Virus record (IMG/VR): IMGVR_UViG_3300035703_000005
Location: 124,001-188,000 of that record
Reading direction: 5' to 3' (one strand)
DNA length: 64,000 nt
Part shown: positions 1-64,000 of the stretch, piece after piece
How the letters are laid out: each line of letters opens with the position of its first letter
Position numbering within the stretch: position 1 is the first letter of the stretch
Position numbers and translations under genes: made by a program
The notes under the pieces: generated by a model
The model's database searches: none
What the model saw: the letters and a program-made list of their open reading frames with translations, nothing else
What the model was told of the DNA's origin: nothing

Positions 1-1370
1 AGAATTTTAGCAGCCTTTACTCTAGTTGCACCACGAACTCTCTCAGCTTTCTCAGTCGCAGTTAAACCTTTTTTTGGATTTTCTTCAGTTTTTTTTGGCT
101 TTTTTTCAGTTTTTTTTGGCTTTTTTTCATCATCACCATCACCACGAATATCCGCAAGAAGATCATCTAACTTTCCCTCAGACAATGGAGAGAATTCCAA
201 AATCATTTTTTGAACTAAAGAAACTTTCTCTTTAACTTCTTCTTTCTTTTTTTCAGGAAGACCTTCATGTTTTGTCTTTGCAAAGTCTCTTGCTGCCTTC
301 TTGCTCATACCTTCAGCAGCCTTTGCAACCTCAGGAGATGCAGGAGTTCCTCCCTTCTTTGCAGCATAAACCATTCCCATAAATCTTTGTTGCGCTCTAC
401 TTAAAGCCTTTTCTTCAATGTATTCTTCCTTAGTAAGTTCTCCAGTTGCTTTTGCTTTACGAATCTTCTTTGGATTCTTTAACTTACCGCCTGGATACAT
501 ATCCTCTTCATCGTCACGATCATAGTCAGGATCCACATTCGCACGATGTCTTGCTGCTCTCTCTGGAGATGCCTTATCGTCATGAATACCTGATCTACGA
601 AGAGGTGAAGTCTTTTCTGCTTCTCTCTTATCCTTTTGCTTTTGACGACTACGGTTCTTCTTGAAGTCCTTCATCGTCATGCCTTCTTCAACCATTTCAC
701 CTTCTAGATCATAAGATTGACGAAGTTGTTTCATTGCATCATTCAATGCATTATTTCTCTTCTGCATTCCATATGCAGCACCTGCAATACCTGTTCCAGG
801 ATTCTTGATATTTTGGCCTTTATTTGCAGCACTTACACCAGAGTCTGCAGCTTTTTTCGCTCTATTAATAGCTGCACCAGCAAGTGCAGCACCACCAGCA
901 GCAAGCCCAGCAGCAACTAATGGTGCAATTTCATCAAGTTGTTCAGTTTCTTCCTTCATCTTTTCACGTTTTGCCTTTGTCTTAGCAAGAAGTCTTTCAC
1001 GAGCAGCTTCCTGTTCAGACTTAGAAATATTAAACATATCCCTATCGGTTTTAAGTCTCTCCTGGGGAGGAATAACTTTAGCTCTAACTTTTCTACGATT
1101 TAGAAGATACTTATCTGACTTATCGTGATCTCCGTCGTTATCAATATCCTTATCTTCCTTACCAACAGGATCTAAAGCTTCTTCTACCTTCTTCTTTTTA
1201 TCGGCAGCAATCTCGGCACCGACAATCGCTCTCCTCTTCTTTAAATAACTATCGGAAGAATCCGAATCACCATCATTATCCACATCGTCATCTTCTTGAC
1301 CGATAGGATCTAGTTTTTTAGGTGTTTTAGCTTCTGCAACAATACGTGAAAATTCTTCCCAACTAGCCAT
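1..1370 (-). CDS. Modular charged protein, putative internal (capsid-packaged) polyprotein; 3' end outside window; not in ORF track
   Basis: Manual translation from ATG at 1370 is open to the window edge (MASWEEFSRIVAEAKTPKKLDPIGQEDDDVDNDGD...KALSRAQQRFMGMVYAAKKG...). Late promoter ATAAATA at 1397-1403. Confidence 0.85.
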   Translation of the reverse strand, partial: MASWEEFSRIVAEAKTPKKLDPIGQEDDDVDNDGDSDSSDSYLKKRRAIVGAEIAADKKKKVEEALDPVGKEDKDIDNDGDHDKSDKYLLNRRKVRAKVIPPQERLKTDRDMFNISKSEQEAARERLLAKTKAKREKMKEETEQLDEIAPLVAAGLAAGGAALAGAAINRAKKAADSGVSAANKGQNIKNPGTGIAGAAYGMQKRNNALNDAMKQLRQSYDLEGEMVEEGMTMKDFKKNRSRQKQKDKREAEKTSPLRRSGIHDDKASPERAARHRANVDPDYDRDDEEDMYPGGKLKNPKKIRKAKATGELTKEEYIEEKALSRAQQRFMGMVYAAKKGGTPASPEVAKAAEGMSKKAARDFAKTKHEGLPEKKKEEVKEKVSLVQKMILEFSPLSEGKLDDLLADIRGDGDDEKKPKKTEKKPKKTEENPKKGLTATEKAERVRGATRVKAAKI

Positions 1371-1395
1371 TTATTTTGTAGAAATACTGCTAGTT

Positions 1396-2652
1396 TTATT
1401 TATTCTTTTTGCCCTTGCGGAATTTATCATAAATTGAAGTAATCTTAACTCCAGTATAACTCTTAACTTCTTGACCTGGAGTTAATGATTGAACATATTC
1501 CCTATATTCATCTGTTCCAATTTCGTGAGGATTCTCTACAAGATCTTTCAACCATGACTTAAACATTACGTCATCTTCAGTTACACAAATGACATAATTT
1601 GTTCCTCTACGAATTACCTCTCCTCTGAGTCCGGTATTCATATTTTCAACAAGATTACCAACCTCATAGATATGATCTACAAGATATGCATCTCTCATAC
1701 CTTCCTCATCGAGTTTAGGAGCTATTTCCCATACTTCAGTTCCTTCTTCAATATTCATAGATCTACGAAGGACATTAAATAATTCCTTTTTCTGCATATT
1801 ACCAAGAGTATCTGGAACACCCTTAGCAAATTTTACAAAATCTCCTTCTGCAGCCGCAAGTCTCAACTTAGATGCAGACATTCCAGTTACATCATCCGAA
1901 TCAGGATCTCTTTCTCCAGCAGAAACTACTTCAAGTTGATCATAGTTATAAAGCTCTCCATTATACTTATGACTTAAACCTTGAAATTCACCAAGTCTAT
2001 CTTGACCAACCATAATGATCATATTACTATGACCCTCTTCATTTGCGCCAGTCAATACATTGAAAATCGTCTTCGCGCCCTTATCATCAACAATACTATC
2101 CGCATAGTCTGGGAACATTTGACGCATATAAGAAATCTTCATTTGTGGAGTGAGAGGATTCTTCTTAGCGTCTTGTGAACGAGATGGATAAATTCTCAAT
2201 TCATAACCCCTCTTCTCAGCTTCCTTTGCAGCTCTCTTGAGAAGTTTTTCGTGGCCAATTGTAGGTGGATTAAATCTACCAAATACTACAACGACTCCTG
2301 GTGTTTCTGGAACTGGTTTTTCGACAGAAGGTTGTTCTTGTGAAGTTTGTTGTTCTGGTGGAACTTGTTGTTGTGTAGTTTGTTGGGTAGGTTCTTGAGT
2401 AGGAGCCTGTTGTGTTTGTGGTGCAGCTTGTGGTTGAACTGCTGCAGATTGAGGTTTAGAAGGTGAATCCTTTTGTCCAGGTATATTGTCACTACCAAAA
2501 AACTTTAATTTTCCAGATACAGTCTTAGCAACAAACTCACCATTTTTATCATACCATCCTCCATGACCGTCTCCACTCAAACCGAGTCTTTTGGCTTCGG
2601 CAGATGCAGAGGTCTCTCTAGCTTCAGTGAAAAACTGAGTGAAATTCTTCAT
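1396..2652 (-). CDS. Cytidyltransferase-like (HIGH-motif) nucleotidyltransferase
   Basis: VVVFGRFNPPTIGH, VGQDR and MSASKLR motifs; a typical cyanomyovirus gene near mazG; Q/P-rich linker after the N-terminal domain. Confidence 0.85.
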   Translation of the reverse strand: MKNFTQFFTEARETSASAEAKRLGLSGDGHGGWYDKNGEFVAKTVSGKLKFFGSDNIPGQKDSPSKPQSAAVQPQAAPQTQQAPTQEPTQQTTQQQVPPEQQTSQEQPSVEKPVPETPGVVVVFGRFNPPTIGHEKLLKRAAKEAEKRGYELRIYPSRSQDAKKNPLTPQMKISYMRQMFPDYADSIVDDKGAKTIFNVLTGANEEGHSNMIIMVGQDRLGEFQGLSHKYNGELYNYDQLEVVSAGERDPDSDDVTGMSASKLRLAAAEGDFVKFAKGVPDTLGNMQKKELFNVLRRSMNIEEGTEVWEIAPKLDEEGMRDAYLVDHIYEVGNLVENMNTGLRGEVIRRGTNYVICVTEDDVMFKSWLKDLVENPHEIGTDEYREYVQSLTPGQEVKSYTGVKITSIYDKFRKGKKNK

Positions 2653-2693
2653 TATTATTAATTAGTTAGGATTCCTTAACCTTTAGGTATTTA

Positions 2694-3770
2694 TTATTTT
2701 TCTTTTGGATTGTATGCGGCAGGACCAGCTTCAACATAGAACTTCAATTCCTTAATTTGAAAATCTTCTCCAGATCCAACAACCCTTTTCTTAAATCTCA
2801 GTTGAAATAATTCTTTATTCAATGGTTTTATAATAAATTTTAAGTTATCACTAGTTTTCTGAACATCTATTGAGTTAGTATTTTTCTGAAGTTCATTTAT
2901 ATAATCTGGGGTAATTTCTTTTATTTTTGCCTTGTCAATATCTACAACATTTGCAAGATCGGATCCGAAAGTTACGGATTTAAATAACTCAAATGCCTGA
3001 TCTTTGAAGGAAGAATTTCTAGAAGCAGTTTCTAAAGATTCCAAAGTTTCCTTGTAAAGTTCTTTTATGGTATCTACTTTTAATTTTTTTTCTGCGGGAG
3101 TTCTAGCTTGTGCAAGTTGTTCCCCCAATATTTTTCTATACTTAGCTTCTTCAGGCAATGAAATTCCAAATCTTTTAAGTATATCCATCATTCCATTATA
3201 GGGACTCAAATTAGCAAGAGTTTTACTACCAGATTTCAAAGAGAAACTTAAAGTCCTATCCATTTGTTTTTGACCATTCATAGTTACCGAAACTTCAAGA
3301 TCTCCCTTAATATCTCCACCTGAAGATTCTCCGGCAATACCATCGGCATTAATAATAATTTCAACTTGATCAGATTTATTATTTTTTAAATAACTATCTT
3401 TAGTTTTTTGAATAAGAGTCCTATAGTGTGTTTTAGTGTACAGAATTAAATTATCTATTTTTCTTTCAATATTACCTATATCAGCACTCTTTGCGTAAAG
3501 AGGTTCATAATTTGGACCAAAAGCCATATTAGTTGATTCATATTTTAGTCTAACAATTAATACAACTTTAATTTTATCTTGTGGTTTTCCGTCTTTAAAT
3601 TCTCTAATTACTATTTTTGCATTTCCATTTCTAAAAATAGATGGATCAATTTGTCTCCTCCATTTATTAATATTTCCTTTATTGATTGTCCCACCACCAC
3701 TGGCAAATAACTCCGCAAGACATATGGCAAAGATGCCTTCCATTACATCCCCTTCATTTAACTTTGCCAT
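2694..3770 (-). CDS. Hypothetical protein, possible PD-(D/E)XK nuclease fold
   Basis: 358-aa ORF; KGDLEV...SFSLKSG resembles a restriction-like active site; late promoter at 3795-3801. Confidence 0.5.
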   Translation of the reverse strand: MAKLNEGDVMEGIFAICLAELFASGGGTINKGNINKWRRQIDPSIFRNGNAKIVIREFKDGKPQDKIKVVLIVRLKYESTNMAFGPNYEPLYAKSADIGNIERKIDNLILYTKTHYRTLIQKTKDSYLKNNKSDQVEIIINADGIAGESSGGDIKGDLEVSVTMNGQKQMDRTLSFSLKSGSKTLANLSPYNGMMDILKRFGISLPEEAKYRKILGEQLAQARTPAEKKLKVDTIKELYKETLESLETASRNSSFKDQAFELFKSVTFGSDLANVVDIDKAKIKEITPDYINELQKNTNSIDVQKTSDNLKFIIKPLNKELFQLRFKKRVVGSGEDFQIKELKFYVEAGPAAYNPKEK

Positions 3771-3815
3771 AAGTATTAAAAAAACCCTTCCAAATATTTA
3801 TGGAAAGGTCTTAAA

Positions 3816-3995
3816 TTATTTGTTAGCAATATAGTTTTCCATTGCCTCATCAAGATTCAAAAGAACTTCACGAATATTAGAAATTCGTTTTGGTTCTGTA
3901 GGACCTTCGGCATAACCCTTTTGGGCATCAATCAAAGCCATAAGGACCTCACTTGATTCTTCAAAAGTCATCTCAAGAACTACTTTAGTTTTCAC
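3816..3995 (-). CDS. Small hypothetical protein (59 aa), not in ORF track
   Basis: GTG start overlaps the mazG stop (GTGA); MKTKVVLEMTFEESSEVLMALIDAQKGY...; fills the intergenic gap. Confidence 0.7.
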   Translation of the reverse strand: MKTKVVLEMTFEESSEVLMALIDAQKGYAEGPTEPKRISNIREVLLNLDEAMENYIANK

Positions 3996-4402
3996 AGATC
4001 ATCCTCCGCACGATTTTCTGAATAATAAGGGTCAAAAAAACCGCCAGGATAACGCTTTTCAAGTTTAGTCACATTTCCCACAATCACCTCATCAATAGTA
4101 ACTCCAAGAGCCATACAAGCTTGTGCAACATACCACATGATGTCTCCAAGTTCAATAATCATGTGATGACGATTATCTTCATTGAAGGGTTTGCCTTGGA
4201 AAATCATTTTTTTAATGATCTCAAGAAACTCTCCACCTTCAGCATTGATACCAACACCTGCGGTAAGAAGTCGTTCAATATTTGCACCTTTCTCATCCAG
4301 TTCCACAAGACGATTAGAAAGAACAAGAAAATCAGTAGATGCTTCAGAAGTTACGGCATCGACAAACTCAGTGTATTTCGCAAAGTCAACGTTTTTAGTC
4401 AT
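3992..4402 (-). CDS. mazG: MazG-like nucleoside triphosphate pyrophosphohydrolase
   Basis: EGGEFLEIIKK and ELGDIMWY motifs, KLEKRYP; position after gp41. Confidence 0.92.
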   Translation of the reverse strand: MTKNVDFAKYTEFVDAVTSEASTDFLVLSNRLVELDEKGANIERLLTAGVGINAEGGEFLEIIKKMIFQGKPFNEDNRHHMIIELGDIMWYVAQACMALGVTIDEVIVGNVTKLEKRYPGGFFDPYYSENRAEDDL

Positions 4403-5784
4403 CAGAATTTAAATCCCTCAAATGATTTTTTTGGTCCGGTTTTCTTTTCTTCATAAGTATACTCCTCATCTTGCCCAGAGTCAAGTATGTCCGTTTGAGC
4501 ACTCTGTTCACAATCATAGAGGCGCATCTTTGCACGATCAATACCAACAACAAATCGTTTGTTGATAGTAGGATCGTTATAACGGTTCTTCAATTGTTTT
4601 ACCATGATTTGTCCCAACTCTTCAAGCTCTTCTGTACTAATAAGGGCAAACATAAGATCAGCAGTAGCAGGGAGACCAAAGGATTCAGAAGTATCAGTAA
4701 GTTCAACATCAGAAGAACCATAACCTGAACGAGTGGTCTGAGTGGCGGATACAATCGGGACATTAAACTCAACGGCGAGTCCACGCAATTCCTCAGCAAT
4801 AGCTTTGATATACGAATAAGAATTGACAGAAAGATTTCCTTTATACCTAGAGGAAGAACAAATATTAAGGTAATCAATGAAAATAATATCAGGTCTAAAT
4901 GACTTCTTAAGTGCAAGTTCATTAAGAAGTGCTTTAAAATGTCCACTATGTGCAGATGCAGTTGGATATTCCTTAATTATAAGAGTTCCTTGAGTTTTTT
5001 TTGCAATATTTGATACTTTATTCTCAAACATCTGACGAGGAAGTTTCTCAATCTCTTGAATATTTACATTCAGAAGATTAGAGTCAATCCTTTCAGCAAT
5101 CCTTTCTTCAGCCATCTCCATGGTAATATAAAGGACATTCTTACCACGAAGAAGAACAGAAGAAGCAAAGTGACACATAAAAAGTGATTTACCCACACCA
5201 GTGCCTGCAAGAGCAATGTTGAGAGTTTTATTAGGAAGACCACCTTTTGTAACCTTGTTGAAGAATTCCAAATCAAAAGGAATCTTTTCTTCGGTCTGGT
5301 GATAAAACTCGTATCGTTCTTCATAATCCTGAAGATAATCGTGACCTACATTTCGGTCAAAACTGACAGCAAGAGCATCAGAAAGAATGGATGGAATTGC
5401 GTCCTTAGTTTTCTTGGAATCTTTACCATCAACAATAGCAATAGATTCCATCAATGCAAGATAAATGGCTTTATCACGACACCACTTCTCAGTGGTATCG
5501 CATAGCCAAGTAATATCTAGAATAGAATCATCAAGACCAAAAACATATTCGGTCACTTCTTTATAAGTATTTTCATTAAGATCGGTACGATTCTCAACTT
5601 CAATATGAAGAATTTCCTTAGTGGGCAACTTATTATACTTAAAAATAAAGTTACAAATTTCTTCAAAAACTACTTTCTCAGCGTAGTCAGTAAAATATTC
5701 TGTTCTAATGAATGGTAGAACTTTACGAGAGTAATCTTCATTAAAAGCAAGGCTCCTGAGAATTGTAGTTTCAACCCGTTCCAT
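4402..5784 (-). CDS. gp41: Replicative DNA helicase (T4 gp41)
   Basis: Walker A AGTGVGKS, IDYLNI, SATQTTR, SESFGLP, QLKNRY; start set at MERVE, coupled to the upstream stop. Confidence 0.96.
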   Translation of the reverse strand: MERVETTILRSLAFNEDYSRKVLPFIRTEYFTDYAEKVVFEEICNFIFKYNKLPTKEILHIEVENRTDLNENTYKEVTEYVFGLDDSILDITWLCDTTEKWCRDKAIYLALMESIAIVDGKDSKKTKDAIPSILSDALAVSFDRNVGHDYLQDYEERYEFYHQTEEKIPFDLEFFNKVTKGGLPNKTLNIALAGTGVGKSLFMCHFASSVLLRGKNVLYITMEMAEERIAERIDSNLLNVNIQEIEKLPRQMFENKVSNIAKKTQGTLIIKEYPTASAHSGHFKALLNELALKKSFRPDIIFIDYLNICSSSRYKGNLSVNSYSYIKAIAEELRGLAVEFNVPIVSATQTTRSGYGSSDVELTDTSESFGLPATADLMFALISTEELEELGQIMVKQLKNRYNDPTINKRFVVGIDRAKMRLYDCEQSAQTDILDSGQDEEYTYEEKKTGPKKSFEGFKF

Positions 5785-6323
5785 TAGTAATAGTGACAAT
5801 AAGTGGACATAATGTATTTGATTCCTTTATTAACTCGCAATCCCGCATGAGGATACTGCCAAGTTGGAGGAAACACCATGACTGATCCTTTTTTTGGAAC
5901 AATCTTTTTATTGTGGTGAGGAAAATGAGTTTCTCCACCAGTAAAATCATCGTTTAGATAATAAAGAAATGCAAGATACCTTCTTGCAGATGCATAATCT
6001 TCAACATCAACGTGTAAATCAAATCTATCTTGACTGCGAGAATGATATTTTTTAATACGAAATTCTTCCAAAAAGAGTCGCGGTGGATACCATCTAGTGT
6101 AATCGGAGAACTCTCTTTTGTAAAGATCTAGAATATTTTTAGTAATTATAGATAAAAATTGTACATGTTCTGGATGTTTTTGATTCACATTCAGTTGTGT
6201 AAAATTTGGAGTTCCCTTATTATTAATGATTTCTTTGTATCCACTTACATCAAATAAACGAATCAAGATATCGCAAGCATTATCATCAAGGACTTTATCA
6301 TAGACCTTGATGAAATCATCCAT
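5784..6323 (-). CDS. 2OG-Fe(II) oxygenase (prolyl-hydroxylase-like)
   Basis: HVD...YLNDDFTGGETHF...FPPTWQYPHAG...KY gives the HxD...H triad. Confidence 0.9.
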   Translation of the reverse strand: MDDFIKVYDKVLDDNACDILIRLFDVSGYKEIINNKGTPNFTQLNVNQKHPEHVQFLSIITKNILDLYKREFSDYTRWYPPRLFLEEFRIKKYHSRSQDRFDLHVDVEDYASARRYLAFLYYLNDDFTGGETHFPHHNKKIVPKKGSVMVFPPTWQYPHAGLRVNKGIKYIMSTYCHYY

Positions 6324-7317
6324 AACAAAACTCTTTCTTAGCAATTTCATCTAAAGCCTGCATTACTTCTGGAGTAAAATATTCTTCTGGGTTCGCTAGA
6401 ATTTGTTTTGCATAGATTTTTTTACCATCAATTTCATATCTACCTGCGACATTTTTCCAAAGGCCGCCAATCTCACCCAGTTCTAAAAGACCATAGTAAC
6501 GATCGAGACCACGTTCATCATAATAAAGACGAACCTCAACATCCTTATTCTCTTTACTCAAACGAGACTTAGCAGTCTTAGCCTTGATAATGTTTCCAAC
6601 GACTTCTGTTCCATCTTTTTCTTTTTTCTTACTGAGATATATGATAGTAGAAGCGGCGTACTTAAGACCACTACCACCTCCCATCTCCTTAGTAGGAACA
6701 TAAGCACCGATGACATCATAAGTATGATTCGTAACTAACATTGGAATTTTAGCTTGTCCAAGTTTCAGAGTAATCATACGAAAAGTACCTTTGACCAATT
6801 GCGATTTGGTCATGTCCCGAACTTGTTTATCGTTCAGTGCATCCGTAATTTCTTTCTCTGTGGAAAGCATTCCCAATGAGTCTAACACAAACATACAGGG
6901 TTTGCGTTCTCCTTCAGGTTTTTTTAAGTATAGATCTACTGCTTTGAGAGCTTTACTACGAAACTCCTCCACTGTAACAACATTAACAACAACGAGACGA
7001 GAAGTATCAATTCCACGAGATTCTACTAGTGATTTAGTGATAGCAGCCTCAGTGTCAAAGTAGAGACAGTAACCATCGGGATAAGTATCAAGAAAGTTCT
7101 TAACCACGGCGAGAGAGAAAAAAGTCTTTCCAGTAGAAGACTCTCCAGCAATAGCAGTAATCTTATTCCCAGATACACCACCAAATACACTGCCCGAAAC
7201 CAATGCATTAAAAATATATGAACCTGTATCAACATAAGTTTCAGTCTCATCAATATCGGAAGCAAGTTGTGTATACTCGCCACCAATTTCTTTTACAATA
7301 TCTTTAAGAAAATCCAT
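6316..7317 (-). CDS. uvsX: RecA-like recombinase UvsX
   Basis: AGESSTGKT, DSLGML, MGGGSGLKY; T4 synteny. Confidence 0.95.
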   Translation of the reverse strand: MDFLKDIVKEIGGEYTQLASDIDETETYVDTGSYIFNALVSGSVFGGVSGNKITAIAGESSTGKTFFSLAVVKNFLDTYPDGYCLYFDTEAAITKSLVESRGIDTSRLVVVNVVTVEEFRSKALKAVDLYLKKPEGERKPCMFVLDSLGMLSTEKEITDALNDKQVRDMTKSQLVKGTFRMITLKLGQAKIPMLVTNHTYDVIGAYVPTKEMGGGSGLKYAASTIIYLSKKKEKDGTEVVGNIIKAKTAKSRLSKENKDVEVRLYYDERGLDRYYGLLELGEIGGLWKNVAGRYEIDGKKIYAKQILANPEEYFTPEVMQALDEIAKKEFCYG

Positions 7318-7481
7318 CAGCATACCATCCCGTATTCTTCACGTAAGATTTTTTTGTAAGGAAGTCCCTGTTCACGAAGTTCCTTAACTAATTTAAGTTT
7401 ATGATATAGAGCAGAGTCTCCACCAAATCCAAGAGCACTGACAATTTTTTTCAGTTCATCATCATTAATAGGCAGATCCAT
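7317..7481 (-). CDS. Small hypothetical protein (54 aa), not in ORF track
   Basis: MDLPINDDELKKIVSALGFGGDSALYHKLKLV...; GGAGG upstream; TAATG/TGATG coupling at both ends. Confidence 0.75.
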   Translation of the reverse strand: MDLPINDDELKKIVSALGFGGDSALYHKLKLVKELREQGLPYKKILREEYGMVC

Positions 7482-7642
7482 TATTCCTCCAAATTTTTAG
7501 ACTCTGTGCATATAACCCAATTATACCTCTTTTTGAGCTCATTTGCAAACCAATAAGCTGTAGAAGGAGATTCAAATAATTTTTTATTTTTTATAGGAGA
7601 CAATCTACCTGGTTCAGCCCAGGTAACTACATATTTACTCAT
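7481..7642 (-). CDS. Small hypothetical protein (53 aa), not in ORF track
   Basis: MSKYVVTWAEPGRLSPIKNKK...; ATGA overlap with the gp43 stop. Confidence 0.7.
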   Translation of the reverse strand: MSKYVVTWAEPGRLSPIKNKKLFESPSTAYWFANELKKRYNWVICTESKNLEE

Positions 7643-10137
7643 GAGAAAAAGCTATCTAAACTTACAGATTTTTCTACCGACCATCCAATGGAATCAAGAA
7701 TAATCTTCATTGGTTCAACAAAAGATTTGTTAAACTGAGTATCATAATCAACATATTTTTCCAATCCAAGTTCTCTAGGAAAATCTTGAATGAATCCAAG
7801 AACATTTTCCTGAATTGGATTGGGAACTTTCAGATAGAGAAATTTAATCTTTTCTCCACTTTGAATTGCGGGATATTTCTTATCCAATCCAGCCTTCTTT
7901 GTATAATGATTGTATAGAATTGCACCCCTAACATGAAAAGGAACTCCTTTATTATACATCGTACTTTTAGAAACCCATTTATTAATTTCAGATACACTGC
8001 GGGGAAATGCAATCTCTTCTGGTTTCAGTGACTTAAACTGTTTACGAGCATTTTCAATGAAGTCAATTACATTATCCTCATCTTTGGTCATGATAAGATC
8101 GATTGCATCTTTAATCATTTTTCGACAAGGTGCAGGAGTTGAAGTTTTGATTGCTTCAATACCCATCATCTTAAGTTTGGGTTTCTCATAACGAACCCCC
8201 TCTGAGTCCCACACACGAAGAATGTAACGTTTTTTACCAGTCCAGATACCACGTTCTGCGATGTTCTCGCGTTTCATGTACATCTTTTGATCGTATGCAT
8301 TCAAGTAGTCGGCCAATTCTTGGTAAGAACCTTCAATATACTTCTCAAGTTCCAGGTTACACACCTTATCAAGGAAACTGACAACTTCATCAGTAGTTTT
8401 CTCTCTCCCTTTGAATACAGCGTCAACAAAAGGACCCATATTAATATAAATGGAGTCAGTATCCATAGCAATGACATAATCAACACCCTCTGTTTTGAGA
8501 ACCTTATTCATATAGGAGTTCATCTTCTCCTCAATCCATTGGATTGCAACTTGACCACTCAAAGTAATAGCTTCAGCATTTGCAAGTTTATAATAACGGA
8601 AATACTGATTACCGATGGCACCATAAGCAGAGTTTAGTGCAATCTTTTTAGCCATCTGAATATTGTCACAACGAGAAATCTCTTTCTCCAATTCTTTGGT
8701 TGGAGTTTTCTCATAAGCTTTCTTAGCTTCGATCATCTTCTTCTTAAAGATGACTCGTTCGTTGTACATCTTCTCCATAAGTTCCGGAAGGAACCCACGA
8801 ATATCTTTACGATACATTGCACCATTGGCACAAACTGCATAGTCTTTGTACATTTCAAAAGTAAGTTCTTTTTTTAGAACTTTATCTACAGTAACATTAG
8901 GATGACGAGTATCGAGAAGAGTTTCTGGTGAAATATTGTATTGCATAATCAAGTGCGGATACAGAGAGTTGAGGTCAAAGTTTACGACCCAATCATAAGA
9001 TCCAGGAATAGGTTCCTTAACATATGCACCAGCATATTTCTCATCTTTAGTATTGCGTTCCTTCTGAGGAATCACAATCTTTTTCTTGAGAAGATAGTTG
9101 TAAATAATCGCATCCCAAGTTCTCACCTGATACGCAATATCATTGAAGTTTACCTTTGCGTCAAATGCACGGGTGAAACAAAGGTCAATCAACTTAAGTT
9201 TATCCTCAAGTCGGTCTACTAGTTCTACGTCAACGATGTTATACTCTACAAACTTTTGCCAGTTATTAGAGTAAAAGTCACGGAAAGTATCATACTCAGA
9301 GTGATCCAACTTGTTCTGACCCAACTCCATGAAAGCAATATGATCCAGCCGGTAGCTTTCTTGGTTGGGAGTTGCGGGAGATTTCTTATAAAGATCCAAG
9401 TAATCAATAATAGAAACACCAGCAATATCACAACTTAATTGTTTGCGACCAGAAATAGTTACTTCATTTACACGAACAATGTTCCATGGCGAAAGTCTTT
9501 TTGCAGTTTTCTCGCCCATCAGTCTTGAAATACGACCAACAAGATATGGAAGGTCATATAGTTCACAGTTCCAACCAGTCACTACTTCAGGAGTATTATT
9601 CTGCCACCAATCCATAAAGGAATTGATAAGAGCATATTCATCCTTACAATAAATGTAATTTACGTTCTCCTGCGTGATCTTTGCAGGACGAGAACCAAAC
9701 GTAGTAATCTGTTTAGTATTATAGTCCTGAACTGTAACCAAAAGAAGTTCTTCGGCACAATTGAAGACATCAGGGAATCCACTTTCAGCAGCAACCTCAA
9801 TGTCAATCGTAATAAGTTTGATTTTATTAATATCAAACTCGATTTCGTCTTCCGGATATTTCTCCGCAATGTACTGATAAATGAATCTATCATTTCCATA
9901 TACGCGAAATCCATCTACACCAGAGTACTTCTCAAGAAATTCTCTACAATCTTTAATTGTGCCAGGACGAATTGGTTCTACATTTTGACCATCTAAAGTT
10001 TTATATTCACTTTTTTTCTTTGATGGTACATAAAAAGTAGGGTAAAATTCTTCTTTTACTGTAAAATGTTTTCCATTTTCATATCCGCGAACAAGGATGT
10101 CATTACCAAGTAGAAATACATTCGTATAAAATTTCAT
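7639..10137 (-). CDS. gp43: Family B DNA polymerase (T4 gp43)
   Basis: Exonuclease DIE; FDLNSLYPH, KIALNSAYG, DTDS. Confidence 0.98.
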   Translation of the reverse strand: MKFYTNVFLLGNDILVRGYENGKHFTVKEEFYPTFYVPSKKKSEYKTLDGQNVEPIRPGTIKDCREFLEKYSGVDGFRVYGNDRFIYQYIAEKYPEDEIEFDINKIKLITIDIEVAAESGFPDVFNCAEELLLVTVQDYNTKQITTFGSRPAKITQENVNYIYCKDEYALINSFMDWWQNNTPEVVTGWNCELYDLPYLVGRISRLMGEKTAKRLSPWNIVRVNEVTISGRKQLSCDIAGVSIIDYLDLYKKSPATPNQESYRLDHIAFMELGQNKLDHSEYDTFRDFYSNNWQKFVEYNIVDVELVDRLEDKLKLIDLCFTRAFDAKVNFNDIAYQVRTWDAIIYNYLLKKKIVIPQKERNTKDEKYAGAYVKEPIPGSYDWVVNFDLNSLYPHLIMQYNISPETLLDTRHPNVTVDKVLKKELTFEMYKDYAVCANGAMYRKDIRGFLPELMEKMYNERVIFKKKMIEAKKAYEKTPTKELEKEISRCDNIQMAKKIALNSAYGAIGNQYFRYYKLANAEAITLSGQVAIQWIEEKMNSYMNKVLKTEGVDYVIAMDTDSIYINMGPFVDAVFKGREKTTDEVVSFLDKVCNLELEKYIEGSYQELADYLNAYDQKMYMKRENIAERGIWTGKKRYILRVWDSEGVRYEKPKLKMMGIEAIKTSTPAPCRKMIKDAIDLIMTKDEDNVIDFIENARKQFKSLKPEEIAFPRSVSEINKWVSKSTMYNKGVPFHVRGAILYNHYTKKAGLDKKYPAIQSGEKIKFLYLKVPNPIQENVLGFIQDFPRELGLEKYVDYDTQFNKSFVEPMKIILDSIGWSVEKSVSLDSFFS

Positions 10138-10388
10138 TGAGTAAGGTTCAAATAATCATTAAGTAGAGTTTCTTTGGGATCCACCAAAGTCAAGATCTTA
10201 TCAGAAGATATCATAATTGCATCAGTTGAATCAGTCAACCCATACAACCATGGAGTTAAATTTCCTTCAACAATTTGATAGGGATTAATCAATTTGCAAT
10301 CCGGCTCTCCAAGTTCAGATACCATTGCAGAAATTCTTGAAATTAAAATTGTTCCACTAACTAGAACAATAACCTGTATATCATCCAT
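10134..10388 (-). CDS. Conserved small phage protein, Sm-like fold suspected
   Basis: VIVLVSG...DCKLINPY...PW; coupled to the gp43 start. Confidence 0.7.
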   Translation of the reverse strand: MDDIQVIVLVSGTILISRISAMVSELGEPDCKLINPYQIVEGNLTPWLYGLTDSTDAIMISSDKILTLVDPKETLLNDYLNLTQ

Positions 10389-10809
10389 TTTTCTCTTCCG
10401 TAATTACTTCAAAATTTTCCAACAATGTTTCTTTATCATTATTTTCCACTAAAGAACCTTCAGGCCAAATATCAGAAACAACCTCTTTATGAACACCATT
10501 TGTATTTCCGGACATCTTTGACTCATAAGAAGATTTAACAAGTTCTTGGGGTTCAACTACCGTTATTACCCAAGAAGGATCTACAGCCATTTCTTTATCT
10601 TTGGATAGTGGAATCCAAGGATAAAATGAAACTTTGTGTTCAGATTCAACTACAGTATTTTCTTCAAATAAAATCTGGGGAGTAAGTAATCTAACAACAT
10701 ATGGATTATAAAAGACCAAGGAAACTACCTTTTCATTTTCATCAACTAACTCTTTAATATCTGCGATTACATTCTCACCAGATTTCAATAAAGCAATTTT
10801 TATTGACAT
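10381..10809 (-). CDS. Conserved phage protein, Sm-like fold suspected
   Basis: MSIKIALLKSGENVIADIKE...NPY...PWIPLS; GGAG SD before the ATG at 10809. Confidence 0.75.
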   Translation of the reverse strand: MSIKIALLKSGENVIADIKELVDENEKVVSLVFYNPYVVRLLTPQILFEENTVVESEHKVSFYPWIPLSKDKEMAVDPSWVITVVEPQELVKSSYESKMSGNTNGVHKEVVSDIWPEGSLVENNDKETLLENFEVITEEKNG

Positions 10810-10830
10810 AATTACTCCATACCTCTTAAT

Positions 10831-10859
10831 ACGATACCACAAAAAAATGGGGGTGTCAA
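10831..10859 (-). promoter_or_regulatory. Sigma70-like early promoter
   Basis: TTGACA (10859-10854), 17 nt, TATCGT (10836-10831) with an upstream TG; embedded in a terminator hairpin. Confidence 0.65.
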
Positions 10860-10883
10860 CTGGATTTTGCCAGTTAACCCCCA
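10841..10883 (-). terminator. Intrinsic terminator
   Basis: TGGGGGTTAACTGG-CAAAAT-CCAGTTGACACCCCCA followed by T7. Confidence 0.8.
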
Positions 10884-10907
10884 GCGGCGACGATATTCAA
10901 TGAATAT

Positions 10908-11072
10908 TTATGCGCCGTCTCCACCAGCACTTGAAGAAGATCTCTTAGCACATGCTTTGCCCCCAGGTGCCATGGCATACTTAATTACTTTATAGCACTT
11001 TACTTTAGGTTTAGGAGCAGGTGATCCGAAATCTCCTTCCGCTTCGGACATAAATTGCTTAAAGGATTTCAT
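10908..11072 (-). CDS. 54-aa protein with T4-like capsid-targeting N-terminus, not in ORF track
   Basis: MKSFKQFMSEAEGDFGSPAPKPKVKCYKVIKYAMAPGGKACAKRSSSSAGGDGA; overlaps the hsp20 3' end; AAGGTG upstream. Confidence 0.7.
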   Translation of the reverse strand: MKSFKQFMSEAEGDFGSPAPKPKVKCYKVIKYAMAPGGKACAKRSSSSAGGDGA

Positions 11073-11496
11073 ACACCTTACGTTTCTGATGTTCAGGAAT
11101 AATCCTATTTAGTTTGACATGGAGTAATCCATCCTCAAACTTAACATCCGAAACTTTAACATCGTCGGATAATGTCCAAGTTCTCGTAAAGGCTCTCTTC
11201 GCAAGACCATTGTGAAGATATTCCCCTAGTTCGGAAGTTTCCGCCTTCTTCGCTTCAACGAAGAGTTTGTTCCATTCAGTGAAAACTTCAATATCTTCTT
11301 TTTTATATCCTGCAAGAGCAATCTCTAGACGAAACTCAGTTTCACTCTCCTTAATCAAATTGTATGGTGGATAGTTTGTTGTAGATTCGTGAACCGTTCC
11401 TAAACGGTGAAACCACTCATCCATACCAATACTATATTTTTCAATATCATTTAGAAATTTGTCAATGTTAGCCGTGTTATACTTGGCGAGTAACAT
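11059..11496 (-). CDS. hsp20: Small heat shock protein
   Basis: NYPPYNL, LEIALAG, HNGLAKRAF, FEDGLL, IIPEHQK. Confidence 0.95.
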   Translation of the reverse strand: MLLAKYNTANIDKFLNDIEKYSIGMDEWFHRLGTVHESTTNYPPYNLIKESETEFRLEIALAGYKKEDIEVFTEWNKLFVEAKKAETSELGEYLHNGLAKRAFTRTWTLSDDVKVSDVKFEDGLLHVKLNRIIPEHQKRKVYEIL

Positions 11497-11593
11497 AATA
11501 GACCTCCTTAAGCGTCTGTTTGGTTGAATTACGGATCCGAAGACTCCGCTTTAGCGTATGGGTAGTCAAATGACTGAACCCATCAATATTATA
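11497..11593 (-). promoter_or_regulatory. Structured 5' leader of hsp20 with TATAAT box
   Basis: Three hairpins, one with a C-UUCG-G loop and one covering the GGAGG SD; TATAAT at 11593-11588. Confidence 0.6.
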
Positions 11594-11605
11594 TAGTGAG
11601 ACATT

Positions 11606-11640
11606 AAAAAAGAGGAAGGGTGTAAAACCGATCCTCTTTT
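11606..11640 (-). terminator. Intrinsic terminator after regA
   Basis: AAAAGAGGA...TCCTCTTTTTT hairpin. Confidence 0.7.
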
Positions 11641-11659
11641 GTAGTATATTCCGAATATA

Positions 11660-12091
11660 TCAGACTTCTACTTTCTTTTTTTTACCAATATTGTACTTAC
11701 TTTCAAGAATCCAATCTCCTTTATCCTTATAAGAAAGAACTTTGATTTGATTCAAGGGAGCTACATCAGTAACTGAATCTGGTTTTACAATAGTAACCAA
11801 ACCCCAATCTGAAATTAGATTGATAATTCTATTACGTCTTTGTACATCATTCACGGTAAGATTTGCATGTTTCCCGTCAAGAGCAAACAATTCTTTAAAA
11901 TGAACAATGTAATATTTACCCTGTTTATGAAGAATATGACAGGATTGATAAATTTTCTTTTCCTTACGTGAGGCAACTCCAATACGAGTGAGTGTCTCAC
12001 GGACTTTTAGGAAGTCATCTGGTTCATTCAGAACCACTTCGACCATTTGATCCTGGGACCAATTGACTTCTGGTTCAACAAAGGTACTCAT
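11660..12091 (-). CDS. regA: Translational repressor RegA
   Basis: DFLKVRETLTRIG, YQSCHILHKQG, HFKELF. Confidence 0.97.
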   Translation of the reverse strand: MSTFVEPEVNWSQDQMVEVVLNEPDDFLKVRETLTRIGVASRKEKKIYQSCHILHKQGKYYIVHFKELFALDGKHANLTVNDVQRRNRIINLISDWGLVTIVKPDSVTDVAPLNQIKVLSYKDKGDWILESKYNIGKKKKVEV

Positions 12092-12477
12092 TTTTTGCCT
12101 CCAACATCAAGTTTTTGTTTAATAAATGTAATTTGATCCTTACTAAGAATTTTCAATGCTTGTTGGGCCTTTTCATTACTATAACCATAGTACGATTTGA
12201 CTGCATCAAGATCTTGAATTTTCTCTTTTTTAAGCCACGGAGAAAATCTTTTCCGTTTCCTGACACTATTTAGTAAAAAATCATATTGCAACTTGGAAGG
12301 AAGTCCATGATTCATGTTCATCTCGTTTGCAAACATAATCGTGTCAATATGACCTGACATACATTTATTGACAACAAATGCAGGATATTTCTTTTCCCAT
12401 TGTGGATCAGATTCATCCATCAAATATTCCTTTGTGAAATTGATGGAATTTAGATAATCTTTCAGTTCGTAACTCAT
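12088..12477 (-). CDS. gp62: Clamp loader small subunit (gp62)
   Basis: ANEMN, QYDFLLNSVRKRKRFSPW, YYGYSNEKA; directly upstream of regA. Confidence 0.93.
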   Translation of the reverse strand: MSYELKDYLNSINFTKEYLMDESDPQWEKKYPAFVVNKCMSGHIDTIMFANEMNMNHGLPSKLQYDFLLNSVRKRKRFSPWLKKEKIQDLDAVKSYYGYSNEKAQQALKILSKDQITFIKQKLDVGGKK

Positions 12478-13595
12478 CGGATAATATCAATAGAATCGGG
12501 ATTTTTATTCCAAGTTTCAAGTTCAGTACGAAGACGACCTTCGGACTTCAAAGTTTCATAACGATTAGAAGCCTTTTTCTTCCACCAATTGACAAGATTG
12601 TCAAAATGAAACTTGTCATAGTTTTGACCTGGACGCAATACCTCTTCCTGACCCAGAATTACTTCACGAGCATTGTCAAAACCATAGTCCGAAATATAAA
12701 ACCTCTTTTGTTCAGTCAGATTTTTTGCATTTACAATCGCAGTCTGGAACTCCGCAACCTTTTGAGAAGGTAAGCTTTTCTTGATGATTGCGATCATCTT
12801 TTGTTGTGTCTTTAGTTTCCGACTCGATGCGTCCTCCTTCACTAGAGACTCGTTGTTGTTCCTCTGAATAAACCATTTGTTTAACTCCTGAAAAATTTCA
12901 TCATGGAGCAGAGGAGTAAAATCACTTTGGGTAAGACCTTTATATCTCATATAAGGTTTTAGACCATCATACTGGGATGAGGCTTTAGTAGAACCATAAA
13001 GAGAGGTTGTCTCAAAAGAACAAATATCTGCGCCATACTTCTTATTTAATGTTTCACGAGCAGTATGAGAACAACAAAGAAGTGCAAGAAGTTTACCCCC
13101 AAGATAATTAAATCCAAAAGGTTGAGTTGGGACAATAATGAATCCCATAATTGCATGACGATTGAACCTAGACAATTCTGGCGTCTGTCCAAGCCAATCA
13201 TTGCGTGGTTTAGAATTAATTGTAGGAGATCCAAACCTACAGAATCCCACAATCTTCTGTGTATTAGTTTCTTGTACGATCCACTTTAGGGATTTGCCGG
13301 GAATACTATCTTCAATTGCATGAGAAGTAGTAATCTGCAATCTCTCATTAAAATATTCATTTGTGAATCCACCCTTTTCTCCTGCAGGATAAACTTTGAA
13401 GTTCATGTCCTGTGGGTGCATGTCAAACGAATCAAACATGTCATCTTCAGGCCCAAGACCCAAGATAGATGAAGGTATTTGACTCATTCTATCAAGTTTC
13501 ACATTACGCAAGTATTCATCAATTCTTCCCATGTTAGAAAAGTAATCAATAAATTTATCCGCTGCGTAAATCGCATCATCAAGTTCTAGTTGCAT
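12474..13595 (-). CDS. DUF4338/DruA-like protein
   Basis: PFGFNYLGGKLLA and ETTSLYG...SSQYD resemble remembered DruA-family motifs. Confidence 0.6.
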   Translation of the reverse strand: MQLELDDAIYAADKFIDYFSNMGRIDEYLRNVKLDRMSQIPSSILGLGPEDDMFDSFDMHPQDMNFKVYPAGEKGGFTNEYFNERLQITTSHAIEDSIPGKSLKWIVQETNTQKIVGFCRFGSPTINSKPRNDWLGQTPELSRFNRHAIMGFIIVPTQPFGFNYLGGKLLALLCCSHTARETLNKKYGADICSFETTSLYGSTKASSQYDGLKPYMRYKGLTQSDFTPLLHDEIFQELNKWFIQRNNNESLVKEDASSRKLKTQQKMIAIIKKSLPSQKVAEFQTAIVNAKNLTEQKRFYISDYGFDNAREVILGQEEVLRPGQNYDKFHFDNLVNWWKKKASNRYETLKSEGRLRTELETWNKNPDSIDIIR

Positions 13596-13596
13596 A

Positions 13597-13893
13597 TCAG
13601 AGAATCAATTTTTTATCATCGGGAACTACAAGTTTACTCCCGTAAATTTCATTATACTTGTTTTTAATTTGACTATCAACATCTGCAATATAGACCACGA
13701 AGTTTTTGGAGACTTGAACTTCAGGATTATCTTTGTCAATTACAGGAGTCCACGGAGCAAACCCAACACCACCTTGAGCTGTTGGAAGAACCACAAGTCC
13801 ATTTTTCATGACAACAGAAGTATCAGTTTCGAAAACAAGTTCTGCAACGACTTCTTCGCCAGTAGAAATACGAAATAGTTTTACATTAATCAT
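13597..13893 (-). CDS. Conserved small phage protein, Sm-like fold suspected
   Basis: VKLFRISTGEEVVAEL...GFAPW...YNEIYGS. Confidence 0.75.
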   Translation of the reverse strand: MINVKLFRISTGEEVVAELVFETDTSVVMKNGLVVLPTAQGGVGFAPWTPVIDKDNPEVQVSKNFVVYIADVDSQIKNKYNEIYGSKLVVPDDKKLIL

Positions 13894-14834
13894 TTGAATT
13901 CACACTCACACATAATTTCAGTTAATGCTGCAAGGATATTCACTTCCTGGTCAGCCACGAACGCACATTGGTATTGATACTTAGCAATAATAAGAACGGC
14001 AGCGGGGATAGACTGGGGTGAAAGATGGTCAAAAGAGGCGTCATAAACCCTGCGAAGTAGACTAGAAGCATCGTTGTCCAAGTTGGCGACCACCCACTTT
14101 CGGACTTCAGTAAAGTTTTTAGTTTTGAGATGTTTAATGAGTTCATTGACGGAAATATCTGAGAAAGATGCCAGAATTGCAGAGTCAATCTTTCCCCCAG
14201 TTGAATATCGTTGACATTCATTAAGAACTCTACGAAAATCTGGAAAATATTTTGTGACCAGTTGTGCAACAACTTTTTGATCATACTCAATTTTTTCTGC
14301 ATCCAAAATTAATTGGAGGCGTTGAAAGAAACTTTCCGCAAGTTGAATTTTTTGTTTTCCCTTAATAGTAAAATCAATTACTGCACATCTAGAATGAAGA
14401 GGTTCAATAATTTTATTTTTATAATTACAAGTAAAAATAAATCTACAATTATTATAAAATGACTCAATATTTGCCCTCAGAAGAAGTTGAACATCATGGG
14501 TTGTATTGTCACTTTCATCCACAATGATTACTTTGTGTTTACTGTTTCCTTGAAGTGATACGGTAGAAGCAAAGTTCTTTGCTTGGTTTCTAACTGTATC
14601 AAGAAATCGTCCCTCATCAGATCCATTAATTAGATAATAATCCGATCCAAGCTGCTCGCATAATGCTTTCGCAATAGTAGTTTTTCCAATACCAGGAGGA
14701 CCGGAAAGGAGAAGATTGGGAATTTCTCCCTTTTCAATAAAGTCCAAGAAAGTTTTTTTAGTATCCTCTGGGAGGATACAATCTTCTACTTTTTTTGGCC
14801 TCCACTTTTCCACCCACAAAAAATTATCAGTCAT
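13890..14834 (-). CDS. gp44: Clamp loader large subunit (gp44)
   Basis: LWVEKWRP, GPPGIGKTT, INGSD, LHSRC, FPDFRR. Confidence 0.96.
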   Translation of the reverse strand: MTDNFLWVEKWRPKKVEDCILPEDTKKTFLDFIEKGEIPNLLLSGPPGIGKTTIAKALCEQLGSDYYLINGSDEGRFLDTVRNQAKNFASTVSLQGNSKHKVIIVDESDNTTHDVQLLLRANIESFYNNCRFIFTCNYKNKIIEPLHSRCAVIDFTIKGKQKIQLAESFFQRLQLILDAEKIEYDQKVVAQLVTKYFPDFRRVLNECQRYSTGGKIDSAILASFSDISVNELIKHLKTKNFTEVRKWVVANLDNDASSLLRRVYDASFDHLSPQSIPAAVLIIAKYQYQCAFVADQEVNILAALTEIMCECEFK

Positions 14835-15283
14835 TAATAAACTCCATTCAATACATTCCAAATACTTCGTTGACTTTTACCCACAATATCAGCAATCTCT
14901 CTTTGAGGCAATCCTTGTTCAGAAAGATTTTTTATTTGTTGTTTAATCCCATCTCCTAATTGAGATCTTCCTTTTTTAAGTTCAGGTCTCCCCAAATGAG
15001 ACCTCCTTGTATTCTCGGAACGAGGCAACCATCTCAAGTTTTCAACTTTGTTATTGGTTTTGTTTTCATCAATATGGTCTATACACCAGTCTCTACCTTT
15101 TGGTTTTGGTTCTCCCCAACATTCTATTACAAGTTGATGAAGTCTTTTTTGACGAACATTAATGTATCCGTCTCTTTTATCAATTCTACCAATGGGTTTT
15201 ACATTTATAATTTTACCACAAGCACTTACATAAATGTCTGGATAAGTTTTTGATTGTTTGTAAGTAATTCCGTTAAGTTCCAT
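14834..15283 (-). CDS. Free-standing HNH homing endonuclease with C-terminal HTH
   Basis: LHQLV...IDHIDENKTNNKVENLRWL...EN, then an HTH (LPQREIADIVGKSQRSIWNVL); own late promoter. Confidence 0.88.
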   Translation of the reverse strand: MELNGITYKQSKTYPDIYVSACGKIINVKPIGRIDKRDGYINVRQKRLHQLVIECWGEPKPKGRDWCIDHIDENKTNNKVENLRWLPRSENTRRSHLGRPELKKGRSQLGDGIKQQIKNLSEQGLPQREIADIVGKSQRSIWNVLNGVY

Positions 15284-15304
15284 TGGAAGAGTAATAACTA
15301 TTAG

Positions 15305-15341
15305 TATTTATATCCAAACTACACTAAATGTAGTTTGGATA
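15305..15341 (-). promoter_or_regulatory. Late promoter TATAAATA abutting a perfect 13-bp inverted repeat
   Basis: TATCCAAACTACA-5 nt-TGTAGTTTGGATA at 15311-15341; TATAAATA at 15312-15305. Confidence 0.75.
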
Positions 15342-15342
15342 A

Positions 15343-15855
15343 TTAAATCCAATCAGGTTTTCGTTCGGGCATACGAAGGTAATTATCCTTCACCCAAGGT
15401 TTAGAAGCAATATACCTTTTATAAGCAGTAAAGGTATCAATACTATCATCAAACTTCCACTCTTCTGGCATTGCACGAGCAAATGGAGTTACTTCTGTGA
15501 TCTTTCCCTTAGGAAAAAGGTAGTAAGCATCTACAAGTGTTTTGTAACAAGAGTGCGTTTTATTATAACGCAAGGCATATTCATCCGCAAGATTCATTCC
15601 CCACTTGATCAACCAATAGGCATTATGGATACTTTCCATTGCCCATTTGGTACAGGGATGATTACGAAACGCACCCTTTTCAGTTCTGTAGGGAGTACCA
15701 TCAGCTTTAGGGAGAGTGCCGTAGTTATGACCCCATTTTTCAGATGCCACAATGGAAAGCATTTGACAGCACTCCAGTGGCATCTTGACAATGTGTTTAT
15801 CGGGAAGACAGACAGCACTCTCTGCAGGCCAGGGAGAAGTCACAAAAATGTTCAT
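15343..15855 (-). CDS. Pyrimidine-dimer DNA glycosylase / DenV-like protein
   Basis: MNIF...DKHIVKMPLE...NHPCTKW...PFARAMP. Confidence 0.75.
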   Translation of the reverse strand: MNIFVTSPWPAESAVCLPDKHIVKMPLECCQMLSIVASEKWGHNYGTLPKADGTPYRTEKGAFRNHPCTKWAMESIHNAYWLIKWGMNLADEYALRYNKTHSCYKTLVDAYYLFPKGKITEVTPFARAMPEEWKFDDSIDTFTAYKRYIASKPWVKDNYLRMPERKPDWI

Positions 15856-15872
15856 AATAAAAGTGAGTCAAC

Positions 15873-16541
15873 TCACTCATCATAAGTGGAGTCGGGTTCC
15901 AAAGCAATGTAGTATGTAAGATTCTTATCTTCCGACTGGAATCGGGACAGGAGTTTCTTGGAGATCACAACCTCATAAGAACCAGGAAGAATCTTAATGT
16001 TCTCAACCTTAAAGTTCAGAACAAAAGTACCAGTGGTCTCACCAACAACCAGCGAATATTCGTTAGAAGTATCATTCTTCTTATCACGAACAACTAGTTT
16101 CACAACACCAGCTTCACCAACCACAGAAAGGTCTGGAACACCATAAACTGCTGCAGCCTTGAGAAGTTTATCCAGTTGTTGAGTATTCAGTTCAAAACAG
16201 ACATCCTCAGAAGGAAGAGAAATGGACTTTTCGGGAGGAGTCACAATCACTGCAGGATCAGCGAAGAAATACTTGGATCGTGCATTACCCTCACTGACAG
16301 TCACATAACTATCGTTCGCAAACTTAAGTTGGGGATTCTGATAGAGAGACATTGCATTCAGGAACTGGTTCAGGTCATAAATGCCAAAGTCGCGTTCAAA
16401 TTCTTCTTCAACTTCCACTTCTGCAAGGATATTCTTCATCACAGAAATCGTGCGAAGTTTATTACCTTTCTTGAAGAGAATAGACTGGTTAATACCAGAG
16501 AAGTTCTTGAGAAGGGAAAGAGTTTTTTCAGAAAGTTTCAT
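15873..16541 (-). CDS. gp45: Sliding clamp (gp45)
   Basis: MKLSEKTLSLLKNFSGINQS, FGIYDLNQFL, YYIALE. Confidence 0.96.
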   Translation of the reverse strand: MKLSEKTLSLLKNFSGINQSILFKKGNKLRTISVMKNILAEVEVEEEFERDFGIYDLNQFLNAMSLYQNPQLKFANDSYVTVSEGNARSKYFFADPAVIVTPPEKSISLPSEDVCFELNTQQLDKLLKAAAVYGVPDLSVVGEAGVVKLVVRDKKNDTSNEYSLVVGETTGTFVLNFKVENIKILPGSYEVVISKKLLSRFQSEDKNLTYYIALEPDSTYDE

Positions 16542-16558
16542 AGTGTTGTCCTTGAGTT

Positions 16559-16936
16559 TCACTTGTTTTCTACCAGGTTAAGGTGATTGATCAAAAGAAT
16601 AGTATAGTGGAGAACTTTGAAAAGATCCGCACGAGGAGTTCCTTTTGTGTCGTAACGATCAATATACTTGGTCACATTTCCTGCACAAAATCCTTCACGA
16701 CGATTGTGTTTAATTTTATCAAGAGTCTGTTCAGTTCCACCTCCAGTCCTATCAACATAATGTTGACTATAAGTTCCAGAAATATATTCCTCAAGTTGTT
16801 TGAGAATTTTATCTTCGTTATATTTCCAAAAATGATTTGAGTTGTCGTTCATAACAGGTTTTTTGTCAATTACAATTTTATCTTCACTATTCATTGAAAT
16901 AGTGAATTCATTCATAGAATAGGGATGTTCGTCCAT
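16559..16936 (-). CDS. Conserved hypothetical protein, DUF3310-like (possible nucleotide kinase)
   Basis: TYSQHY...GFCAGNVTKYIDRY..KG...DLFK; start codon uncertain. Confidence 0.6.
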   Translation of the reverse strand: MDEHPYSMNEFTISMNSEDKIVIDKKPVMNDNSNHFWKYNEDKILKQLEEYISGTYSQHYVDRTGGGTEQTLDKIKHNRREGFCAGNVTKYIDRYDTKGTPRADLFKVLHYTILLINHLNLVENK

Positions 16937-16974
16937 AATAAAGGGAAGGCGCATTTTTACCTTCCCCAATTATA

Positions 16975-18105
16975 TCAGAACGGAGCGGGTTGGTCAAGGT
17001 CGTAAGTTACGTGCTCACCACCTTCAGAAGGCATTTTGAAATCAGCATCCACCTTGTCATAGAGTTCCAGGAAAGATTGCTTGGTCTCATCGTCAAAGCG
17101 ATTCACACACACTTGAATCGCTTTAGCCTTGTCATTGAAGATGCTGTAGGCACGGATGATATGAACCAGACGGCGGGTGCTGATGATTTCTTCAATACCA
17201 CCATCGTAAAAAGTCTTGCGGATAATGTCGGCCCAATCTGCGAGACGCTTACAGAAATTGGAATCATTTACACCAAGAGTTTGAGCAACTTTCTCAAGAA
17301 TCTTGACTTCATTTGCAACAGAAGGATATTCCTGTTCAAAGGTCACAGGGAAACGCTCAAGAAATGCTTCATTGAGAACGTTAGTACCGATAAAACGACC
17401 ATCATCCGAACCCTTACCTTTGGTATTTGCAGTAGCAACAACATTGAAACCAGAAGTAGGTTTAACGAACTTACCAATTTTCTTGAGGAAAACGCCTTTA
17501 CCTTCAAGAACAGATTGCAGACACAGAATTTTGTTAGAGGCAAGGTCAATTTCATCCAACAGGAGAATTGCGCCACGCTCAAGGGCTTCAATCACAGGGC
17601 CATTGTGCCAAGCGGTTTCACCGTTCACAAGACGGAAGCCACCAATCAGATCATCCTCATCAGTCTCAATGGTAATGTTAACACGGATTAGCTCCCGACC
17701 CAACTGAGCACAAGCTTGTTCCACTCCAAAAGTCTTCCCGTTACCGCTAAGACCAGTGATAAAGGTAGGGTAAAACAGACGACTGGAAATAATTTTCTTA
17801 ATGTCGTTAAAATTGCCAAACTTGACGAAGGTATCATCTTTTTCGGGAATAAGGTTTTGATGTACTTCAGGGAGAACTGCAACATTGTTAAAAGAACGCT
17901 CAATTTCTTCCACACGCTCTTGAGTCACTTCCAGATTCCAACGACCACGAGCAGTCTTAAAATTTTCAAGACGGCGAGTAACCGTAGGATAAGAAAGATT
18001 GTTCATCGCACAATAGGCTTTGACATCACCAGAAGTAATATCAGAACCATAAGTGGACTTAAGACCTTCCAGGATTTGATCGTCGTTCATTTGAAGGCGG
18101 GGCAT
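16975..18105 (-). CDS. cobS: CobS-like MoxR-family AAA+ ATPase
   Basis: GLSGNGKT, LLLDEID, ATANTKGKG, NEAFLERF, ISTRRL. Confidence 0.9.
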   Translation of the reverse strand: MPRLQMNDDQILEGLKSTYGSDITSGDVKAYCAMNNLSYPTVTRRLENFKTARGRWNLEVTQERVEEIERSFNNVAVLPEVHQNLIPEKDDTFVKFGNFNDIKKIISSRLFYPTFITGLSGNGKTFGVEQACAQLGRELIRVNITIETDEDDLIGGFRLVNGETAWHNGPVIEALERGAILLLDEIDLASNKILCLQSVLEGKGVFLKKIGKFVKPTSGFNVVATANTKGKGSDDGRFIGTNVLNEAFLERFPVTFEQEYPSVANEVKILEKVAQTLGVNDSNFCKRLADWADIIRKTFYDGGIEEIISTRRLVHIIRAYSIFNDKAKAIQVCVNRFDDETKQSFLELYDKVDADFKMPSEGGEHVTYDLDQPAPF

Positions 18106-18130
18106 TGTGTAGTGTGTTTTTCAACTGAGG

Positions 18131-18190
18131 CTATAATACGACAAAAAAAGGGGGGTTGGAAGCCCCCTTGTGCAGGTTTTCAAAGTGGCC
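18131..18190 (-). repeat. Intergenic element copy 1: imperfect palindrome, G/C hairpin, U tract and TATTAT box
   Basis: GGCCACTTTGAAAACCTGCAC-AAGGGGG...CCCCCCTTTTTTT-GTCGTATTATAG. Confidence 0.7.
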
Positions 18191-19045
18191 TCAGTCTCTT
18201 GCCGAGTGCATCATTTCTTCGCCGCGTTTTTTATCTTCACGGCGTTTTGCTACCTTTTGTGCAGGAGAAACTGCAGGTGCTTCTGGTTTTACTTTACCAG
18301 TGCGATCTTTTTTCTTTCCTCTTTCTTGAATTGCTCCACCAGCACCCATTCTACCAGCACCCATAACCTTGTGCATGTGTCTCATGACTTTTGAGTCAAG
18401 GTCATCGCCGCCCATGGTGCCACCTTTAACTACTGGTTTTCCAGTTTTATAATCCTTACCAGTTTTTTTCTCATAACGATTAAGTTCCATAATATCCTCA
18501 AACCAGGCTTCACTCATGTTGAGAATAATTTTATCGGCAGCTTCTTCAGTTGAAGCAAAACCTTCATCAAGAAGATAGGAAAAAACTAACTCATAAGCAT
18601 TAAAACTTTCAGCACTTACACCAGTTTTCTTCTGTCTTTCTGCCTTTTTACCTTTTGGTTTTCCACCAGAATCACTTGGACCACCATCAAAGTCTGGATC
18701 ATAACCAGTATGTCCGTATTCCGCCTCACCTCTTGCGTGATCTCTATCACTTTGAGTCATTCCACTTCTTCTACCTGAATAGGGAGAAGGTTTAGTTGAC
18801 TTCTTACCTCTATTTCCCGCATCAGGATTAAGAGTTCTGTAGTGGTGTTTTTCTGCAGATTTTACTTTTGCAGTCTTTTCACCTCTTTTTGAAAATCCAC
18901 TTGCAGGAGTAGATCTTCTCTTATTAGCAAGGGAACCATAAGCAGCAGTTGCTTTTGGAGTTTGTCCATAAGAACCTTCTGCTTCATCAAGTTGACCAAC
19001 CTGACTATAAGCTTCTTGCAATCCCTGTAAATGTTCTGCGTCCAT
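18191..19045 (-). CDS. Basic modular late protein (MDAxxLxxLQEAY family), paralogue 1
   Basis: Start set at MDAEHLQ after CTAAATA (19065-19071); shares the YLLDEGFA...NMSEAW module with 21406..21981. Confidence 0.8.
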   Translation of the reverse strand: MDAEHLQGLQEAYSQVGQLDEAEGSYGQTPKATAAYGSLANKRRSTPASGFSKRGEKTAKVKSAEKHHYRTLNPDAGNRGKKSTKPSPYSGRRSGMTQSDRDHARGEAEYGHTGYDPDFDGGPSDSGGKPKGKKAERQKKTGVSAESFNAYELVFSYLLDEGFASTEEAADKIILNMSEAWFEDIMELNRYEKKTGKDYKTGKPVVKGGTMGGDDLDSKVMRHMHKVMGAGRMGAGGAIQERGKKKDRTGKVKPEAPAVSPAQKVAKRREDKKRGEEMMHSARD

Positions 19046-19072
19046 TTTTACAATACTTTTTAAGTATTTAGT

Positions 19073-19096
19073 AAAAAAGGAGGGTTTCCCCTCCTC
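19073..19096 (-). terminator. Intrinsic terminator fused to a late promoter
   Basis: GAGGAGGGGAAACCCTCCTTTTT immediately followed by ACTAAATA. Confidence 0.75.
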
Positions 19097-21305
19097 ATGC
19101 AACTAGTTCAATGAACTCTCCAAGAACTTTTTTATTCATTTTTTTACACTTCAGTGACTTAGCGAAGGCAGTTCGGATTTGAGTTTTACTTGCATCATCT
19201 GAAACATCAAACTCCGTCTCGTTAGAAAGAGCCGAACCGGAAAGTCCAAAGTATGCATGATATCCGGATTTCTTAATTGCAAAAGATTTATTCTTTTTCC
19301 AGTCATTCATGATTTCATTATACTCCTTATTTTCCTGATAGTAACCAAAAGAATAATCGGAACTCTCATAGTAACGACGAATAAAACTTCCCGCATCACG
19401 ACCTTCTAGAACCCGAATACCAATAAAGTTTATATCAGTGAAACGATCACGAAGATTACGAAGAAGAACATCAGTAAAACTAGTATAATCTCCTTCCAAC
19501 TTATAAGTAGAACCGATCTTACGATCACGAAGAATTGTATTGGATCCGATAGAGTTCAGACCAATGTACACTTCCTCAGTATCATAATTAAAACGACCTT
19601 TGAATTCCTTATGAAATTTAAGAGGTGCAGCTTCACCATCAGTCAGAACAACACATTGAACTTTCTGAAGTTTATTTTCCCGTTGAAATTGAGGAAGAAT
19701 TTGATGAAGTGCAACCAAAGTTTCATTCAAGGGAGTTCCAGAAAGAGAGAGACGGTGTGGATGACTGTACTCAGGTGCATTATTATAACTGTACTTAAAC
19801 TCTTTAGCTAACCTAAAGATATTGATCATCTGTTCTTCAAGAACACGATTATTTACTTTACTAGTAAACAAGTTCATGAGTGAAAAAGTTTCATCTACAT
19901 AGATCAATCCGTGTTTCTTTTCATAATGCGGTTTCATAGATTTTGGACGATGATTTTCATCATAGTCATAACGACGCCACTCATTAGTAAAAGCATAGAC
20001 CTCAAACGGAATCGCAACTTTCTTACAAAACCACATCAAGTTATAAAGTTGTTTGAGAGTGTCCATCATCACTTGAGACATGGAACCAGACCAATCCAGA
20101 ACAAATACAAGACCATGATTCTTACCATTAGAAAGAGTGGTGACTTTCTTGAAAAGATCTTCATTGTATTTGTAAGTATGAAGTTTAGAACAGTCCAGAA
20201 CACCAGTACGAGCGGTTGTAGCACGGGCATAAGAATCTGCTGCCTTACGACACTCAAACTCTTTCACAAGATAATTAACTTCTTTCTGCGCAGAACGCTT
20301 GAATTCCCGATACTCTTTATCTACCTCACCAAAAAGATATTCTTTGGGATTGTGTTCATAAGAATATTTTGCAATAGTTTTTTCCCACCAATCGTTGATC
20401 TCTTTATGAACTTCAACATTTAAACCAATAACACTATCGAGATTAAGTTTAGGAAGTTCCAGATAAGTGTTTTCTGACCCATTCATGTTCACAAGATCAC
20501 GAAGAGCTTCTTCTAGATTGTCAGCGGTTTTAACTTCAGGTTCGGCGGATTCTCCACCAAGATTTGAACTAGTATCAGTAGGGGAATCCATTTTATCATC
20601 CGACTGACCATCAGAGGACGCCTGGCCACCCTCTCCAGAAGTTTCCAAGTCATCCTCCTGAGAAGGATTTTGTTCCTCTTGAGGCGCACTTTCCGACCCA
20701 TTGCCAGGAGTTGATTGAAGATTATCAAAAGAATCAATTTTAATTTGTTCTTTATCCTTCCTCTTACAATACTCGTAAAGTTTTACGGCAGCTGCAATCG
20801 CATCATCAAAAGTTTCTGCATCAGCAACCATATTCAGGATTTCAGTTTCTTCACCCCGTTCAATAGGAATCTGAGTGAACCCACCAATCTTAAACCACAG
20901 ATTTACGCGATCTGCAAGATTGTAGGTAGAGATATCATCGTCTTTGATTTGAAAAAAATCGTCCTCATGCAGTTCTTTATAACCTGCGAAGAAAGATTTG
21001 TTCAGACCCGCATAACGACGCTTCATCATCTTCTCAATACGAGCGTCTTCCGTCACATTCACGAATTGTTGAGGAATCGTAAACTTCTTACTCCAATCTT
21101 CATTAGGAGTATAGAGAGCATGACCCACTTCATGACCAACAAGCATGTCATAGACTGCGTTAGAAGCTTTCTCCCACATCGGAAGAGTCAGAACGCGAGT
21201 GTCTACATTGAAACATGCAGTAGGAACTTGTTTGTGTTCTACCACAAGGTCTTCTGTTGCGAGAAGACGAGCGAGTTGACCTTTGACTTCGTGATTAACA
21301 GGCAT
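19095..21305 (-). CDS. CobT-like protein: N-terminal HExxH domain, acidic linker, C-terminal VWA
   Basis: HEVGHAL and EDARIE; MIDAS DWSGSM, GTPL, LTDGE; partner of the cobS-like ATPase; start set at MPVNHEVKG. Confidence 0.85.
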   Translation of the reverse strand: MPVNHEVKGQLARLLATEDLVVEHKQVPTACFNVDTRVLTLPMWEKASNAVYDMLVGHEVGHALYTPNEDWSKKFTIPQQFVNVTEDARIEKMMKRRYAGLNKSFFAGYKELHEDDFFQIKDDDISTYNLADRVNLWFKIGGFTQIPIERGEETEILNMVADAETFDDAIAAAVKLYEYCKRKDKEQIKIDSFDNLQSTPGNGSESAPQEEQNPSQEDDLETSGEGGQASSDGQSDDKMDSPTDTSSNLGGESAEPEVKTADNLEEALRDLVNMNGSENTYLELPKLNLDSVIGLNVEVHKEINDWWEKTIAKYSYEHNPKEYLFGEVDKEYREFKRSAQKEVNYLVKEFECRKAADSYARATTARTGVLDCSKLHTYKYNEDLFKKVTTLSNGKNHGLVFVLDWSGSMSQVMMDTLKQLYNLMWFCKKVAIPFEVYAFTNEWRRYDYDENHRPKSMKPHYEKKHGLIYVDETFSLMNLFTSKVNNRVLEEQMINIFRLAKEFKYSYNNAPEYSHPHRLSLSGTPLNETLVALHQILPQFQRENKLQKVQCVVLTDGEAAPLKFHKEFKGRFNYDTEEVYIGLNSIGSNTILRDRKIGSTYKLEGDYTSFTDVLLRNLRDRFTDINFIGIRVLEGRDAGSFIRRYYESSDYSFGYYQENKEYNEIMNDWKKNKSFAIKKSGYHAYFGLSGSALSNETEFDVSDDASKTQIRTAFAKSLKCKKMNKKVLGEFIELVA

Positions 21306-21325
21306 GAACTTTGTTTCGTATGCGA

Positions 21326-21384
21326 CTATAATACACAAAAAAGGGGGGTCAAACCCCCCTAGTGTGCCAGTTTGGAAAGTGGTC
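21326..21384 (-). repeat. Intergenic element copy 2
   Basis: GACCACTTTCCAAACTGGCAC-ACTAGGGGGG...CCCCCCTTTTTT-GTGTATTATAG. Confidence 0.7.
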
Positions 21385-21405
21385 TTCAACCATTAAGATT
21401 TTAAT

Positions 21406-21981
21406 TTACCAATTATCCTGAAGTTCATTACTTCTAGGTCTTCCCGCATCTCTTTTACGTCCTCCTGTTCGTCTATTATCGTCCTCTTTTCTTTGAGATC
21501 TATTAGGATTATGAGCATCAGCAACCTTGCCCATTTTTGCAACTCGTTTTGGATTGCTATGCCTTGCAGATTGGTTTATCATTTTGCCTACAGGAAGTTT
21601 TTTATATCCTTCATCAACAATCTCTTCTCTCCACTCCTCACTCATATTTACCATAATTACTTGTGCTGCTTCTGGTGTTTCGGCATATCCTTCATCAAGA
21701 AGATGTGAGAGAATGATATCGTAGTAATCATAACTATCAGATACAGCAATACGACTATCCTTTACTTCTTTACCTGCTCTTCTTCTTGCTCTATTACCAG
21801 AACCAACATCTTCTGGTTTTTGTCTTTTACGAGCACTAAGTTTTCTAAGAGTTTCAACATCTCTTAGTTTTCTATCAAGTAAATCAGATGCCTTTTGTTT
21901 GCGAGCACCAGTAAGTTCTTCATCAACCTGATGAACTTGATTATATGCTTCTTGAAGATTGCAAAGTTCTTGTGCGTCCAT
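21406..21981 (-). CDS. Basic modular late protein (MDAxxLxxLQEAY family), paralogue 2
   Basis: MDAQELCNLQEAYNQV; YDIILSHLLDEGYAETPEAAQVIMVNMSEEW; TATAAATA at 22002-22009. Confidence 0.8.
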   Translation of the reverse strand: MDAQELCNLQEAYNQVHQVDEELTGARKQKASDLLDRKLRDVETLRKLSARKRQKPEDVGSGNRARRRAGKEVKDSRIAVSDSYDYYDIILSHLLDEGYAETPEAAQVIMVNMSEEWREEIVDEGYKKLPVGKMINQSARHSNPKRVAKMGKVADAHNPNRSQRKEDDNRRTGGRKRDAGRPRSNELQDNW

Positions 21982-21996
21982 CTTATGAGATACTTT

Positions 21997-22140
21997 TTAG
22001 ATATTTATAAAAGAAGAAGCGCCCTGTGAGAGGCGCTTCTTGAGTGCTTGGCGTCTTGCCTTCGCTTGTCGCAGTGCTTGTGGTTTAAGTTTTCGTTTTT
22101 GTTCCTTCTTGGAATGGTGTTGCCAGTTTGGTGTGGTCAT
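21997..22140 (-). CDS. Small basic hypothetical protein (47 aa), not in ORF track
   Basis: MTTPNWQHHSKKEQKRKLKPQALRQAKARRQALKKRL...; ATGA overlap with the gp46 stop. Confidence 0.7.
   Translation of the reverse strand: MTTPNWQHHSKKEQKRKLKPQALRQAKARRQALKKRLSQGASSFINI
22006..22041 (-). terminator. Terminator-like hairpin running into a late promoter
   Basis: AAGAAGCGCC-8 nt-GGCGCTTCTT then CTTTTATAAATA. Confidence 0.65.
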
Positions 22141-23855
22141 GACACGAGTTTACTGAATCCTTTTACTTTATCAAATTTCATCACCTTGTCAAATTTATCC
22201 ATGAGGTCGTCGGTCTTATGTGAGATTACGAACACATGAGCATCCTGAATGACATAACGAATAATATTTGTGAAAAAATCTGTTCCTGCACCATCCAAAG
22301 AACTATCAAAGATTTCGTCTAAGATGAGAAGATTTGTACTGGCCGAGTTCCTAAGTTTGGCAATATCCCGCCAAGTAAACAAGAGAGAAAGGTCAATACG
22401 CATCTTCTCACCTTCACTAAACGATTCATAACTAAAATCTTCGTGAACTGGTGACTTGATAACCTCCTTAAACTCTTCATCCAATGTGAAATTGATGTAG
22501 AAGTCCATCATCTGTAGATACTTGTTTATCTGCTGATTCATAAGAGGCAGATACTTTTTGATGATTTTGGACTTTACTCCACCATCTTTCATCAATGAAT
22601 GAGCGAACTCGTAATAATTAACTTGTTCCTTTTCCTTAGATCTTTCTTTTTCTAATGTTTCAAGATCCGTTATTAAGTTTTCAAGGGCTTTGCGTTCAGA
22701 ATTTCGGTTTTGAACTTGTTCGGTAATTTCTTGAATTTCGTTTCGTAGATTCCTGATTTGTCTGTTAAGCCCAGTAATTTTAACATTGTTGTGTGAAATG
22801 TCATTGTTGAGTCTGTTAATCTCCGTAGAATAAGATAAAAATTGTTGATCTTTTTCTAGTTCTACATTGATTGCATCCTCCAACTCTTGGTATCCGCCAT
22901 TGAGTTCTTTGGATTTCTCCTCAATATCTACAATCTTATCTAGGCGAAATTTTTCCTCAATACTTTGCGTACATGTAGGACAAACCGAATTCTCCTGAAA
23001 AAACTTATGTTCAGAAACTAGTGTTTGTATTTTTTGTTCAAGTTTAGCTTTGATTTGATTTAATTTTTTTAGAGTTGAATTTGTACTAGTAAGTTCTTCC
23101 AACTTTGGTTGAAGATCTCTTTCAATCATTACCAAAGTAGCTTCATTATCAGTAGTCAATTCATCAATTTCATTCTCAATAGTTTGAATATTTTCTTCTT
23201 TTCTTTTGATACGATCTTTTCCACTTTTGTCAAGATCTTTGATGAAGTTCTCTTGCATCTCAATCTTATCCTCAATCATTTCTTTTTTGATTGAATATTC
23301 ACGAATGAGTTCATTAGTGCGTCTCATTCTTTCTTTCAGGATATTATTCATAGTAGAGAAAATCTTGATATCAAGAAGATCTTCTACAATTTCTCTACGA
23401 TGAGCAGAAGTCAACTGCATAAATGGAACAAAAGTTGCAGATCCAAGAATAACTGTCTGCGTGAAAGACTTATAGTTTAATTTTAGAATACTTTCCTCAA
23501 GTTTCTTTTGTTGATCTTGAGCTGCGGAATCTTGATTTTGAACAGTTCCGTCTATCGAGATCTCAAAAATATTCGGTTTAATTCCTCTTACTACCTTATA
23601 GTCTTTATTTCCAATCGTGAATTCAATTTCCACAAGACAATCCTTCTCATTCACAGAGTTAATGAGTTGAGGTTTATTAATCTTACGGAATGGTTTGTTA
23701 TACAGTACAAAAGTAAGAGCATCCAAAATGGTACTCTTACCAGAACCATTAGTTCCGACAATTAGATTTGTTTGAGCGTCTTGAAAATTTACTTCAGTAA
23801 ATTGATTTCCAGTGGAAAGAAAATTACGCCAACGAATTGTTTTAAAAATAATCAC
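22137..23855 (-). CDS. gp46: Rad50/SbcC-like recombination ATPase (gp46)
   Basis: GTNGSGKST, CPTC hook, FSEGEKMR, LDEIFDSSLD, ISH. Confidence 0.97.
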   Translation of the reverse strand: MIIFKTIRWRNFLSTGNQFTEVNFQDAQTNLIVGTNGSGKSTILDALTFVLYNKPFRKINKPQLINSVNEKDCLVEIEFTIGNKDYKVVRGIKPNIFEISIDGTVQNQDSAAQDQQKKLEESILKLNYKSFTQTVILGSATFVPFMQLTSAHRREIVEDLLDIKIFSTMNNILKERMRRTNELIREYSIKKEMIEDKIEMQENFIKDLDKSGKDRIKRKEENIQTIENEIDELTTDNEATLVMIERDLQPKLEELTSTNSTLKKLNQIKAKLEQKIQTLVSEHKFFQENSVCPTCTQSIEEKFRLDKIVDIEEKSKELNGGYQELEDAINVELEKDQQFLSYSTEINRLNNDISHNNVKITGLNRQIRNLRNEIQEITEQVQNRNSERKALENLITDLETLEKERSKEKEQVNYYEFAHSLMKDGGVKSKIIKKYLPLMNQQINKYLQMMDFYINFTLDEEFKEVIKSPVHEDFSYESFSEGEKMRIDLSLLFTWRDIAKLRNSASTNLLILDEIFDSSLDGAGTDFFTNIIRYVIQDAHVFVISHKTDDLMDKFDKVMKFDKVKGFSKLVS

Positions 23856-23888
23856 TTTCAGTTTTGTATAATTTATAAAGAATAATTT

Positions 23889-25169
23889 TTAATTCCTTTC
23901 CGGAAAATAGTCTTGTCTAGTTCCAGATCTACTAATATCACTAGTAATGCAATGAATTCCACCATCCCAAAAATATCTGTGACGGAAATTGAGTACATGT
24001 GGTGTTATTCCATGTCTTTCAAAAGCCTCGAAAACTTTTTCATTATAGTTATTAACTATAACATTGGTTGGATTTACTATTAACATATTAACATCAAATA
24101 TAGTCTCTTCGACATATATTACCCAATCTTTCAACCAAGTTTCAACATAGTCTGTAAAATCATCATTAAGTTCTTCACCGGGAACCCACCATTTACCTTC
24201 ATTTTTTCTTTTCAAATCAATAAATTCTTTAATTTTTAAATTTTCATCACCCTGGGATGGCAAATAGACAACTTCCCAATCTGGAAAAGTTTTAGAATAA
24301 TTTTGAACTTCGTGTAAAGAAATTATTAATCCTGGTTTGACTGGAGTATAAGCAGCATCACCATGAGTATTTGCTTTAACCAAGTGCATTCTATAATCTG
24401 GAAAATATTCTTCTTTTAATTCCGAATATATTTTTTTTAAATTTTCGTATGAAAATTTATTATCAGGAACAGTAGAAGAATAATATAAGTCTTTTCCTAA
24501 TCTAGTTACACAAGCACTATTGACAAATTTATCATAAACAATATTGTTTCCATGATCTTTAATATAATTTTCAATAGTATTAAAGGTGTTAAATTTTTTA
24601 TTATTAGGAAAAGTTTCCAATGGGTTATGATTAACCGATGCAAGTATACCTTTAAAAGAATCTAATACCTTCTGCCTCATATATTTTGGCATTTGCAATA
24701 ATTTTGCTTTAAAAATTTTAGAAAATATTTCTTTCTCTTTTACTGATAAATTTTTTATTTCTCGTATGTCTTCTATTTTTGTGAAAAAGTTAGTGTCACA
24801 AACATAAGTAAAATTCCATTGATAAACAAAAGATCTCCAAAGTACTTCCATGCCATAATTGCCACCAGGCATGAAAAATGTTTCTCCAATCATGGCAGTA
24901 TGATCCCTCGGAGTCATTGGTGGAGGAGAGTATGATCCTGCCCAATAATGATCTTCAGGATTATCCGAGATATCAGTTCTCAAAACTTTTACATTAAAGG
25001 ATTCCAAAATAGATATTAATTTTTGATAATCCTCTTCCGTTTCTATAGCTATACGTTCCATGACAGAACGAGCTTTTGGGTTTTTAATAAAACTATAAAA
25101 TTCTGGAGGATAACTGCGGCCTACTGCACAAACTTGCAAAGGATCCCAATGTTGATGAACTGATAACAT
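23889..25169 (-). CDS. Amidinotransferase-superfamily enzyme (glycine/inosamine amidinotransferase-like)
   Basis: WDPLQVCAVG, PRDH, HGDA, FDVNML, FWDGGIHCIT; late promoter at 25197-25203. Confidence 0.85.
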   Translation of the reverse strand: MLSVHQHWDPLQVCAVGRSYPPEFYSFIKNPKARSVMERIAIETEEDYQKLISILESFNVKVLRTDISDNPEDHYWAGSYSPPPMTPRDHTAMIGETFFMPGGNYGMEVLWRSFVYQWNFTYVCDTNFFTKIEDIREIKNLSVKEKEIFSKIFKAKLLQMPKYMRQKVLDSFKGILASVNHNPLETFPNNKKFNTFNTIENYIKDHGNNIVYDKFVNSACVTRLGKDLYYSSTVPDNKFSYENLKKIYSELKEEYFPDYRMHLVKANTHGDAAYTPVKPGLIISLHEVQNYSKTFPDWEVVYLPSQGDENLKIKEFIDLKRKNEGKWWVPGEELNDDFTDYVETWLKDWVIYVEETIFDVNMLIVNPTNVIVNNYNEKVFEAFERHGITPHVLNFRHRYFWDGGIHCITSDISRSGTRQDYFPERN

Positions 25170-25195
25170 AATAACTAATTTTAAAAAATATCGAA

Positions 25196-25453
25196 TTATT
25201 TATTTCTGGGTGGAATAACGAAATCTTCAGGAGTGATGATAGCATATTTGTAATTATACTGGTGACAAGTGTTTATTGCAAGTTCCGGATCAACTTCAAC
25301 AACTTCCATTTCTGGATAATCATCTGCTTCTAAAAGTCCAGCAAATCTTTCTGCATCATCTTCATCTTGAAAAAAATATAATGTTTTTTCGCCATAAGGA
25401 TCTGATACAGCGTATGCCCCATCTTCATCTCCGTATTGCGTAATCATGTACAT
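25196..25453 (-). CDS. Conserved hypothetical protein
   Basis: GAYAV...FQDEDDAERFAGLL...VIPP; located between gp47 and gp46. Confidence 0.75.
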   Translation of the reverse strand: MYMITQYGDEDGAYAVSDPYGEKTLYFFQDEDDAERFAGLLEADDYPEMEVVEVDPELAINTCHQYNYKYAIITPEDFVIPPRNK

Positions 25454-25454
25454 A

Positions 25455-26501
25455 TTATTCTATTTCGCAAGCTTCTTGATAGACTTCTCGCAAAAGTTTT
25501 TTGACTTTCTCTTTATCTAAGTCAAAATCAGAGTCTTCAACATATTTATTTAAAATGGTGATGGTATCCTCAATTTTTTCTTGATCAAAGTCCACGTCAT
25601 CGTCATTAACTTCAAAGTTTTCAACGATTTTAATATCTACAACTCCAGTCTTATAGATCTTATTCACAAACTTTTCAAAAAGAAGTTGATCAGATTTTTT
25701 GCGGACAATTATTTTAACAATCTTATCTTTACAGGAAGTTGCATTGAATAACTTTGGATTTTGATCCTCATAATAAATTCTTTCAAACATATTATAGGGG
25801 TTCTGAACAAACTCTAGTTCAAAAGTTTCAGTATCAAAGAAATTAAATCCTCTCTTATCATCCACATCATTCCAATATAATTGATATGGATTTCCCAAAT
25901 AAAAGACCTTTCCATTATTAGAACGAGTATGATAGTGACCAGAACAAACAATTCTAAAATTATCAAATAGATTTGCTTCCATTCCATGTTGTTGAACATT
26001 TCCTGGATAAACACTAAATCCTTGAAGTTCAAGGTGTCCAAATGCAGCTTTTGCTTTGGTTTTAGAAAGTTTTTCTAAAGTCTCTTCATGATTTTCAGGA
26101 GAAATCCAGGGAATCATGAATGTTTTTAATCCCGCAACTTCATACTCACCAGGACTAGAAATGGGAACAATGTTATCATACTCTCTCAACAGGGACTCAA
26201 TAGAGTTGACTTCATTGGTATTTTTATAATACGCATCATGATTACCAACGATTTGATATACTTTGATTCCCAAATCGCGGAAACGATCGTAAACATTTTC
26301 TTTTGCCCAGTTTAGGGCCCAAAAATCTACACTTTTACGATTATCAAATGCATCACCCAAATGAATACAATGTTTGATATTTCTCTTTTCTAATTCTGGA
26401 AAAAAGACATCCTCATAAAACTTTTTAAAATAATCATGAAAAGTTTTACTGGATTTTCTCGCACCATAGTGAGTATCCGTAACACAAGCAATTAAAGTCA
26501 T
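25455..26501 (-). CDS. gp47: Mre11/SbcD-like recombination nuclease (gp47)
   Basis: DTHYG, GDAFD, GNHD, GHLE, GHYH. Confidence 0.96.
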   Translation of the reverse strand: MTLIACVTDTHYGARKSSKTFHDYFKKFYEDVFFPELEKRNIKHCIHLGDAFDNRKSVDFWALNWAKENVYDRFRDLGIKVYQIVGNHDAYYKNTNEVNSIESLLREYDNIVPISSPGEYEVAGLKTFMIPWISPENHEETLEKLSKTKAKAAFGHLELQGFSVYPGNVQQHGMEANLFDNFRIVCSGHYHTRSNNGKVFYLGNPYQLYWNDVDDKRGFNFFDTETFELEFVQNPYNMFERIYYEDQNPKLFNATSCKDKIVKIIVRKKSDQLLFEKFVNKIYKTGVVDIKIVENFEVNDDDVDFDQEKIEDTITILNKYVEDSDFDLDKEKVKKLLREVYQEACEIE

Positions 26502-26977
26502 TGATACATTTTTGTTTGGATAGAATCTTTAATACTATTATAATCGGAAGCGTTTCCGTAGTCATCATCCACAGTGAACACTTCGTCATATCCAGATCTT
26601 TCAATAATCTTGGAACGAATTTCCATTTGTTTCTTTTCTTTTTGAATTCTTCTCAGAAATGCGTAGTGAATAATCTGAGTAAAATAAGCAAATGGATTGG
26701 AAGATTTCTCTGGATTGAAGTTATGAATATATTGAACACAATTTTCAATTCCATCACAAATCATGTCTTCGCGGAACATGTAGTTCACAAAATTCGGTTT
26801 ATATGATAAGTGGGTGGCAATCTTTAGAAAACACTCACCAAGATAATTGGTAATACGGGGTTTTGGATCTCCGTTTTCCGCAGCTACCTTAACCTTTCTC
26901 TTGTATTCACATATTGCCTCTAAAAATTCCTTATTATTTACATAATGTTCTGATCTTTTTCTTTTTGGTGCCTGCAT
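26498..26977 (-). CDS. gp55: Late transcription sigma factor (gp55)
   Basis: HYVNNKEF, DGIENC, NPFAYFTQI, RRIQKEK. Confidence 0.97.
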   Translation of the reverse strand: MQAPKRKRSEHYVNNKEFLEAICEYKRKVKVAAENGDPKPRITNYLGECFLKIATHLSYKPNFVNYMFREDMICDGIENCVQYIHNFNPEKSSNPFAYFTQIIHYAFLRRIQKEKKQMEIRSKIIERSGYDEVFTVDDDYGNASDYNSIKDSIQTKMYQ

Positions 26978-27009
26978 TTCATGAGTCCCTGTTAATATTA
27001 AGTGTTCTT

Positions 27010-27061
27010 ATTATAACAGAATGTTTGGCTATTGACAATGGCCTGAAAAAGTTGGTACAAT
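27010..27061. promoter_or_regulatory. Overlapping divergent sigma70-like promoters
   Basis: Minus strand TTGTCA-17-TATAAT toward gp55; plus strand TTGACA (27032)-18-TACAAT (27056). Confidence 0.7.
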
Positions 27062-27082
27062 AACTCTGTGGGGTTTCAAAGA

Positions 27083-27490
27083 TTAGCTATCTTTAATATC
27101 TTGAGCTCTATAAAGTTTTTCAAGTTTTTTTCTTGCTTCAGACACCGATGAGAGATATCCCATCTCTGGAGTAAGGGAGTTTTTTGAGTTTTTATTTTGA
27201 TGTTGTCTTAAAAACTTATGGTACATTTCAATAGTTTCTTCATCACGAACTTCACTGATGGTTAAAACTTTATCCATGTCAAGTAGAAATGTATCATCAT
27301 CAGCAAACTTAAGCCATGGATCTATTTTATATCCTTGCATTCCAATTTGTTTCATGACAACAATTTCTATGACAACCGGATTATTTAATATCAATATTGT
27401 TCTACCTTCTTCTTCAGAAGGACAAACTATAGAGAAGATTTCTTCTCCGGATATTAATTTAATAACTGCATAGAAATCTTCTTCCATCAT
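27083..27490 (-). CDS. Conserved phage protein, Sm-like fold suspected
   Basis: YAVIKLISGEEIFS...LNNPV...PWLK; between uvsW and gp55. Confidence 0.8.
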   Translation of the reverse strand: MMEEDFYAVIKLISGEEIFSIVCPSEEEGRTILILNNPVVIEIVVMKQIGMQGYKIDPWLKFADDDTFLLDMDKVLTISEVRDEETIEMYHKFLRQHQNKNSKNSLTPEMGYLSSVSEARKKLEKLYRAQDIKDS

Positions 27491-28950
27491 TCTTTTAAAT
27501 TTACCTGTATAAATTCGTAGTTAAAGTTTTCTTCATTGTAAATTTTGACTCTTTCTATTAAATGATTCAATGTATAATTTTTTCTTGAATTTTTAGTGCA
27601 ATCATCAGCAATATCATAAAGAACTGCTTGAGTTTTATTGTCACCTTTTCTTAAGACTCTTCCTATTGATTGAAGATTTCTAATTCTTGATTTACTGGGT
27701 GAAGCAAAAATAACATTATGTAAATTTTTAATATTAATTCCTGTACTAAAGGTGCCGTACGAAGCTACGATGATTGCATTATTTTCTCTTTCAGTAATCT
27801 CTCTAACCAATTCTCTTTCTTCCGCATCTACTCCACCATGTACATAAAAAACTTTTCGACCATCCTTAGCGGAATTATTTATTGATTCATATAAAGGTTG
27901 ACCATGAGTTTCAACTCTAGAAAAGAGAACGAGAGTATTTCCTTTCAAATCTAAAGCTAAATTCTTAATAAAATTATTTCTTTTTGGGTGACCAATAATA
28001 AATTGAACTTCTTCCTCAAAATTCTCAAACTCTTGTGGATTGTGTTTCAGAATTATAATTTTAATTTGAAGTTTAGAAAGATGTCCTTTATCAATTAACT
28101 CCTTGGTTTGAGTTACTTTATAAGATGGTCCAAATAAACCCTCCAGTACCCATTTATGTGTTTGAGTGCCATCAAGAGTACCAGTAAAACCGAACCTATA
28201 TTTCGTATTATCCAACTTAGTCATAATTCCTACTAAAGATTTGGATTTAAATTGATGAGCCTCATCCCCAATCACTACATCAAATGAGTCGTAAAATATT
28301 CTAGGTAATTTATAGATGGACTGCCAAGTAGTAATGATTACAGGATACTCATTAGTCTTCTCACGACCGCTGTATATGCGGTGGCAGTAGTCCTCTGCGT
28401 TCCATCCATAGTCCTGGAAGTCTTTGAACATTTGTTCAACCAGGGAGGTTGTAGGGACCACTAGGAGGATCTTTTGATCTCTTTCTGCAAAGTACCTGAC
28501 AATAGAGTAAATCATTAACGACTTACCTGATGCAGTTGGAGATATTAATAATTTTCTATTATATTTAAGTGCATCATATACTGCATCTATCTGATAATCT
28601 CTTGGTTTATGTCTAGAGATGCGAGTCATATAGTCCTTTACCCCTTCATAAGAGATCATTTCATTCTCTTCTAAAGGTGTCCCATAGAACTTATTGTTTT
28701 TAAATTCTACTTGGTAGTTCCATTTTTTCGCCCAAGAAACTACCTTATCGAGGAGACCAACATATATCTCTCCAGTATGAGTCGAAAAGAGACGAATCTT
28801 TCCATCCCAATATTTACTTCTATACTGGGGCATAAATTTTGCACCAGGTACATCAAAAGTAAAATGTTCTGAAAGTTCCTGGTAGATATGTGGTTCTGCT
28901 TCTATTTTCAAGAATACTTCGTTCTTTTTCGCAATTACAATGTCAGTCAT
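27487..28950 (-). CDS. uvsW: SF2 helicase UvsW
   Basis: PTASGKS, DEAH, TGT, QSIGRVLR. Confidence 0.96.
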   Translation of the reverse strand: MTDIVIAKKNEVFLKIEAEPHIYQELSEHFTFDVPGAKFMPQYRSKYWDGKIRLFSTHTGEIYVGLLDKVVSWAKKWNYQVEFKNNKFYGTPLEENEMISYEGVKDYMTRISRHKPRDYQIDAVYDALKYNRKLLISPTASGKSLMIYSIVRYFAERDQKILLVVPTTSLVEQMFKDFQDYGWNAEDYCHRIYSGREKTNEYPVIITTWQSIYKLPRIFYDSFDVVIGDEAHQFKSKSLVGIMTKLDNTKYRFGFTGTLDGTQTHKWVLEGLFGPSYKVTQTKELIDKGHLSKLQIKIIILKHNPQEFENFEEEVQFIIGHPKRNNFIKNLALDLKGNTLVLFSRVETHGQPLYESINNSAKDGRKVFYVHGGVDAEERELVREITERENNAIIVASYGTFSTGINIKNLHNVIFASPSKSRIRNLQSIGRVLRKGDNKTQAVLYDIADDCTKNSRKNYTLNHLIERVKIYNEENFNYEFIQVNLKE

Positions 28951-29371
28951 ATCCTCTAATAAATTTTTGCCATTCAATGGCATTTTTCAATTGGTATGTT
29001 CTATTTAATATAGTTTTAAGAATGCTCTCTAGATAATTGAGCATCATTTGATAATACTCAATTTTAGTCTGACATTTAATTAAATCTTCATCAGCATCCA
29101 TGTACTTATCCAAATCCGGTTTAAGTACTTTATGGTCAAAAGGTTTTTCTATATAAACTTCTGGTTCGGCTTTACCAGTGTAATATTGCCACTTTTCTTT
29201 CTTTAAGATCTTATATTTGTTTTCCTGAGCTTTCTTCAGAGTCAGGATATTGTTGAAAATTTTATAATATTTTGCATGAAGACTTGGAATTTTTACTGAT
29301 TCCGTATGCAAATTGTCTTCATCAATTTTTGAATCTTCTTCCCAAAGTTTTTGAATTTCATCCAGGTTCAT
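28943..29371 (-). CDS. uvsY: Recombination mediator UvsY
   Basis: IPSLHAKY, YYTGKA, KNAIEW. Confidence 0.93.
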   Translation of the reverse strand: MNLDEIQKLWEEDSKIDEDNLHTESVKIPSLHAKYYKIFNNILTLKKAQENKYKILKKEKWQYYTGKAEPEVYIEKPFDHKVLKPDLDKYMDADEDLIKCQTKIEYYQMMLNYLESILKTILNRTYQLKNAIEWQKFIRGYD

Positions 29372-29897
29372 AATTAGTTATTTTATAAAGAGCATACTTA
29401 AAGGTTACGGTAGCTACTGCATATTGGATATCAGGCGAAGTAGCATCAAAATCAATCTCGGATAAAGATGTCGGAAACATTCCTTGAAATTTAACAACAG
29501 TTGTTGGTTGAAAATTACTATTGTAGATAACTAATGAACCATCTGATAGATTTGGATCTTGATTTGGATTGTTTGGATCACTCTGTTTCCATTCCGAGTA
29601 TTCATAGACACTTTCGGGATAACCAAGTCCCCTCATCCAACTCTGGACTATATTGTAGTTTTCTAGATTTTCATCGATATTAAATGTTAATTTAAAATCA
29701 TCGAAGACCAATTTATCTCCTGGAAATGGGATATCCTTCAAATAAGTTGGTTGAATGGCTACTCCCAAATTAATTCCGGGAATATTAGCCGATTTTGAAA
29801 AAAAATCTACCTTAGGGGTTCTTGCAAGATTAAACTTGAATCCAGATAAAGATAAAAAGTTTCTATTAGATATTTGTTTATCAAAAGCTCCAGACAT
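29358..29897 (-). CDS. gp3: Tail completion / tube terminator (gp3)
   Basis: ANIPGI, PGDK, DENLENY, FPTSLS; follows gp23. Confidence 0.9.
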   Translation of the reverse strand: MSGAFDKQISNRNFLSLSGFKFNLARTPKVDFFSKSANIPGINLGVAIQPTYLKDIPFPGDKLVFDDFKLTFNIDENLENYNIVQSWMRGLGYPESVYEYSEWKQSDPNNPNQDPNLSDGSLVIYNSNFQPTTVVKFQGMFPTSLSEIDFDATSPDIQYAVATVTFKYALYKITNYEPG

Positions 29898-29924
29898 GGT
29901 GTTTTATTTTTATTTATTTGCAAT

Positions 29925-29948
29925 AAAAAAGGGTCCTTTCGGACCCTT
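29925..29948 (-). terminator. Intrinsic terminator after gp23
   Basis: GGGTCC-GAAA-GGACCC followed by T6. Confidence 0.9.
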
Positions 29949-29971
29949 GATTTGAAGAGTTGTGAAATGAA

Positions 29972-31366
29972 TCACATTAAGTTGGAGACCTTTACTCTTC
30001 TGTAGTAACGGTTTGCATTGAGGCGTAGTCTGCCAAGACCCTGATCGGTTCCTTCTGCAAATGGGTTTGCAACGATTCCGTAACGAGTCTTGAATCCGAT
30101 TTTTGGCTGGAAGGTGTCCTGACCAACGGCACGAACCATCTGGAGAGGAACATATGGGCAGTAGAAGATACCAGCATCGTATGCGCTAGAACCCTTATAA
30201 CCTACAACGTAGTACTGATCAGCAGCAACGTTTGCAGCATATGGGTCAATGTATACACGATACTTACCTTGGAGAACACCAGCGAAGGTGTTACCAGTGT
30301 CATCAACGTTTAGGTTAGCGTTGAGTGCAGGGGTGTAATCAAGAACACCAGCCATGGTTAGAGCGGAAGCAACGTCTGCGGAGCAGATGATGGTATTGCC
30401 CTTTCCTCTACGAGTTCTTTGTGCGATTGCGTTAGCATCACGCTCGATCTGGAAAAGTAGACCCTTGAACTTCTCAACGGACCAACGACCATTGGAGTCA
30501 ACGTCGAGGTCAAATACACCAGCGGTAGCAGTGTTAACAGCAGCACCTTGCTCAGCAACCTTATAGATGGTTCTGATGACTTCTCTGTTGATTTCAGCGA
30601 GGATCTCAGTGGAGAGAATGTTAGCAAGTTCTGCTTCTGCGTTTAGACCGTGGATTGCCTTGAGGTCTTGAGCGAGCTCTAGGGAGTACTCAGCCTTGAG
30701 GGCACGTGACTTAGCAGTTACGGTAACTTTCTCGATGCTGAATGCCATCTGGTTGAAGGCATTAGATGCAGAATCTCCAAGAGCTTCTGAATCACCAGTA
30801 GCCATACCCTGACCAACATTATATGGTGATGGGTTGGTGGTTGCAGATCCAACTGGGTTGAGAACGTTAGGATTGGTTCCATCCTGGTTGGTTGTACCGA
30901 AACCAACGAGACCATCGGAGAATCCGTTGGCAAGGTTACGGCTGTTGTTCTGACCAGAGAAGGTGGTATCTACTTCATCGAAGAAGGTCTCAGTACCAGA
31001 CTGAGAATCGTAACGGGAACGCATTGCGAAGATGAGTCCAGTAGGACCACTCATTGGCTGAACACCACAGATGTCATAAGCAATGAGGTTAGGCATTGCA
31101 CGACGAATGAGGCTGATTAGAACTGGGTCGAAACCAGCAACAGGTCCACCAGCAGTAGCGGAACCAGAGAAACCACCAGTACCAGCAGAGTTAACTGGGG
31201 AAGCTTCGCCAAGGAACTCAGCAGACTCGCGTAGTTCTCTCTCTTGGTTCTCTAGAAGTTGTGCAGTTACTGCACGTCTGTGGGAATCTTTGATGTCGCC
31301 TAGACCGTCGAAGTCTAGAACTGGAGCCCACTTCTCCATTAACATTTGTGAGTTAATTCCGTCCAT
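29972..31366 (-). CDS. gp23: Major capsid protein (gp23)
   Basis: GVQPMSGPTGLIFAMR, KSRALKAEY, YCPYVPL, GFKTRYG. Confidence 0.99.
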   Translation of the reverse strand: MDGINSQMLMEKWAPVLDFDGLGDIKDSHRRAVTAQLLENQERELRESAEFLGEASPVNSAGTGGFSGSATAGGPVAGFDPVLISLIRRAMPNLIAYDICGVQPMSGPTGLIFAMRSRYDSQSGTETFFDEVDTTFSGQNNSRNLANGFSDGLVGFGTTNQDGTNPNVLNPVGSATTNPSPYNVGQGMATGDSEALGDSASNAFNQMAFSIEKVTVTAKSRALKAEYSLELAQDLKAIHGLNAEAELANILSTEILAEINREVIRTIYKVAEQGAAVNTATAGVFDLDVDSNGRWSVEKFKGLLFQIERDANAIAQRTRRGKGNTIICSADVASALTMAGVLDYTPALNANLNVDDTGNTFAGVLQGKYRVYIDPYAANVAADQYYVVGYKGSSAYDAGIFYCPYVPLQMVRAVGQDTFQPKIGFKTRYGIVANPFAEGTDQGLGRLRLNANRYYRRVKVSNLM

Positions 31367-31426
31367 TTTGTTTGATACCTCTTTTTAAGTGTTGGGGTAA
31401 ACTGCGGTTTGAGTATTATCTAAAAA

Positions 31427-32599
31427 TCACTTTTTAGCAACGTTGGAAAGCGCGCGTAGATAAGCGTCCATAGAAGGTGAATGATTCACTTCTTGGAAAT
31501 TTGCTTCTTCTGTTAGATTTTCCGTTTCGTTTGCTGGAATACCAGCGTTTCTTGGGAAGTATGACTCCCTAAGAGTTACCAGCTTCTGGTAATAGTCATT
31601 CTCACTCTCAAACTCAACACTTTCAGAGAGGCTTGCAAGCTTGTCCTTTTGGGAAAGAGCTAGACCCTCAGAAACTTGGTTTAGAATTCTGTCAGCGGCA
31701 GATTCTGCAAGTTTCGTATTTAGAGCAATATTCTTTTGAATTTGCTCGTTGAGTTTTGTCTCCATTTCATCAAGTTTTTCTACCATGCTCTCTAGTACAT
31801 CATATTTTTCTTCAGGCATTGATACATAATGTTCTTCAAAAAGACCCTTCATACCAGCGATGAAGGACTCAGTGATCTCAGTCTTGAGACCACTTTCAAC
31901 TGCGAGAGCATTTTCTTCTAACCATTCGGATGCAACATACTCAAGATATGAGTCAACTCTTTCGGTTAGTTCTAGTTTGATCTCTTCGATCTCTTCTGCA
32001 AGAGCAGCAGCATAGTGCTCTTCCAGAGAAGATTGAATTTCTTTTGTTTTAGCGTGAAGAGCAGCTTCAAATACTAATTTTGCTTTTTCTTTGAATTCTT
32101 CGGATAACTCTTCTTCGCCGGAGAGGAGAGCATTTACGTCCTCATCAATGATAGAATTTACATCCTCTTCGACAACTTCTTCTGCATCTTCCTCAGATTC
32201 GGTTTCTTCAACCTCACCTTCTTCGTCACCTTCTTCTGCAATTATTTCTTCTTCAACTTCTTCTTCAACTTCTTCTTTCATACCACCACCTTGACCTGGG
32301 GTAGCAACGGAAGTTGCAGAAGTTGCAGCAGCATCAGGTGCAGAAGCTTTAGCATTTACAACGTCCTTAACTTGCTTAAGAGTTGCGCCAGGTGTTTTTA
32401 ACATGTTGGAATTATCATCTGGCTTGCTGTTTTCTGGAGTTGGGCCTCCAAGATCTTCCCAAGCACCAGTTTGACCAGGAGTTGCAACTGGAGTTGCGCT
32501 CTTGTGTGGTGCTTCCGGTGCAGATGCGTTAGCATTTACAGCGGTTTTGGATTGTGAAGTGCCGGTTTCCATTTCTTGTAAATTTTTACCACGGGACAT
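31427..32599 (-). CDS. gp22: Prohead core / scaffold (gp22)
   Basis: Acidic coiled coil; LSEEFKEKAKLVFEAA, VDSYLEY. Confidence 0.93.
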   Translation of the reverse strand: MSRGKNLQEMETGTSQSKTAVNANASAPEAPHKSATPVATPGQTGAWEDLGGPTPENSKPDDNSNMLKTPGATLKQVKDVVNAKASAPDAAATSATSVATPGQGGGMKEEVEEEVEEEIIAEEGDEEGEVEETESEEDAEEVVEEDVNSIIDEDVNALLSGEEELSEEFKEKAKLVFEAALHAKTKEIQSSLEEHYAAALAEEIEEIKLELTERVDSYLEYVASEWLEENALAVESGLKTEITESFIAGMKGLFEEHYVSMPEEKYDVLESMVEKLDEMETKLNEQIQKNIALNTKLAESAADRILNQVSEGLALSQKDKLASLSESVEFESENDYYQKLVTLRESYFPRNAGIPANETENLTEEANFQEVNHSPSMDAYLRALSNVAKK

Positions 32600-32646
32600 T
32601 TGTACTCTCCGATTACCTTTGTATAATCTGTATTTATTTATTAAAA

Positions 32647-33297
32647 TTAAAGATTTGATAAAAACTCTTGGAACAGATTTAATTTCTGTTCATCAAGTCT
32701 TCTTTGATCAACAAGAGTGTTAATTCTCTTTTGAGTATTGGAAGCAAGTTGTTCACGAAGAATTCCTCCTTCCCAAACCCACTCCTTTCCTTCCATAATT
32801 CCAGATACAAATGCATCAGGAGCTGAAGGATCAGCAACAATATCTGCAGCAGTTGCAAGCATAAAATCTTCACCAACTACTTTATAACCTTCATTAGTTG
32901 TAGTTAATGAACCTACACCACGAGAAGAAACTCCTAACATTACACCTTCATCAAGAAGAGAAGATGCAATTTTGCCCATTGGAGTATTAAGAATCTGAGC
33001 TTTACCTACAAAGTTATTTCCCTCTTGAACAAGAGAAGTAATTTTGTGAGAAACACGATCGAGATTAACTGTTGGTCCATCTGGATGACCAAGCTCTCCG
33101 AGAGCACGACCCTTCGCAACAAAACTTTCATTATAACGATTTACTTCACGAGTAAGGGTTGTAATAGGATACATTCTTCCATTACGATTTTTAATTTCGC
33201 CTTGGAGAAATACTCCTTCAATATAAAGTTTTTTATCAGCACCTTTTCCTTCGGTGATAATCTTTACATTTGTTACTTCTTCGGTGATTAGTTTCAT
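32647..33297 (-). CDS. gp21: Prohead protease (gp21)
   Basis: NRNGRMYP, GELGHP, VSSRGVGS, DIVADPSAPDA. Confidence 0.97.
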   Translation of the reverse strand: MKLITEEVTNVKIITEGKGADKKLYIEGVFLQGEIKNRNGRMYPITTLTREVNRYNESFVAKGRALGELGHPDGPTVNLDRVSHKITSLVQEGNNFVGKAQILNTPMGKIASSLLDEGVMLGVSSRGVGSLTTTNEGYKVVGEDFMLATAADIVADPSAPDAFVSGIMEGKEWVWEGGILREQLASNTQKRINTLVDQRRLDEQKLNLFQEFLSNL

Positions 33298-33302
33298 AGT
33301 TT

Positions 33303-33572
33303 TTAGTTGGTGAGTCCTACTTTAGCAGCTTTAACGGATGCAGAAGATGCAAAAATAACATCAGTTGAGGCTTTTTGGAGAAACTCTACTGATTGGTCAG
33401 GCATTGTAAAAGTTGAAGTTGATGCAGCACCAACGGCAGTAGAAATACTAACAGTAGCTGCAGCTCCAGAACCATTAAATAATCTTACACAAGTAGCTTC
33501 GCCAATACTTGAAGCAGCACCTGCGGTTGTTGGCATTGCAACTTCTGTTGCAATTATTTTTGTTCTTTGCAT
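33303..33572 (-). CDS. Small Ala/Thr-rich hypothetical virion protein
   Basis: 89-aa ORF in the head cluster; late promoter at 33598-33604. Confidence 0.7.
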   Translation of the reverse strand: MQRTKIIATEVAMPTTAGAASSIGEATCVRLFNGSGAAATVSISTAVGAASTSTFTMPDQSVEFLQKASTDVIFASSASVKAAKVGLTN

Positions 33573-33603
33573 TGTTATAATAAAGTTCTATAATAGTTAT
33601 TTA

Positions 33604-33807
33604 TTATTCCTCGTCTTCTCCATGAGAATCACTATATTCAACCTCAGATTCGGTTTCGGTATCTTGTTGCCCAAACATTGAAGCGGCAACCAAGGGTCTA
33701 ATAGTATCAATATTTTCTGCAGATTTTTGCATTAAAATTTCTTTAATTTTATCACTAATATCTGCAGGGGATTCGTTAGAAACCATCATGTTAATAAGAT
33801 CATCCAT
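33604..33807 (-). CDS. Small acidic prohead protein (gp67-like position)
   Basis: Follows the portal; late promoter at 33835-33841. Confidence 0.65.
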   Translation of the reverse strand: MDDLINMMVSNESPADISDKIKEILMQKSAENIDTIRPLVAASMFGQQDTETESEVEYSDSHGEDEE

Positions 33808-33840
33808 TTTTTTACATCAAAGTATACTTAAAATTATTTA

Positions 33841-35550
33841 TTAGATTCTGCCACCCTTAGGCATTTTTATTTTTGGAGCCTCTTCTGTTGGTGACATTTC
33901 TGCTGCAGTTGCATCAGTTTCTGGGTTCATTGGAACTTCACCCATTGCTGGTTGTTCTGCTGGTGGTTCTTGGCCAACTGGAAGTCCAGTCATTGGATCT
34001 ACTGGAGGTGAAATTATTCCTGCTGCTTGTTCAGCACCTATTTGTTCATCTATTTCTACGATTTCAGCATCAGTTTGTTTGAGAATATTTCTTCTTACAT
34101 AATCCACAGAGAAATATTTGCCAACATAAGGTTCTGCAGCTACTAAAACATTCAATCTATTTTGAATGAGTTCGGCTTCTTTCAGTTCCGCAAAATGATT
34201 GTCATAAACAAAATCAAATTGAATATGGTCAGATAAAATTTTCCAATCTTCTGGAGTAACAATATTTTTAAGAATGAGTTGAGTTTTCAACATATCCATA
34301 AAGAGATGGGAAAACCTCTTTCTCATTCTCCCCACAAACTTAGTAAACTTAATTTCGTCTCTTAAAATTTCGGAAGATCTACCAAGATTAAATCCACCAC
34401 TTCCACTTAAACGTGACTCTGGAACTCCAAGTGCTCTATAAAGTTTTTTCTGAAAATATTCAACATCGGTAAGTTCTCCAAGGTTTTGACCACCTGGGAG
34501 TGTAGTGATTTCAGTTCCTCTACCACCTTCACGACGAGGGAGCCAGAAATCCTCAAGCATTGACATCATTCTTTTGTCATCACGAATCTCACCAGTATTT
34601 GCATCGTAAACTAATTTGTTACGATAACGAGTCATAACATCACGAAGATATTGTTCTGCCTTGATTTTGGGAAGATTGCCCACATCAATGTAGAAAATAC
34701 GACGTTCTGGAGCACGAGATAATCTGTAAATTACAAGGCTATCTTCAATCATTCTAAGCTGATTGAGTGCTTTAATTGCTTTGTGTAGATATGAAAGAAC
34801 TACTTGTTTATTTCTATCTACTAAACCAGAGTGAACATAGGTAATTGCATCTTTGGAAATTCTTGCGGCGCCACCAATTGCACTTTTAAAATTACTAGTT
34901 GCCTGACCTGCACCAGTACCTCTGATATTTGGATCATATTCAAAAAACTCCTCTACTTCTGGAGTTGCCATATTTCCATCTGGAGCTTTACCTGCAGTAA
35001 CTGAAAAAGATGGATTTAATACATGTTTGCCATCTTTTTTAATTTTTCTGACAAGTTTAATCTTCATGGGATCAATATATCTTACTTCTTTGATCCCTTC
35101 TTCTGGTTTTTCTAAATTAATGACTTTATGGTAATAAATCCTACCATCAACGTACCAATTCCTTAAAATTTCGTGGCATCTTTTATCAAAATCCAAAAGT
35201 TCTTTGATATATTTAAATTCTTGTCTTATAATATCTTTGAGTCTATCCGAAGCCGGTACATTTTGAAGATCAATTTGAATTGGAGAATCATTTTGATCGG
35301 AAACTATTGCCTCATTGATTATATCTTCAATTGCACTATCCACTTCTGGATGAATAGCCATTTCACGATATCTTTTAATTAGATCATATTCGGACTTATA
35401 GACGCCTTCAATATCAACATATTGTCCATAAAATCCACTCGCAACATAAAAATCCGAAGAATCTTCCTGATTCTCCGGAACAGGAGAGACGATAGATTTT
35501 GATCTATCGTCCTCCGAGTCTTGGATTTTGAAACCAAATAATTTAGGCAT
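33841..35550 (-). CDS. gp20: Portal protein (gp20)
   Basis: YRLSRAPERRIFYIDVGNLP, EDFWLPRREGGRGTEI. Confidence 0.98.
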   Translation of the reverse strand: MPKLFGFKIQDSEDDRSKSIVSPVPENQEDSSDFYVASGFYGQYVDIEGVYKSEYDLIKRYREMAIHPEVDSAIEDIINEAIVSDQNDSPIQIDLQNVPASDRLKDIIRQEFKYIKELLDFDKRCHEILRNWYVDGRIYYHKVINLEKPEEGIKEVRYIDPMKIKLVRKIKKDGKHVLNPSFSVTAGKAPDGNMATPEVEEFFEYDPNIRGTGAGQATSNFKSAIGGAARISKDAITYVHSGLVDRNKQVVLSYLHKAIKALNQLRMIEDSLVIYRLSRAPERRIFYIDVGNLPKIKAEQYLRDVMTRYRNKLVYDANTGEIRDDKRMMSMLEDFWLPRREGGRGTEITTLPGGQNLGELTDVEYFQKKLYRALGVPESRLSGSGGFNLGRSSEILRDEIKFTKFVGRMRKRFSHLFMDMLKTQLILKNIVTPEDWKILSDHIQFDFVYDNHFAELKEAELIQNRLNVLVAAEPYVGKYFSVDYVRRNILKQTDAEIVEIDEQIGAEQAAGIISPPVDPMTGLPVGQEPPAEQPAMGEVPMNPETDATAAEMSPTEEAPKIKMPKGGRI

Positions 35551-35579
35551 TATTCAAATATTAACTCTATTTCTATTAT

Positions 35580-36275
35580 TTATAGAGGGTTCAATACTTG
35601 AGGGTCTGTACCCAATTGAGTATTGCCTTGTGAATCAAGAGCATCCCACCACTGAACTTGAAGATCTACTGTAAATTCTTCAATTGTGTCTGAAGAATCA
35701 TATGAAAGATCAATAGCACTTACTGCAGTTGGGAAAATTCCATAAAACTTATATGCCTTAAGAACAGGCATTGGATCACCTGGATTAGTAATATTTGGAT
35801 TAGTTACATTAGATTGTGCAGAAGCTAAAGATGATCTACCAAATTGTCTTACGATTGCATCTTTTTGATATTGAGCGGGATTAATTAATCCAGAATTATC
35901 ATCATGTTTGTTGATGGCATTCATCCATCTTTCAAAAGCAGTTCTGATTGAAAAATCAACATCATTAATTACAGTAATTGTCCAAACATCAAAGGTTCTG
36001 TCACCTGCAATTTTCAAATTTCTGCCTCTAAATGGAACTTCAATAACTCCAACTGAGGATGCAGGAAGATTTGCAGTTTTAATCATAAACCTAGAAAGTT
36101 CTGAAACTGATCTAGTTTCATCGGTTCCAGTTGTTGTTTGGGTATTTGCAACCGCAAAGTTTGGGAAATTCAATTCAACTTCGAAGAGATTTGGACGAGC
36201 GGCTCCACCAATTAATCTTGCTTTAAAATCTTCTAAAGTTCTGGAGCTGAAACTTGGGGTATTTGAAAATGCCAT
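35580..36275 (-). CDS. gp19: Tail tube protein (gp19)
   Basis: ARPNLFEV, AGDRTFDVW, IEEFTV. Confidence 0.96.
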   Translation of the reverse strand: MAFSNTPSFSSRTLEDFKARLIGGAARPNLFEVELNFPNFAVANTQTTTGTDETRSVSELSRFMIKTANLPASSVGVIEVPFRGRNLKIAGDRTFDVWTITVINDVDFSIRTAFERWMNAINKHDDNSGLINPAQYQKDAIVRQFGRSSLASAQSNVTNPNITNPGDPMPVLKAYKFYGIFPTAVSAIDLSYDSSDTIEEFTVDLQVQWWDALDSQGNTQLGTDPQVLNPL

Positions 36276-36315
36276 TTTTTGTACCTCTTATAGGGATTGA
36301 TGATTTTTTACAAAA

Positions 36316-38730
36316 TTAAACAGTTCCAACAACTTCTTCAAAACTAACTCCAGTTCTGTTAGCCACAAATGTTAGTCCAATAAAGTTAATGGATCTTGCA
36401 GGTTTAATGAAAATATCAGCCCTAAATTGATTTGCATCAATTACAGATGGAGTGTTATTTGATTCATCACAAACGACTAGGAAATCGGTGATTCCTCTCT
36501 TCGCTTTAACATCTCTTAGATATGGTTCAACAATATTTACAAAATTAGATCTAGTAATAACATCATTGAATTCAAATAATTGAGCTCTTGCAGCTCTTTC
36601 AATTGTCTCTTCTAATGTTAAGAATAATCTACGAACATTAATTCTATCAAATGCTGAAGAATAAGAAAGTGCAGTTTTATCGCCAAATAGAATGATTCCG
36701 GCACCAGGAGAGAAAATAACAGGATTTACTCTCTTTGGATATAGTAAATCTCTCTGAGATTGTGTTGGATTATAGGAGAGTTTGATAGCATTATTGATAG
36801 TTCCTCTTGCTGATCCAGCTGGAGAGAACCAAGGATAATTATTAATTGAGGTTCTTGCCATCAATCCTGCAATGTCACCATTCAATGGAATGTATCTAAA
36901 CTTATTGTTAAATCTATCAAACATATACTTGTAACCTGAGTCAAAGACAGCATAAGAACTTGAGGTAACAGAGTTATAAAAATTGATAATATTTTCAGTT
37001 TGTGTATCAGAGTTAGTTACATTTACTACACCTGCTCTATGTGGAGATAAGGTAACGACACAATCTTTTCTATTTTCAGCAATAGAAATCAGTTTATTAG
37101 CTTTTGCTTGTGATTCAAATATAGTTTGTCCACCACTTGGACCAGCGATGATAAAGTTGACATTGTATTCTGCAGGATTATTTAAAATCTCATATGAATT
37201 TAGAATATCGGAAAGAACCGCTGCCATTCCACCTGAAGCGGAAGAATAATCGTATCCAGAAGACAATGTATATGTTTTTGATCCAACGCATCCAAATACT
37301 ACTCCATTTGCATTTTGTCCCCATGCAATAGATCCACCAGAAAGAGGTGTAAATCCAGATAGAGTTGTAAATTGAGGAGCAATTAGAGAGTCAACAGCAC
37401 CGGCATAAATGTAAGAAGAATTATTTGATAAGTAATTCTTGTAGTAAATATTTTCAGTTGGAGAAACGGTTCCATCTAGTGCCTTAGATAGATTGGTATA
37501 TTTCTCTAAAATATTTCCGGAAATTCCTGTAATAGATCCAGAATCATCTACAACTACCACATGCATTTCATCATTTTTGGAATTTCTTTCTAAACCAAAC
37601 CTTGAAGTACCTGGTTTTGGTGCGATTGATTTCCAGAATATTGTAGAATTTGTAAGACCCAATGTTTGATTATTGTACCAATCGGATACTACATTATCAC
37701 TTGAAAAATAAAGTCCTTCACCCTTACTTAGTGTGTCATCCAATGCACTTCTAGCATAAGTAATAACAACCGTTGTAGCAGCAAAGGCAACAGGTGCAGC
37801 ACTTTCGAGTTGTATAGCAGTAACTCCTACTCCAGTAACTCTACTTACGTAAGCACCGTTTAAAGTAGTAAGTAAATCACCAATTCTTACATTGTTTACA
37901 ATATCTGCATTAGGATCAATGATCTGAACTATGGTTGAACCAATTCCGACAGAAGCTCCATTAGTGACTCTGAATTTTTCTAAAGAGGTTGCAGCTCCAA
38001 CACTATTGAATACTTGAACATATGGATTAAGAGCTGAAGATATATTAGGAATCGCATTTAATCCATTTTCTTCATAGAATACCGATGTATGGAGTCCTGT
38101 AACAGCATCAAATCTGCTTACGATTTTTACATCAATACTTTGTTGACCAACTTTGGTTATAATTCCCTTAACATATCCATTGAAGTTTTCAATAGTTCCA
38201 TTTTGAGTTACATAACTTGTTTGGAATCCACAAGTAATTGCATATCCAACTTCAATTCCAAAAGTTCCAATAGCTACAGTTTGATCTGCACCATTATCAA
38301 TTACACAAATTTTTAAGTTATTAGCCCAACTTCCAGGCTCTCTAGAAGCATATAACCAAGAAGAAGGAGCTGTGTAATTGTTATTATAATCTTCTTCGGA
38401 AGTTATTTTTAAGTTAGTTACTGGAGTACTAACTGGAGCGTTTGCGTTTACTAGATTTGTAGAATCCGTTCTGATTACTCTTAGTGTTCCTCCATATGAA
38501 AGATATGAAGAAGCAGACATCCAATATTCGTACTGTCCATCATTATCGGATGGCTTACCAAAAGTGTTTAGTAGGTCTTGTTCCGTTTCAACTAAGATAG
38601 GAACATTGATTGGACCCTTAACGAATGGTCCAGCTATTGCTCCAACTTGATCATTACTAGCTGTGATTCCACCTACAGTTAAATCAACCTCTCTAATTTT
38701 AACGCCTGGTGATACTAAGTTTAGCGACAT
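36316..38730 (-). CDS. gp18: Tail sheath protein (gp18)
   Basis: SPGVKIREVD, WFSPAG, FDRINVRRLF, IKPARSINFI. Confidence 0.97.
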   Translation of the reverse strand: MSLNLVSPGVKIREVDLTVGGITASNDQVGAIAGPFVKGPINVPILVETEQDLLNTFGKPSDNDGQYEYWMSASSYLSYGGTLRVIRTDSTNLVNANAPVSTPVTNLKITSEEDYNNNYTAPSSWLYASREPGSWANNLKICVIDNGADQTVAIGTFGIEVGYAITCGFQTSYVTQNGTIENFNGYVKGIITKVGQQSIDVKIVSRFDAVTGLHTSVFYEENGLNAIPNISSALNPYVQVFNSVGAATSLEKFRVTNGASVGIGSTIVQIIDPNADIVNNVRIGDLLTTLNGAYVSRVTGVGVTAIQLESAAPVAFAATTVVITYARSALDDTLSKGEGLYFSSDNVVSDWYNNQTLGLTNSTIFWKSIAPKPGTSRFGLERNSKNDEMHVVVVDDSGSITGISGNILEKYTNLSKALDGTVSPTENIYYKNYLSNNSSYIYAGAVDSLIAPQFTTLSGFTPLSGGSIAWGQNANGVVFGCVGSKTYTLSSGYDYSSASGGMAAVLSDILNSYEILNNPAEYNVNFIIAGPSGGQTIFESQAKANKLISIAENRKDCVVTLSPHRAGVVNVTNSDTQTENIINFYNSVTSSSYAVFDSGYKYMFDRFNNKFRYIPLNGDIAGLMARTSINNYPWFSPAGSARGTINNAIKLSYNPTQSQRDLLYPKRVNPVIFSPGAGIILFGDKTALSYSSAFDRINVRRLFLTLEETIERAARAQLFEFNDVITRSNFVNIVEPYLRDVKAKRGITDFLVVCDESNNTPSVIDANQFRADIFIKPARSINFIGLTFVANRTGVSFEEVVGTV

Positions 38731-38814
38731 GTCTTTCCCTCTAAAGAAGATTCAACTTGACTACAAATATTTATTATTTGCTAACTTTACATTGGGGAAA
38801 CCGCCAATGAACCG

Positions 38815-39045
38815 TCACCAGTCAGGATATTCCCACAAATGGGCTGAACTTTTATTTTTCTTACTTTCTGTTATTCTTTTGATTGTGCATGTTTTACACT
38901 CATATGAATACGCAGAGGGTATTCTACCTTTACCTTTACGTGTTAAATAAAATCCATCTATAAGATCTTTAACTTCCCCACATACTCTACATTTTCTCTC
39001 TGTCAAAAATAAATGTTCTAATTCGAATTGGTTGTTGAGATCCAT
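38815..39045 (-). CDS. Small zinc-ribbon protein
   Basis: CRVC...YECKTC; start coupled to the gp17 stop (TAATG). Confidence 0.7.
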   Translation of the reverse strand: MDLNNQFELEHLFLTERKCRVCGEVKDLIDGFYLTRKGKGRIPSAYSYECKTCTIKRITESKKNKSSAHLWEYPDW

Positions 39046-40694
39046 TATCGATAATCCCACATAAAAGATCTATCGCCATACTCATCAATATGCCAACGAT
39101 CCCCATCATCATCAATAAAACTTTCACCACCATCCAAACCATCAGAAATAAAACCAAATGGAGCCATATCCTGTTCAATTTGATTTTTCTGTTCCTCATA
39201 CAATCTTTTACGAACGTCATTGTCCGTCATTTCCTTAAAATATGGTTGTGCAATTAACCACGCAAAAATTACTAAACACATTGCAAGGTCATCATTACAA
39301 CCATCTTCCGCTTCAAAAGAATTTGACTTTTGAATAAAAGTCGTTAATTCGCTTATAGTGTCGTAATCGTTAATTACCAACTTATCACTTTCAATTAATG
39401 TCTTAAGATTCATGCATCCAATCTTTTTGACATTCTTAGACATTTTTACTCCCATCTGAGACTTTTTGCCTGAGAATCCTTGGCCAACCAATTGTCCTGC
39501 ACGACCCCTCATCGTACACATAAGGACATTATCATATTCCAGATCCATGTGAAGGATTTGTCCTACCTGTTCTCCAATATCATTAACTTCTACGAGAATA
39601 TATGCCTTATTATAAGCGACTGCAAGATCTTTAATAACACTTGGAAACAACATGGGTTTTATTTGATTGTCTCTGTATTTTGCTACAAGACGATATGGAA
39701 ATGATGTTGTATCGCAAATAGTAAATGCAGAATAATCTTTTTCTACACCACGAGCTACGTCTACTGTTAAAACATAGTTATGATCTTTTTGTGGTTCTTC
39801 GTAAATATCCAATCCAGCGTTTGATTTAATAGGATCTTCATAAACTAAGGATCTGAGTTTAGCTGCAGATATAAGAGTATCAACAGACCCTAAAAATTCA
39901 CATTCAAACTCTACTTTAAACTGTTGTTCCGATGTGTTTGCAATGGTCTGAGCTTTCCACTTTTCATCCCTACCAGGAACTTCTGACCAGTGAACATCGG
40001 TTGGGATATACTCATTTTTACCCCTCTCCGCATCATGCCAGATGCGGTAGAAGTGATTCATACCCTTTGGGGTAGAAACAATCAGGACTTTTGTGCTTTG
40101 GCCTGACGAAATAGTAGGATAAACAGAGGCAAAGAATTCATCAGCAATGTGATTTGGAATGAACGCGAATTCGTCCAAAAAGATGACATTGTACGATCCG
40201 CCTCGGACAGCAGATGCAGAAGTAGATGCGGCGATAATCTTGGAACCATTTTCTAGTTCTAACGATCTTTTATTCCATGATACAATACCTTGTTGCATCC
40301 ACTTCGGCAGTTTTTCGTATGCAAACTGTAATCTACTAAGTAGGTCTTGTGCAGTGGATGCCTTGTTGGCTAGAATAGCTATGTTGACATTATCATTAAA
40401 GACCGCATAATGTAACAAATATGAAACACAAGTTGTAGATTTACCTGTCTGTCGAGGCATTCTACAAATATTAAATCTATTTTGATGGAAATTAGTGATC
40501 AACTTCTCCTGAAACGGATACATCTTAAATGGTATCTCACCATGATCCAGTGAAACAATCTTGATATAATTTTTAGCAAAATACACAGGATCATTCTTGC
40601 ACTTGATAAACTCAAGAATTTGTTCCTGTGTAAATTCTACTGGTACATTAGCCTTTTTAAGGTTTGGGTTCCCCAAATAAACTTGATCACTCAT
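39045..40694 (-). CDS. gp17: Terminase large subunit (gp17)
   Basis: PRQTGKST, LDEFAF, STPKG, DVARG, DDLAM. Confidence 0.98.
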   Translation of the reverse strand: MSDQVYLGNPNLKKANVPVEFTQEQILEFIKCKNDPVYFAKNYIKIVSLDHGEIPFKMYPFQEKLITNFHQNRFNICRMPRQTGKSTTCVSYLLHYAVFNDNVNIAILANKASTAQDLLSRLQFAYEKLPKWMQQGIVSWNKRSLELENGSKIIAASTSASAVRGGSYNVIFLDEFAFIPNHIADEFFASVYPTISSGQSTKVLIVSTPKGMNHFYRIWHDAERGKNEYIPTDVHWSEVPGRDEKWKAQTIANTSEQQFKVEFECEFLGSVDTLISAAKLRSLVYEDPIKSNAGLDIYEEPQKDHNYVLTVDVARGVEKDYSAFTICDTTSFPYRLVAKYRDNQIKPMLFPSVIKDLAVAYNKAYILVEVNDIGEQVGQILHMDLEYDNVLMCTMRGRAGQLVGQGFSGKKSQMGVKMSKNVKKIGCMNLKTLIESDKLVINDYDTISELTTFIQKSNSFEAEDGCNDDLAMCLVIFAWLIAQPYFKEMTDNDVRKRLYEEQKNQIEQDMAPFGFISDGLDGGESFIDDDGDRWHIDEYGDRSFMWDYR

Positions 40695-40697
40695 AAA

Positions 40698-40868
40698 TTA
40701 AAACTTCGCTAAACTTGCTACAACCTCTTGTTGTTTAAGATAAAGTTTAAAATAAGATTTTGCAAATTCTATTGCTTCTTCTCTATCTAATTTATCTATA
40801 ACCCTTGACTGTTGTTCATAAATCAACATCTTATTAATATCTTCAAGTTTAATTTCATCGGGGTTCAT
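40698..40868 (-). CDS. 56-aa helical protein, NblA-like; not in ORF track
   Basis: MNPDEIKLEDINKMLIYEQQSRVIDKLDREEAIEFAKSYFKLYLKQQEVVASLAKF; exactly fills the gap before gp17. Confidence 0.6.
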   Translation of the reverse strand: MNPDEIKLEDINKMLIYEQQSRVIDKLDREEAIEFAKSYFKLYLKQQEVVASLAKF

Positions 40869-40869
40869 T

Positions 40870-43065
40870 TCATTTACCTTGAATAACTACGATTGGTTTA
40901 GATGGATCGGTAGGACTTGGATACCATTGCAGTATAACTGCGCCTGGATAAAACTTTTCAATTTCCGCTTTTACTTCATCTTTAGAAGGTCTCTTCATAT
41001 TTGGGAAGAAGAGTTGAAGATTCATCATTGGTCTACCTCTCCAAGAGAAGAGTATAGTATAAACATTACCAGTAGATTGTATCCGTTGATAATCTTCGTT
41101 TGTAATTTGTCCTGGTTGAATTACGGAGTCTGCAAGAGGTAGAGAGGGTCCTGAAAGCTTCTTAAGTGCGGCATTCTTTTCGTTAGGATTAGTATTACCA
41201 GTTGCAAGATTTCGGATCTTAGCTTGTTTTTGTGCTTGTCTATGTCCAGAACCAATTTCAAAACTTACATTTTCATTTGCTGGATGCACTTTTGCAATAC
41301 TGTAAGGTTGTTCTGGAGCTAATGAGGAAGGTAGTGAGAACATTCTCCAATATCCTTCACCGTATCTACATTCAGATGCAGTTTCATTTTTTTGACATTT
41401 GGGACAATATCTAATTCCCATTTCTTCTGGAATGAACTCTTCTTTCTTCGTCTTATTTCCCCAGTTTTTTGCACCAACCTTACGACACTTAACGAGAGCG
41501 CCAGATGCATATGCAGAAGGCCAAACCTTATAACGAGATTTTACTTTTGAATAACATGCGTCCTTTTCTTCACTAACATCCAAAAATTCTTCTTTTCTAA
41601 TATCTGACTTTGTTACTGATGATGGATAAGAACTCTCTTTACTCTTAGGAACATTTGTTCCCATAATTTCTCTTCTTACTTGACCAGCATCTTTTTTCCA
41701 AAATGGATTCTTCTTAAATTCGTGTTTCTTACCCTTGGGTTGATCCCTCTTCTTTTCCATTTTCTTCTGTGCCGCAGAAAGATTGCCGTGTCTAGCATAT
41801 TCTTTCTCGCCAGGACCACCCTTCTCAAATGATTGAGTATCTGGGTTATCTACACCTAATTGTTTTCTCTTGGCCTCAGACTTTTCCTTTGGAGTATAGC
41901 CTGAAGGATTTGGATTTTTCTTGTCATCCCAAGCAACTTTACCTTCAGTCGCAACCATTTTTGCCTTACCCTTTCTATTGGGATTTGGATCTTTTTCATT
42001 CTTACGACGAAATGCTCTCTCCTCTTCCTTATCGGAGAGCTCTGTTTTCATTTTACTTGAACCGCACTTTGGTTTAGTTGTTTGTCCTGGTTGTTTTGCA
42101 CAGGGTTTCCCTGCGTATTTACCACCCAATTGAACCCAACCAGGGGTGCCATCAGAAGCGCGACTCTTAGTAAACCAGTCACGCAAAGAACTATCACCAC
42201 TTTTGTTTTCATTAATAGAATCCTCCTTCACACAGTTAGGAACGACTTTTTTGCCCTTCTTTTTCATTCCAAGTTGTTTGTATCCATCCCAGCATTTTTC
42301 ATTTAAACCTTTAATCCATTCATCTGGAGTTTTATCATGTTTTTTAACAAATGCATTATGAAGTTCTTTTGCAGTCATATCATGTTCTTTCATGATACTA
42401 CGCATTAATTTATCAATGGAGTCATAAGAAGTATCATCTAATTTTTTAAGTCTACTTTCAAGTTCTTCAACTGCATCTTCATTTATTGGTTGAGTAAAAC
42501 TTTTAAACTTATAATCACTACCTTTAATGATGTCAACAACATGTGCAAAAGTATTACCATTTGCGTCATGAAGTTCTGTCCATTCTTCCTTTACTTTCTC
42601 CATCTTTTTGAGTTTGGAGTAATAATTGGGAATTTCATCTAAATGTTGCAATGCAATATCCATTGCTTCATCATTATCTGTAGTATGTTCATGTTCAACT
42701 TTCATCCCCATCTCAAGTTGTTTTTGGATGATTGATGGAGATACTTTATGCTTTTTTGCGATTTCTTCTACTGATTTATGACCTTTGAAACCTTCTTTAA
42801 CTTCTTTCTTTCTTTCGGTATCATCTTCTCCATGAGAGAGATGATCAGCTACTGTATCAAGATACTCTGCAGCCTTTGTAATCTTTGATTGCACCCATGC
42901 TTCCAAATCACCTTCACCTTTAAGTTTAGTCATCAATCTGATGATTGCAGCCTGTGCAGTTTTAAGTTCTCCACGAGCCATAGAAAACTCAAAATCCTCC
43001 CCAAGAGGTGCGATTGTTTCTAGGTCTGCAATAATAGACCACTCTTTAAAGGTGAGTTTATCCAT
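40870..43065 (-). CDS. 731-aa multi-module protein, putative internal polyprotein
   Basis: A string of unrelated small modules (GMKVEHEHT..., KCWDGYK...PNCV, KDACYSKVK...WPSAYASG) separated by xxE sites; CTAAATA at 43090-43096. Confidence 0.8.
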   Translation of the reverse strand: MDKLTFKEWSIIADLETIAPLGEDFEFSMARGELKTAQAAIIRLMTKLKGEGDLEAWVQSKITKAAEYLDTVADHLSHGEDDTERKKEVKEGFKGHKSVEEIAKKHKVSPSIIQKQLEMGMKVEHEHTTDNDEAMDIALQHLDEIPNYYSKLKKMEKVKEEWTELHDANGNTFAHVVDIIKGSDYKFKSFTQPINEDAVEELESRLKKLDDTSYDSIDKLMRSIMKEHDMTAKELHNAFVKKHDKTPDEWIKGLNEKCWDGYKQLGMKKKGKKVVPNCVKEDSINENKSGDSSLRDWFTKSRASDGTPGWVQLGGKYAGKPCAKQPGQTTKPKCGSSKMKTELSDKEEERAFRRKNEKDPNPNRKGKAKMVATEGKVAWDDKKNPNPSGYTPKEKSEAKRKQLGVDNPDTQSFEKGGPGEKEYARHGNLSAAQKKMEKKRDQPKGKKHEFKKNPFWKKDAGQVRREIMGTNVPKSKESSYPSSVTKSDIRKEEFLDVSEEKDACYSKVKSRYKVWPSAYASGALVKCRKVGAKNWGNKTKKEEFIPEEMGIRYCPKCQKNETASECRYGEGYWRMFSLPSSLAPEQPYSIAKVHPANENVSFEIGSGHRQAQKQAKIRNLATGNTNPNEKNAALKKLSGPSLPLADSVIQPGQITNEDYQRIQSTGNVYTILFSWRGRPMMNLQLFFPNMKRPSKDEVKAEIEKFYPGAVILQWYPSPTDPSKPIVVIQGK

Positions 43066-43088
43066 TTATTTTTATAAGTTTCCTATGT

Positions 43089-43520
43089 TTATTTAGATAG
43101 ATCTGGATTCATAGAACTCTTTAAAAACTTTTGAAGTTCTGCAGTAGATCCCAGAAATACAGCATTATTAGTAACATTAGTCGGTACAGATCCTTTCTGT
43201 TCTTGATTAATATCTTTCATCTTCTTCTGAAGATCCAAAAGTTTATCCGTAACATCTCCGACATTTTTAATCAGTTGTCCAGCAACCTCATATGCTCTTG
43301 GAGAATCAGATTCTTGTGCAAGTTCTAGGATGCCATTAATTGCCTCTTGACCTTTTTCAATAATTGAATAAAGTTGACCTCTAGAATACTCATAATCTTT
43401 TTGAAGTTGATCGACAACATCAGAAGTTTTTTGTATTTCTGGTTTATCTACCTTAACTATTTCCGACTCTATTGGGGTAGTTTCGATATTTAGAGCCTTA
43501 TCAATATCTTCAAAACTCAT
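43089..43520 (-). CDS. gp16: Terminase small subunit (gp16)
   Basis: DYEYSR, PRAYEVAGQLIK, FLGSTAELQK. Confidence 0.94.
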   Translation of the reverse strand: MSFEDIDKALNIETTPIESEIVKVDKPEIQKTSDVVDQLQKDYEYSRGQLYSIIEKGQEAINGILELAQESDSPRAYEVAGQLIKNVGDVTDKLLDLQKKMKDINQEQKGSVPTNVTNNAVFLGSTAELQKFLKSSMNPDLSK

Positions 43521-44569
43521 ACATCAATACCTTTGGTTGAACTATAAATTTTGCCATCACCATCTAAATTATAACGATATTCACTAAATCCAAAATCATC
43601 ATCTAAATCAATTAATTCATCATCTGCAAAATTAATTATATTGACCGCATCTCCCTCAGAATGAATTGAAATAGTTGTTCCATCTTGACCTCTATTCACT
43701 AGTAAACTATTTCCGGTAATTTTACGGATATACATTGATTCTTCTCCAATCATAATATATGATTTTTCAGTTAATGAAGTTGCATCAGAGACATTAAATT
43801 CTGTAATTTCTTCTGAAATGTTTTCTGAGATTGTTGTTATTGCATCATCATTATAATCTTTTAGAGCTCTAGGTTCTGCAATATATCTAAGTTGTCTTGA
43901 AGCATTAACTCTATTTGTATTAGTGTAATAATCGACCTGAACTTGTTTGATCAATGCATCATTTCCAACACCAGTAGGACCAAACAGGTATGTCTTTGCA
44001 GTAAAATCCAAACTATAAATTAAAATTCTTCTAGTCGTAAAATCACCTTCATATTGATCATCCATTGAAATACTTTCCAAAACCATTGGAATATCTCTTT
44101 TTTCTCCGATACTTGAAACTAGGTCAATTGTTAAATTGAAATGTGGTTGAAAATATGGTAAAATTTGTTCTATAATTTGTAAAGCATCTTCATTCAACTT
44201 TGACATAATTGAAAGTCTTATACCCACATTATAGGGGACGGGTAAAAAATTCCTCGACATTTGCCCACTTTCTTGATCTACTCCTCTGAAAGTTTGCATT
44301 GTTGATGATTTTCTACTGGAATCATAAGAAATTCCCGTCATTTCAAATGACATTCTCGGTAGAGTAATAGCGGCTCTTTTCTTTAGATCTGGAACTTGTT
44401 CAATTCTTGCTAAAAACTTTTGAACAGGACCATACGCAATAGGAACGGTAATAACACTAAAGTCATCTCCAGTATTATCTTTATGTTTTATTTTAATATC
44501 ATTAAAAAGAGTTCCAAAAGATACAATGGTCTTTCTCAATATTTCGTGGTAAAAATAATTTGAGATCAT
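43517..44569 (-). CDS. gp15: Tail sheath stabilizer (gp15)
   Basis: FGTLFN, VPIAYGP, LPRMSFE, QIIEQILPYFQP. Confidence 0.95.
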   Translation of the reverse strand: MISNYFYHEILRKTIVSFGTLFNDIKIKHKDNTGDDFSVITVPIAYGPVQKFLARIEQVPDLKKRAAITLPRMSFEMTGISYDSSRKSSTMQTFRGVDQESGQMSRNFLPVPYNVGIRLSIMSKLNEDALQIIEQILPYFQPHFNLTIDLVSSIGEKRDIPMVLESISMDDQYEGDFTTRRILIYSLDFTAKTYLFGPTGVGNDALIKQVQVDYYTNTNRVNASRQLRYIAEPRALKDYNDDAITTISENISEEITEFNVSDATSLTEKSYIMIGEESMYIRKITGNSLLVNRGQDGTTISIHSEGDAVNIINFADDELIDLDDDFGFSEYRYNLDGDGKIYSSTKGIDV

Positions 44570-44596
44570 AACAAGTTAAGATAGAGTATTAACTAT

Positions 44597-46027
44597 TTAG
44601 TATTCACCAAAAGGATTACGTTGACTGAAATCAATAACAGAATCGGCAGATTCTTCTATTTCAATATTAGACGCATAAGCATCTAAAAATTCGTTACTTT
44701 TTATAGACGAAACTTTATAACTTGCAGCTACTCCAACAATAGATTCTCCCAACGCAAAAGTTCCATCAACAATCGCAACCTTAAGAACTCTATTGGCATA
44801 ATCCCAACTCTTAACATATGCAGTTGTTCCTGTTTTGGTTCCAGTTACAACCTCGTTATAATTATAATCACCAAAAGTAGATGACGTTGGATCTGTGAAA
44901 GATATTGAAGGTGTAAATGTATACCCAGCACCAGCATTAGAATATCTAACCGCAACAACTACTCCATTTGTATTCAATATAGCTTCTGCTTGTGCATTAT
45001 TAATATTGGAAGAAACTCCGGAACTTGTAGGTATAAAGATTCTATCTATAGTTACTTGTGGGACAGTTGTATATCCAACTCCACCGGAAGATATACCAAT
45101 TATTCCTAAAACTCCAGAATTTATAACTGCTGTTGCAATTCCACCAGATCCACTGCCACCAGAAATAGTTACAGTGGGTGGTTCTGTATATCCAAATCCA
45201 GGATTAGTTACTAATATTCTATCAATAGATAATCTTTGATTTGAAGATCTACTAGTCATAATTGCAACAGCAGTTGCAGTCATTCCCCCAATAGGTGGTT
45301 TTGATATTGTGACTGTAGGAGATGAAATATAACCAAATCCATCATTAATCAAATCAATATATTGAACTGATTTGGAACCCGGACTTGTTGTGGCAAATCC
45401 AACTGTTGCGGTTGCAGTAGTTGCTGCAGCACCAACCATTTGAATAGTGTAAATATTTCCTAAATCTTTTACGGATTCATTAACTTCAATTCCAGTTGGA
45501 TCCACTTCTGGAACATCAATGATCTCATCTTCATATTCAAATCTCTCACATCTCAGTTCATAAACATAAAGATTATTGAGTTGATAAAATGGCTTTTTAT
45601 GTTCTACATATTTGATTTCAAATAAAGATTCGTCTAAAGGAAACCAAATTAAATCTCCTTCTTGAGGTCTGTATGCAAGTTTTCTTTCATTTTCTGGCCA
45701 TAATTTCAACAAAGGGGATATGAAATCATCATACCTTTCTTTTGAAATCACAAGATTTATTTCGTCATTACTTCTTACACCAAACTTTGAGAGTAAATCC
45801 CCATTCCCAGAAAAACCATCAAAATTCATTAGATATGCTTCAATTCTATAACTATCATCAAATTTTGACGCAACAACTTCTTTAATGACAGTATTTTCGC
45901 CAACAATTTTTCTAGGCATGTACAAAACATCTTGTCCGTACATTTTAAGTTGTTCATTAACTAGATCTTGAATAAGTCTTTGCTCACTCGGAGATCCTTG
46001 CAAAAAATAAGAATTGAGTGGTGACAT
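44597..46027 (-). CDS. gp14: Neck protein (gp14) with Gly-rich repeat insertion
   Basis: YMPR, PQEGDLIWFP, PFYQL, NPFGEY; internal GxGY...PxVxI repeats. Confidence 0.93.
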   Translation of the reverse strand: MSPLNSYFLQGSPSEQRLIQDLVNEQLKMYGQDVLYMPRKIVGENTVIKEVVASKFDDSYRIEAYLMNFDGFSGNGDLLSKFGVRSNDEINLVISKERYDDFISPLLKLWPENERKLAYRPQEGDLIWFPLDESLFEIKYVEHKKPFYQLNNLYVYELRCERFEYEDEIIDVPEVDPTGIEVNESVKDLGNIYTIQMVGAAATTATATVGFATTSPGSKSVQYIDLINDGFGYISSPTVTISKPPIGGMTATAVAIMTSRSSNQRLSIDRILVTNPGFGYTEPPTVTISGGSGSGGIATAVINSGVLGIIGISSGGVGYTTVPQVTIDRIFIPTSSGVSSNINNAQAEAILNTNGVVVAVRYSNAGAGYTFTPSISFTDPTSSTFGDYNYNEVVTGTKTGTTAYVKSWDYANRVLKVAIVDGTFALGESIVGVAASYKVSSIKSNEFLDAYASNIEIEESADSVIDFSQRNPFGEY

Positions 46028-46028
46028 A

Positions 46029-46859
46029 TTAACCTATTAGATCTAGTGGTGGTAATTCATATTCATCCTTGAGTTGCTGCTCAAGTTTTTCAATCTCCGC
46101 AACTCCATCATCATAAATTTGTCTACCATTTAGAACAATTCCTCCAGGAAGTTGAACTCCTTGGAACTTACTCATATTTTGACCCCACTGTTTCTTAATA
46201 AGAGCAGTAAGATATTTCTTTAACCACCAATCATTGTATAGTTTTGGTGCATCATTTGGATCCAAAATTCGGTAACAATCAATAATCACATACTCATTTT
46301 CACCAACTTGAGACCAATCAATGTCCAAGTATAACTTATGATTTTTCTTATTGAATCTAATCTGTGCATGAGGATTTAGAAGAAAATCCAAATCCTCAAG
46401 ATATCTTTTAACCATCGCATAATTTAGAAGATCTAATGCACCATAATAATAAACATCATTCAAAAATAACTGATATTTAATATTAAATAGACCATCAGAA
46501 ATTGTACTAGAATTAATTTTGAGAATATTATTTACACCTATAATACTGTCTGGAAGAGGTAAATAATTGACCCCTTCAACATAAGTGAGAGATGTTAATC
46601 CTGCTCCAACAACCGTTGGGGATGTTGTTGCAGACCCTACTGGCCCAGGTTGAGCTAAAGTTGTTTTAGTTGCAGGAGTAAGTTTATGTTTTAAAAATAC
46701 ACGATCAATTCCATCATAGTGACGTTCGTGATAATACTGAATTGCATCATCAATTAAATTATCAATCTGATCGTCGTCTACATTTATTTCTAAAACTGGC
46801 TTTCCTAATTGTTTGAGGCAATAGTCTTTCAACTCCGCTCTACTAGATGGTTGCGCCAT
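46029..46859 (-). CDS. gp13: Neck protein (gp13)
   Basis: LGKPVLEINVDDDQ, QWGQNMSKF, LPGGIVLNG. Confidence 0.95.
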   Translation of the reverse strand: MAQPSSRAELKDYCLKQLGKPVLEINVDDDQIDNLIDDAIQYYHERHYDGIDRVFLKHKLTPATKTTLAQPGPVGSATTSPTVVGAGLTSLTYVEGVNYLPLPDSIIGVNNILKINSSTISDGLFNIKYQLFLNDVYYYGALDLLNYAMVKRYLEDLDFLLNPHAQIRFNKKNHKLYLDIDWSQVGENEYVIIDCYRILDPNDAPKLYNDWWLKKYLTALIKKQWGQNMSKFQGVQLPGGIVLNGRQIYDDGVAEIEKLEQQLKDEYELPPLDLIG

Positions 46860-46893
46860 AAAAAATACCCCTAGTTTCCTAGAGGTATTTATA
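46860..46893 (-). promoter_or_regulatory. Late promoter overlapping a GAAA-loop hairpin directly before gp13
   Basis: TATAAATACCTCTAG-GAAA-CTAGGGGTATTTTTATG. Confidence 0.75.
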
Positions 46894-46910
46894 ATTTATA
46901 GGTTAAGTTT

Positions 46911-49900
46911 TCACTCTCCCTTTAATTTTTTGATCTCTTCACGAAGTTCGTTGATTTGATCTTGTTGTGTCTTAACGGCTTCAATTAATAATGCTGTTAG
47001 GTTAGCATATGCAACAGACTTATGTCCATTTGCATCTGTTGTAACAACTTCAGGTACAACTTCTTCAATTTCTTGAGCGATTACACCAATTTCAGTTCCT
47101 GGAGTTTCGAGTCTTTCGAAAGTTACTCCACGCATGTTTAGGATCTTATCAAGAGCATCTTCAATAGTTTTAATATTCTTCTTGAATCTTGCGTCAGAGG
47201 ATGCAGTTACCGTTCCACCAAATGTAGCATTATTATTTGTAAGATCAATTTGTAGTGGCCAAACACTATTAACTTGTGTCCAAGTTTCACTATCATTTGA
47301 TCCACGAAGAACATAGAAAATATTAGAGTTGCAATGGATCATTGATACGTTATGATCCGTATCACGTAGATAAATCGTGGGCGTTGTACCTCTCAGTATC
47401 ATTGCACCTTGAACGAATCTATTATTAGTATCCGCAGTGATATTGTGAGTTGCTGCTGTATGTGTTGATGCTGTAATAGTTGCTCCAGTAATATTGCCAG
47501 AACCATCTCTAGCAACAATTGTATTTGCCGTTGCAGCAGTTGCAGAATTTAATCCATCAAGTAGATCGGCATTCAAGTTAGTAACTACTGTTGTTGAAGA
47601 AACTGTAAGTGGTGCAGTTCCAGTTGCAACTGTAGATGTTAAAGTAGTTGCTGAAAGGGCACCAACAAGAGTTAATGCACCAGCTCCGGTTAAAGTTGCA
47701 GCAAGTGTTGTACCACCATACCACTTAAATTGTTGTGAAGTTGTTGGAACACCAGACCATAATGTAGAACCATCAATACCTAATGCATAATCTGCTGCTG
47801 AACCACTAATACTATTATAGAGAACAATCTTAGTTCCAAGACTTCTTGTGGTAAACGCTGGAGCAGCAACTCCAGTTGTACCAAAAGTAATCCAATTGTT
47901 TGTAGTTCCACTAAATGTCAATTGTGCAGTCGATGTTGAACCTGCAGAAGAAAGTTCAAGTCTTCCCGCAAAAATTTGATTACTTGCATCTCTTCTTACA
48001 ATTGCATTTGCAGTGTTTGAAGTATCAGATGCATATCCATTTAATAAAGCAGCATTTAGATTTGAAACCTCAGTTGTAGAAGATACTGTGAATGGAGCGG
48101 TTCCTGTAGAAACTGTAGATGTAAATCTAGTACTTTGGAGTGCTCCAGTAAATGTTGCATTACCACCATTACCCAAAGTAAATACATCTGTTCCACTGGA
48201 GTTTCTGCCAATTAAACTAGTAGTGAACTGTAAGTAGAGATTATTGCTGGAGAATTGAATCTTGCCAGCCTTTTCACCTGTCCAAGTTCCTGTGGTAAAG
48301 GAAATATCATAACCTGTTTGAACTGCAATATCTCTGGTTGTTATAGTACCAGTAAATGTTGGAGTGGTGGTAAGGGTGTAAGCGGTTCCATTACCTAATA
48401 ACAATGATCCACTTGGAGGTAATCCTGTTAATCCAGTACCACCTCTTGTAATTGAAACAGTACCTTGGTGATTAGCCACATCTAAATGATATGAAGAGTT
48501 ATTTCCTCCAAGAGTAGCAGCATCAACATCACCACCTTGAGATGATGTCTTAATTTGAATCTGACCATCAGATCCAACATTAAATGTTGATGTTTTGAAT
48601 TGCGCAACACCAATTGTTGAGTATGTATCAATAGTTGGTAGAGCTCTATTGAGTTTAATTTCAATATTACCATAGTAAGTATTAACTCCAACCCCACCTG
48701 GAGCTAAATCCGAAGAAGTTGCACTAACTTGTACTGGTTGAGTTGTACCAAATCCTACAGAGGAAACGGCCTTTGCCCAAGCAGAGTCTCCTCTCAAGAA
48801 CGTTTCGTTATTTGCACTACCACTACCAGCAAGTCTAGTGGTATTAATAACACCAGTAATGATATTAGAGGCATCAATATCTCCACCACCGACAGCAGAC
48901 CAGTTGGAAGATAGTTGGCCAGAAGTATTAACAACAGAAGTGAAAGATACATTTTGTTTTGTGAACGAAACTATACCACTTCCACTTGTACCTAGTGATA
49001 TTTCATCTAATATTAGACCATTGATAGATGAAAGAGCACTGGATCTACTTTCATGTAAAGTAAATGAGTTTGTTGTTACAGAACCCACGAAGTAATAGAA
49101 TCCTGTAGAAATACCTGATGGTAGAGTTCCAACACCTGCAGCTGCATTAATTTGGATTGGGTCACCTTGAGTAAACCCATGATTTGTAAGTACAACTTGA
49201 TTAGTTTCTGTTGAAAATGCAACTCTTGTTAATGTCTGTGTTCCAGTACCAGAAGCACTAAGATCAATTGGTGTTGTTAACGCATAATTTGAATGAAGTG
49301 TATAGGAACTTATTCCAACTTTTTTGACATAATAAACTTCATTATCAACTAATGGAGTAACAGGAGTTCCCGAAGTGGTATATTTTACTGGATCACCATC
49401 TTCAAATGGGAAGAATGTAGTAGTAACTCTATCATTAGTAAAGTCAATATTTCCACCAACATCAATTCCTGTTCCATTAAATGAGAAACTTGTAGTTGTT
49501 CCTACATTAGTTGAAATTGCAACAGCATTTCTATCTGCAATGTAATCGGCCAATACTGGAGTTGGTGTAAATTTAGCATTATTAAGAAGATTAACGTATA
49601 ATCTAGTCTCCACACTAGCAATTTGAACTGTAAAATTAGATCCTCCACTTCTACCACCAATTGGAGTAGGATCATTAAGAGTCAATAAATCATTGACTGC
49701 AAAATAACGACCACCGGTATTGATGGCAACGGATTGAACTGTACCTGCAGCACTAACCGTAATTGTACCTGTTATTCCTGTACCAATACCACTAGCAGTG
49801 TCAAATCTTACACCAGTATAAATTCCAGCTTGAGAATATCCACTTCCTCCTGTCAGAGATTTTAGAGTTAAAGCAACACCTCTAACCAATCCAGTTGTTC

Positions 49901-52900
49901 CATAACCAACCTGAGGGAAACTTAGTCCCGCATTTGTAGTTATCCCTGTGGTTGTATTGACACCAATGTATGGAGGACGAGTAACAACCCCAGTCACCGC
50001 ACCTTGATTGAGAACACTAACTATAATGTCTCCATTTTGGAAGTTATAAACACTACTGTTATTAAGAATGATATATTGAGAATAAGTATCACTTGTAAGA
50101 ACATATGGAGATGTTGGTTCAATAACAGTATCACCATTTAGTAGACCTAAAGCGGGAATTTGGTTATGTAATTGCAATCTACCATAATTATAAGGTGTTC
50201 TGTAAAAATTAGAAACTTTAGGTGGAATTAGGTCAGCGTTGATCTGTCCAATAGCATTTAATTGAACAATAGCATTAGGAACAGCATTAGTAGATACGGA
50301 TTTATCAATAAACCCGCCAAGTCTACTATTAAGGAATGATCTTGTTGCAAGTTGAGTTGGAACTCTCCTATTCAATGGTCCACCAAGTTCATTATCACCG
50401 AGTCCAGAATCTGTAGAGAATTCTTCAATAGAAACACCACCCGAAAGTGATAGTCTAAGAGAATCGAGAGTACCAATTGTTACAGTATTGTTGAAGATAA
50501 TATTACCCGTTCTGTTGAATGCGGTAATAAAGTCTCCAATCTTGAAGTCACCAAGTTCATTGGTGCCGGATGAGAATACTCTTCCACCACGTTCAGAAAC
50601 TTGTTCAGTTCTGGCATCGGTCTTACCTCCATTTTGTGGTAGGGCATTATAATCAATACCAGATCCAGAATATTCCCAAGTATGACCAGATGAGTTAATA
50701 ATTGATGGTCTATGCCAATGTAACTTATAAGTTTCTGGAAGATTTTGAACACCTTGAATACTTTGACCTACCAAAGTAGAATCAATCTTACTATTAGTAG
50801 ACCAATATGTCGTTAATCCCGCAATAACAGTTACTGCAACACCTATTGGAGATCCGCTATGATCTGTTATATTAAGAATCGTAGTTCCATTGGAGATTGC
50901 AAAGTTTCTTCTAATGCCTTCAGAAAGTTCAACGGAAACAATCAACTCCCTTGAAGTTTGATTGTATGTGTATGCAATACCAACCGCTGTTCCACCAACA
51001 ACTGTTTGAGTAATTTCTCTACCGGAAACAAAGTTAGCTGTGCTCCCAACCCCAGCAAGAGTAAGTTTTTGATAAGAATTATGTCTGTCAAGAACTGATG
51101 ATGCAAAAAATTCAAAAGTATTTTTTTGAAATGTGTGAATACCAGTAGATACCGAAGTCAAATCAACAATTCTAGTTAATCCATCATCTTCTGCTAATCT
51201 AAACGAATTGGAATCATTATAAACAACATAATATTGGTTTCCATTAACTAATCCACCTATAATTCTGTTAGGTATAACTCCTTCATCACCAAAATAAACG
51301 ATACTATCACCATTACTGAATGGATGTGAGGTAATGTTAATAGTATCGTTTGCGATGTTTACAACTCCACCATCAGTTACTGCAGTTCCAACAAACTCTG
51401 ATGTTATTGGACTTGCTTTGAAGTTTTGAGTTACATCTTGATTCGCATTATTGAATATTCTTGCAACATAAAGATCCTGATCAGATCTTCCAAGACCAAC
51501 AACTTTTAATGTAGTTAATCCACCAGAAGTACCTGTAGCAGCAATTCTTCCCCTATCAAATCTAAAGGAATTTGGACTAAATCCGGTAGATCTGAGTGCA
51601 TATAATCCAAAGTTAGTTGCTGAGTTTGTAATAGATAGATATCCGCCGGACTGTGTTAGGGAACCATATCTACAGAAAATTTGGAAACAAGAGACAACCT
51701 GTGCATATCCATCATTAATTGTTCTCCAACCAATACCACCAAAAGAAACCATGGTGAATGCAGCTGCAACCATGGATTTACCTTGTTCAGGTTGATCACC
51801 TTCTAGTGGTATTTCAGCTTCTTGTCTAATAACAGGAATATTTGGAGTTTGTACTTTATTACCATCAACTAGAATACCATTTGCACCTAAGAAAGACAAG
51901 ATGGAACAGTTCTGAATATATGGAGATCTTGAAATAATTGGAGGATCTATTTTCGTGGCATATCCAGATCTAGATGTCAATTGATCCTGTGGGTCATCAA
52001 AAGCAACAGCATAATTCCAAGTACTTAGTGGAATACCAGCCTCGTCAACGGAATCTTTTAATGCAAATCCTGTGACATATACTCCGTTTCTGACCCTGAA
52101 CATATCCTTACCGGAGTTCAGAGGTCTAATAATGGTATTTCTCAGGTTATCACCTACAATTGCAACGTCGTCATAAAGAATAATCGGATTGTCCTCTATG
52201 TATTCTCCAGCCTCGACAAAAATGCAAATTGGTTTAGACTGTGTTTGTGGAATACTAAGTTGTGGCGCTATATTAGTGCCATATCCAACAACACTAGTAA
52301 TAATACCGACATAATTTACAAGCGCGCTTCTAACATCTGCACAATCAGTAATACCAAGATTGATTGAAGAAATTCCAGAAAGACTTCCGGTGAGTACCGC
52401 AGTAGTAAGAATTCCAACAAGAGAGTCAATCGTTGCTTGAGTATTTGCACATACCGCAGACCCTTTGTTAGTTCCGATTCCGGCATCATTTTGAATTGTT
52501 AAATCTTGGTAATTTAACTGGTTAGTTACAGCTAACTTAGAGTAATATGCAAGACTTGTAAAAGCATAACCAGATATTACCTCTTCATTAACTAATCCAT
52601 CTGTTCTAGCGACACCAGTTCCATCAAAATATTTCTTAGTTGCATAAATTATATGTTGATTTGTTCCATAGGAAATATCTTCTGCAACTGCATTAACAAT
52701 ATATCCAAGATCTCTAGCGCACTTTCTCCCACCAACAACATTAGTAGTACCAATACCTACAAAGTCTCTTACATTAAATTCTGAATTAACTAAGAAGTAA
52801 CCATAATTAGTTGTGGTTCCGATTCCAGCAGTACTGCCAGCAGAAATAACACTTGTTACAATACCAACGAGACTTGAAATTGTTGCTCTAACATTTGCAC

Positions 52901-55900
52901 AGGAAGTTGGACTAGTATTTGATCCAGTTGCAGGATCTGCAGTAATAGTTAAATCCTTATTTGTCAATAAATTGCAAACTGCAGATGACATACCAACTTT
53001 AGCTTGCTCAAATGCATAAACAGATTCAGTTTCTTCACCCAAAAGTCCATTACTAATTGGATTTCCTACATTATCAAAATAAAATCCAACAAAACTTCTT
53101 GCATAATTATTACCACCCGTAAATACGTCAGTAGAAATGGCATCAACAAAGTAACCCAAGTCCCTCTTACACTTAGTTTGTGTTGTAGAAATACCTGGAT
53201 AAACGGATACTGTTGCATTCCAAGCATAATCAATAATTTCTTGTCTATTGATTTGAATTAACTTATATGAATCATAGTATCTGGATCTTTCATTCGTTTC
53301 TTCTTCTCCTGGGAAGTAAAATCCAGTAGTCGCTGCAAGAGCGACAGAAGCGAGAGATTTATCAATAATTTCTTGTCTATTACCTACAATTAAATTTCTA
53401 GCATCTTTAGATCTATGGAAATAATTTATATTAATATTTTCTGGATCCTGTGTAATTGTAAAATCAAATATTTGATTTTCTATAATTGGGAACTGATATA
53501 AAGTAGGAGGAGACTGATTGTTAATAATATATTGGCCAATAAATTTGACATAATCTAATGCAAATATGATGGGATCCTCTTCTCCGGCAAAAGTGCCGTT
53601 ATTTACAAATTCAAAGGCAATTTCTCTAGACTTGGAATTCCCACCGAATCTAATGTCATAAGTTAAATACTCTACAACAGATGATATTCCAGCTTTCCAA
53701 GTATTTGCATCAAAATCTGGGAAAATGGTAGAAACACCAATATTTTCATAGTTAAACTGCACATATGCTACCGCTTCTTCAGTAATAAAATCTTTGTTGG
53801 ATTCTAGAAGGTTACCAGCGTCAAGATATCTTTGTCCAGGAATTACAAAACTATCAAATGATGCTAACTGAGCAGCCTTTTTAATTGTTTTAACAGGAAG
53901 AGCTCTACCATCATACGAATCATCTCCATTCTGTGAAGAAACATAATATCTACTTTCAAAAAGTCCAGCACCATTAGTAGTAAATCCTAATGTACCATCT
54001 GGCAATAATCCTAAAAGTTGTCCGGCTGTACCTTTACTTGGAGGTAAAGTTAAGGTGTAATTTGTTGCAACTCCAGAATTCGAAAGTTCAATCGTTACAG
54101 TTTTATTTTGATTACCTAAAAGTGTATTAACACCCACAAAAGATAAGGTAGAAACACCAACTTCATTTAAAGTAGAAATTCCTGAATAGTTTAGATTAGT
54201 ACCGGAAATATTTGTAACAAATCCAGCAGCAACTCTTAGACTATTAATTCCAGAAACTGATGAACTAGTTCCATCAATTGTAACTGTACCAGATCCTACT
54301 GAAAGAATACCAGTAATTCTAACATCTCCCGAAACAATTAAATCAGTATTTCCAATACCTATAGTAACATTACCAAATGTAGATAATCCAGTATAATTAA
54401 TATCAGATCCATTCAGATAAGTTATAAAACCAACAAAAGATTCTAATCTCTGAACAGTACCGATACCTGTTACATCAAAATAAGTTGCAAACCCGGTATT
54501 AGTATAAGAAGTACTAATAAATGCAACATCTAAGGTTGAAAATCCGACCTGAGATGAAGTTAAAATGCCTGAATTTGCATAAAAAACATCAATTCTAGCT
54601 TCATTTATAGATGCGGTAGTTCCAATGCCAACTCCAAAGAATATATCGGATGAATATAATGTATCAATATTGGCGGCAGTAATAATACCGGAATTAATAT
54701 TTGCAGATCCAATATGAGTATCAGTAATGTTAAATGTTGATGATATACCAGAATTAATATACGCTAAATTTATTGAGCTTGTACCTATATTAAAACTAGT
54801 AGCTATACCTACATCAATATTAGCTAAATTTATATTAGCAGTATTGATACCTGCAGTAGTTATTATACCAGAATTAATATAGGCAGAATTAACATATAAA
54901 TCAGTTGATGATAAATTTGAGATCGTAAAGCTAGTTGCAATACCACTGTCTACAAATAGATCATCAACTCTAGCTGTTTGTATTCCAATTTCAGTTGCAA
55001 TACCAATGTTGACGTATAAATTATCTGATCTTAAACTGGAAATTCCAACAGTAGTACCAATACCAACATTAAAGAAAGATGTACTAGCGACAGATGTATC
55101 TACATTGAAATATTGAGCGATTAAATTAGTTGCAATACCAGAAGTAATATATGCTTCATTCAATCTTGCGCTGGAAATTCCGACAGTAGTACCAATACCA
55201 ACATTAATATAAGCTTGATCAATTGTAGCAGTACCTAATCCAGTATTTGTAATAATTCCACTTGTTATATAAGCAGTATCCACTAAAGCAGTAGTAATAA
55301 TTCCTGTATTTACTCTTGCAGTATCTGTGGTTGATTCATTACTTACGTATAATTTAGTTACGGATTCTTCTTGAGCCTCAATTACATCAATATTTGCTTT
55401 TCCTGAAATCGGATCAGTAAAACTAAAACTGGTAGATATACTTAAATTTGAAAAATAGTATTGATTTAATGGACCAAATTCAAAATCTCTCGTTCCTGTT
55501 ACCGAAATAATGTCATTTACTACAATTTCTCCAATATTAATACTTACAATTTGAGTATTATTTGGAGTTCCTGAACTTGGATCGTATAAAATTGAATACC
55601 CTACAACTAAATCAGTCGTTGTTATTCCTGTAATAATTGTACCAGCAGAAGAAACTGTTCCAGATGCAGTTATTACACCAACAGTTCCTGTAGTATTTTG
55701 GGATAAAAATACAGATCCATTTAAAAATGAACTTAATGAAGATATTGTAGTATTCGGAAGAACTCCAAAACCACTTACTGCATAACCAACAGCTAGAACT
55801 GATGTATCAATTCCAACATACGGATCAATTAAATGATTTCCATTTGAAGTTGCAACATAAGCAGAGGTAGATATTTGACTATCAGATGTAAACTCACTTA

Positions 55901-56339
55901 TGGTAATACTGTCAATACCTATAGATATAACAGTTGCAGCTGCAGAAATAGTTGTATTTGTTACATAATATCCTACACGAATATTATTTGTAGCAATTCC
56001 TGTAATAAAATTGTTTGGAGTATCGCTTATGATTCCACTTCTAACTACAGGTTCTTCGTAATTTATAAAAAGACTTCTAGTTGTTAAATTACCAGCAATA
56101 TAAGCATTTCCAATTACACCCAATTCACTTTCTGTTCCACTGGTTCCAATACCAACAGATACTTTATTAATAATATTTTGAGTGGCAGCAACACCCACTA
56201 GATAGTGACCACCAGGTGTAGATCCGTCATGAACAACAGCTACATCCAGATTAGTATCAATCGTTAATTCTCCTACTGCCCCCGTAAATACTAAGTGTTC
56301 TGATGTGGACCCTCTTCTAAGTTGTACCTGTTTGGTCAT
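46911..56339 (-). CDS. Giant tail fibre / adhesin (3142 aa) with C-terminal S74-type intramolecular chaperone
   Basis: N-terminal QLRRGS...FTGAVGELT (Mtd-N-like); GIxT repeats; beta-helix (EAGEYIED, SPYIQNCS); C-terminal SDARFKKNI...GVIAQE...VAY plus coiled coil. Confidence 0.9.
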   Translation of the reverse strand: MTKQVQLRRGSTSEHLVFTGAVGELTIDTNLDVAVVHDGSTPGGHYLVGVAATQNIINKVSVGIGTSGTESELGVIGNAYIAGNLTTRSLFINYEEPVVRSGIISDTPNNFITGIATNNIRVGYYVTNTTISAAATVISIGIDSITISEFTSDSQISTSAYVATSNGNHLIDPYVGIDTSVLAVGYAVSGFGVLPNTTISSLSSFLNGSVFLSQNTTGTVGVITASGTVSSAGTIITGITTTDLVVGYSILYDPSSGTPNNTQIVSINIGEIVVNDIISVTGTRDFEFGPLNQYYFSNLSISTSFSFTDPISGKANIDVIEAQEESVTKLYVSNESTTDTARVNTGIITTALVDTAYITSGIITNTGLGTATIDQAYINVGIGTTVGISSARLNEAYITSGIATNLIAQYFNVDTSVASTSFFNVGIGTTVGISSLRSDNLYVNIGIATEIGIQTARVDDLFVDSGIATSFTISNLSSTDLYVNSAYINSGIITTAGINTANINLANIDVGIATSFNIGTSSINLAYINSGISSTFNITDTHIGSANINSGIITAANIDTLYSSDIFFGVGIGTTASINEARIDVFYANSGILTSSQVGFSTLDVAFISTSYTNTGFATYFDVTGIGTVQRLESFVGFITYLNGSDINYTGLSTFGNVTIGIGNTDLIVSGDVRITGILSVGSGTVTIDGTSSSVSGINSLRVAAGFVTNISGTNLNYSGISTLNEVGVSTLSFVGVNTLLGNQNKTVTIELSNSGVATNYTLTLPPSKGTAGQLLGLLPDGTLGFTTNGAGLFESRYYVSSQNGDDSYDGRALPVKTIKKAAQLASFDSFVIPGQRYLDAGNLLESNKDFITEEAVAYVQFNYENIGVSTIFPDFDANTWKAGISSVVEYLTYDIRFGGNSKSREIAFEFVNNGTFAGEEDPIIFALDYVKFIGQYIINNQSPPTLYQFPIIENQIFDFTITQDPENININYFHRSKDARNLIVGNRQEIIDKSLASVALAATTGFYFPGEEETNERSRYYDSYKLIQINRQEIIDYAWNATVSVYPGISTTQTKCKRDLGYFVDAISTDVFTGGNNYARSFVGFYFDNVGNPISNGLLGEETESVYAFEQAKVGMSSAVCNLLTNKDLTITADPATGSNTSPTSCANVRATISSLVGIVTSVISAGSTAGIGTTTNYGYFLVNSEFNVRDFVGIGTTNVVGGRKCARDLGYIVNAVAEDISYGTNQHIIYATKKYFDGTGVARTDGLVNEEVISGYAFTSLAYYSKLAVTNQLNYQDLTIQNDAGIGTNKGSAVCANTQATIDSLVGILTTAVLTGSLSGISSINLGITDCADVRSALVNYVGIITSVVGYGTNIAPQLSIPQTQSKPICIFVEAGEYIEDNPIILYDDVAIVGDNLRNTIIRPLNSGKDMFRVRNGVYVTGFALKDSVDEAGIPLSTWNYAVAFDDPQDQLTSRSGYATKIDPPIISRSPYIQNCSILSFLGANGILVDGNKVQTPNIPVIRQEAEIPLEGDQPEQGKSMVAAAFTMVSFGGIGWRTINDGYAQVVSCFQIFCRYGSLTQSGGYLSITNSATNFGLYALRSTGFSPNSFRFDRGRIAATGTSGGLTTLKVVGLGRSDQDLYVARIFNNANQDVTQNFKASPITSEFVGTAVTDGGVVNIANDTINITSHPFSNGDSIVYFGDEGVIPNRIIGGLVNGNQYYVVYNDSNSFRLAEDDGLTRIVDLTSVSTGIHTFQKNTFEFFASSVLDRHNSYQKLTLAGVGSTANFVSGREITQTVVGGTAVGIAYTYNQTSRELIVSVELSEGIRRNFAISNGTTILNITDHSGSPIGVAVTVIAGLTTYWSTNSKIDSTLVGQSIQGVQNLPETYKLHWHRPSIINSSGHTWEYSGSGIDYNALPQNGGKTDARTEQVSERGGRVFSSGTNELGDFKIGDFITAFNRTGNIIFNNTVTIGTLDSLRLSLSGGVSIEEFSTDSGLGDNELGGPLNRRVPTQLATRSFLNSRLGGFIDKSVSTNAVPNAIVQLNAIGQINADLIPPKVSNFYRTPYNYGRLQLHNQIPALGLLNGDTVIEPTSPYVLTSDTYSQYIILNNSSVYNFQNGDIIVSVLNQGAVTGVVTRPPYIGVNTTTGITTNAGLSFPQVGYGTTGLVRGVALTLKSLTGGSGYSQAGIYTGVRFDTASGIGTGITGTITVSAAGTVQSVAINTGGRYFAVNDLLTLNDPTPIGGRSGGSNFTVQIASVETRLYVNLLNNAKFTPTPVLADYIADRNAVAISTNVGTTTSFSFNGTGIDVGGNIDFTNDRVTTTFFPFEDGDPVKYTTSGTPVTPLVDNEVYYVKKVGISSYTLHSNYALTTPIDLSASGTGTQTLTRVAFSTETNQVVLTNHGFTQGDPIQINAAAGVGTLPSGISTGFYYFVGSVTTNSFTLHESRSSALSSINGLILDEISLGTSGSGIVSFTKQNVSFTSVVNTSGQLSSNWSAVGGGDIDASNIITGVINTTRLAGSGSANNETFLRGDSAWAKAVSSVGFGTTQPVQVSATSSDLAPGGVGVNTYYGNIEIKLNRALPTIDTYSTIGVAQFKTSTFNVGSDGQIQIKTSSQGGDVDAATLGGNNSSYHLDVANHQGTVSITRGGTGLTGLPPSGSLLLGNGTAYTLTTTPTFTGTITTRDIAVQTGYDISFTTGTWTGEKAGKIQFSSNNLYLQFTTSLIGRNSSGTDVFTLGNGGNATFTGALQSTRFTSTVSTGTAPFTVSSTTEVSNLNAALLNGYASDTSNTANAIVRRDASNQIFAGRLELSSAGSTSTAQLTFSGTTNNWITFGTTGVAAPAFTTRSLGTKIVLYNSISGSAADYALGIDGSTLWSGVPTTSQQFKWYGGTTLAATLTGAGALTLVGALSATTLTSTVATGTAPLTVSSTTVVTNLNADLLDGLNSATAATANTIVARDGSGNITGATITASTHTAATHNITADTNNRFVQGAMILRGTTPTIYLRDTDHNVSMIHCNSNIFYVLRGSNDSETWTQVNSVWPLQIDLTNNNATFGGTVTASSDARFKKNIKTIEDALDKILNMRGVTFERLETPGTEIGVIAQEIEEVVPEVVTTDANGHKSVAYANLTALLIEAVKTQQDQINELREEIKKLKGE

Positions 56340-56387
56340 AGTACTATACGACTCAAATTACTATTTCTTCTAATTTATTTATCAGAA

Positions 56388-59300
56388 TTAAATGATAACA
56401 ATATAAGTTCTAGGAATTTGGAATGAATTGGCAATAGATACGCTCGATATTTCTTGAATATAGATTGTTCCAACACCGGCATAAGTTGATTTTACAAATG
56501 ATTCCAATCCAGAAGAGAATCCAAATAAAGTACCGAAGGTGTCTTTATATTCCTTGGTTAGAGAATTTGTTGAAGAACCAATAATGTTAATTGTTCCCAA
56601 TCCATCTGGTGATGGAATGAATATGATATCTGGATGGATTAACTCTCCAGATAAAGTTGCAGTTCCGGATCCAACTTGTTCATAAGTAGAAATCTTTCTG
56701 GTGATTGAATTTCCATTAATATTAACTAATCCAATACCAACAATCGAATATTCTAATTCAATTCTAATGTCTGCAGATCCACCAATTTGAATTAATATGG
56801 TAGACTCTGATATTTCTGCAGAGTATGATTCGGAACTTCCGGATAAAGTTGAGAAACTTCCAGATCCTACGTAGTTAATTACATTTTGTTCTAATAAGGA
56901 AGATGGAGTAAATATTGTTCCTACACCAATCTCAGAATATGTGAACGAAACTTTTTCATAAGACCCAAAAATTGTATAATTAATAGTTTCGTCATATTCA
57001 TATGTTGCAATCTCTTTTATGGATGCAACCCCACTAAATCCAAATAAAACAGTATTTTCTGGGGTATTAACAACAAAACTTACCTGTGCTGAATATTGAT
57101 TATCGCATGTAAGTTCTGCATTATCACAAGTATCATAATCATTATCTACACCATGATTTACGAATCTAATTAATCCTCTTGATGGATAATTTGGAATCTC
57201 AATCGATCTTGCGGAACCATTTAAAGTTATAGAACCATTTCCACTATAAGAATTACTTGTTTTTTCAATAATACTTCCACTAATGACATAAAGAACTTCA
57301 ATTTCTGGAGTTTGAGCGGAATAAACTTCGAAAGAACTTCCACTAATATTAAACAGTTGAACATTTTCTGGAATTTGGGATGATAAACTTTCTAAACCAG
57401 TTCCAGAAATATTAATTATTCCGGATCCAAGATATGCATTTGATTCTTTTAATGTAGAGGCACCAGATATTAAATAAGTTCCAACACCAATATAAGAATC
57501 TATTTCTTTCTCAATAGATGGAGTTGTTTGTTGTGATATGAATATAGTTCCAGAAGTTCCTGGATTCTTATCATTACCATAATATCCATAAACTGCAATT
57601 TCTCTAGTAGATGCAATTCCGGAAAGTGAAATAACACCAGTTCCATTATAATTTGATTTTGTGAAACTCCAAGATTTGCCAACACCTGGTCCCGGAATCC
57701 ATGGATAAGATTCTTGTGGACTGTATCCGGTGATTATATTGAATCGACCATTTCCTGTGTAAGGTGTTAATGGACTATACTTGGCAATATTTCGAGTTTG
57801 ATCGAAAGTAATTGTGCCGATGCCAGTATTTGGAACTTTATCATTAATTGGATATCTATTAGAATATGTTCTGGCATCACGAGTATTTCCTTCACTATCT
57901 GGAGTAAATCCTACACCTCTTAAGAATTTAATTCCAGTAGTACCAACTCCAATATTTTGTTCAATACCATAATGTGGAGTATAATCAACATTAGGATGTA
58001 CAAGTGGTTGGCCAGATAAGGTTATTGGTGGTGGAGTTTGAGTGGTTCTATATTCTAGATTTAAATTATATAAAGATTGTCCACTGATTTGGAATAGTTG
58101 AGTATCTTCCGGAGTTTGAGCAGAATAGGATTCTAAAGATACTCCAGATAATGTTATTGAACCTGTTCCATTATAAGACTCTGTATTTCTCTCTACAGAT
58201 ACTTCGGAGAGCGTTAAAGTACCAAATCCAACATAAGACTCGGTGTTTTTCTCTATAGAAACTCCAGAAAACGTTAAAGTACCAAATCCAACATAAAGAT
58301 TCGTATCACTTTCTGCAGATACTCCAGAGAAAGTTAAAGTACCGAATCCAACATAAGATTCTGTATTTTTCTCTACGGATGTTCCAGAAAGGGTTAAAGT
58401 ACCTAATCCAACATAAGACTCTGTATTTTTCTCTACGGATATTCCGGAAATAACAAATAGTTGTATATCTTCCGGAGTTTGAGCAGAATAAGATTCTAAA
58501 GATACTCCAGAGAAGGTTAAATTACCTAATCCAATGTAAGATTCTGTATTTTTCTCTACAGATGATCCAGATATTTGAATACCAGTTGTTCCAATGCCAA
58601 TATTTTTTTCAATTCCATAATGAGGTGTATAGTCAATAAATGGATGTAAAAGTTCTCCAGAAATGGTTAATGTTGCTACATCTCCGAAATATGAATAATT
58701 AGAAATCTCACTATTAGAACTAATACCTGATAGTGAATATAATGCAGATTGTCCCTCATATCCCTTTCTGGTAAAGCTCCAAGATCTTCCAACTCCCGGT
58801 TCTGGAAGCCATGGATATGATTCTTGTGGACTGTATCCATTGATATAATTAATTTCCCCAAATGGATATATTAATTCTCCAACTATAGATGAAGTAACTA
58901 CGCTAATTTCACCAAAGTCAACAGTAGGTCCACCATTTGATAAAGAATTATAATTATCAAATAATTCTGGCGCATTACTTACAAGTCCATAATCTAATGC
59001 ACCTTCAGTTATGGAACTTTCATTATAAAAATATGTAATACTTTCAATTAAATTACCAAATCCAAATAAAGTTCCACTACTAATATAAGATTCTGTTTCG
59101 GATTTGAGAGATGTTCCAGAAATAACAAATAGTTGTACATCCTCCGGAGTTTGAGCCGAATAAGACTCCAAAGCTAGTCCAGAGAATGTTAAAGTACCTA
59201 ATCCAACGTAAGATTCTGTATTTTTCTCTACAGATATTCCAGAGAATGTTAAAGTACCGAATCCAACGTAAGATTCTGTTTCCGATTCTGTGAGCGTTGA

Positions 59301-60275
59301 TGATAAACTTATAGACCCAGAAACAACTTCGGAATAAGTAACTTTTACTATTGCATTACCATCAATATAAAGCCTATAATTTGGAGCACATATAGCAGAT
59401 CCACTTAGAGACATTCCTCCAAATGGATATATTATTGGTATTACCTGATTAATTACAAATTCAAAATCATCTATTTTTGGATCTATATCTTCCGATACTT
59501 GGCCATAATCGACCGCAACACCAGAAAAATAATCTACAATATTTCCGTAATCAACTACATTATCAGTTTGTATGGAAGACTCATTATAATCAAATGTAAT
59601 ACTTTCTTGTGCAGTATTTAAACTGAACAAACTACCAGATGTATTATAATTACCAATTGTGAATTTTTCTTCAGCAGAACCAGAGAATGTTGCTAATCCG
59701 TTACCAACATAAGACTTTGATTCTGACTCTAAATCTACTCCAGAAACGGAAAATAGTTGTGTATCTTCTGGAGTTTGGTATATAACTCTTGATTCCGAGA
59801 TACCAGTTATTGTGTAGAGAACGGTATCTTCTACGGGATCGATTGTAAATGACTCCAAGACCGTCTCTGCGACGGTTGTATCCAGTCGGAGTGTACCAGA
59901 AGATAAATATGCATTTACAGTCCTTTCTAGACCATTGCCTATCTCAAATACTGTGCCATTACCTACCCATGTAAATACTACATTTTCGGTAATAGTTTGA
60001 GTTGTAAATTCAAATAGTATTCCAGAAGAAACGTATTGATATGTTGCAGATTCTTGTGATGAATCTAGGGTAATTAAATTTCCATATGGAATTAATGATT
60101 CTGTAGTAGTAATCTGATACCAATCATCTTCTAAGAAATTAAATTCCGGATTACTGTCAGTTATAGATCCACTATCAACTGAAGACGTTGAGGCAGAAGT
60201 AATCGATCCATAATCTTCCTCAGAATATGGATTATTTACTTCCGGATTGTCTAGACTATAAACATAGATAGTCAT
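56388..60275 (-). CDS. Large acidic repeat-rich virion structural protein (1295 aa)
   Basis: DYG repeats; 20-aa SVEKNTESYVGxGTLTFSG repeats; structural-gene context. Confidence 0.8.
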   Translation of the reverse strand: MTIYVYSLDNPEVNNPYSEEDYGSITSASTSSVDSGSITDSNPEFNFLEDDWYQITTTESLIPYGNLITLDSSQESATYQYVSSGILFEFTTQTITENVVFTWVGNGTVFEIGNGLERTVNAYLSSGTLRLDTTVAETVLESFTIDPVEDTVLYTITGISESRVIYQTPEDTQLFSVSGVDLESESKSYVGNGLATFSGSAEEKFTIGNYNTSGSLFSLNTAQESITFDYNESSIQTDNVVDYGNIVDYFSGVAVDYGQVSEDIDPKIDDFEFVINQVIPIIYPFGGMSLSGSAICAPNYRLYIDGNAIVKVTYSEVVSGSISLSSTLTESETESYVGFGTLTFSGISVEKNTESYVGLGTLTFSGLALESYSAQTPEDVQLFVISGTSLKSETESYISSGTLFGFGNLIESITYFYNESSITEGALDYGLVSNAPELFDNYNSLSNGGPTVDFGEISVVTSSIVGELIYPFGEINYINGYSPQESYPWLPEPGVGRSWSFTRKGYEGQSALYSLSGISSNSEISNYSYFGDVATLTISGELLHPFIDYTPHYGIEKNIGIGTTGIQISGSSVEKNTESYIGLGNLTFSGVSLESYSAQTPEDIQLFVISGISVEKNTESYVGLGTLTLSGTSVEKNTESYVGFGTLTFSGVSAESDTNLYVGFGTLTFSGVSIEKNTESYVGFGTLTLSEVSVERNTESYNGTGSITLSGVSLESYSAQTPEDTQLFQISGQSLYNLNLEYRTTQTPPPITLSGQPLVHPNVDYTPHYGIEQNIGVGTTGIKFLRGVGFTPDSEGNTRDARTYSNRYPINDKVPNTGIGTITFDQTRNIAKYSPLTPYTGNGRFNIITGYSPQESYPWIPGPGVGKSWSFTKSNYNGTGVISLSGIASTREIAVYGYYGNDKNPGTSGTIFISQQTTPSIEKEIDSYIGVGTYLISGASTLKESNAYLGSGIINISGTGLESLSSQIPENVQLFNISGSSFEVYSAQTPEIEVLYVISGSIIEKTSNSYSGNGSITLNGSARSIEIPNYPSRGLIRFVNHGVDNDYDTCDNAELTCDNQYSAQVSFVVNTPENTVLFGFSGVASIKEIATYEYDETINYTIFGSYEKVSFTYSEIGVGTIFTPSSLLEQNVINYVGSGSFSTLSGSSESYSAEISESTILIQIGGSADIRIELEYSIVGIGLVNINGNSITRKISTYEQVGSGTATLSGELIHPDIIFIPSPDGLGTINIIGSSTNSLTKEYKDTFGTLFGFSSGLESFVKSTYAGVGTIYIQEISSVSIANSFQIPRTYIVII
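58141..58560 (-). repeat. Coding 60-nt tandem repeats (more copies near 59090-59290)
   Basis: GTTAAAGTACC.AATCCAACATAAGA recurs with a 60-nt period. Confidence 0.85.
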
Positions 60276-60298
60276 GCAAGTAGTCCAAGAACTTTGTT

Positions 60299-60337
60299 AA
60301 AAAAGAAAGAGGATCGCCATAAAAAAGCAACCCTCCC
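60299..60337 (-). terminator. Intrinsic terminator
   Basis: GAGGGTTGC...GCGATCCTC followed by TTTCTTTTTT. Confidence 0.6.
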
Positions 60338-60371
60338 ACCAATAACTTATTATATTGATTATTAAATTAAA

Positions 60372-61379
60372 TCAATCAAGAGCAACGTTTAGAGTAATTT
60401 TAATTTGGTCACCGTTATTTTGAATGGTGTATGGGCCGTTTGTAAACCTTTCAGCATACATAACGGAACTATAGAGAGTTGCACTACTTAAACCAGCGGT
60501 AGCATTTGGTGTAGGAGTTAACGATGGAGTAGTGTAGAACTCATTAGCATTTGGTACAGAAAATACTGTATAAACATTAGATGTTAAAGTAGTATTACCA
60601 GTTCCAGCAGCTACATAAAGAACATCTCCAGCAACAAGTTGATGTCCCGCAGCAACTATTTTACCAAAACTAAATGTTACACTAGGATCTGTAGCAACCT
60701 GAATATTATCGATAAGTGGTTTATCCAAATAAACTACTTTTAGATCTCTATCAACACCAATTACAATAGTACCAGTTTGAATTCCTGAATTTCCACCAAC
60801 AACCATTCCTAAAGTTAGATCATCGACACTTTGGTCTGGATCAACAGTAATGTAAGAATTTCCAATAACTCCAATAACAGGATCAGTATTATCCCCCTTT
60901 GTTACGGTCGTTCCAATACCAACAGAAGCATAGTGTACAACACCCTGAACTGAAACAGGCATGTTGTTAGCTCTAGTTACATAATAACCGTAAATATCTC
61001 CAGCATCACCAGTGAACGTGAATGTCTGTTCTGGATATGTTGCAGTTGTACCAGAACCAACCTGATTAATTCTCCAACGAGATCCGTTTAGTAGAATACC
61101 GGTCTGAGAAGTATAATTCTGATCCCCTCTATTATTTACGCAATATGGATAACCGGTTGTAGGAGCGAATCCATACGCATTAGTGTTACCAATTCCATAT
61201 GGCTCATAATATCTGGTATCAGAAGGAACATCCGTCTCAGCTGGAGTGGTGTTACTTGTAAAAAGTTTTAAAACTAGGTTTCTGGGAGACTGGTCAGCAA
61301 GACTTGCAGTGTGGTTGTTTTGTGCAACCAAGTATCTGAGTGACTCAAGTTCTCCAATATTTGGAACTAATAGTGCCAT
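60372..61379 (-). CDS. Virion structural protein
   Basis: LKLFTSN, ATYPEQTFTF, YGYYV, YAERFT...GDQIKIT; TATAAATA at 61424-61431. Confidence 0.75.
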   Translation of the reverse strand: MALLVPNIGELESLRYLVAQNNHTASLADQSPRNLVLKLFTSNTTPAETDVPSDTRYYEPYGIGNTNAYGFAPTTGYPYCVNNRGDQNYTSQTGILLNGSRWRINQVGSGTTATYPEQTFTFTGDAGDIYGYYVTRANNMPVSVQGVVHYASVGIGTTVTKGDNTDPVIGVIGNSYITVDPDQSVDDLTLGMVVGGNSGIQTGTIVIGVDRDLKVVYLDKPLIDNIQVATDPSVTFSFGKIVAAGHQLVAGDVLYVAAGTGNTTLTSNVYTVFSVPNANEFYTTPSLTPTPNATAGLSSATLYSSVMYAERFTNGPYTIQNNGDQIKITLNVALD

Positions 61380-61426
61380 TTAAACAACTCCCCTACAGGC
61401 TATGATTGTGTAATAACTATCTTTAT

Positions 61427-62104
61427 TTATAATTTTAATTTTAAAGAGATTAAAAATCTATTGATATTGTTGACGGAGATAACATCAAACGTTAATATAT
61501 CTCCAGCTACTATTGATTTACTCCAACCAACCAAATTATCATCACGAACCTTTCTTGAATTTGTCATTTGTGGATATACACCACCAACAATAGAAGAAAA
61601 AGTAGGAAAAGTTGAATAATTTGACTTCTTTATATCAATAGTCAAATCGCCCTGTTGATCAGATAAAATTACTAAAGATTCAATAATTCCACTTACATCA
61701 ATGGTTACAGATCCCTTATTTCCAGGTAACATTGAAATTGATCCACTATCAATAATATAATTAATTGTTCTAGTTAAATCTGCGGTTGTTGCAAGAGCTA
61801 TTATAAAAACATCATCACCAATGTCAGGAGCATTAGTAAAAATAATGTTATTATTGGATACTACAAAATCCTGTGTGGGTTCTAAAATGGAATTATTTAA
61901 ACTTACAATTAATTGTTGTTCATTGATTGGAACATATGAATCACCAGAACTGTATAATCCAAAAGTATGAGCAACTCCAGTAAATTGAGAATTTATGTTA
62001 TCTAGTATTAGATTACTATACTGGATAGATTTAGTTGGTATCTCGTAATCAACACCAATCCTATATGGACCGGGTTCATTTAACGTTACTAAGTAGTCGG
62101 ACAT
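61427..62104 (-). CDS. Virion structural protein (baseplate/fibre-associated)
   Basis: LDNINSQF...QLIVSLNN...IIFTNAP module; structural cluster. Confidence 0.7.
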   Translation of the reverse strand: MSDYLVTLNEPGPYRIGVDYEIPTKSIQYSNLILDNINSQFTGVAHTFGLYSSGDSYVPINEQQLIVSLNNSILEPTQDFVVSNNNIIFTNAPDIGDDVFIIALATTADLTRTINYIIDSGSISMLPGNKGSVTIDVSGIIESLVILSDQQGDLTIDIKKSNYSTFPTFSSIVGGVYPQMTNSRKVRDDNLVGWSKSIVAGDILTFDVISVNNINRFLISLKLKL

Positions 62105-62436
62105 TATGATACTCCCGGAGTTACCAAAACGTTTCCTTGAACAGGTCGGGTTCTGTAAGAATTAGGAGAAATAAGAATAACATCATAAACATAACGGCCG
62201 CCTTCCATCGCACTTGTATCAGTATGTCCCATAGATACTGAAATTCTTCCATTTAATCTATCTACGAATGTAAGAGTTAACGGATATGATGTAGAAGATG
62301 TTGGATGTTTTCTGATAGAGGAAATACCACTATAACCAGTAAGATTTAATGGTGCGTTATTAGTATTTCTGATCGTAAAGGTGGCTTGAAAATCAACCCC
62401 CTGTTCAAGAACTAGATTTACATTTCTTGCAGCCAT
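62104..62436 (-). CDS. Virion structural protein (BppU N-terminal-like)
   Basis: EQGVDF...NLTGY...IRKH...GRYVYDV...VTPGV. Confidence 0.7.
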   Translation of the reverse strand: MAARNVNLVLEQGVDFQATFTIRNTNNAPLNLTGYSGISSIRKHPTSSTSYPLTLTFVDRLNGRISVSMGHTDTSAMEGGRYVYDVILISPNSYRTRPVQGNVLVTPGVS

Positions 62437-62457
62437 TGCTGTAATTCGTCCTTTTAG

Positions 62458-62703
62458 TTATTTATTGTTAGTCTGCATTTGTGAAACAAGTTCTTTCATT
62501 AGAGACTTCAATTCCAGTAAGTCGGATTTGATAGTCTCTATTTCAGAAACTTTATTTTTCAAATTATCAATTTCTTGCATTTCTTGGATTTTCTTTTTTT
62601 TAACCTCTTGATAATTAATGTAATCAATATCTGAACAATTCAATATTGCTCCAGATTCACTATCACGATATAAATTAGGATTTCCTTCTACTGGTATTTT
62701 CAT
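62458..62703 (-). CDS. Conserved small coiled-coil protein
   Basis: VEGNPNLYRDSESGAILN followed by heptads. Confidence 0.75.
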   Translation of the reverse strand: MKIPVEGNPNLYRDSESGAILNCSDIDYINYQEVKKKKIQEMQEIDNLKNKVSEIETIKSDLLELKSLMKELVSQMQTNNK

Positions 62704-62704
62704 T

Positions 62705-64000
62705 TTAAATTGATGCTATTACACGTAGATCTCTAATTAATGGTGTGAATGTCGTATTAGTTCCACTCATAATAATCTTAATTTGGAATCCATTGAATAA
62801 TGGTAGATTTTTAGAAGTAAATTCATAGGATTTAAATTCACCAATAGTTGAAGAAGGTAATACAAGTCTATCAGGTCTTCCACTATTATTTGCTGCACTT
62901 ATCACTTGATTATTTTCATCTAAATTATCATAACCAGGGAAAAGTTCATATAATTGTGTAGATAGATCGGTATCAGATCTGAATAATCTATACATTACTC
63001 GGATATCACTTGTTGAATGCCTGTAAGCGTCAAAAAAGACTTTTAGATTATCAGATCCTCTTTCTAACCTTACAATTTTGGTAACATAACTACAAGCACT
63101 AGGATCATCTCTTAATGAATTGACTCTAGGATCTTTGGAATAATCAGAAATTTTTGAATTTAATCGGTTTCCAACAGTAATTAAATTTACTCTATCCAAA
63201 TCAATTATAGGAGAAACTTTAGAATCAGTAGTTGATAAGTTTACTTCCATTGTGAATGATTTTTTACCTGGGAAATCTTGTAAAAACTGATTTTCATTAA
63301 CTTTAGAACAAATAATTCTTGGACTTGACAAGAAATTATTAGAAGTAAGAGATATAGTTTCAAATCCCTGATCAACAAAAGCATTTATTGAATTATTATC
63401 GGGAGATCCGCCAGAAAAAGTTCTAATCTTAGCGGATATTCCAGTTGATTGTGGAGTTAGAGTTTGAATGTTAGGTCTTACAACATTAAAAGATATATTT
63501 TGTGTGGCTTTTGGTGTTCTATTAGAAGAAGTTAATTGTAAAGGATCATATGATCCACAACTCTTATTCTGATTAAAATATAGTTCTGGGAATCCATTTA
63601 AATTTCCTGCAGATCTATCAGTTCCATTAGTAGATATACCCAGTTTTACGTAATAGTAATCTAAATCAGTTGGATACTTCGAATGATCCGTTTCAGATAA
63701 ATTATGAGTTCTGTTAATTCTTCTTAAAGAAATTCCATTCAATTCATATTTAAATACCTGTTGTGATGTAGAATAAGATGCTGGAATAGTAGAATCAATT
63801 CCTCTAGTTACGCCAGTTAAACTATTTGTTGAAGTGGTTACGCCAGTGTATCTAATTATTTCATCTCCGATTAAAATGTATCCAGGATTAAGAGCAGAGA
63901 CTGGTAAATTTTCAAAACTTGTAAAAATTCCAACAGCACTTAAAGTTATATTAGAAGTAGCTGAAGAATTATAACTTGAATTTAATTTTTGTGGTTTTAG
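62705..64000 (-). CDS. C-terminal part of a large virion structural protein (VrlC-like); 5' end outside window
   Basis: The frame is open from 64000 to the stop at 62705; SPIIDL, FNGFQIKIIM, PLIRDLRVIA ending. Confidence 0.8.
   Translation of the reverse strand, partial: LKPQKLNSSYNSSATSNITLSAVGIFTSFENLPVSALNPGYILIGDEIIRYTGVTTSTNSLTGVTRGIDSTIPASYSTSQQVFKYELNGISLRRINRTHNLSETDHSKYPTDLDYYYVKLGISTNGTDRSAGNLNGFPELYFNQNKSCGSYDPLQLTSSNRTPKATQNISFNVVRPNIQTLTPQSTGISAKIRTFSGGSPDNNSINAFVDQGFETISLTSNNFLSSPRIICSKVNENQFLQDFPGKKSFTMEVNLSTTDSKVSPIIDLDRVNLITVGNRLNSKISDYSKDPRVNSLRDDPSACSYVTKIVRLERGSDNLKVFFDAYRHSTSDIRVMYRLFRSDTDLSTQLYELFPGYDNLDENNQVISAANNSGRPDRLVLPSSTIGEFKSYEFTSKNLPLFNGFQIKIIMSGTNTTFTPLIRDLRVIASI

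What the first reader, a model, noticed from the sequence alone, without database searches (positions are those of the whole stretch)
1..1370. Missed gene with twin DxDxDG loops and a hydrophobic peptide behind a putative cleavage site
Seen: two copies of LDP(I/V)G.ED.D(V/I)DNDGD.D.SD.YL..RR, then LDE|IAPLVAAGLAAGGAALAGAAINRAKK, then VEE|GMTMKDFKK and IEE|KALSRAQQRFMGMV modules. DxDxDG is an established Ca-binding loop. Inference: cleavage after LDE would expose a Gly/Ala-rich hydrophobic N-terminus like a membrane-active or ejection-channel peptide.
Basis: partly seen in the sequence, partly recalled or inferred. Interest (0 to 1): 0.6.

Follow-up and report, generated by a model that had tools for sequence, protein, structure and literature searches.

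The report
Cyanophage capsid-packaged polyprotein with protease-cut modules
The region is the front end of a real 773-codon gene of a T4-like cyanophage.

Summary
Window 3..1370 holds only the first 456 codons of a 773-codon gene that runs off the window start. The gene is real: dN/dS is 0.05-0.11, more than 2,300 database relatives exist, and all listed ones that carry a source name are called "hypothetical protein". It was not missed by gene callers.

The host genome is a 249-kb T4-like cyanophage with psbA/psbD and a gp21 prohead protease 44% identical to T4's.

The N-terminus, MASWEEFSRIVAE|A, resembles the T4 capsid-targeting sequence (ipII/ipIII: MKTYQEFIAE|A). Neighbouring genes, including the NMNAT-like enzyme, carry closer copies (MKNFTQFFTE|A).

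The protein is a chain of cassette-like modules. In 119 relatives the residues before each module start are [ILVM]-x-E, the T4 gp21 cleavage motif:
- IAPL: 78/78
- GMxMKDF: 51/51
- DUF3008: 113/113
- background: 1.9%

Single modules also occur fused directly to a targeting tag. Three module homologues were detected by mass spectrometry in purified S-SCSM1 virions.

Best reading: an internal-head-protein polyprotein. The DxDxDG peptide is under extreme purifying selection but matches no calcium-binding family. A membrane role for the IAPL peptide is possible but untested.

The parts
3..1370 (-). First 456 codons of a 773-codon gene. The rest lies upstream of the window start, at G000 123049-124002.
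   Evidence: dN/dS 0.05-0.11; more than 2,300 relatives
1332..1370 (-). N-terminal leader MASWEEFSRIVAE|A, a variant of the T4 capsid-targeting sequence (aromatic at position 4, F at 7, then [IV]-x-E).
   Evidence: T4 ipII/ipIII MKTYQEFIAE|A and ipI MKTFKEF; the leader is conserved in orthologues; the roles of CTS residues 4, 7, 8 and 10 are given in PMC9026906
1230..1313 (-). DxDxDG module, copy 1 (aa 20-47)
1092..1175 (-). DxDxDG module, copy 2 (aa 66-93), preceded by VEE|A. The 28-aa peptide is letter-identical in 26 loci but encoded by 14 different DNA versions.
930..938 (-). LDE (aa 145-147), the predicted gp21-type cleavage site in front of the IAPL module
   Evidence: [IL]xE precedes IAPL in 8/8 and 78/78 relatives
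684..929 (-). IAPL module (aa 148-229). It has a hydrophobic Gly/Ala-rich head, IAPLVAAGLAAGGAALAGAAI (window 867-929), then a basic and polar tail, and ends in VEE.
411..683 (-). Basic GMTMKDF module (aa 230-320, net charge +5). In other phages it is a 94-aa protein made of a CTS plus this module alone.
   Evidence: L024, L032: MKTFQEFMVIAE|GMTMKDF...; junction 20/20 and 51/51
195..410 (-). DUF3008 module (aa 321-392, net charge +8), preceded by IEE|
   Evidence: Pfam PF11450 just under cut-off; PHROG hits; junction 21/21 and 113/113; 63% identical to S-SCSM1 virion protein gp279
1397..1404 (-). AATAAATA, a T4-late-promoter-like box 26 nt upstream of the ATG
   Evidence: all 12 copies in the window lie on the coding strand, several of them upstream of head and tail genes
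1396..2652 (-). Upstream neighbour: an NMNAT-like cytidylyltransferase that starts with a T4-type targeting leader, MKNFTQFFTE|A
   Evidence: the S-SCSM1 orthologue was detected in virions
32647..33297 (-). gp21 prohead protease (Peptidase_S77), the proposed processing enzyme
   Evidence: 44% identity to T4 gp21
29972..31366 (-). gp23 major capsid protein. Its propeptide ends in FLGE|A, matching T4's FLTE|A.
   Evidence: the 65-residue T4 propeptide is given in PMC9026906

Best explanation
The gene encodes an internal-head-protein polyprotein of a T4-like cyanophage.

Inferred course:
1. It is transcribed late, together with the structural genes.
2. The N-terminal leader MASWEEFSRIVAE acts like the T4 capsid-targeting sequence and takes the protein into the scaffolding core of the prohead.
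3. The gp21-type prohead protease then cuts after Glu in [I/L/V]-x-E. This removes the leader and separates the chain at each module border: after aa 13, 64, 147, 229, 320 and about 392, with further sites in the C-terminal half.
4. The products are pieces of about 50-90 residues. Two are acidic DxDxDG peptides, one has a newly exposed hydrophobic Gly/Ala-rich N-terminus, and several are strongly basic helical peptides (GMTMKDF, DUF3008, DUF6321).
5. The pieces stay with the packaged DNA and are probably delivered into the cell with it, as T4 IPI-III are.

Shown here: the motifs, the module and junction statistics, the presence of the protease, and purifying selection. Taken from the literature: virion detection of homologues and T4's cleavage rules. 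Inferred: targeting, the cleavage itself, the fate of the pieces, and any role after injection.
For: **Leader**
- T4 ipII/ipIII begin MKTYQEFIAE|A and ipI begins MKTFKEF.
- In this genome five ORF starts fit M-K-x-F-x-Q/E-F, against 0 for the reversed control pattern. Three of them are consecutive genes: the NMNAT-like gene, this gene and the next one.
- The conserved leader positions 4, 7, 8 and 10 are those that T4 genetics assigns to targeting (4, 7) and processing (8, 10) (PMC9026906).
- Among 69 NMNAT-like homologues, 53 carry the 10-residue leader, 4 more carry it behind a false upstream Met, and 12 start exactly at the residue after it. The leader therefore behaves as a detachable tag.

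**Protease and specificity**
- The genome has a Peptidase_S77 gp21 (E 3e-39) that is 44% identical to T4 gp21.
- T4 gp21 cuts after L/I-x-E.
- The gp23 propeptide here ends FLGE|A, where T4 has FLTE|A.

**Junctions**
- In alignment A1, modules come and go as cassettes whose ends coincide with [ILV]xE.
- In 50 IMG/VR relatives the triplet precedes IAPL 8/8, GMxMKDF 20/20, DUF3008 21/21, DKEYRR 5/5, MPYQV 4/4 and SAVPGKP 9/9. Background is 2.4%.
- In 119 further database relatives the counts are 78/78, 51/51, 113/113, 52/53 and 19/19, with xCGC 60/60. Background is 1.9%. The middle residue varies freely.
- 94-aa proteins exist that consist of a CTS plus a single module, MKTFQEFMVIAE|GMTMKDF....

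**Virion presence**
- S-SCSM1 gp279, gp029 and gp280 are annotated as virion proteins from mass spectrometry of CsCl-purified particles, as is its NMNAT (PMC9602691).
- They share modules with this protein at E 4e-22, 4e-21 and 6e-12.

**Late expression and selection**
- An AATAAATA box lies 26 nt upstream, as before head and tail genes.
- dN/dS is 0.05-0.11.
- An identical 28-aa peptide is encoded by 14 DNA versions.
Against: - No direct evidence exists for this phage. No RNA run holds the locus, and there is no proteome.
- This gene's own leader departs from the T4 form: A instead of K at position 2, W at position 4, and three extra residues.
- Several predicted sites have Val or Met at P3, whereas T4's stated rule is L/I.
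- The total number of [LIVM]xE strings is not above the composition expectation (17 vs 13.4).
- S-SCSM1 gp029 has no such leader yet is in the virion, so modules might enter by another route.
- In S-SCSM2R, 23 virion proteins were detected, of which one has unknown function. I could not find out whether it is the orthologue ORF176.
- Tryptic mass spectrometry shows presence, not processing.
Confidence: 0.68

Rival explanations
1. Prohead core or scaffold accessory, like T4 gp22, gp67 and gp68. It would be targeted and cut in the same way, but the pieces would serve head assembly or size determination and mostly leave the head before DNA packaging. They would not be delivered to the host.
For: In T4, the core proteins gp22, gp67 and gp68 are the ones cut into multiple fragments. 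T4 gp67 has an acidic D/E-rich tail and gp68 a basic tail, as the modules here do. The protein has a long K/E-rich helical stretch (aa 440-530) and no globular fold.
Against: The gene lies far from the head-gene block, which has its own gp22 and a small ORF in the gp67/68 position. Module homologues were detected in mature purified virions, so at least some pieces remain inside. Single modules with a CTS look like T4 IPs, not scaffolds.
Confidence: 0.14
2. One reading: the biologically important product is the IAPL peptide. Once freed by cleavage after LDE, its Gly/Ala-rich hydrophobic N-terminus would insert into the host membrane as a pore, pilot or channel for DNA entry. The twin DxDxDG loops would act as Ca-binding regulators.
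For: After [IL]xE the module always starts with IAPL (8/8 and 78/78). It is a 21-residue segment with a Kyte-Doolittle mean of 1.74, followed by NRAKK. The DxDxDGxxDxxD pattern is kept under extreme purifying selection.
Against: Orthologues L011 and L012 lack this IAPL module at this position. The second copies in L007 and L011 carry several Arg residues and are far less hydrophobic. No match was found to any membrane-protein family or Ca-binding family. Myoviruses already have tail-borne membrane-penetration parts (general knowledge). The peptide is only one of about ten modules.
Confidence: 0.2
3. An uncut, intrinsically disordered multi-module protein, for example an internal DNA-condensing protein or a cytoplasmic host-takeover protein. 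Under this reading the [ILV]xE strings would be linker or helix-cap features kept for reasons other than proteolysis.
For: Confidence is low and no compact fold appears in either AF2 model. The overall count of [LIVM]xE is near expectation. The complex prediction with gp21 gave no answer, which is neither for nor against.
Against: The junction triplet is kept whichever modules are neighbours, while its middle residue varies. The same border is used where a module is fused straight to a CTS. P1 is always Glu, as in T4 substrates.
Confidence: 0.1

Closest known systems
[quoted passage not shown]
   Same: A short N-terminal leader with an aromatic residue at position 4 and Phe at 7, ending in [I/L/V]-x-E followed by Ala. 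The proteins are small, mostly basic and poorly conserved in their mature parts. The genes are variable and cassette-like. A gp21-type protease is present in the same genome. Homologues are found in virions.
   Different: About ten modules are strung on one chain behind a single leader, instead of one leader per small protein. The leader of this gene is a 13-residue variant (MASWEEFSRIVAE). None of the modules resembles a T4 IP in sequence. The host is a cyanobacterium.
T4 prohead core proteins gp22, gp67 and gp68
   Same: Cut at several L/I-x-E sites into small acidic and basic peptides.
   Different: Not encoded in the head-gene block. No sequence similarity. Homologues persist in mature virions.
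Ejection (E) proteins of giant phages such as SPN3US and phiKZ, which carry propeptides removed by the prohead protease
   Same: Head-internal proteins that are processed after Glu by a gp21-related protease and delivered to the cell (titles and abstracts of PMC7411985 and PMC10052503).
   Different: Those are large folded proteins with one propeptide each, not chains of mini-modules. No sequence relationship was tested.
DxDxDG calcium-binding loops (EF-hand-like loops, thrombospondin type-3 repeats)
   Same: The strings DVDNDGDSDSSD and DIDNDGDHDKSD fit DxDxDGxxDxxD. Each loop is followed by a predicted helix.
   Different: PROSITE PS00018 fails because position 8 is not hydrophobic. There is no Pfam EF-hand or TSP_3 hit. 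The loops lack the Cys and Pro of TSP-3 and have no entering helix.
Pfam DUF3008 (PF11450) and DUF6321 (PF19846)
   Same: aa 322-375 matches DUF3008 at 22.4 bits (cut-off 24). aa 696-770 matches DUF6321 at 56 bits (cut-off 28.5).
   Different: Both families have no known function. Here they appear as protease-delimited modules of a virion protein, which suggests a context for them.

Membership tests
T4-type CTS-bearing internal head proteins | N-terminal capsid-targeting sequence: about 10 residues with an aromatic at position 4 and Phe at 7 | tested here: inconclusive
   This gene has the variant MASWEEFSRIVAE (W4, F7, three extra residues, no K2). Its neighbours have the canonical form: MKNFTQFFTE, MKSFKQFLSE.
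T4-type CTS-bearing internal head proteins | The leader ends in an L/I-x-E cleavage motif | tested here: met
   VAE|A here, and IAE|A, LAE|A, VTE|A or LLE|A in orthologues. Met at motif level only.
T4-type CTS-bearing internal head proteins | The phage encodes a gp21-type (Peptidase_S77) prohead protease | tested here: met
   Window 32647-33297(-), E 3e-39, 44% identical to T4 gp21.
T4-type CTS-bearing internal head proteins | The protein is present inside mature virions | not testable with these tools
   Evidence comes from homologues only: S-SCSM1 gp279, gp280, gp029 and NMNAT gp281 were detected by mass spectrometry.
T4-type CTS-bearing internal head proteins | Actual cleavage by the prohead protease and ejection into the host | not testable with these tools
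   The complex prediction with gp21 gave no answer. No proteomic data exist for this phage.
EF-hand / DxDxDG calcium-binding domains | DxDxDG core motif | tested here: met
   Two copies, at aa 29-34 and 75-80.
EF-hand / DxDxDG calcium-binding domains | Match to a curated EF-hand or TSP-3 signature (PROSITE PS00018, Pfam) | tested here: not met
   The PS00018 regex gives no match. Pfam gives no family at E<=10 for aa 14-100. PDB sequence search gives nothing meaningful.
EF-hand / DxDxDG calcium-binding domains | Binds Ca2+ | not testable with these tools
   Needs ITC, 45Ca overlay or a structure.
Pfam DUF6321 (PF19846) | Score over the gathering cut-off | tested here: met
   56 bits against a cut-off of 28.5, aa 696-770. 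This part lies outside the window.
Pfam DUF3008 (PF11450) | Score over the gathering cut-off | tested here: not met
   22.4 bits against a cut-off of 24. However, PHROG families covering the same module score E 1e-22 to 1e-23.

The most novel reading that the evidence does not exclude
T4-like cyanophages may run a general 'address tag plus protease' delivery system. A T4-type capsid-targeting leader, and at least two further leader types, would load a shuffled repertoire of mini-modules and even enzymes (the NMNAT-like cytidylyltransferase) into the head. gp21 would release them, and they would be injected with the DNA as a ready-made host-takeover or counter-defence cocktail.

Within it:
- The letter-invariant 28-residue DxDxDG peptide would be a metal-dependent switch or an adaptor to a conserved partner.
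- The IAPL peptide would be a maturation-exposed membrane-active peptide.

This would also explain the repeated but unexplained finding of NMNAT in cyanophage virions.
Probability: 0.3. Interest if true: 0.8.

Novelty: new variant of a known kind. Interest (0 to 1): 0.62.

Why it matters
Capsid-targeting tags and internal proteins are well worked out for T4 and its coliphage relatives. In the searchable literature I found no paper that links them to cyanophages.

If the reading is right, it would:
1. Give a function context to a very large family of unnamed marine and freshwater phage proteins (more than 2,300 relatives, every source name given being "hypothetical") and to two Pfam DUFs.
2. 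Explain how non-structural proteins such as NMNAT end up in cyanophage virions, which authors have reported without a mechanism (PMC9602691).
3. Show a polyprotein solution in which one tag carries many protease-delimited modules that are exchanged like cassettes.
4. Offer a simple sequence rule (leader plus [ILV]xE junctions) for predicting injected proteins in abundant ocean and lake phages.

Tried and rejected
- **Pfam on single modules:** the DxDxDG region, the IAPL module and the GMTMKDF module gave nothing at E<=10.
- **PDB sequence searches:** the whole protein and three modules gave nothing meaningful.
- **ESM Atlas look-alikes of the IAPL module:** scores were 0.81-0.82, below the level that means anything.
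- **AF2 models:** aa 1-232 gave pLDDT 56 and pTM 0.15. aa 230-400 gave pLDDT 66 and pTM 0.27. Both show helices and loops with no compact fold. I therefore ran no fold search, because matches to such models would be meaningless.
- **Complex prediction of gp21 with aa 1-64:** no answer, score 0.00. This counts neither for nor against binding.
- **Sequencing runs:** only DNA holders were found (source: a subsurface metagenome; small shares in freshwater metagenomes) and no RNA run, so expression could not be tested.
- **Virion protein list of S-SCSM2R:** the supplementary list is not held, so I could not see whether orthologue ORF176 was detected.
- **tblastn of aa 146-325 against isolate phages:** no match.
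- **The search of protein representatives:** not used, because relatives were plentiful.
- **Ideas considered and rejected:**
  - A secreted Ca-binding protein. There is no signal peptide, and the leader is CTS-like.
  - Conservation of the 28-mer through a DNA-level element or recent transfer. Synonymous sites differ at almost every codon.
Full report
**1. What is there**

The window is bases 124001-188000 of a 248,835-bp virus record. The record has psbA and psbD, a T4-type major capsid protein, a portal, a scaffold and a prohead protease. Its closest isolates are T4-like cyanomyoviruses.

It is open at its 3' end, and the complete gene is G000 123049-125370, 773 codons.
- Two 28-residue DxDxDG repeats, aa 20-47 and 66-93, identical at 18 of 28 positions.
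- LDE|IAPLVAAGLAAGGAALAGAAINRAKK, aa 145-173.
- VEE|GMTMKDFKK, from aa 227.
- IEE|KALSRAQQRFMGMV, from aa 318.

The gene is real:
- dN/dS against four orthologues is 0.05-0.11 over aa 1-139.
- More than 2,300 proteins in the large collection match at E<=1e-5. Every source name among the 120 listed is "hypothetical protein".
- The exact sequence is already in that collection and in the ESM Atlas, so it is not a gene that callers miss.

**2. Families**

Pfam sees DUF6321 at the C-terminus (56 bits) and DUF3008 just under its cut-off at aa 322-375. PHROGs gives 15 partial hits. Fourteen are to families of unknown function, each covering one or two modules. The fifteenth is a weak hit (E 7e-4) to a cytidyltransferase family that covers the first DxDxDG module. 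The DxDxDG, IAPL and GMTMKDF parts match no Pfam family even at E<=10, and nothing is found in the PDB by sequence.

**3. Modular build**

Aligning seven full-length orthologues from IMG/VR shows modules present or absent as clean cassettes. The borders of these cassettes fall on [ILV]-x-E:
- LDE/IDE/IAE/IQE before IAPL
- VEE/LDE/IEE/VDE before GM(T/S)MKDF
- IEE/LAE/LSE/ISE before the DUF3008 start
- VEE/VDE before DKEYRR
- IEE/LDE before MPYQV

I counted this in two sets of relatives:

| Module | 50 unique IMG/VR ORFs | 119 database relatives |
|---|---|---|
| IAPL | 8/8 | 78/78 |
| GMxMKDF | 20/20 | 51/51 |
| DUF3008 | 21/21 | 113/113 |
| DKEYRR | 5/5 | 52/53 |
| MPYQV | 4/4 | 19/19 |
| SAVPGKP | 9/9 | 3/3 |
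| xCGC | 7/9 | 60/60 |
| [AG]LDPVG | not counted in this form | 64/71 |
| Background per position | 2.4% | 1.9% |

The middle residue varies (D, E, Q, A, S, L, T), the first alternates among I, L, V and M, and the last is always Glu.

The total number of such triplets in this protein (17) is close to what composition predicts (13.4). The signal is therefore their placement and conservation, not their number.

**4. The key to the motif**

T4's prohead protease gp21 cuts after Glu in L/I-x-E. T4 loads its internal proteins into the prohead through a 10-residue N-terminal capsid-targeting sequence (CTS), which gp21 then removes. Residues 4 and 7 of the CTS matter for targeting, and residues 8 and 10 for processing (PMC9026906).

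From the T4 record itself, ipII and ipIII start MKTYQEFIAE|A and ipI starts MKTFKEF.

This gene starts MASWEEFSRIVAE|A. In this genome only a handful of ORFs start in the T4 manner (the reversed-pattern control gave 0):
- MKNFTQFFTE|A: the NMNAT-like gene immediately upstream, window 1396-2652.
- MKSFKQFLSE|S: the 104-aa gene immediately downstream.
- MKSFKQFMSE|A: window 10908-11072.
- MKTFKQFLHE|A: G000 221169-221726.

Among 69 NMNAT-like homologues, 53 carry the leader, 4 more have it behind a false upstream Met, and 12 begin exactly at the residue that follows it. The 10 residues therefore behave as a detachable tag. The conserved positions (F4, F7, L/I/F8, E10) are the ones T4 genetics singles out.

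The protease needed is present: window 32647-33297, Peptidase_S77, 44% identical to T4 gp21. The capsid protein's propeptide ends FLGE|A where T4 has FLTE|A.

Single modules of this protein also occur elsewhere as small proteins made of a CTS fused directly to the module at the same border, for example the 94-aa MKTFQEFMVIAE|GMTMKDF.... That is the architecture of a T4 IP.

**5. Independent experimental support from the literature**

In Synechococcus phage S-SCSM1 the syntenic block reads: virion protein, NMNAT (virion protein), virion protein gp280, virion protein gp279. The labels come from mass spectrometry of CsCl-purified particles (PMC9602691).

Module matches to this protein:
- gp279 is a stand-alone DUF3008 module (63% identity, E 4e-22).
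- gp029 ends in the DUF6321 module (55%, E 4e-21).
- gp280 holds the DxDxDG and following modules (66%, E 6e-12).

The authors note that NMNAT-like proteins turn up repeatedly in cyanophage virions and offer no mechanism. Its S-SCSM1 copy starts MKSFLQFLKE|A.

I found no paper in the library that connects a CTS with cyanophages.

**6. Expression**

No RNA run holds the locus. An AATAAATA box lies 26 nt before the ATG and another lies before the NMNAT-like gene. All 12 copies in the window are on the coding strand, and several sit before head and tail genes. This fits the T4-type late promoter TATAAATA, which I cite from my own knowledge. The overall count is not above chance, so it is only a hint.

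**7. The individual pieces**

With the conserved sites, the in-window part gives these pieces:

| Residues | Content | Net charge |
|---|---|---|
| 1-13 | leader | -2 |
| 14-64 | DxDxDG copy 1 | -3 |
| 65-147 | DxDxDG copy 2 plus helix | 0 |
| 148-229 | IAPL module | +2 |
| 230-320 | GMTMKDF module | +5 |
| 321-392 | DUF3008 module | +8 |

These sizes are in the range of T4 IPI and IPII.

AF2 gives no compact fold. For aa 1-232, pLDDT is 56 and pTM 0.15; the loops are coil, each followed by a helix. For aa 230-400, pLDDT is 66 and pTM 0.27; only the first helix of GMTMKDF and three short DUF3008 helices are confident.

The second DxDxDG peptide is remarkable. The identical 28 residues occur in 26 loci, encoded by 14 DNA versions with 84% mean nucleotide identity and synonymous differences at almost every codon. 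That degree of constraint points to a precise interaction, with a metal and/or a conserved partner. However, the peptide fails PROSITE EF-hand and has no family match, so calcium binding stays a motif-level inference.

The IAPL head is the only strongly hydrophobic stretch and would become a free N-terminus. A membrane role is possible, but:
- Two orthologues lack the module at this place.
- The second copies in L007 and L011 are arginine-rich.
- No tool gave support.

**8. Verdict**

The most likely mechanism is a T4-type internal-head-protein polyprotein (confidence about 0.68). The main rival is a scaffold-like core protein whose pieces leave the head. The Ca-binding and membrane-activity parts are open.

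It is a new variant of a known kind: many modules behind one tag, in cyanophages, where the tag system seems not to have been described.

Noticed in passing
window 1396-2652 (-): The NMNAT-like cytidylyltransferase starts with a near-canonical T4 capsid-targeting leader, MKNFTQFFTE|A. 57 of 69 homologues have the leader, and 12 start exactly one residue after it. This could explain the published but unexplained detection of NMNAT in cyanophage virions, and it suggests an injected enzyme.
   Followed up: partly
G000 122735-123049 (-), just outside the window; window 10908-11072 (-); G000 221169-221726 (-); G000 about 3133-3345 (-): Further small ORFs start with the same leader: MKSFKQFLSE (104 aa, phrog_1742), MKSFKQFMSE (54 aa), MKTFKQFLHE (185 aa, very basic) and MKGFSEF (71 aa). 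They are candidate internal head proteins.
   Followed up: partly
window 21406-21981 (-) and 18191-19045 (-); S-SCSM1 gp089 and gp280 (L087): Two other conserved N-terminal leader types also end in [ILV]xE and sit on MS-detected virion proteins of S-SCSM1. They are MS(T/I)NPLNDIS(K/R)VYLEQV.E| and M..Q.L..LQEAY..V...(L/V).E|. The window has two ORFs with the second type. These may be alternative targeting tags.
   Followed up: no
L087 5464-5673 (S-SCSM1 gp279); L046 2293-2745: DUF3008 mini-proteins end in a CTS-like tail (...KKRTFKEFLEYIE*, ...MSFKDFMKIMGDILGEWEK*). gp279 has no N-terminal leader, whereas L046 also starts MKPFKQFREE. The tag may therefore also work from the C-terminus.
   Followed up: no
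window, 12 sites, e.g. 1397-1404, 2688-2695, 29911-29918, 32631-32642, 33598-33605, 38768-38775: All 12 copies of AATAAATA lie on the minus (coding) strand. Several lie shortly upstream of head and tail genes (gp22, tail sheath and others), as a T4-type late promoter would. The overall count is not above chance (12 vs 10.4).
   Followed up: partly
T4 record NC_000866, 18966-19130 (L089): T4 gp61.1, a 54-aa hypothetical protein next to the primase gene, starts MKTFKEFIKE. This is a CTS-like leader on a protein not listed among the T4 internal proteins.
   Followed up: no
window about 41523 (-), 731-aa ORF: This ORF contains the CYxKVKSRYxVWPSAYASGALVKCRK module. The same module sits beside DUF6321 in the virion proteins S-SCSM1 gp029 and S-RIM2 SWTG_00073. 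It is another member of the shuffled module pool.
   Followed up: no
whole record G000: The only run holding the locus nearly in full is labelled a subsurface metagenome. Small shares occur in many freshwater, pond, wetland and wastewater metagenomes. The genome nevertheless has psbA and psbD, so it is probably a freshwater cyanomyovirus of 249 kb.
   Followed up: partly

What the first reader, a model, noticed from the sequence alone, without database searches (positions are those of the whole stretch)
1..43065. Candidate system: capsid-targeted internal proteins and polyproteins processed by the prohead protease gp21
Seen: at least six genes scattered through the core (1-1370, 1396-2652, 10908-11072, 18191-19045, 21406-21981, 40870-43065) share three traits. 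They start with a short leader ending in E (MASWEEFSRIVAE, MKNFTQFFTE, MKSFKQFMSE, MDAxxLxxLQE, MDKLTFKEW..). Most have their own (A/C)TAAATA late promoter. The larger ones have unrelated basic modules separated by (L/I/V)xE. Known: T4 internal proteins use a ~10-aa capsid-targeting leader (MKTYQEFIAE type) and gp21 cleaves after (L/I)xE. This genome's gp23 (FLGE-A), gp22 and gp21 (MKLITE) carry the same motif. Inference: the phage packs beads-on-a-string precursors that mature into a cocktail of small effectors injected with the DNA (anti-defence, host takeover or DNA condensation).
Basis: partly seen in the sequence, partly recalled or inferred. Interest (0 to 1): 0.85.

Follow-up and report, generated by a model that had tools for sequence, protein, structure and literature searches.

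The report
Cyanophage capsid-targeted internal proteins and polyproteins
A T4-like cyanophage encodes several late genes whose short N-terminal leaders match the phage T4 capsid-targeting signal, and some are strings of small modules joined at likely prohead-protease cut sites, which would explain how enzymes such as an NMNAT-like transferase keep turning up inside purified cyanophage particles.

Summary
The window is part of a 249-kb T4-like cyanomyovirus contig. All six ORFs exist with the quoted N-termini, and each has an (A/C)TAAATA box 25-41 nt upstream.

- **Leaders.** Two genes (1396-2652, an NMNAT/cytidylyltransferase-like enzyme, and the 54-aa 10908-11072) carry a leader of the same type as T4 IPI/IPII/IPIII. 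The other four carry three further conserved leader types.
- **Portability.** In a sample of IMG/VR the leader sits on at least 35 unrelated cargo families, always at an ORF start.
- **Virion evidence.** Published virion proteomes of other cyanophages (S-SM1, S-SZBM1, S-SCSM1, S-CREM2) contain the transferase. The S-SCSM1 proteome also contains relatives of 1-1370, 18191-19045, 21406-21981 and 40870-43065.
- **Cut sites.** In the two large proteins, cassette breakpoints and the starts of stand-alone module genes fall on [LIVM]xE sites far more often than chance.
- **Protease.** A Peptidase_S77 gp21, gp22 and gp23 are present, and the T4 gp23 cleavage site aligns.

Cleavage, encapsidation in this phage and ejection are still inferred. 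I rate it a new variant of the known T4 CTS/internal-protein system, apparently not described for cyanophages. Interest 0.72.

The parts
1..1370 (-). c1: N-terminal 456 aa of a 773-aa modular protein. The stop codon lies outside the window (full ORF in L001:5283-7604). Leader MASWEEFSRIVAE|A. Modules include two LDPxGxED..DNDG repeats, DUF3008 (res 322-373) and DUF6321 (res 696-770).
   Evidence: Modules are shared with the S-SCSM1 virion proteins ORF92 and ORF93. Cassette swaps follow LDE147, VEE229, MSE637 and VKE688.
1396..2652 (-). c2: NMNAT/cytidylyltransferase-like enzyme (418 aa) with the T4-type capsid-targeting leader MKNFTQFFTE|A.
   Evidence: PHROG 395 and Pfam CTP_transf_like. Leader conserved in about 60 homologues. 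Homologues found in virion proteomes.
10908..11072 (-). c3: 54-aa protein. Leader MKSFKQFMSE|A followed by a 44-aa basic two-Cys peptide.
   Evidence: Conserved family of 22 IMG/VR loci with a late box upstream and synonymous codon variation.
18191..19045 (-). c4: 284-aa basic modular protein. Class-2 leader MDAEHLQGLQE|AYSQVGQLDE|.
   Evidence: Leader type and core module shared with the S-SCSM1 virion protein ORF89. Stand-alone homologues end exactly at IME187.
21406..21981 (-). c5: 191-aa paralogue of c4. Leader MDAQELCNLQE|AYNQVHQVDE|.
   Evidence: Stand-alone homologues end at VDE124.
40870..43065 (-). c6: 731-aa cassette polyprotein between terS and terL. Conserved 23-residue leader ending PLGE|. 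Modules include DUF5661, a CWxGY..C peptide, NKSGDSS..GWVQLGG, GKVAWDD, DACYxKVK..SAYASG, a RYCPKC zinc-ribbon-like unit and a C-terminal beta module.
   Evidence: Relatives in other phages carry the canonical MK.F..F..E leader. The S-SCSM1 virion protein ORF29 belongs to the same family.
1397..1404 (-). Late-promoter-like box AATAAATA, 32 nt upstream of c1.
2688..2695 (-). Late-promoter-like box AATAAATA, 41 nt upstream of c2.
11106..11113 (-). Late-promoter-like box ACTAAATA, 39 nt upstream of c3.
19065..19072 (-). Late-promoter-like box ACTAAATA, 25 nt upstream of c4, directly after a GC-rich hairpin and T-run.
22002..22009 (-). Late-promoter-like box TATAAATA, 26 nt upstream of c5, directly after a GC-rich hairpin and T-run.
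43090..43097 (-). Late-promoter-like box TCTAAATA, 30 nt upstream of c6.
32647..33297 (-). gp21 prohead protease (Peptidase_S77), the presumed processing enzyme.
   Evidence: Pfam E = 3.7e-38. 44% identity to T4 gp21.
31427..32599 (-). gp22 scaffolding core protein (T4_CASP), the presumed docking partner of the leaders.
29972..31366 (-). gp23 major capsid protein. Predicted maturation cut at FLGE54|A.
   Evidence: The site aligns with T4 FLTE65|A.
33841..35550 (-). gp20 portal protein.

Best explanation
These six late genes most likely encode internal head proteins of a T4-like cyanomyovirus.

**Proposed mechanism**
- An N-terminal propeptide of 10-23 residues docks each protein to the gp22 scaffolding core while the prohead assembles.
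- The gp21 protease (Peptidase_S77) then removes the propeptide after a Glu in a hydrophobic-x-Glu site, as it does for gp23.
- In the large modular proteins (c1, c6, and probably c4 and c5) the same kind of site lies at almost every module junction. The precursor is therefore cut into a set of small, mostly basic peptides and domains.
- These stay in the capsid with the DNA and are presumably ejected into the host.
- The best-defined cargo is the NMNAT/cytidylyltransferase-like enzyme c2.

**Shown here**
- The leader is of the T4 type and under protein-level selection.
- It is portable across cargo families.
- Late-promoter boxes and gp21, gp22 and gp23 are present.
- Cassette breakpoints coincide with xxE sites.

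**Shown by others**
- Homologues are present in purified virions of related phages.

**Inferred**
- Docking to gp22, cleavage at each site, copy number, ejection, and what the modules do.
For: **T4 comparison**
- Leaders read from NC_000866: ipI MKTFKEFTST, ipII and ipIII MKTYQEFIAEA.
- Window: c2 MKNFTQFFTEA, c3 MKSFKQFMSEA.
- T4 genetics places targeting at residues 4 and 7 and processing at residues 8 and 10 (PMC9026906).

**Conservation**
- In 31 distinct leader DNAs of transferase homologues, M1, K2, F4, F7, [FLI]8, E10 and A11 are invariant or nearly so.
- Their codons vary synonymously.

**Chance**
- The strict leader occurs 2 times in the window against 0.1 expected.

- All 85 matches lie at the 5' end of an ORF; 83 have no in-frame upstream Met.
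- They fall into at least 35 cargo clusters.
- Cargo includes a DPBB lytic transglycosylase, a glucosaminidase, a ClpP-like protease, a GNAT and DUF6267.
- 47 of 80 loci carry T4-core genes.
- A TAAATA box lies upstream of 58/85 leader ORFs against 146/668 other ORFs.

**Virion mass spectrometry in relatives**
- S-SZBM1_140 and _139.
- S-SCSM1 ORF91, which begins MKSFLQFLKEA and is 44% identical to c2.
- S-SCSM1 ORF89, ORF92, ORF93 and ORF29.
- S-CREM2 ORF154-156.
- S-SM1.

**Polyprotein**
- Modules of c1 and c6 occur elsewhere as stand-alone genes. Some follow a leader directly, and some begin at the residue after an xxE site.
- Cassette insertions and deletions in orthologues are flanked by xxE.
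- All 9 curated boundaries follow Glu. Eight of 9 have LIVM at P3 against 30/149 in the background, P = 2e-5.
- Automated test: 24 of 129 breakpoints lie within 1 residue of [LIVM]xE against 7.6 expected, P = 5e-7.
- E23, E91 and E286 of c6 are invariant in 20 orthologues.

**Protease and substrates**
-.
Against: - There are no proteomic or N-terminal data for this phage. None of the published proteomes reports semi-tryptic peptides, so no cleavage has been seen.
- The 23-protein virion list of S-SCSM2R, the closest cultured relative, does not include its NMNAT homologue.
- S-SZBM1_194 and S-SCSM1 ORF30 were not detected.
- The authors of the S-CREM2 paper themselves warn that abundant late proteins may co-purify with virions.
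- [LIVM]xE is a common tripeptide. Many copies lie inside folded domains such as the c2 catalytic domain, where cleavage is unlikely.
- Class-2 leaders are conserved on both sides of the first LxE (EAYxxVY), so the true cut may be the second site near residue 21.
- c6 lacks Glu at position 10.
- One well-defined boundary is ATE374, which has Ala at P3.
- BLAST breakpoints are not independent observations.
- The AF2 model of c6 is of low confidence (pLDDT 41).
Confidence: 0.7

Rival explanations
1. The proteins are packaged through their leaders, and the leader may be trimmed. The large proteins stay intact as multi-domain internal proteins. On this view, xxE at module junctions reflects a shared linker convention or microhomology used by recombination, not protease sites.
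For: - No cleavage product has been observed.
- S-SCSM1 ORF29 and ORF92 and S-SZBM1_139 were identified as gene products without size information.
- Junction codons such as GAA/GAG-rich stretches could favour illegitimate recombination.
Against: - Boundaries have a hydrophobic residue at P3 in 8 of 9 cases against 20% in the background, which a generic acidic linker does not predict.
- Stand-alone genes begin exactly at P1' (DUF3008 genes at c1 K321, L265 at c6 D197).
- Stand-alone genes also place the same module directly behind a cleavable leader (L093, L110, L253, L273).
- Inserted cassettes bring their own C-terminal xxE.
Confidence: 0.2
2. The leader is not a capsid-targeting signal in cyanophages. 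The proteins are abundant late cytoplasmic or tail-associated proteins that co-purify with particles. The N-terminal motif would then serve another purpose, such as translation initiation or interaction with a late chaperone.
For: - The authors of the S-CREM2 paper raise the contamination caveat.
- NMNAT is not in the S-SCSM2R virion list.
- Late promoters fit any late protein.
Against: - The motif is selected at the protein level, because its codons vary synonymously.
- It matches the experimentally defined T4 CTS at the functional positions.
- The transferase was detected in four independent T4-like cyanophage virion proteomes.
- The leader co-occurs with gp21 and gp22 genomes in at least 47 of 80 sampled loci.
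Confidence: 0.07
3. The resemblance is chance. The six genes are unrelated hypothetical ORFs that happen to start with Glu-terminated peptides.
For: The loose criterion (any [LIVM]xE in the first 25 residues) is met by about half of the window's genes.
Against: - Strict motif: 2 observed against 0.1 expected.
- Each leader class is conserved across families.
- Breakpoints are enriched at the sites.
Confidence: 0.02

Closest known systems
Phage T4 internal proteins IPI, IPII, IPIII and Alt (capsid-targeting-sequence proteins processed by gp21)
   Same: - N-terminal propeptide of about 10 residues of the form MK-x-[FY]-x-x-F-x-x-E.
- Cut after Glu in a hydrophobic-x-Glu site by a Peptidase_S77 protease.
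- Late expression and basic cargo.
- Cargo is hypervariable while the leader is conserved.
- Includes an enzyme cargo: Alt in T4, the NMNAT-like enzyme here.
   Different: - The mature parts show no sequence homology.
- At least four leader classes are used instead of one.
- Several precursors are long strings of exchangeable modules with a cut site at each junction. T4 IPs lose only the leader, and Alt loses both ends.
- The genes are scattered among replication genes and in the terS-terL hyperplastic region.
Inner-body and ejection proteins of phiKZ-like jumbo phages (phiKZ, 201phi2-1, SPN3US) processed by a gp21-like protease
   Same: - Many head-internal proteins are cut at x-x-Glu motifs by a homologous prohead protease.
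- Some are cut at several sites.
- The propeptides are thought to target proteins to the prohead (PMC5694885).
   Different: - The jumbo-phage motif is S/A/G-x-E, with propeptides often longer than 100 residues.
- Here the motif is [LIVM]-x-E with 10-23-residue leaders.
- A cassette architecture in which modules recur as stand-alone genes has not been described there.
T4 scaffolding-core proteins gp22, gp67 and gp68
   Same: They are cleaved by gp21 at many (L/I)xE sites into small peptides. Homologues or positional analogues are present in the window.
   Different: Those fragments are scaffold debris that leaves the head. The modules here are conserved, basic, occur as independent genes, and are found in mature virions of relatives.
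Polyvalent proteins of phages and conjugative elements (Iyer, Burroughs, Anand, de Souza and Aravind 2017; cited from my own knowledge)
   Same: Multi-module proteins thought to be delivered with the DNA. Their modules are shuffled between elements, and some are thought to be released by proteolysis.
   Different: Polyvalent proteins are usually very large, rich in recognisable enzymatic domains, and carry their own processing peptidases. Here the modules are tiny DUFs and the presumed protease is the capsid maturation enzyme.

Membership tests
T4-type CTS-bearing internal head proteins | N-terminal propeptide of 10-19 residues with the T4 CTS pattern (aromatic at position 4, Phe at 7, aliphatic at 8, Glu at 10) | tested here: met
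   - c2 and c3 match ipI, ipII and ipIII read from NC_000866. Functional positions are from PMC9026906.
- c1 is a variant with W4, F7 and V-A-E13.
- c4, c5 and c6 use other conserved leaders, so for them the strict pattern is not met.
T4-type CTS-bearing internal head proteins | Genome encodes the gp21 prohead protease and the gp22 scaffolding core | tested here: met
   Peptidase_S77 at 3.7e-38 and T4_CASP at 1.2e-77. 44% and 36% identity to T4 gp21 and gp22.
T4-type CTS-bearing internal head proteins | Leader removed by gp21 after Glu in (L/I)xE | not testable with these tools
   The motif is present and conserved, and gp23 FLGE54|A aligns with the known T4 site. No cleavage data exist.
T4-type CTS-bearing internal head proteins | Physically present inside the mature head | tested here: inconclusive
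   [quoted passage not shown] There are no data for this phage and no localisation within the particle.
T4-type CTS-bearing internal head proteins | Late transcription | tested here: met
   NATAAATA/NCTAAATA boxes lie 25-41 nt upstream of all six genes. The same box is enriched upstream of leader ORFs generally. This is in silico only.
T4-type CTS-bearing internal head proteins | Leader is portable between unrelated cargo | tested here: met
   At least 35 cargo clusters among 85 leader ORFs.
Protease-processed polyprotein | Independent modules that also exist as separate genes | tested here: met
   DUF3008, DUF6321, the CWxGY peptide, and the NKSGDSS, GKVAWDD, DACY and DUF5661 modules occur alone or in other orders.
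Protease-processed polyprotein | Protease recognition sites at module junctions, more often than chance | tested here: met
   P = 6.5e-4; P = 2e-5; P = 5e-7.
Protease-processed polyprotein | Precursor is actually cut into the modules | not testable with these tools
   Needs N-terminomics or intact-mass analysis.
phiKZ-like inner-body proteins | S/A/G-x-E cleavage motif and long (>100 aa) propeptides | tested here: not met
   Boundaries are [LIVM]-x-E in 8 of 9 cases, and leaders are 10-23 residues. Motif definitions are from PMC5694885.
Nicotinamide-nucleotide adenylyltransferase / cytidylyltransferase fold (c2 cargo) | CTP_transf_like nucleotidyltransferase domain | tested here: met
   Pfam PF01467 at 27.4 bits against a cut-off of 21. 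PHROG 395 at 3.9e-96. Substrate not tested.

The most novel reading that the evidence does not exclude
Marine T4-like phages may use the capsid maturation protease as the release mechanism of an evolvable delivery platform. Each xxE-delimited cassette would be an independently exchangeable, capsid-packaged and injected peptide or enzyme. These are recruited through several interchangeable leader classes. One of them, a virion-delivered NMNAT-like enzyme, would act at the first moments of infection, for example against NAD+-depleting defences.
Probability: 0.3. Interest if true: 0.85.

Novelty: new variant of a known kind. Interest (0 to 1): 0.72.

Why it matters
- **An unexplained observation.** Five virion proteomes (four T4-like cyanophages plus the non-T4 S-CBWM1) report a 'metabolic' NMNAT/cytidylyltransferase and many hypothetical proteins in purified particles. 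The authors could not say how these get there or whether they are contaminants. A conserved T4-type targeting leader plus gp21 sites gives a concrete, testable mechanism.
- **Re-annotation.** It suggests that dozens of 'hypothetical' cyanophage gene families are candidate internal or ejected proteins.
- **Evolution.** Cassette polyproteins with protease sites at each junction would be a compact way for abundant ocean phages to evolve and deliver early-acting factors.
- **Tools.** The leader could also be used to load foreign proteins into cyanophage capsids.

Tried and rejected
- **Pfam, PHROG and PDB sequence searches of the cargo.** They returned only DUFs (DUF3008, DUF5661, DUF6321, DUF6267) or nothing, so they give no functional lead.
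- **AlphaFold2 of c6 with a 20-sequence alignment.** Mean pLDDT was 41 and pTM 0.21. Only three short confident islands appeared. This is compatible with beads on a string but too weak to count as evidence. No fold search was attempted on it.
- **First semi-global mapping script.** It had the wrong end-gap setting and is discarded. It was redone.
- **Literature searches.** Searches for a capsid-targeting sequence or internal proteins in cyanophages found no paper making this link.
- **Supplement of the S-SCSM1 paper.** It holds no peptide-level data, so leader coverage could not be checked.
- **S-SZBM1 bases 1-50000.** Fetched but irrelevant.
- **T4 head proteins against the window.** BLASTP of the T4 head proteins read from the record, IPs included, against the window proteins gave hits only for gp20-gp24. 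The similarity to the IPs is confined to the leader.
- **w2694-3770 as a homologue of S-SCSM1 ORF90 or S-SZBM1_141.** Considered; BLAST gave no support.


Full report
**What the window is.** Megablast places the window among T4-like cyanomyoviruses. The best match is Synechococcus phage S-SCSM2R, about 80% identical over the replication genes. The window is an exact piece of IMG/VR contig UViG_3300035703_000005, 248,835 bp. All genes read on the minus strand. The head module is complete:
- portal gp20, 33841-35550
- gp21 protease, 32647-33297 (Peptidase_S77, 3.7e-38)
- gp22 scaffold, 31427-32599
- gp23, 29972-31366

**Checking the observation.** The six ORFs are intact and start exactly as quoted. 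The first (c1, 1-1370) continues beyond the window; the full protein is 773 aa. All six have an ATAAATA or CTAAATA box 25-41 nt upstream of the ATG. Those of c4 and c5 follow GC-rich hairpins with T-runs, inside a block of early-type genes. gp23 has FLGE54|A aligned with the T4 maturation site FLTE65|A, and gp21 starts MKLITE.

A caveat applies. 'A short leader ending in E' is not discriminating by itself, because about half of all genes in the window have [LIVM]xE within their first 25 residues. What does discriminate is the specific pattern.

**The leaders.** From the T4 record, ipI starts MKTFKEFTST and ipII and ipIII start MKTYQEFIAEA. c2 starts MKNFTQFFTEA and c3 starts MKSFKQFMSEA. T4 genetics assigns targeting to residues 4 and 7 of the capsid-targeting sequence and processing to residues 8 and 10 (PMC9026906). 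These are the positions conserved here.

The strict pattern occurs twice in the window against 0.1 expected from shuffles. In about 60 IMG/VR homologues of c2, down to 40% identity, M1, K2, F4, F7, [FLI]8, E10 and A11 are invariant or nearly so. Their codons vary synonymously, so selection acts on the peptide.

The other candidates use different but equally conserved N-termini:
- c4 and c5: M-x(3-8)-L-x-E|A-Y-x-x-V-Y, with a second [LV]-x-E near residue 21.
- c1: M-[AD]-[ST]-W-x-x-F-S-x-x-[LIV]-x-E, a CTS variant with a three-residue insertion.
- Genes syntenic with c1 in other phages: ..N-D-I-S-[KR]-V-Y-[LF]-x-x-[IV]-x-E.
- c6: M-[DE]-K-L-T-F-K-E-W-S-I-L-x-D-L-x-x-I-x-P-L-G-E.

c3 is a real gene. 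A family of 22 loci encodes a 51-56-aa product with a late box upstream.

- It returned 85 matches in 80 loci.
- All 85 lie at the 5' end of an ORF, and 83 have no in-frame upstream Met.
- After removal of the leader, the cargo falls into at least 35 unrelated clusters.
- The clusters include the transferase, a DPBB lytic transglycosylase, a glucosaminidase, a ClpP-like protease, a GNAT, DUF6267 and many unknowns.
- Forty-seven of the 80 loci also carry T4-core genes shared with the window.
- Another cargo family maps to T4-like cyanophages such as S-SM2 and P-TIM68.
- A TAAATA box lies at -50 to -12 in 58 of 85 leader ORFs against 146 of 668 other ORFs in the same loci (odds ratio 7.7).

**Virion evidence from the literature.** The transferase has been found by mass spectrometry in purified virions of several phages:
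- S-SM1 (PMC3037559)
- S-SZBM1 (PMC9146016)
- S-SCSM1 (PMC9602691)
- S-CREM2 (PMC10665884)
- S-CBWM1, a non-T4 cyanomyovirus in which an NMNAT is reported

The authors note the repeated detection but give no mechanism and caution about co-purification.

I read the proteins from the records. S-SZBM1_140 begins MRFRQFIIEA. S-SCSM1 ORF91 begins MKSFLQFLKEA and is 44% identical to c2. In S-SCSM1 the proteins flagged 'virion protein' also include:
- ORF89, with the class-2 leader MDSKTFNSLSEAY and the c4/c5 core module.
- ORF92, with a class-4 leader and modules shared with c1 and c4.
- ORF93, a stand-alone DUF3008 that equals c1 residues 322-372.
- ORF29, a c6-family polyprotein in the same terS-terL position that also carries the DUF6321 module of c1.

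So five of the six candidates have relatives in a virion proteome; c3 does not. Against this, the 23-protein virion list of the closest isolate, S-SCSM2R, lacks its NMNAT homologue.

**The polyprotein question.** c1 has no full-length homologue. Only its modules recur, in 486 phage records. c6 orthologues differ by whole cassettes. The junctions are regular:
- ...VATE|[GKVAWDD...VSE|]EKDACY...
- ...VKE|[insert...VKE|]...
- ...INE|[DAVEEL...LNE|]KCWDGY...
- ...EVKE|[AVLGR...xKE|]GFKG...

The same holds in c1 orthologues after LDE147, VEE229, MSE637 and VKE688.

The same modules occur elsewhere as separate genes that either start at the residue after the site or place the module directly behind a leader:
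- DUF3008 genes begin at c1 K321.
- L265 begins at c6 D197.
- L093 has FVIE|ANKSGDSS.
- L110 has FIKE|A followed by DUF6321.
- L253 has ...VVMAE|GKVAWD.
- L273 has MRIHEIVE|GKKDACY.

Statistics:

| Test | Observed | Expected or background | P |
|---|---|---|---|
| Naive automated mapping of 15 stand-alone starts, within 1 residue of [LIVM]xE | 5 | random positions | 6.5e-4 |
| Nine curated boundaries preceded by Glu | 9 of 9 | Glu frequency 9.9% | 9e-10 |
| Same boundaries with LIVM at P3 | 8 of 9 | 30 of 149 Glu residues | 2e-5 |
| 129 unique internal BLAST breakpoints of c1 and c6, within 1 residue of a site | 24 | 7.6 | 5e-7 |
| Same breakpoints, within 3 residues | 47 | 17.0 | 2e-11 |

The breakpoints are not independent events, so these P values are indicative. 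E23, E91 and E286 of c6 are invariant in 20 orthologues. Predicted fragments are mostly basic (pI 9-11), while leaders and short spacers are acidic. AlphaFold2 gave only a low-confidence model with three small confident islands and no global fold.

**Mechanism proposed.** Late transcription produces precursors whose leaders bind the gp22 core during prohead assembly. gp21 then removes the leaders and cuts the inter-module sites. The basic fragments and the transferase remain with the DNA and are ejected on infection.

The first steps rest on analogy with T4, where the same peptide has been shown to be necessary and sufficient for packaging (PMC9026906; PMC5694885), and on the virion proteomes. 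Cleavage, ejection and function are inferences. A role of a delivered NMNAT-like enzyme in NAD+ homeostasis at the start of infection has been suggested in the S-SCSM1 and S-CREM2 papers.

**Comparison and novelty.** The system works like the T4 IP/Alt system and, for c2 and c3, meets its sequence-level defining features. It differs in three ways:
- It uses several leader classes.
- It uses cassette polyproteins.
- It has no cargo homology to T4.

It does not fit the phiKZ-type motif (S/A/G-x-E with long propeptides). I found no paper connecting cyanophage virion-associated enzymes to a capsid-targeting sequence. The library searched is limited to open-access papers, so an earlier description cannot be excluded. 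I rate it a new variant of a known kind, with confidence 0.7 in the overall explanation and about 0.55 in inter-module cleavage specifically.

Noticed in passing
window 2694-3770 (-), box at 3795-3802: A 358-aa ORF immediately upstream of c2 has a CATAAATA box 30 nt upstream. It begins MAKLNE|GDVME|G, which recalls the six-residue propeptide of T4 Alt. It is conserved in relatives (63-86% identity) but has no Pfam or PHROG hit. It is a possible seventh member of the set.
   Followed up: partly
window 33303-33572 and 33604-33807 (-): Two small ORFs lie between the portal and protease genes, where T4 has gp67 and gp68. Each has an AATAAATA box. 33604-33807 is 41% identical to S-SCSM1 ORF37. 33303-33572 resembles by eye the small Ala/Thr/Val-rich virion proteins S-SCSM1 ORF38/39 and S-SZBM1_195, but BLAST did not link them.
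   Followed up: partly
window 18106-18190, 19046-19110, 21306-21405, 21982-22050: Transcription signals alternate in this region. CobS (16975-18105) and the 736-aa CobT-like 'peptidase' (19095-21305) each follow a hairpin and a GTATTATAG sigma-70-like box. c4 and c5 each follow a hairpin and a late box, with similar 5' leaders (..TAAATA[CT][TC]TAAAAAGTAT..). c4 and c5 look like duplicated late-gene cassettes inserted among early genes. In other phages their homologues sit next to the transferase.
   Followed up: partly
L013:3701 onward (IMG/VR UViG_3300008110_003407): One contig encodes a single 1167-aa ORF that fuses the transferase (c2) to the c1-type polyprotein. This is either a genuine fusion or a sequencing frameshift.
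   Followed up: no
L124:984 onward: A relative of the c6 NKSGDSS module begins MKGFREFFLD, with Asp at leader position 10. In T4 an Asp at position 10 blocks processing but still allows targeting (PMC9026906).
   Followed up: no
L076:43121-43306 (S-SCSM1 ORF97): A 61-aa 'virion protein' of S-SCSM1 is 53% identical to window gp23 residues 60-89, the segment just after the predicted maturation cut.
   Followed up: no
L046-L061, L067 (S-PRM1/S-CAM9 group): In this subgroup of transferase homologues the first ATG gives MASQQAK..., and the in-frame upstream residues read ..RTILE[AG]QT. The leader may start at a non-ATG codon or have been lost.
   Followed up: no
L086, L131, L134, L157, L078, L128: In several other cyanophages, leader-bearing genes (including a DPBB lytic transglycosylase) lie in loci that also carry gp23. 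No such gene is present near gp23 in this window.
   Followed up: no
c1 residues 19-50 and 66-97 (window about 1080-1314): A tandem pair of LDPxGxEDxDxDNDGxxDxxDxYLxxRR motifs is present. They are calcium-binding-like DxDxDG repeats that recur in many marine phage proteins, including Pelagibacter phage records.
   Followed up: no

What the first reader, a model, noticed from the sequence alone, without database searches (positions are those of the whole stretch)
18191..22009. Two paralogous late cassettes with a shared scaffold and swapped basic cargo
Seen: both have a terminator, late promoter, TAAAAAGTAT and ATGGACGCA. Both proteins run MDAxxLxxLQEAYxQV.Q(L/V)DE, then a variable K/R-rich segment, then the conserved acidic module Y...S(Y/H)LLDEG(F/Y)A.T.EAA..I..NMSE.W...I.(D)E, then a second variable basic segment. 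Inference: a carrier architecture in which the constant acidic parts mediate prohead loading and the variable cargo peptides are released by gp21. The cassettes are inserted moron-like into an early operon.
Basis: partly seen in the sequence, partly recalled or inferred. Interest (0 to 1): 0.65.

Follow-up and report, generated by a model that had tools for sequence, protein, structure and literature searches.

The report
Portable late-gene cassettes, mosaic basic proteins
Two neighbouring genes of a freshwater T4-like cyanophage belong to a very large, unnamed family of patchwork, highly charged late proteins, each carried in a self-contained insulated expression cassette; they may be packaged in the phage head like T4's internal proteins, but that is not shown.

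Summary
Genes A (18191-19045, -) and B (21406-21981, -) share a terminator, a T4-type late promoter, the leader TAAAAAGTAT, a 21-aa acidic N-terminus and a 45-aa acidic module. Between these lie basic segments that differ between A and B. A third paralogue lies outside the window.

The family is large: the module matches 3,743 clusters (50% identity). It has no Pfam family and only PHROGs of unknown function. In 59 of 61 distinct related loci a TATAAATA-like box lies 18-23 nt before the ATG. Many also have a conserved box after the stop codon, then a G/C hairpin terminator joined to a sigma-70-like promoter that would restart the downstream early gene.

Family genes sit in at least 15 genomic contexts. 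The gp46|cobT-like site, where B sits, recurs in 20 loci with different members.

The "variable cargo" is not free-form. A's first basic segment and B's tail are themselves recurring modules, so the family is a combinatorial module library.

The module folds confidently as a three-helix domain; the rest is predicted disordered. [LIV]xE motifs, the T4 gp21 cleavage form, mark the boundaries of the conserved elements, and the phage encodes gp21. Prohead loading and processing therefore remain plausible, about 0.4, but untested: I found no virion proteome, RNA data or supported complex.

The parts
18191..19045 (-). Gene A, 284 aa (P0001). N motif aa 1-21 (nt 19045-18983). Basic 'AEGSYG...KTGVSAE' module aa 22-143 (18982-18617). 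Acidic three-helix module M aa 144-187 (18616-18485). Basic tail aa 188-284 (18484-18194). Stop codon 18193-18191.
   Evidence: The aa 22-143 module recurs in DSL-LC02, S-CREM1 ORF219 and S-SZBM1 gp082.
19046..19096 (-). 5' control region of A: terminator hairpin 19096-19077 plus T-run, late-promoter variant ACTAAATA 19072-19065, and leader CTTAAAAAGTATTGTAAAA with no Shine-Dalgarno sequence.
   Evidence: The same layout is seen in 59 of 61 distinct related loci.
18125..18190 (-). 3' element of A: box CCACTTTGAAAACCTGCACA (18188-18169), G/C hairpin 18169-18148 plus T-run, then a -10-like TATTAT just before the CobS-like gene.
   Evidence: This type of element was found only after A, B and the third paralogue in the 249-kb genome.
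16975..18105 (-). CobS-like AAA_5/CbbQ_C ATPase, the gene downstream of cassette A.
   Evidence: Pfam. It lies in the same position relative to a family gene in S-SRM01.
19095..21305 (-). cobT-like / 'peptidase' gene (HExxH motif, no Pfam hit), lying between the two cassettes.
   Evidence: It is the downstream neighbour of family genes in many loci.
21406..21981 (-). Gene B, 191 aa (P0002). N motif aa 1-21 (21981-21919). Hypervariable basic segment aa 22-79 (21918-21745). Module M aa 80-124 (21744-21610). Conserved basic tail aa 125-191 ending NELQDNW (21609-21409).
   Evidence: Structure models.
21982..22041 (-). 5' control region of B: terminator hairpin 22041-22014, exact late promoter TATAAATA 22009-22002, and leader TCTAAAAAGTATCTCATAAG.
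21320..21405 (-). 3' element of B: box CCACTTTCCAAACTGGCACA (21382-21363), G6-loop-C6 hairpin 21360-21342 with TTGACC in and around the loop, T-run, and -10 TATAGT ending at 21325. It resembles a PeSL (promoter-early stem-loop) and would restart the cobT-like gene.
   Evidence: PeSLs are described in PMC4122927 and PMC2839356.
21997..22140 (-). Small basic ORF of 47 aa, overlapping the gp46 stop by ATGA. Its last codons encode B's upstream hairpin and late promoter.
   Evidence: A homologous ORF is seen in L046. No Pfam hit.
22137..23855 (-). gp46-like SMC/Rad50 ATPase, the gene upstream of cassette B.
   Evidence: Pfam. It is the upstream neighbour of family genes in 20 of the 80 loci.
32647..33297 (-). 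gp21 prohead protease (Peptidase_S77), the enzyme proposed to process A and B.
   Evidence: It is 44% identical to T4 gp21.
29972..31366 (-). gp23 major capsid protein. FLGE|AS aligns with the T4 maturation site FLTE|AE.

Best explanation
SHOWN.
A and B, with a third paralogue elsewhere in the genome, belong to a very large, unannotated family of late-promoter-driven proteins of T4-like cyanomyoviruses. The relatives seen are mostly from freshwater or estuarine samples.

Each gene is a self-contained, insulated cassette with these parts in order:
1. an upstream rho-independent terminator;
2. a TATAAATA box;
3. a conserved leader without a Shine-Dalgarno sequence;
4. the ORF;
5. a conserved box straight after the stop codon;
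6. a G/C hairpin terminator joined to a sigma-70-like promoter.

This design lets a late gene sit inside an early or middle operon: early transcription is stopped and then restarted around it.

The proteins are mosaics. They have an acidic 21-aa N-terminal helix. They carry one to three copies of an acidic 45-aa three-helix domain (M). The rest is basic, predicted-disordered segments drawn from a repertoire of recurring modules.

Breakpoints between relatives fall at the conserved elements. This fits shuffling by recombination there, as proposed for PeSLs and the T4 internal-protein loci.

INFERRED (about 0.4).
The proteins work like T4 internal proteins.
- They are made late and enter the prohead core through the N motif and/or the M domain.
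- The acidic parts also mask the basic segments before packaging.
- gp21 cuts after [LIV]xE at the end of the N motif and at the end of M.
- The basic fragments stay with the packaged DNA. They act as counter-ions and possibly as injected effectors in an arms race, which would explain the diversity.
For: Cassette:
- The composite 5' pattern occurs twice in the window and in none of 100 shuffles.
- Of 61 distinct loci, 44 have exact TATAAATA, 11 NATAAATA and 4 NNTAAATA, all 18-23 nt before the ATG. 45 of 61 have AAAAAGTA in the leader. 39 of 56 have a downstream hairpin plus T-run, and 21 of those are followed by a -10-like box.
- In the phage's own genome TATAAATA occurs 20 times against about 60 expected, 18 on the coding strand, mostly 26-40 nt before an ATG.
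- The hairpin-plus-promoter element occurs only after A, B and the third paralogue.

Mobility:
- Family genes lie in at least 15 neighbour contexts; the gp46 site recurs in 20 loci. Some loci hold tandem pairs.
- Metagenome contigs join 21334 to 22053 (cassette B absent or replaced), 21385 to 21943 (B interior replaced) and 18586 to 19052.

Family size: 3,211 word-search hits and 3,743 clusters at 50% identity for the module profile.

Structure: M alone gives pLDDT 89.8 and pTM 0.67 with three helices. The full-length B model is otherwise of low confidence.

Likeness to internal proteins:
- gp21 is present.
- The gp23 site FLGE|A keeps the LxE form.
- 87% of N motifs are followed by [LIV]xE within 20 aa, against 44% in shuffles. 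97% of modules end in [LIV]xE or end the protein.
- In A and B these motifs are absent from the basic segments, with one exception in A. In T4 ipII and ipIII the only such site is the CTS cut.
- pI is 9.1-9.6, against 9.3-9.5 for T4 IPs.
- T4 ipII and ipIII also share a stem-loop, a leader and an N-terminus.
- T4 IP propeptides are 10-19 aa and target the core (PMC9026906). gp21 trims the IPs (PMC9958956).
Against: - There is no direct evidence of late transcription, packaging or cleavage. No RNA runs hold the region, and I could reach no proteome of a phage that carries the module.
- S-SZBM1_194, a 707-aa relative with only the basic module, is not among the 30 virion proteins reported for that phage. 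Very basic fragments are, however, easily missed by trypsin-based MS.
- The N motif shows no demonstrable homology to the T4 CTS.
- The [LIV]xE after M is part of a conserved helix, so its conservation need not reflect cleavage.
- A strongly conserved folded domain is more than charge masking requires.
- A's promoter deviates from the consensus (ACTAAATA).
Confidence: 0.4

Rival explanations
1. These are non-packaged late cytoplasmic proteins. As blocky polyampholytes (alternating acidic and basic blocks with one small folded interaction domain), they would act in the infected cell. Possible roles are condensing or organising replicated DNA for packaging, or scaffolding assembly condensates. 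They would never enter the capsid.
For: - Strong block-wise charge pattern and predicted disorder.
- Tolerance of extreme sequence turnover with conserved charge.
- S-SZBM1_194 is absent from the virion list.
- The genes lie outside the head-gene cluster.
Against: - This does not explain the invariant N-terminal position of the N motif.
- It does not explain the enrichment of [LIV]xE at module borders.
- Hypervariability of this degree is more typical of proteins that face host defences.
Confidence: 0.28
2. These are accessory prohead-core (scaffold) proteins like T4 gp67 and gp68. They would co-assemble with gp22, then be degraded completely by gp21 and expelled, so nothing would be delivered as cargo.
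For: - Late promoter, gp21 motifs and acidic helical elements.
- T4 gp67, gp68 and gp22 are likewise rich in [LIV]xE and are degraded to peptides (PMC9958956).
Against: - The basic segments of A and B lack cleavage motifs, unlike T4 gp22, which has about 20 sites.
- Scaffold proteins are normally conserved and single-copy. This family is hypervariable, multi-copy and scattered.
- The gp22-M complex prediction gave no verdict, so it counts neither way.
Confidence: 0.15
3. The M domain copies the dock region of RNA polymerase beta' (gamma in cyanobacteria). The proteins would then modulate host or phage transcription by competing for a factor that binds that region.
For: Three methods all rank the same beta' region first:
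- PDB sequence profile: 7l7b_D 370-391, E 0.71.
- Foldseek: top hits nearly all beta', TMq about 0.7, 26-28% identity.
- VIA-align: Z 6.6, 6.2 and 5.4 for plastid, mycobacterial and phiKZ polymerases.
Against: - None of the matches is significant: Foldseek E above 1, and Z below the tool's stated noise level for helical models.
- hhalign against E. coli beta' gives 6% probability.
- Small three-helix arrangements are common.
Confidence: 0.05
4. The cassettes are mainly selfish mobile DNA. The conserved leader, N motif, M module and 3' element would persist because they promote their own recombination and spread. The encoded proteins would give the phage little benefit.
For: - Many insertion contexts and conserved DNA flanks.
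- Some relatives lack the cassette at the same site.
Against: - ORFs stay open across thousands of clusters, with conserved protein-level features: a folded domain, the charge pattern and conserved tails.
- The cassettes encode no recombinase or nuclease.
Confidence: 0.07

Closest known systems
T4 internal proteins IPI, IPII and IPIII with their capsid targeting sequence (CTS)
   Same: - Late genes encoding basic proteins (pI about 9.3-9.5).
- A shared short N-terminal propeptide ending in [LI]xE, which is the only such motif in the protein.
- A repeated stem-loop and leader in front of each gene.
- Bodies that differ between paralogues and between related phages.
- A phage that encodes gp21.
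(PMC9026906, PMC9958956, PMC4122927)
   Different: - No sequence homology to MKTYQEFIAE.
- The N motif is 21 aa.
- There is an extra, strongly conserved folded acidic domain, sometimes in 2-3 copies or at the C-terminus.
- The bodies are mostly disordered and built from recurring modules.
- The genes are scattered over at least 15 loci rather than 2.
- Diversity is far larger (3,743 clusters).
- Packaging and cleavage are not demonstrated.
PeSLs (promoter-early stem-loops), the mobile regulatory cassettes of T4-type phages (Arbiol 2010; Comeau 2014)
   Same: - A G_n-loop-C_n terminator hairpin joined to a sigma-70-like promoter.
- Sits between genes at sites of insertion, deletion or replacement between relatives.
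- Proposed substrate for modular shuffling.
(PMC2839356, PMC4122927)
   Different: - Here the element is one end of a larger unit, whose other end is a terminator plus a LATE promoter and leader.
- It is tied to one protein family.
- My pattern found only three copies in this genome.
- An extra conserved box (ACCACTTTCCAAACTGGCACA) precedes the hairpin.
Morons of lambdoid phages
   Same: An autonomous transcription unit with its own promoter and terminator, inserted between genes of an operon.
   Different: - Driven by a lytic late promoter, not expressed from a prophage.
- Carries an additional promoter to restart the interrupted operon.
T4 prohead core proteins gp67, gp68 and gp22
   Same: Acidic helical segments, gp21 motifs and late expression.
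   Different: - No homology.
- A and B are net basic, hypervariable and multi-copy.
Protease-processed ejection or inner-body proteins of phiKZ-like phages, and (from general knowledge) the adenovirus basic core-protein precursors pVII and pre-Mu
   Same: Precursors cut after a short motif by the head-maturation protease, leaving fragments inside the capsid with the DNA (PMC9026906).
   Different: Unrelated sequences and viruses. The analogy is to the mechanism only.

Membership tests
T4-type internal proteins (CTS-bearing prohead cargo) | Gene preceded by a T4-type late promoter | tested here: met
   B has exact TATAAATA. A has ACTAAATA. 59 of 61 distinct homologous loci have a TATAAATA-like box 18-23 nt before the ATG. 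Only the motif was tested; transcription timing was not measured.
T4-type internal proteins (CTS-bearing prohead cargo) | N-terminal propeptide ending in a gp21 site ([LI]xE) | tested here: met
   A has LDE at residue 21 and B has VDE at 21. 180 of 207 N motifs are followed by [LIV]xE, against 91 in shuffles. This tests the motif only; cleavage was not tested.
T4-type internal proteins (CTS-bearing prohead cargo) | Sequence homology to the T4 CTS or to the IP bodies | tested here: not met
   T4 ipII and ipIII, fetched from the record, start MKTYQEFIAE. They show no alignable similarity to MDAxxLxxLQEAY. There are no Pfam hits and no named PHROG hits.
T4-type internal proteins (CTS-bearing prohead cargo) | Phage encodes a gp21-family prohead protease | tested here: met
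   Peptidase_S77 at window 32647-33297, E 3e-39, 44% identical to T4 gp21.
T4-type internal proteins (CTS-bearing prohead cargo) | Protein or its fragments present in purified virions and injected | not testable with these tools
   - The S-CRM01 proteome paper is not held, and the S-CRM01 record does not flag MS-detected proteins.
- S-SRM01 has no proteome.
- S-SZBM1_194, which carries only the basic module, is not in that phage's virion table.
PeSL mobile regulatory cassettes | G/C stem-loop terminator joined to a sigma-70-like early promoter | tested here: met
   21360-21325 and 18169-about 18133. 21 of 56 related loci have a hairpin plus a -10-like box.
PeSL mobile regulatory cassettes | Many dispersed copies within hyperplastic regions of one genome | tested here: inconclusive
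   My pattern found only three copies in the 249-kb genome, all after family genes. Looser variants were not searched exhaustively.
PeSL mobile regulatory cassettes | Located at indel or replacement breakpoints between related genomes | tested here: met
   Contig joints fall at cassette borders. Different members lie between the same flanks.
Moron | Autonomous promoter and terminator, inserted within an operon | tested here: met
Moron | Expressed from the repressed prophage | tested here: not met
   The cassettes carry a lytic late-promoter motif and lie in a T4-like genome with a T4-type replication and head gene set. No search for integrase or lysogeny genes was run.
RNAP beta' dock-like three-helix fold (M domain) | Significant structural or sequence match to the dock region | tested here: inconclusive
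   Z 6.6, 6.2 and 5.4; Foldseek E above 1; HMM E 0.71; hhalign 6%.

The most novel reading that the evidence does not exclude
Freshwater T4-like cyanophages carry a combinatorial library of thousands of modular precursors that are loaded into the prohead and processed by gp21. Each would be encoded in a portable, self-insulating late cassette. The 45-aa M domain would be a dedicated loading or masking domain. The basic modules would be delivered into the host with the DNA as counter-ions and anti-defence effectors. This would be a far more elaborate version of the T4 internal-protein arms-race locus.
Probability: 0.3. Interest if true: 0.8.

Novelty: new variant of a known kind. Interest (0 to 1): 0.6.

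Why it matters
- If these are packaged proteins, they would be the first internal-protein system described for cyanomyoviruses. T4 gp67, gp68 and IP homologues are not recognised in this group; that statement rests on my general knowledge.
- A family of 3,700+ clusters would then give a natural library for studying what phages inject alongside DNA, and how cargo is targeted.
- Whatever the function, the cassette shows how a late gene can be dropped into an early operon without polar effects: terminator, late promoter, ORF, terminator, restart promoter. It extends the PeSL idea of regulatory elements as recombination joints to late genes.
- The family is currently 'hypothetical protein' everywhere, so even naming it would improve cyanophage annotation.

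Tried and rejected
- Pfam gave nothing. PHROGs gave only families of unknown function. The protein atlas gave only unnamed viral clusters. A PDB sequence search gave nothing significant.
- Complex prediction of gp22 (residues 150-390) with the M domain gave no verdict (score 0.20, mark 0.34). It is no evidence either way.
- Proteome cross-checks failed:
  - The S-CRM01 paper is not held.
  - The S-CRM01 record does not mark MS-detected proteins.
  - The S-CREM1 supplement does not say which ORFs were detected.
  - S-SRM01 has no proteome.
  - S-CREM2, which has a full virion table, showed no family member by tblastn.
- Expression: no RNA runs hold the region.
- The RNAP beta' dock resemblance was followed up with hhalign and failed to reach support (6%).
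- I considered a UBA-like fold for M from the sequence pattern. A UBA chain appears only at rank 37 (Z 3.5) in the fold search, so I dropped it.
- I considered the 3' box as a pairing partner of the 5' leader. By eye only about 5 bp are complementary, so I rejected it.
- Depth differences in read laying were not used, because the runs are contigs. Only the joints were used, and cautiously, since they were called at 80% likeness.

Full report
WHAT THE WINDOW IS

The window is bases 124001-188000 of a 248,835-bp, CheckV-complete viral contig. Megablast hits are only to Synechococcus myoviruses. The contig encodes T4-type gp46, gp45, gp21, gp22 and gp23. Near-identical DNA occurs in freshwater metagenomes from at least seven studies. 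It is therefore a freshwater T4-like cyanomyovirus.

All genes in the region are on the minus strand. Gene A runs 18191-19045 (284 aa); the ATG at 19045 is the real start, not the upstream TTG. Gene B runs 21406-21981 (191 aa).

- The composite TAAATAYYTAAAAAGTAT-N5-9-ATGGACGCA occurs at exactly these two places and in none of 100 shuffles. TAAAAAGTAT alone would not be significant.
- Terminator-like hairpins lie just upstream of each promoter and just downstream of each gene.
- B has a perfect TATAAATA. A has ACTAAATA.
- The proteins align only at the first 21 residues (14 of 21 identical) and over the module (38% identity, E 2e-14).
N is -5. The first variable segment is +10 in B and +13 in A. 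The module is -12 in B and -10 in A. The tail is +11 in B and +13 in A. Overall pI is 9.1-9.6.
- A third paralogue of 359 aa, with the same N motif, module and 3' element, lies at G000:C1:111047-112126.

THE FAMILY

There is no Pfam match, and the PHROG matches are to families of unknown function.

- A word-based search with B found 3,211 proteins, all labelled hypothetical.
- A profile of the 45-49-aa module against 1.84 billion representatives found 3,743 clusters at 50% identity with E <= 1e-3, and 2,520 with E <= 1e-10. Lengths run from 46 to 535 aa.
- Of the 144 new proteins among the 150 listed, 36 carry two modules and 111 carry the N motif.
- Cultured carriers of the module are S-CRM01 (g93, g291, g292), S-SRM01, DSL-LC02 and DSL-LC03, B3 and B23, S-CAM7 and S-SCSM2R.

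WHAT VARIES AND WHAT DOES NOT

In 27 B-type homologues:
- residues 1-21 are conserved;
- residues 22-80 cannot be aligned, with lengths of about 50-160 aa;
- the module is nearly invariant;
- the tail (KLPVGKM...NELQDNW) is conserved.

A's first basic segment (AEGSYGQTPKA...KKTGVSAE) is itself a conserved module. It is 53% identical in DSL-LC02. It is present twice in S-CREM1 ORF219 (783 aa) and once in S-SZBM1 gp082 (707 aa). In other members it sits at the C-terminus.

Parts of B's variable segment (GNRARRRAGKEVKDS) recur at the ends of other members. So 'cargo' is better described as a repertoire of recurring basic modules recombined between constant elements.

THE CASSETTE

I fetched 80 of 564 IMG/VR loci.

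- 5' side. Of 61 distinct loci, 44 have TATAAATA, 11 have NATAAATA and 4 have NNTAAATA, always 18-23 nt before the ATG. 45 have AAAAAGTA in the leader. 27 have a hairpin plus T-run just upstream.
- 3' side. The stop codon is often followed at once by the box ACCACTT(T/C)CCAAAC(T/C)GGCACA. Then comes a G/C hairpin with a T-run (39 of 56 loci) and a TATAAT-like -10 box (21 loci). The next gene follows.
- In this genome the hairpin-plus-promoter element occurs only three times, after A, B and the third paralogue.
- TATAAATA itself is rare (20 copies against about 60 expected). It is strand-biased (18 on the coding strand) and usually lies 26-40 nt before an ATG, including those of the gene I take for the portal and other structural genes. 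It therefore behaves as a real late promoter.
- The 3' element matches the description of PeSLs of T4-type phages: a G_n-loop-C_n stem-loop plus a sigma-70-like promoter, implicated in modular shuffling (PMC2839356, PMC4122927).

The whole unit thus stops incoming transcription, fires late on its own, stops again and restarts the downstream gene. That is a sensible way to place a late gene between gp46, the cobT-like gene, the CobS-like ATPase and gp45.

MOBILITY

- Neighbours of family genes in the 80 loci fall into at least 15 different contexts, all homologous to genes of this phage. The gp46|cobT-like site (B's position) recurs in 20 loci with members that have different tails.
- The cobT-like|CobS site (A's position) is also occupied in S-SRM01 by a member with a different interior. 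Several loci hold tandem pairs.
- Freshwater metagenome contigs laid on the region show joints at cassette borders:
  - 21334 to 22053: cassette B missing or replaced;
  - 21385 to 21943: B interior replaced between its 3' end and its N motif;
  - 18586 to 19052: A's N-proximal part replaced up to the module;
  - 18587 to 21685: A's module joined to B's module.
- These joints were called at 80% likeness in metagenomes, so they are indicative only.

STRUCTURE

- Full-length B models poorly (pLDDT 59). The N helix and the module are helical and the rest is of low confidence.
- The module alone, with 50 diverse sequences, gives pLDDT 89.8 and pTM 0.67, with helices at residues 2-16, 22-31 and 34-44.
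- No fold match is significant. The best matches by three methods are nonetheless all the same region of RNA polymerase beta'. hhalign against E. coli beta' gives only 6%. I record this as a lead, not a result.

DOES IT WORK LIKE T4 INTERNAL PROTEINS?

For:
- The phage has gp21. Its gp23 keeps an LxE|A site where T4 gp23 is cut.
- 87% of N motifs are followed within 20 residues by [LIV]xE, against 44% in shuffled windows. 97% of modules either end in [LIV]xE or end the protein.
- In A and B these motifs are otherwise absent from the basic segments, with one exception in A.
- T4 ipII and ipIII, read from the T4 record, have their only [LIV]xE at the CTS cut. They share a stem-loop, a leader and an N-terminus, and have similar pI.
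- T4 IP propeptides of 10-19 residues target the core and are removed by gp21 (PMC9026906, PMC9958956). IP sequences differ between close relatives (PMC4122927).

Against:
- There is no homology to the CTS.
- The I-x-E after the module is part of a conserved helix.
- I could obtain no transcript or proteome data.
- S-SZBM1_194 is missing from that phage's list of 30 virion proteins.
- The single complex prediction (gp22 with the module) returned no verdict.

VERDICT

The cassette and mosaic-family description is secure, at about 0.9. The carrier/cargo/gp21 mechanism is a reasonable analogy that the sequence evidence favours over its rivals but does not establish, at about 0.4.

The finding is best classed as a new variant of known kinds: T4 internal-protein loci and PeSL-type mobile regulatory cassettes. 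The protein family is uncharacterised and unusually large.

Noticed in passing
G000:C1:111047-112126 (-), outside the window (L002:1339-2418): A third paralogue of 359 aa. It starts MRAEEIKGLMEAYSKVH, has a Pro/Ala-rich basic middle, carries the module HLLDEGYAETEENALVMMANMSKEWRESII, and has the same hairpin-plus-promoter element after its stop. S-SRM01 gp269 is its counterpart.
   Followed up: partly
window 18188-18169 and 21382-21363; G000:C1:243417 (-): A conserved 20-nt box, (A)CCACTTTnnAAACnnGCACA, lies directly after the stop codons of A and B and of many homologues. A third copy in the genome precedes another gene's -10 box, with no family gene nearby. What it does is unknown; it could be an activator site, an UP-like element or a recombination joint.
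   Followed up: partly
window 21610-21744 and 18485-18616 (module M): The best sequence and fold matches of the 45-aa module are all to the dock region of RNA polymerase beta' (for example VMDKLVKEGYAHNIKSAKSIVE in C. difficile beta'). None is significant.
   Followed up: partly
window 21919-21981 compared with 21610-21650: The N motif (NLQEAYxxVxxLDE) resembles the third helix of the module (NMSEEWRESIxE). In relatives both can be followed by (G/E)YKKLPVGKM. The N motif may therefore be a truncated module.
   Followed up: no
window 21997-22140 (-): A 47-aa basic ORF overlaps the gp46 stop by ATGA. Its last codons encode cassette B's upstream terminator and late promoter. A homologue occurs in locus L046.
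   Followed up: no
G000:C1:103665 (-), outside the window: A 173-aa ORF (METLFKLLSDAQ...) is preceded by TATAAATACTTGAAAAAGTATCTGTATAATG. This is the same late promoter and leader type as the cassettes, yet the protein is unrelated.
   Followed up: no
whole genome G000: TATAAATA is three-fold under-represented (20 copies against about 60 expected), and 18 of the 20 are on the minus, coding strand.
   Followed up: yes
window 31427-32599 (-), gp22: The scaffold protein starts MSRGKNLQEME, which shares NLQE with the family N motif. It also contains a long poly-acidic stretch and about 25 [LIV]xE motifs.
   Followed up: no
L006:596-2947 (S-CREM1 ORF219) and L007:2470-4593 (S-SZBM1 gp082): Two large basic proteins (783 and 707 aa) carry A's 'AEGSYG...' module, twice in S-CREM1 ORF219 and once in S-SZBM1 gp082. 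They also carry a related WVESLVEEGYDLS(D/E)(F/Y)TW(D/E)(D/E)M motif and lack the M module. The S-SZBM1 gene lies next to the small-terminase gene.
   Followed up: partly
window 19095-21305 (-): The cobT-like 'peptidase' between the cassettes has an HExxH motif (VGHEVGHALY) but no Pfam match at E <= 0.001. Public records annotate its homologues inconsistently, as peptidase, midasin or RNA-binding protein.
   Followed up: no
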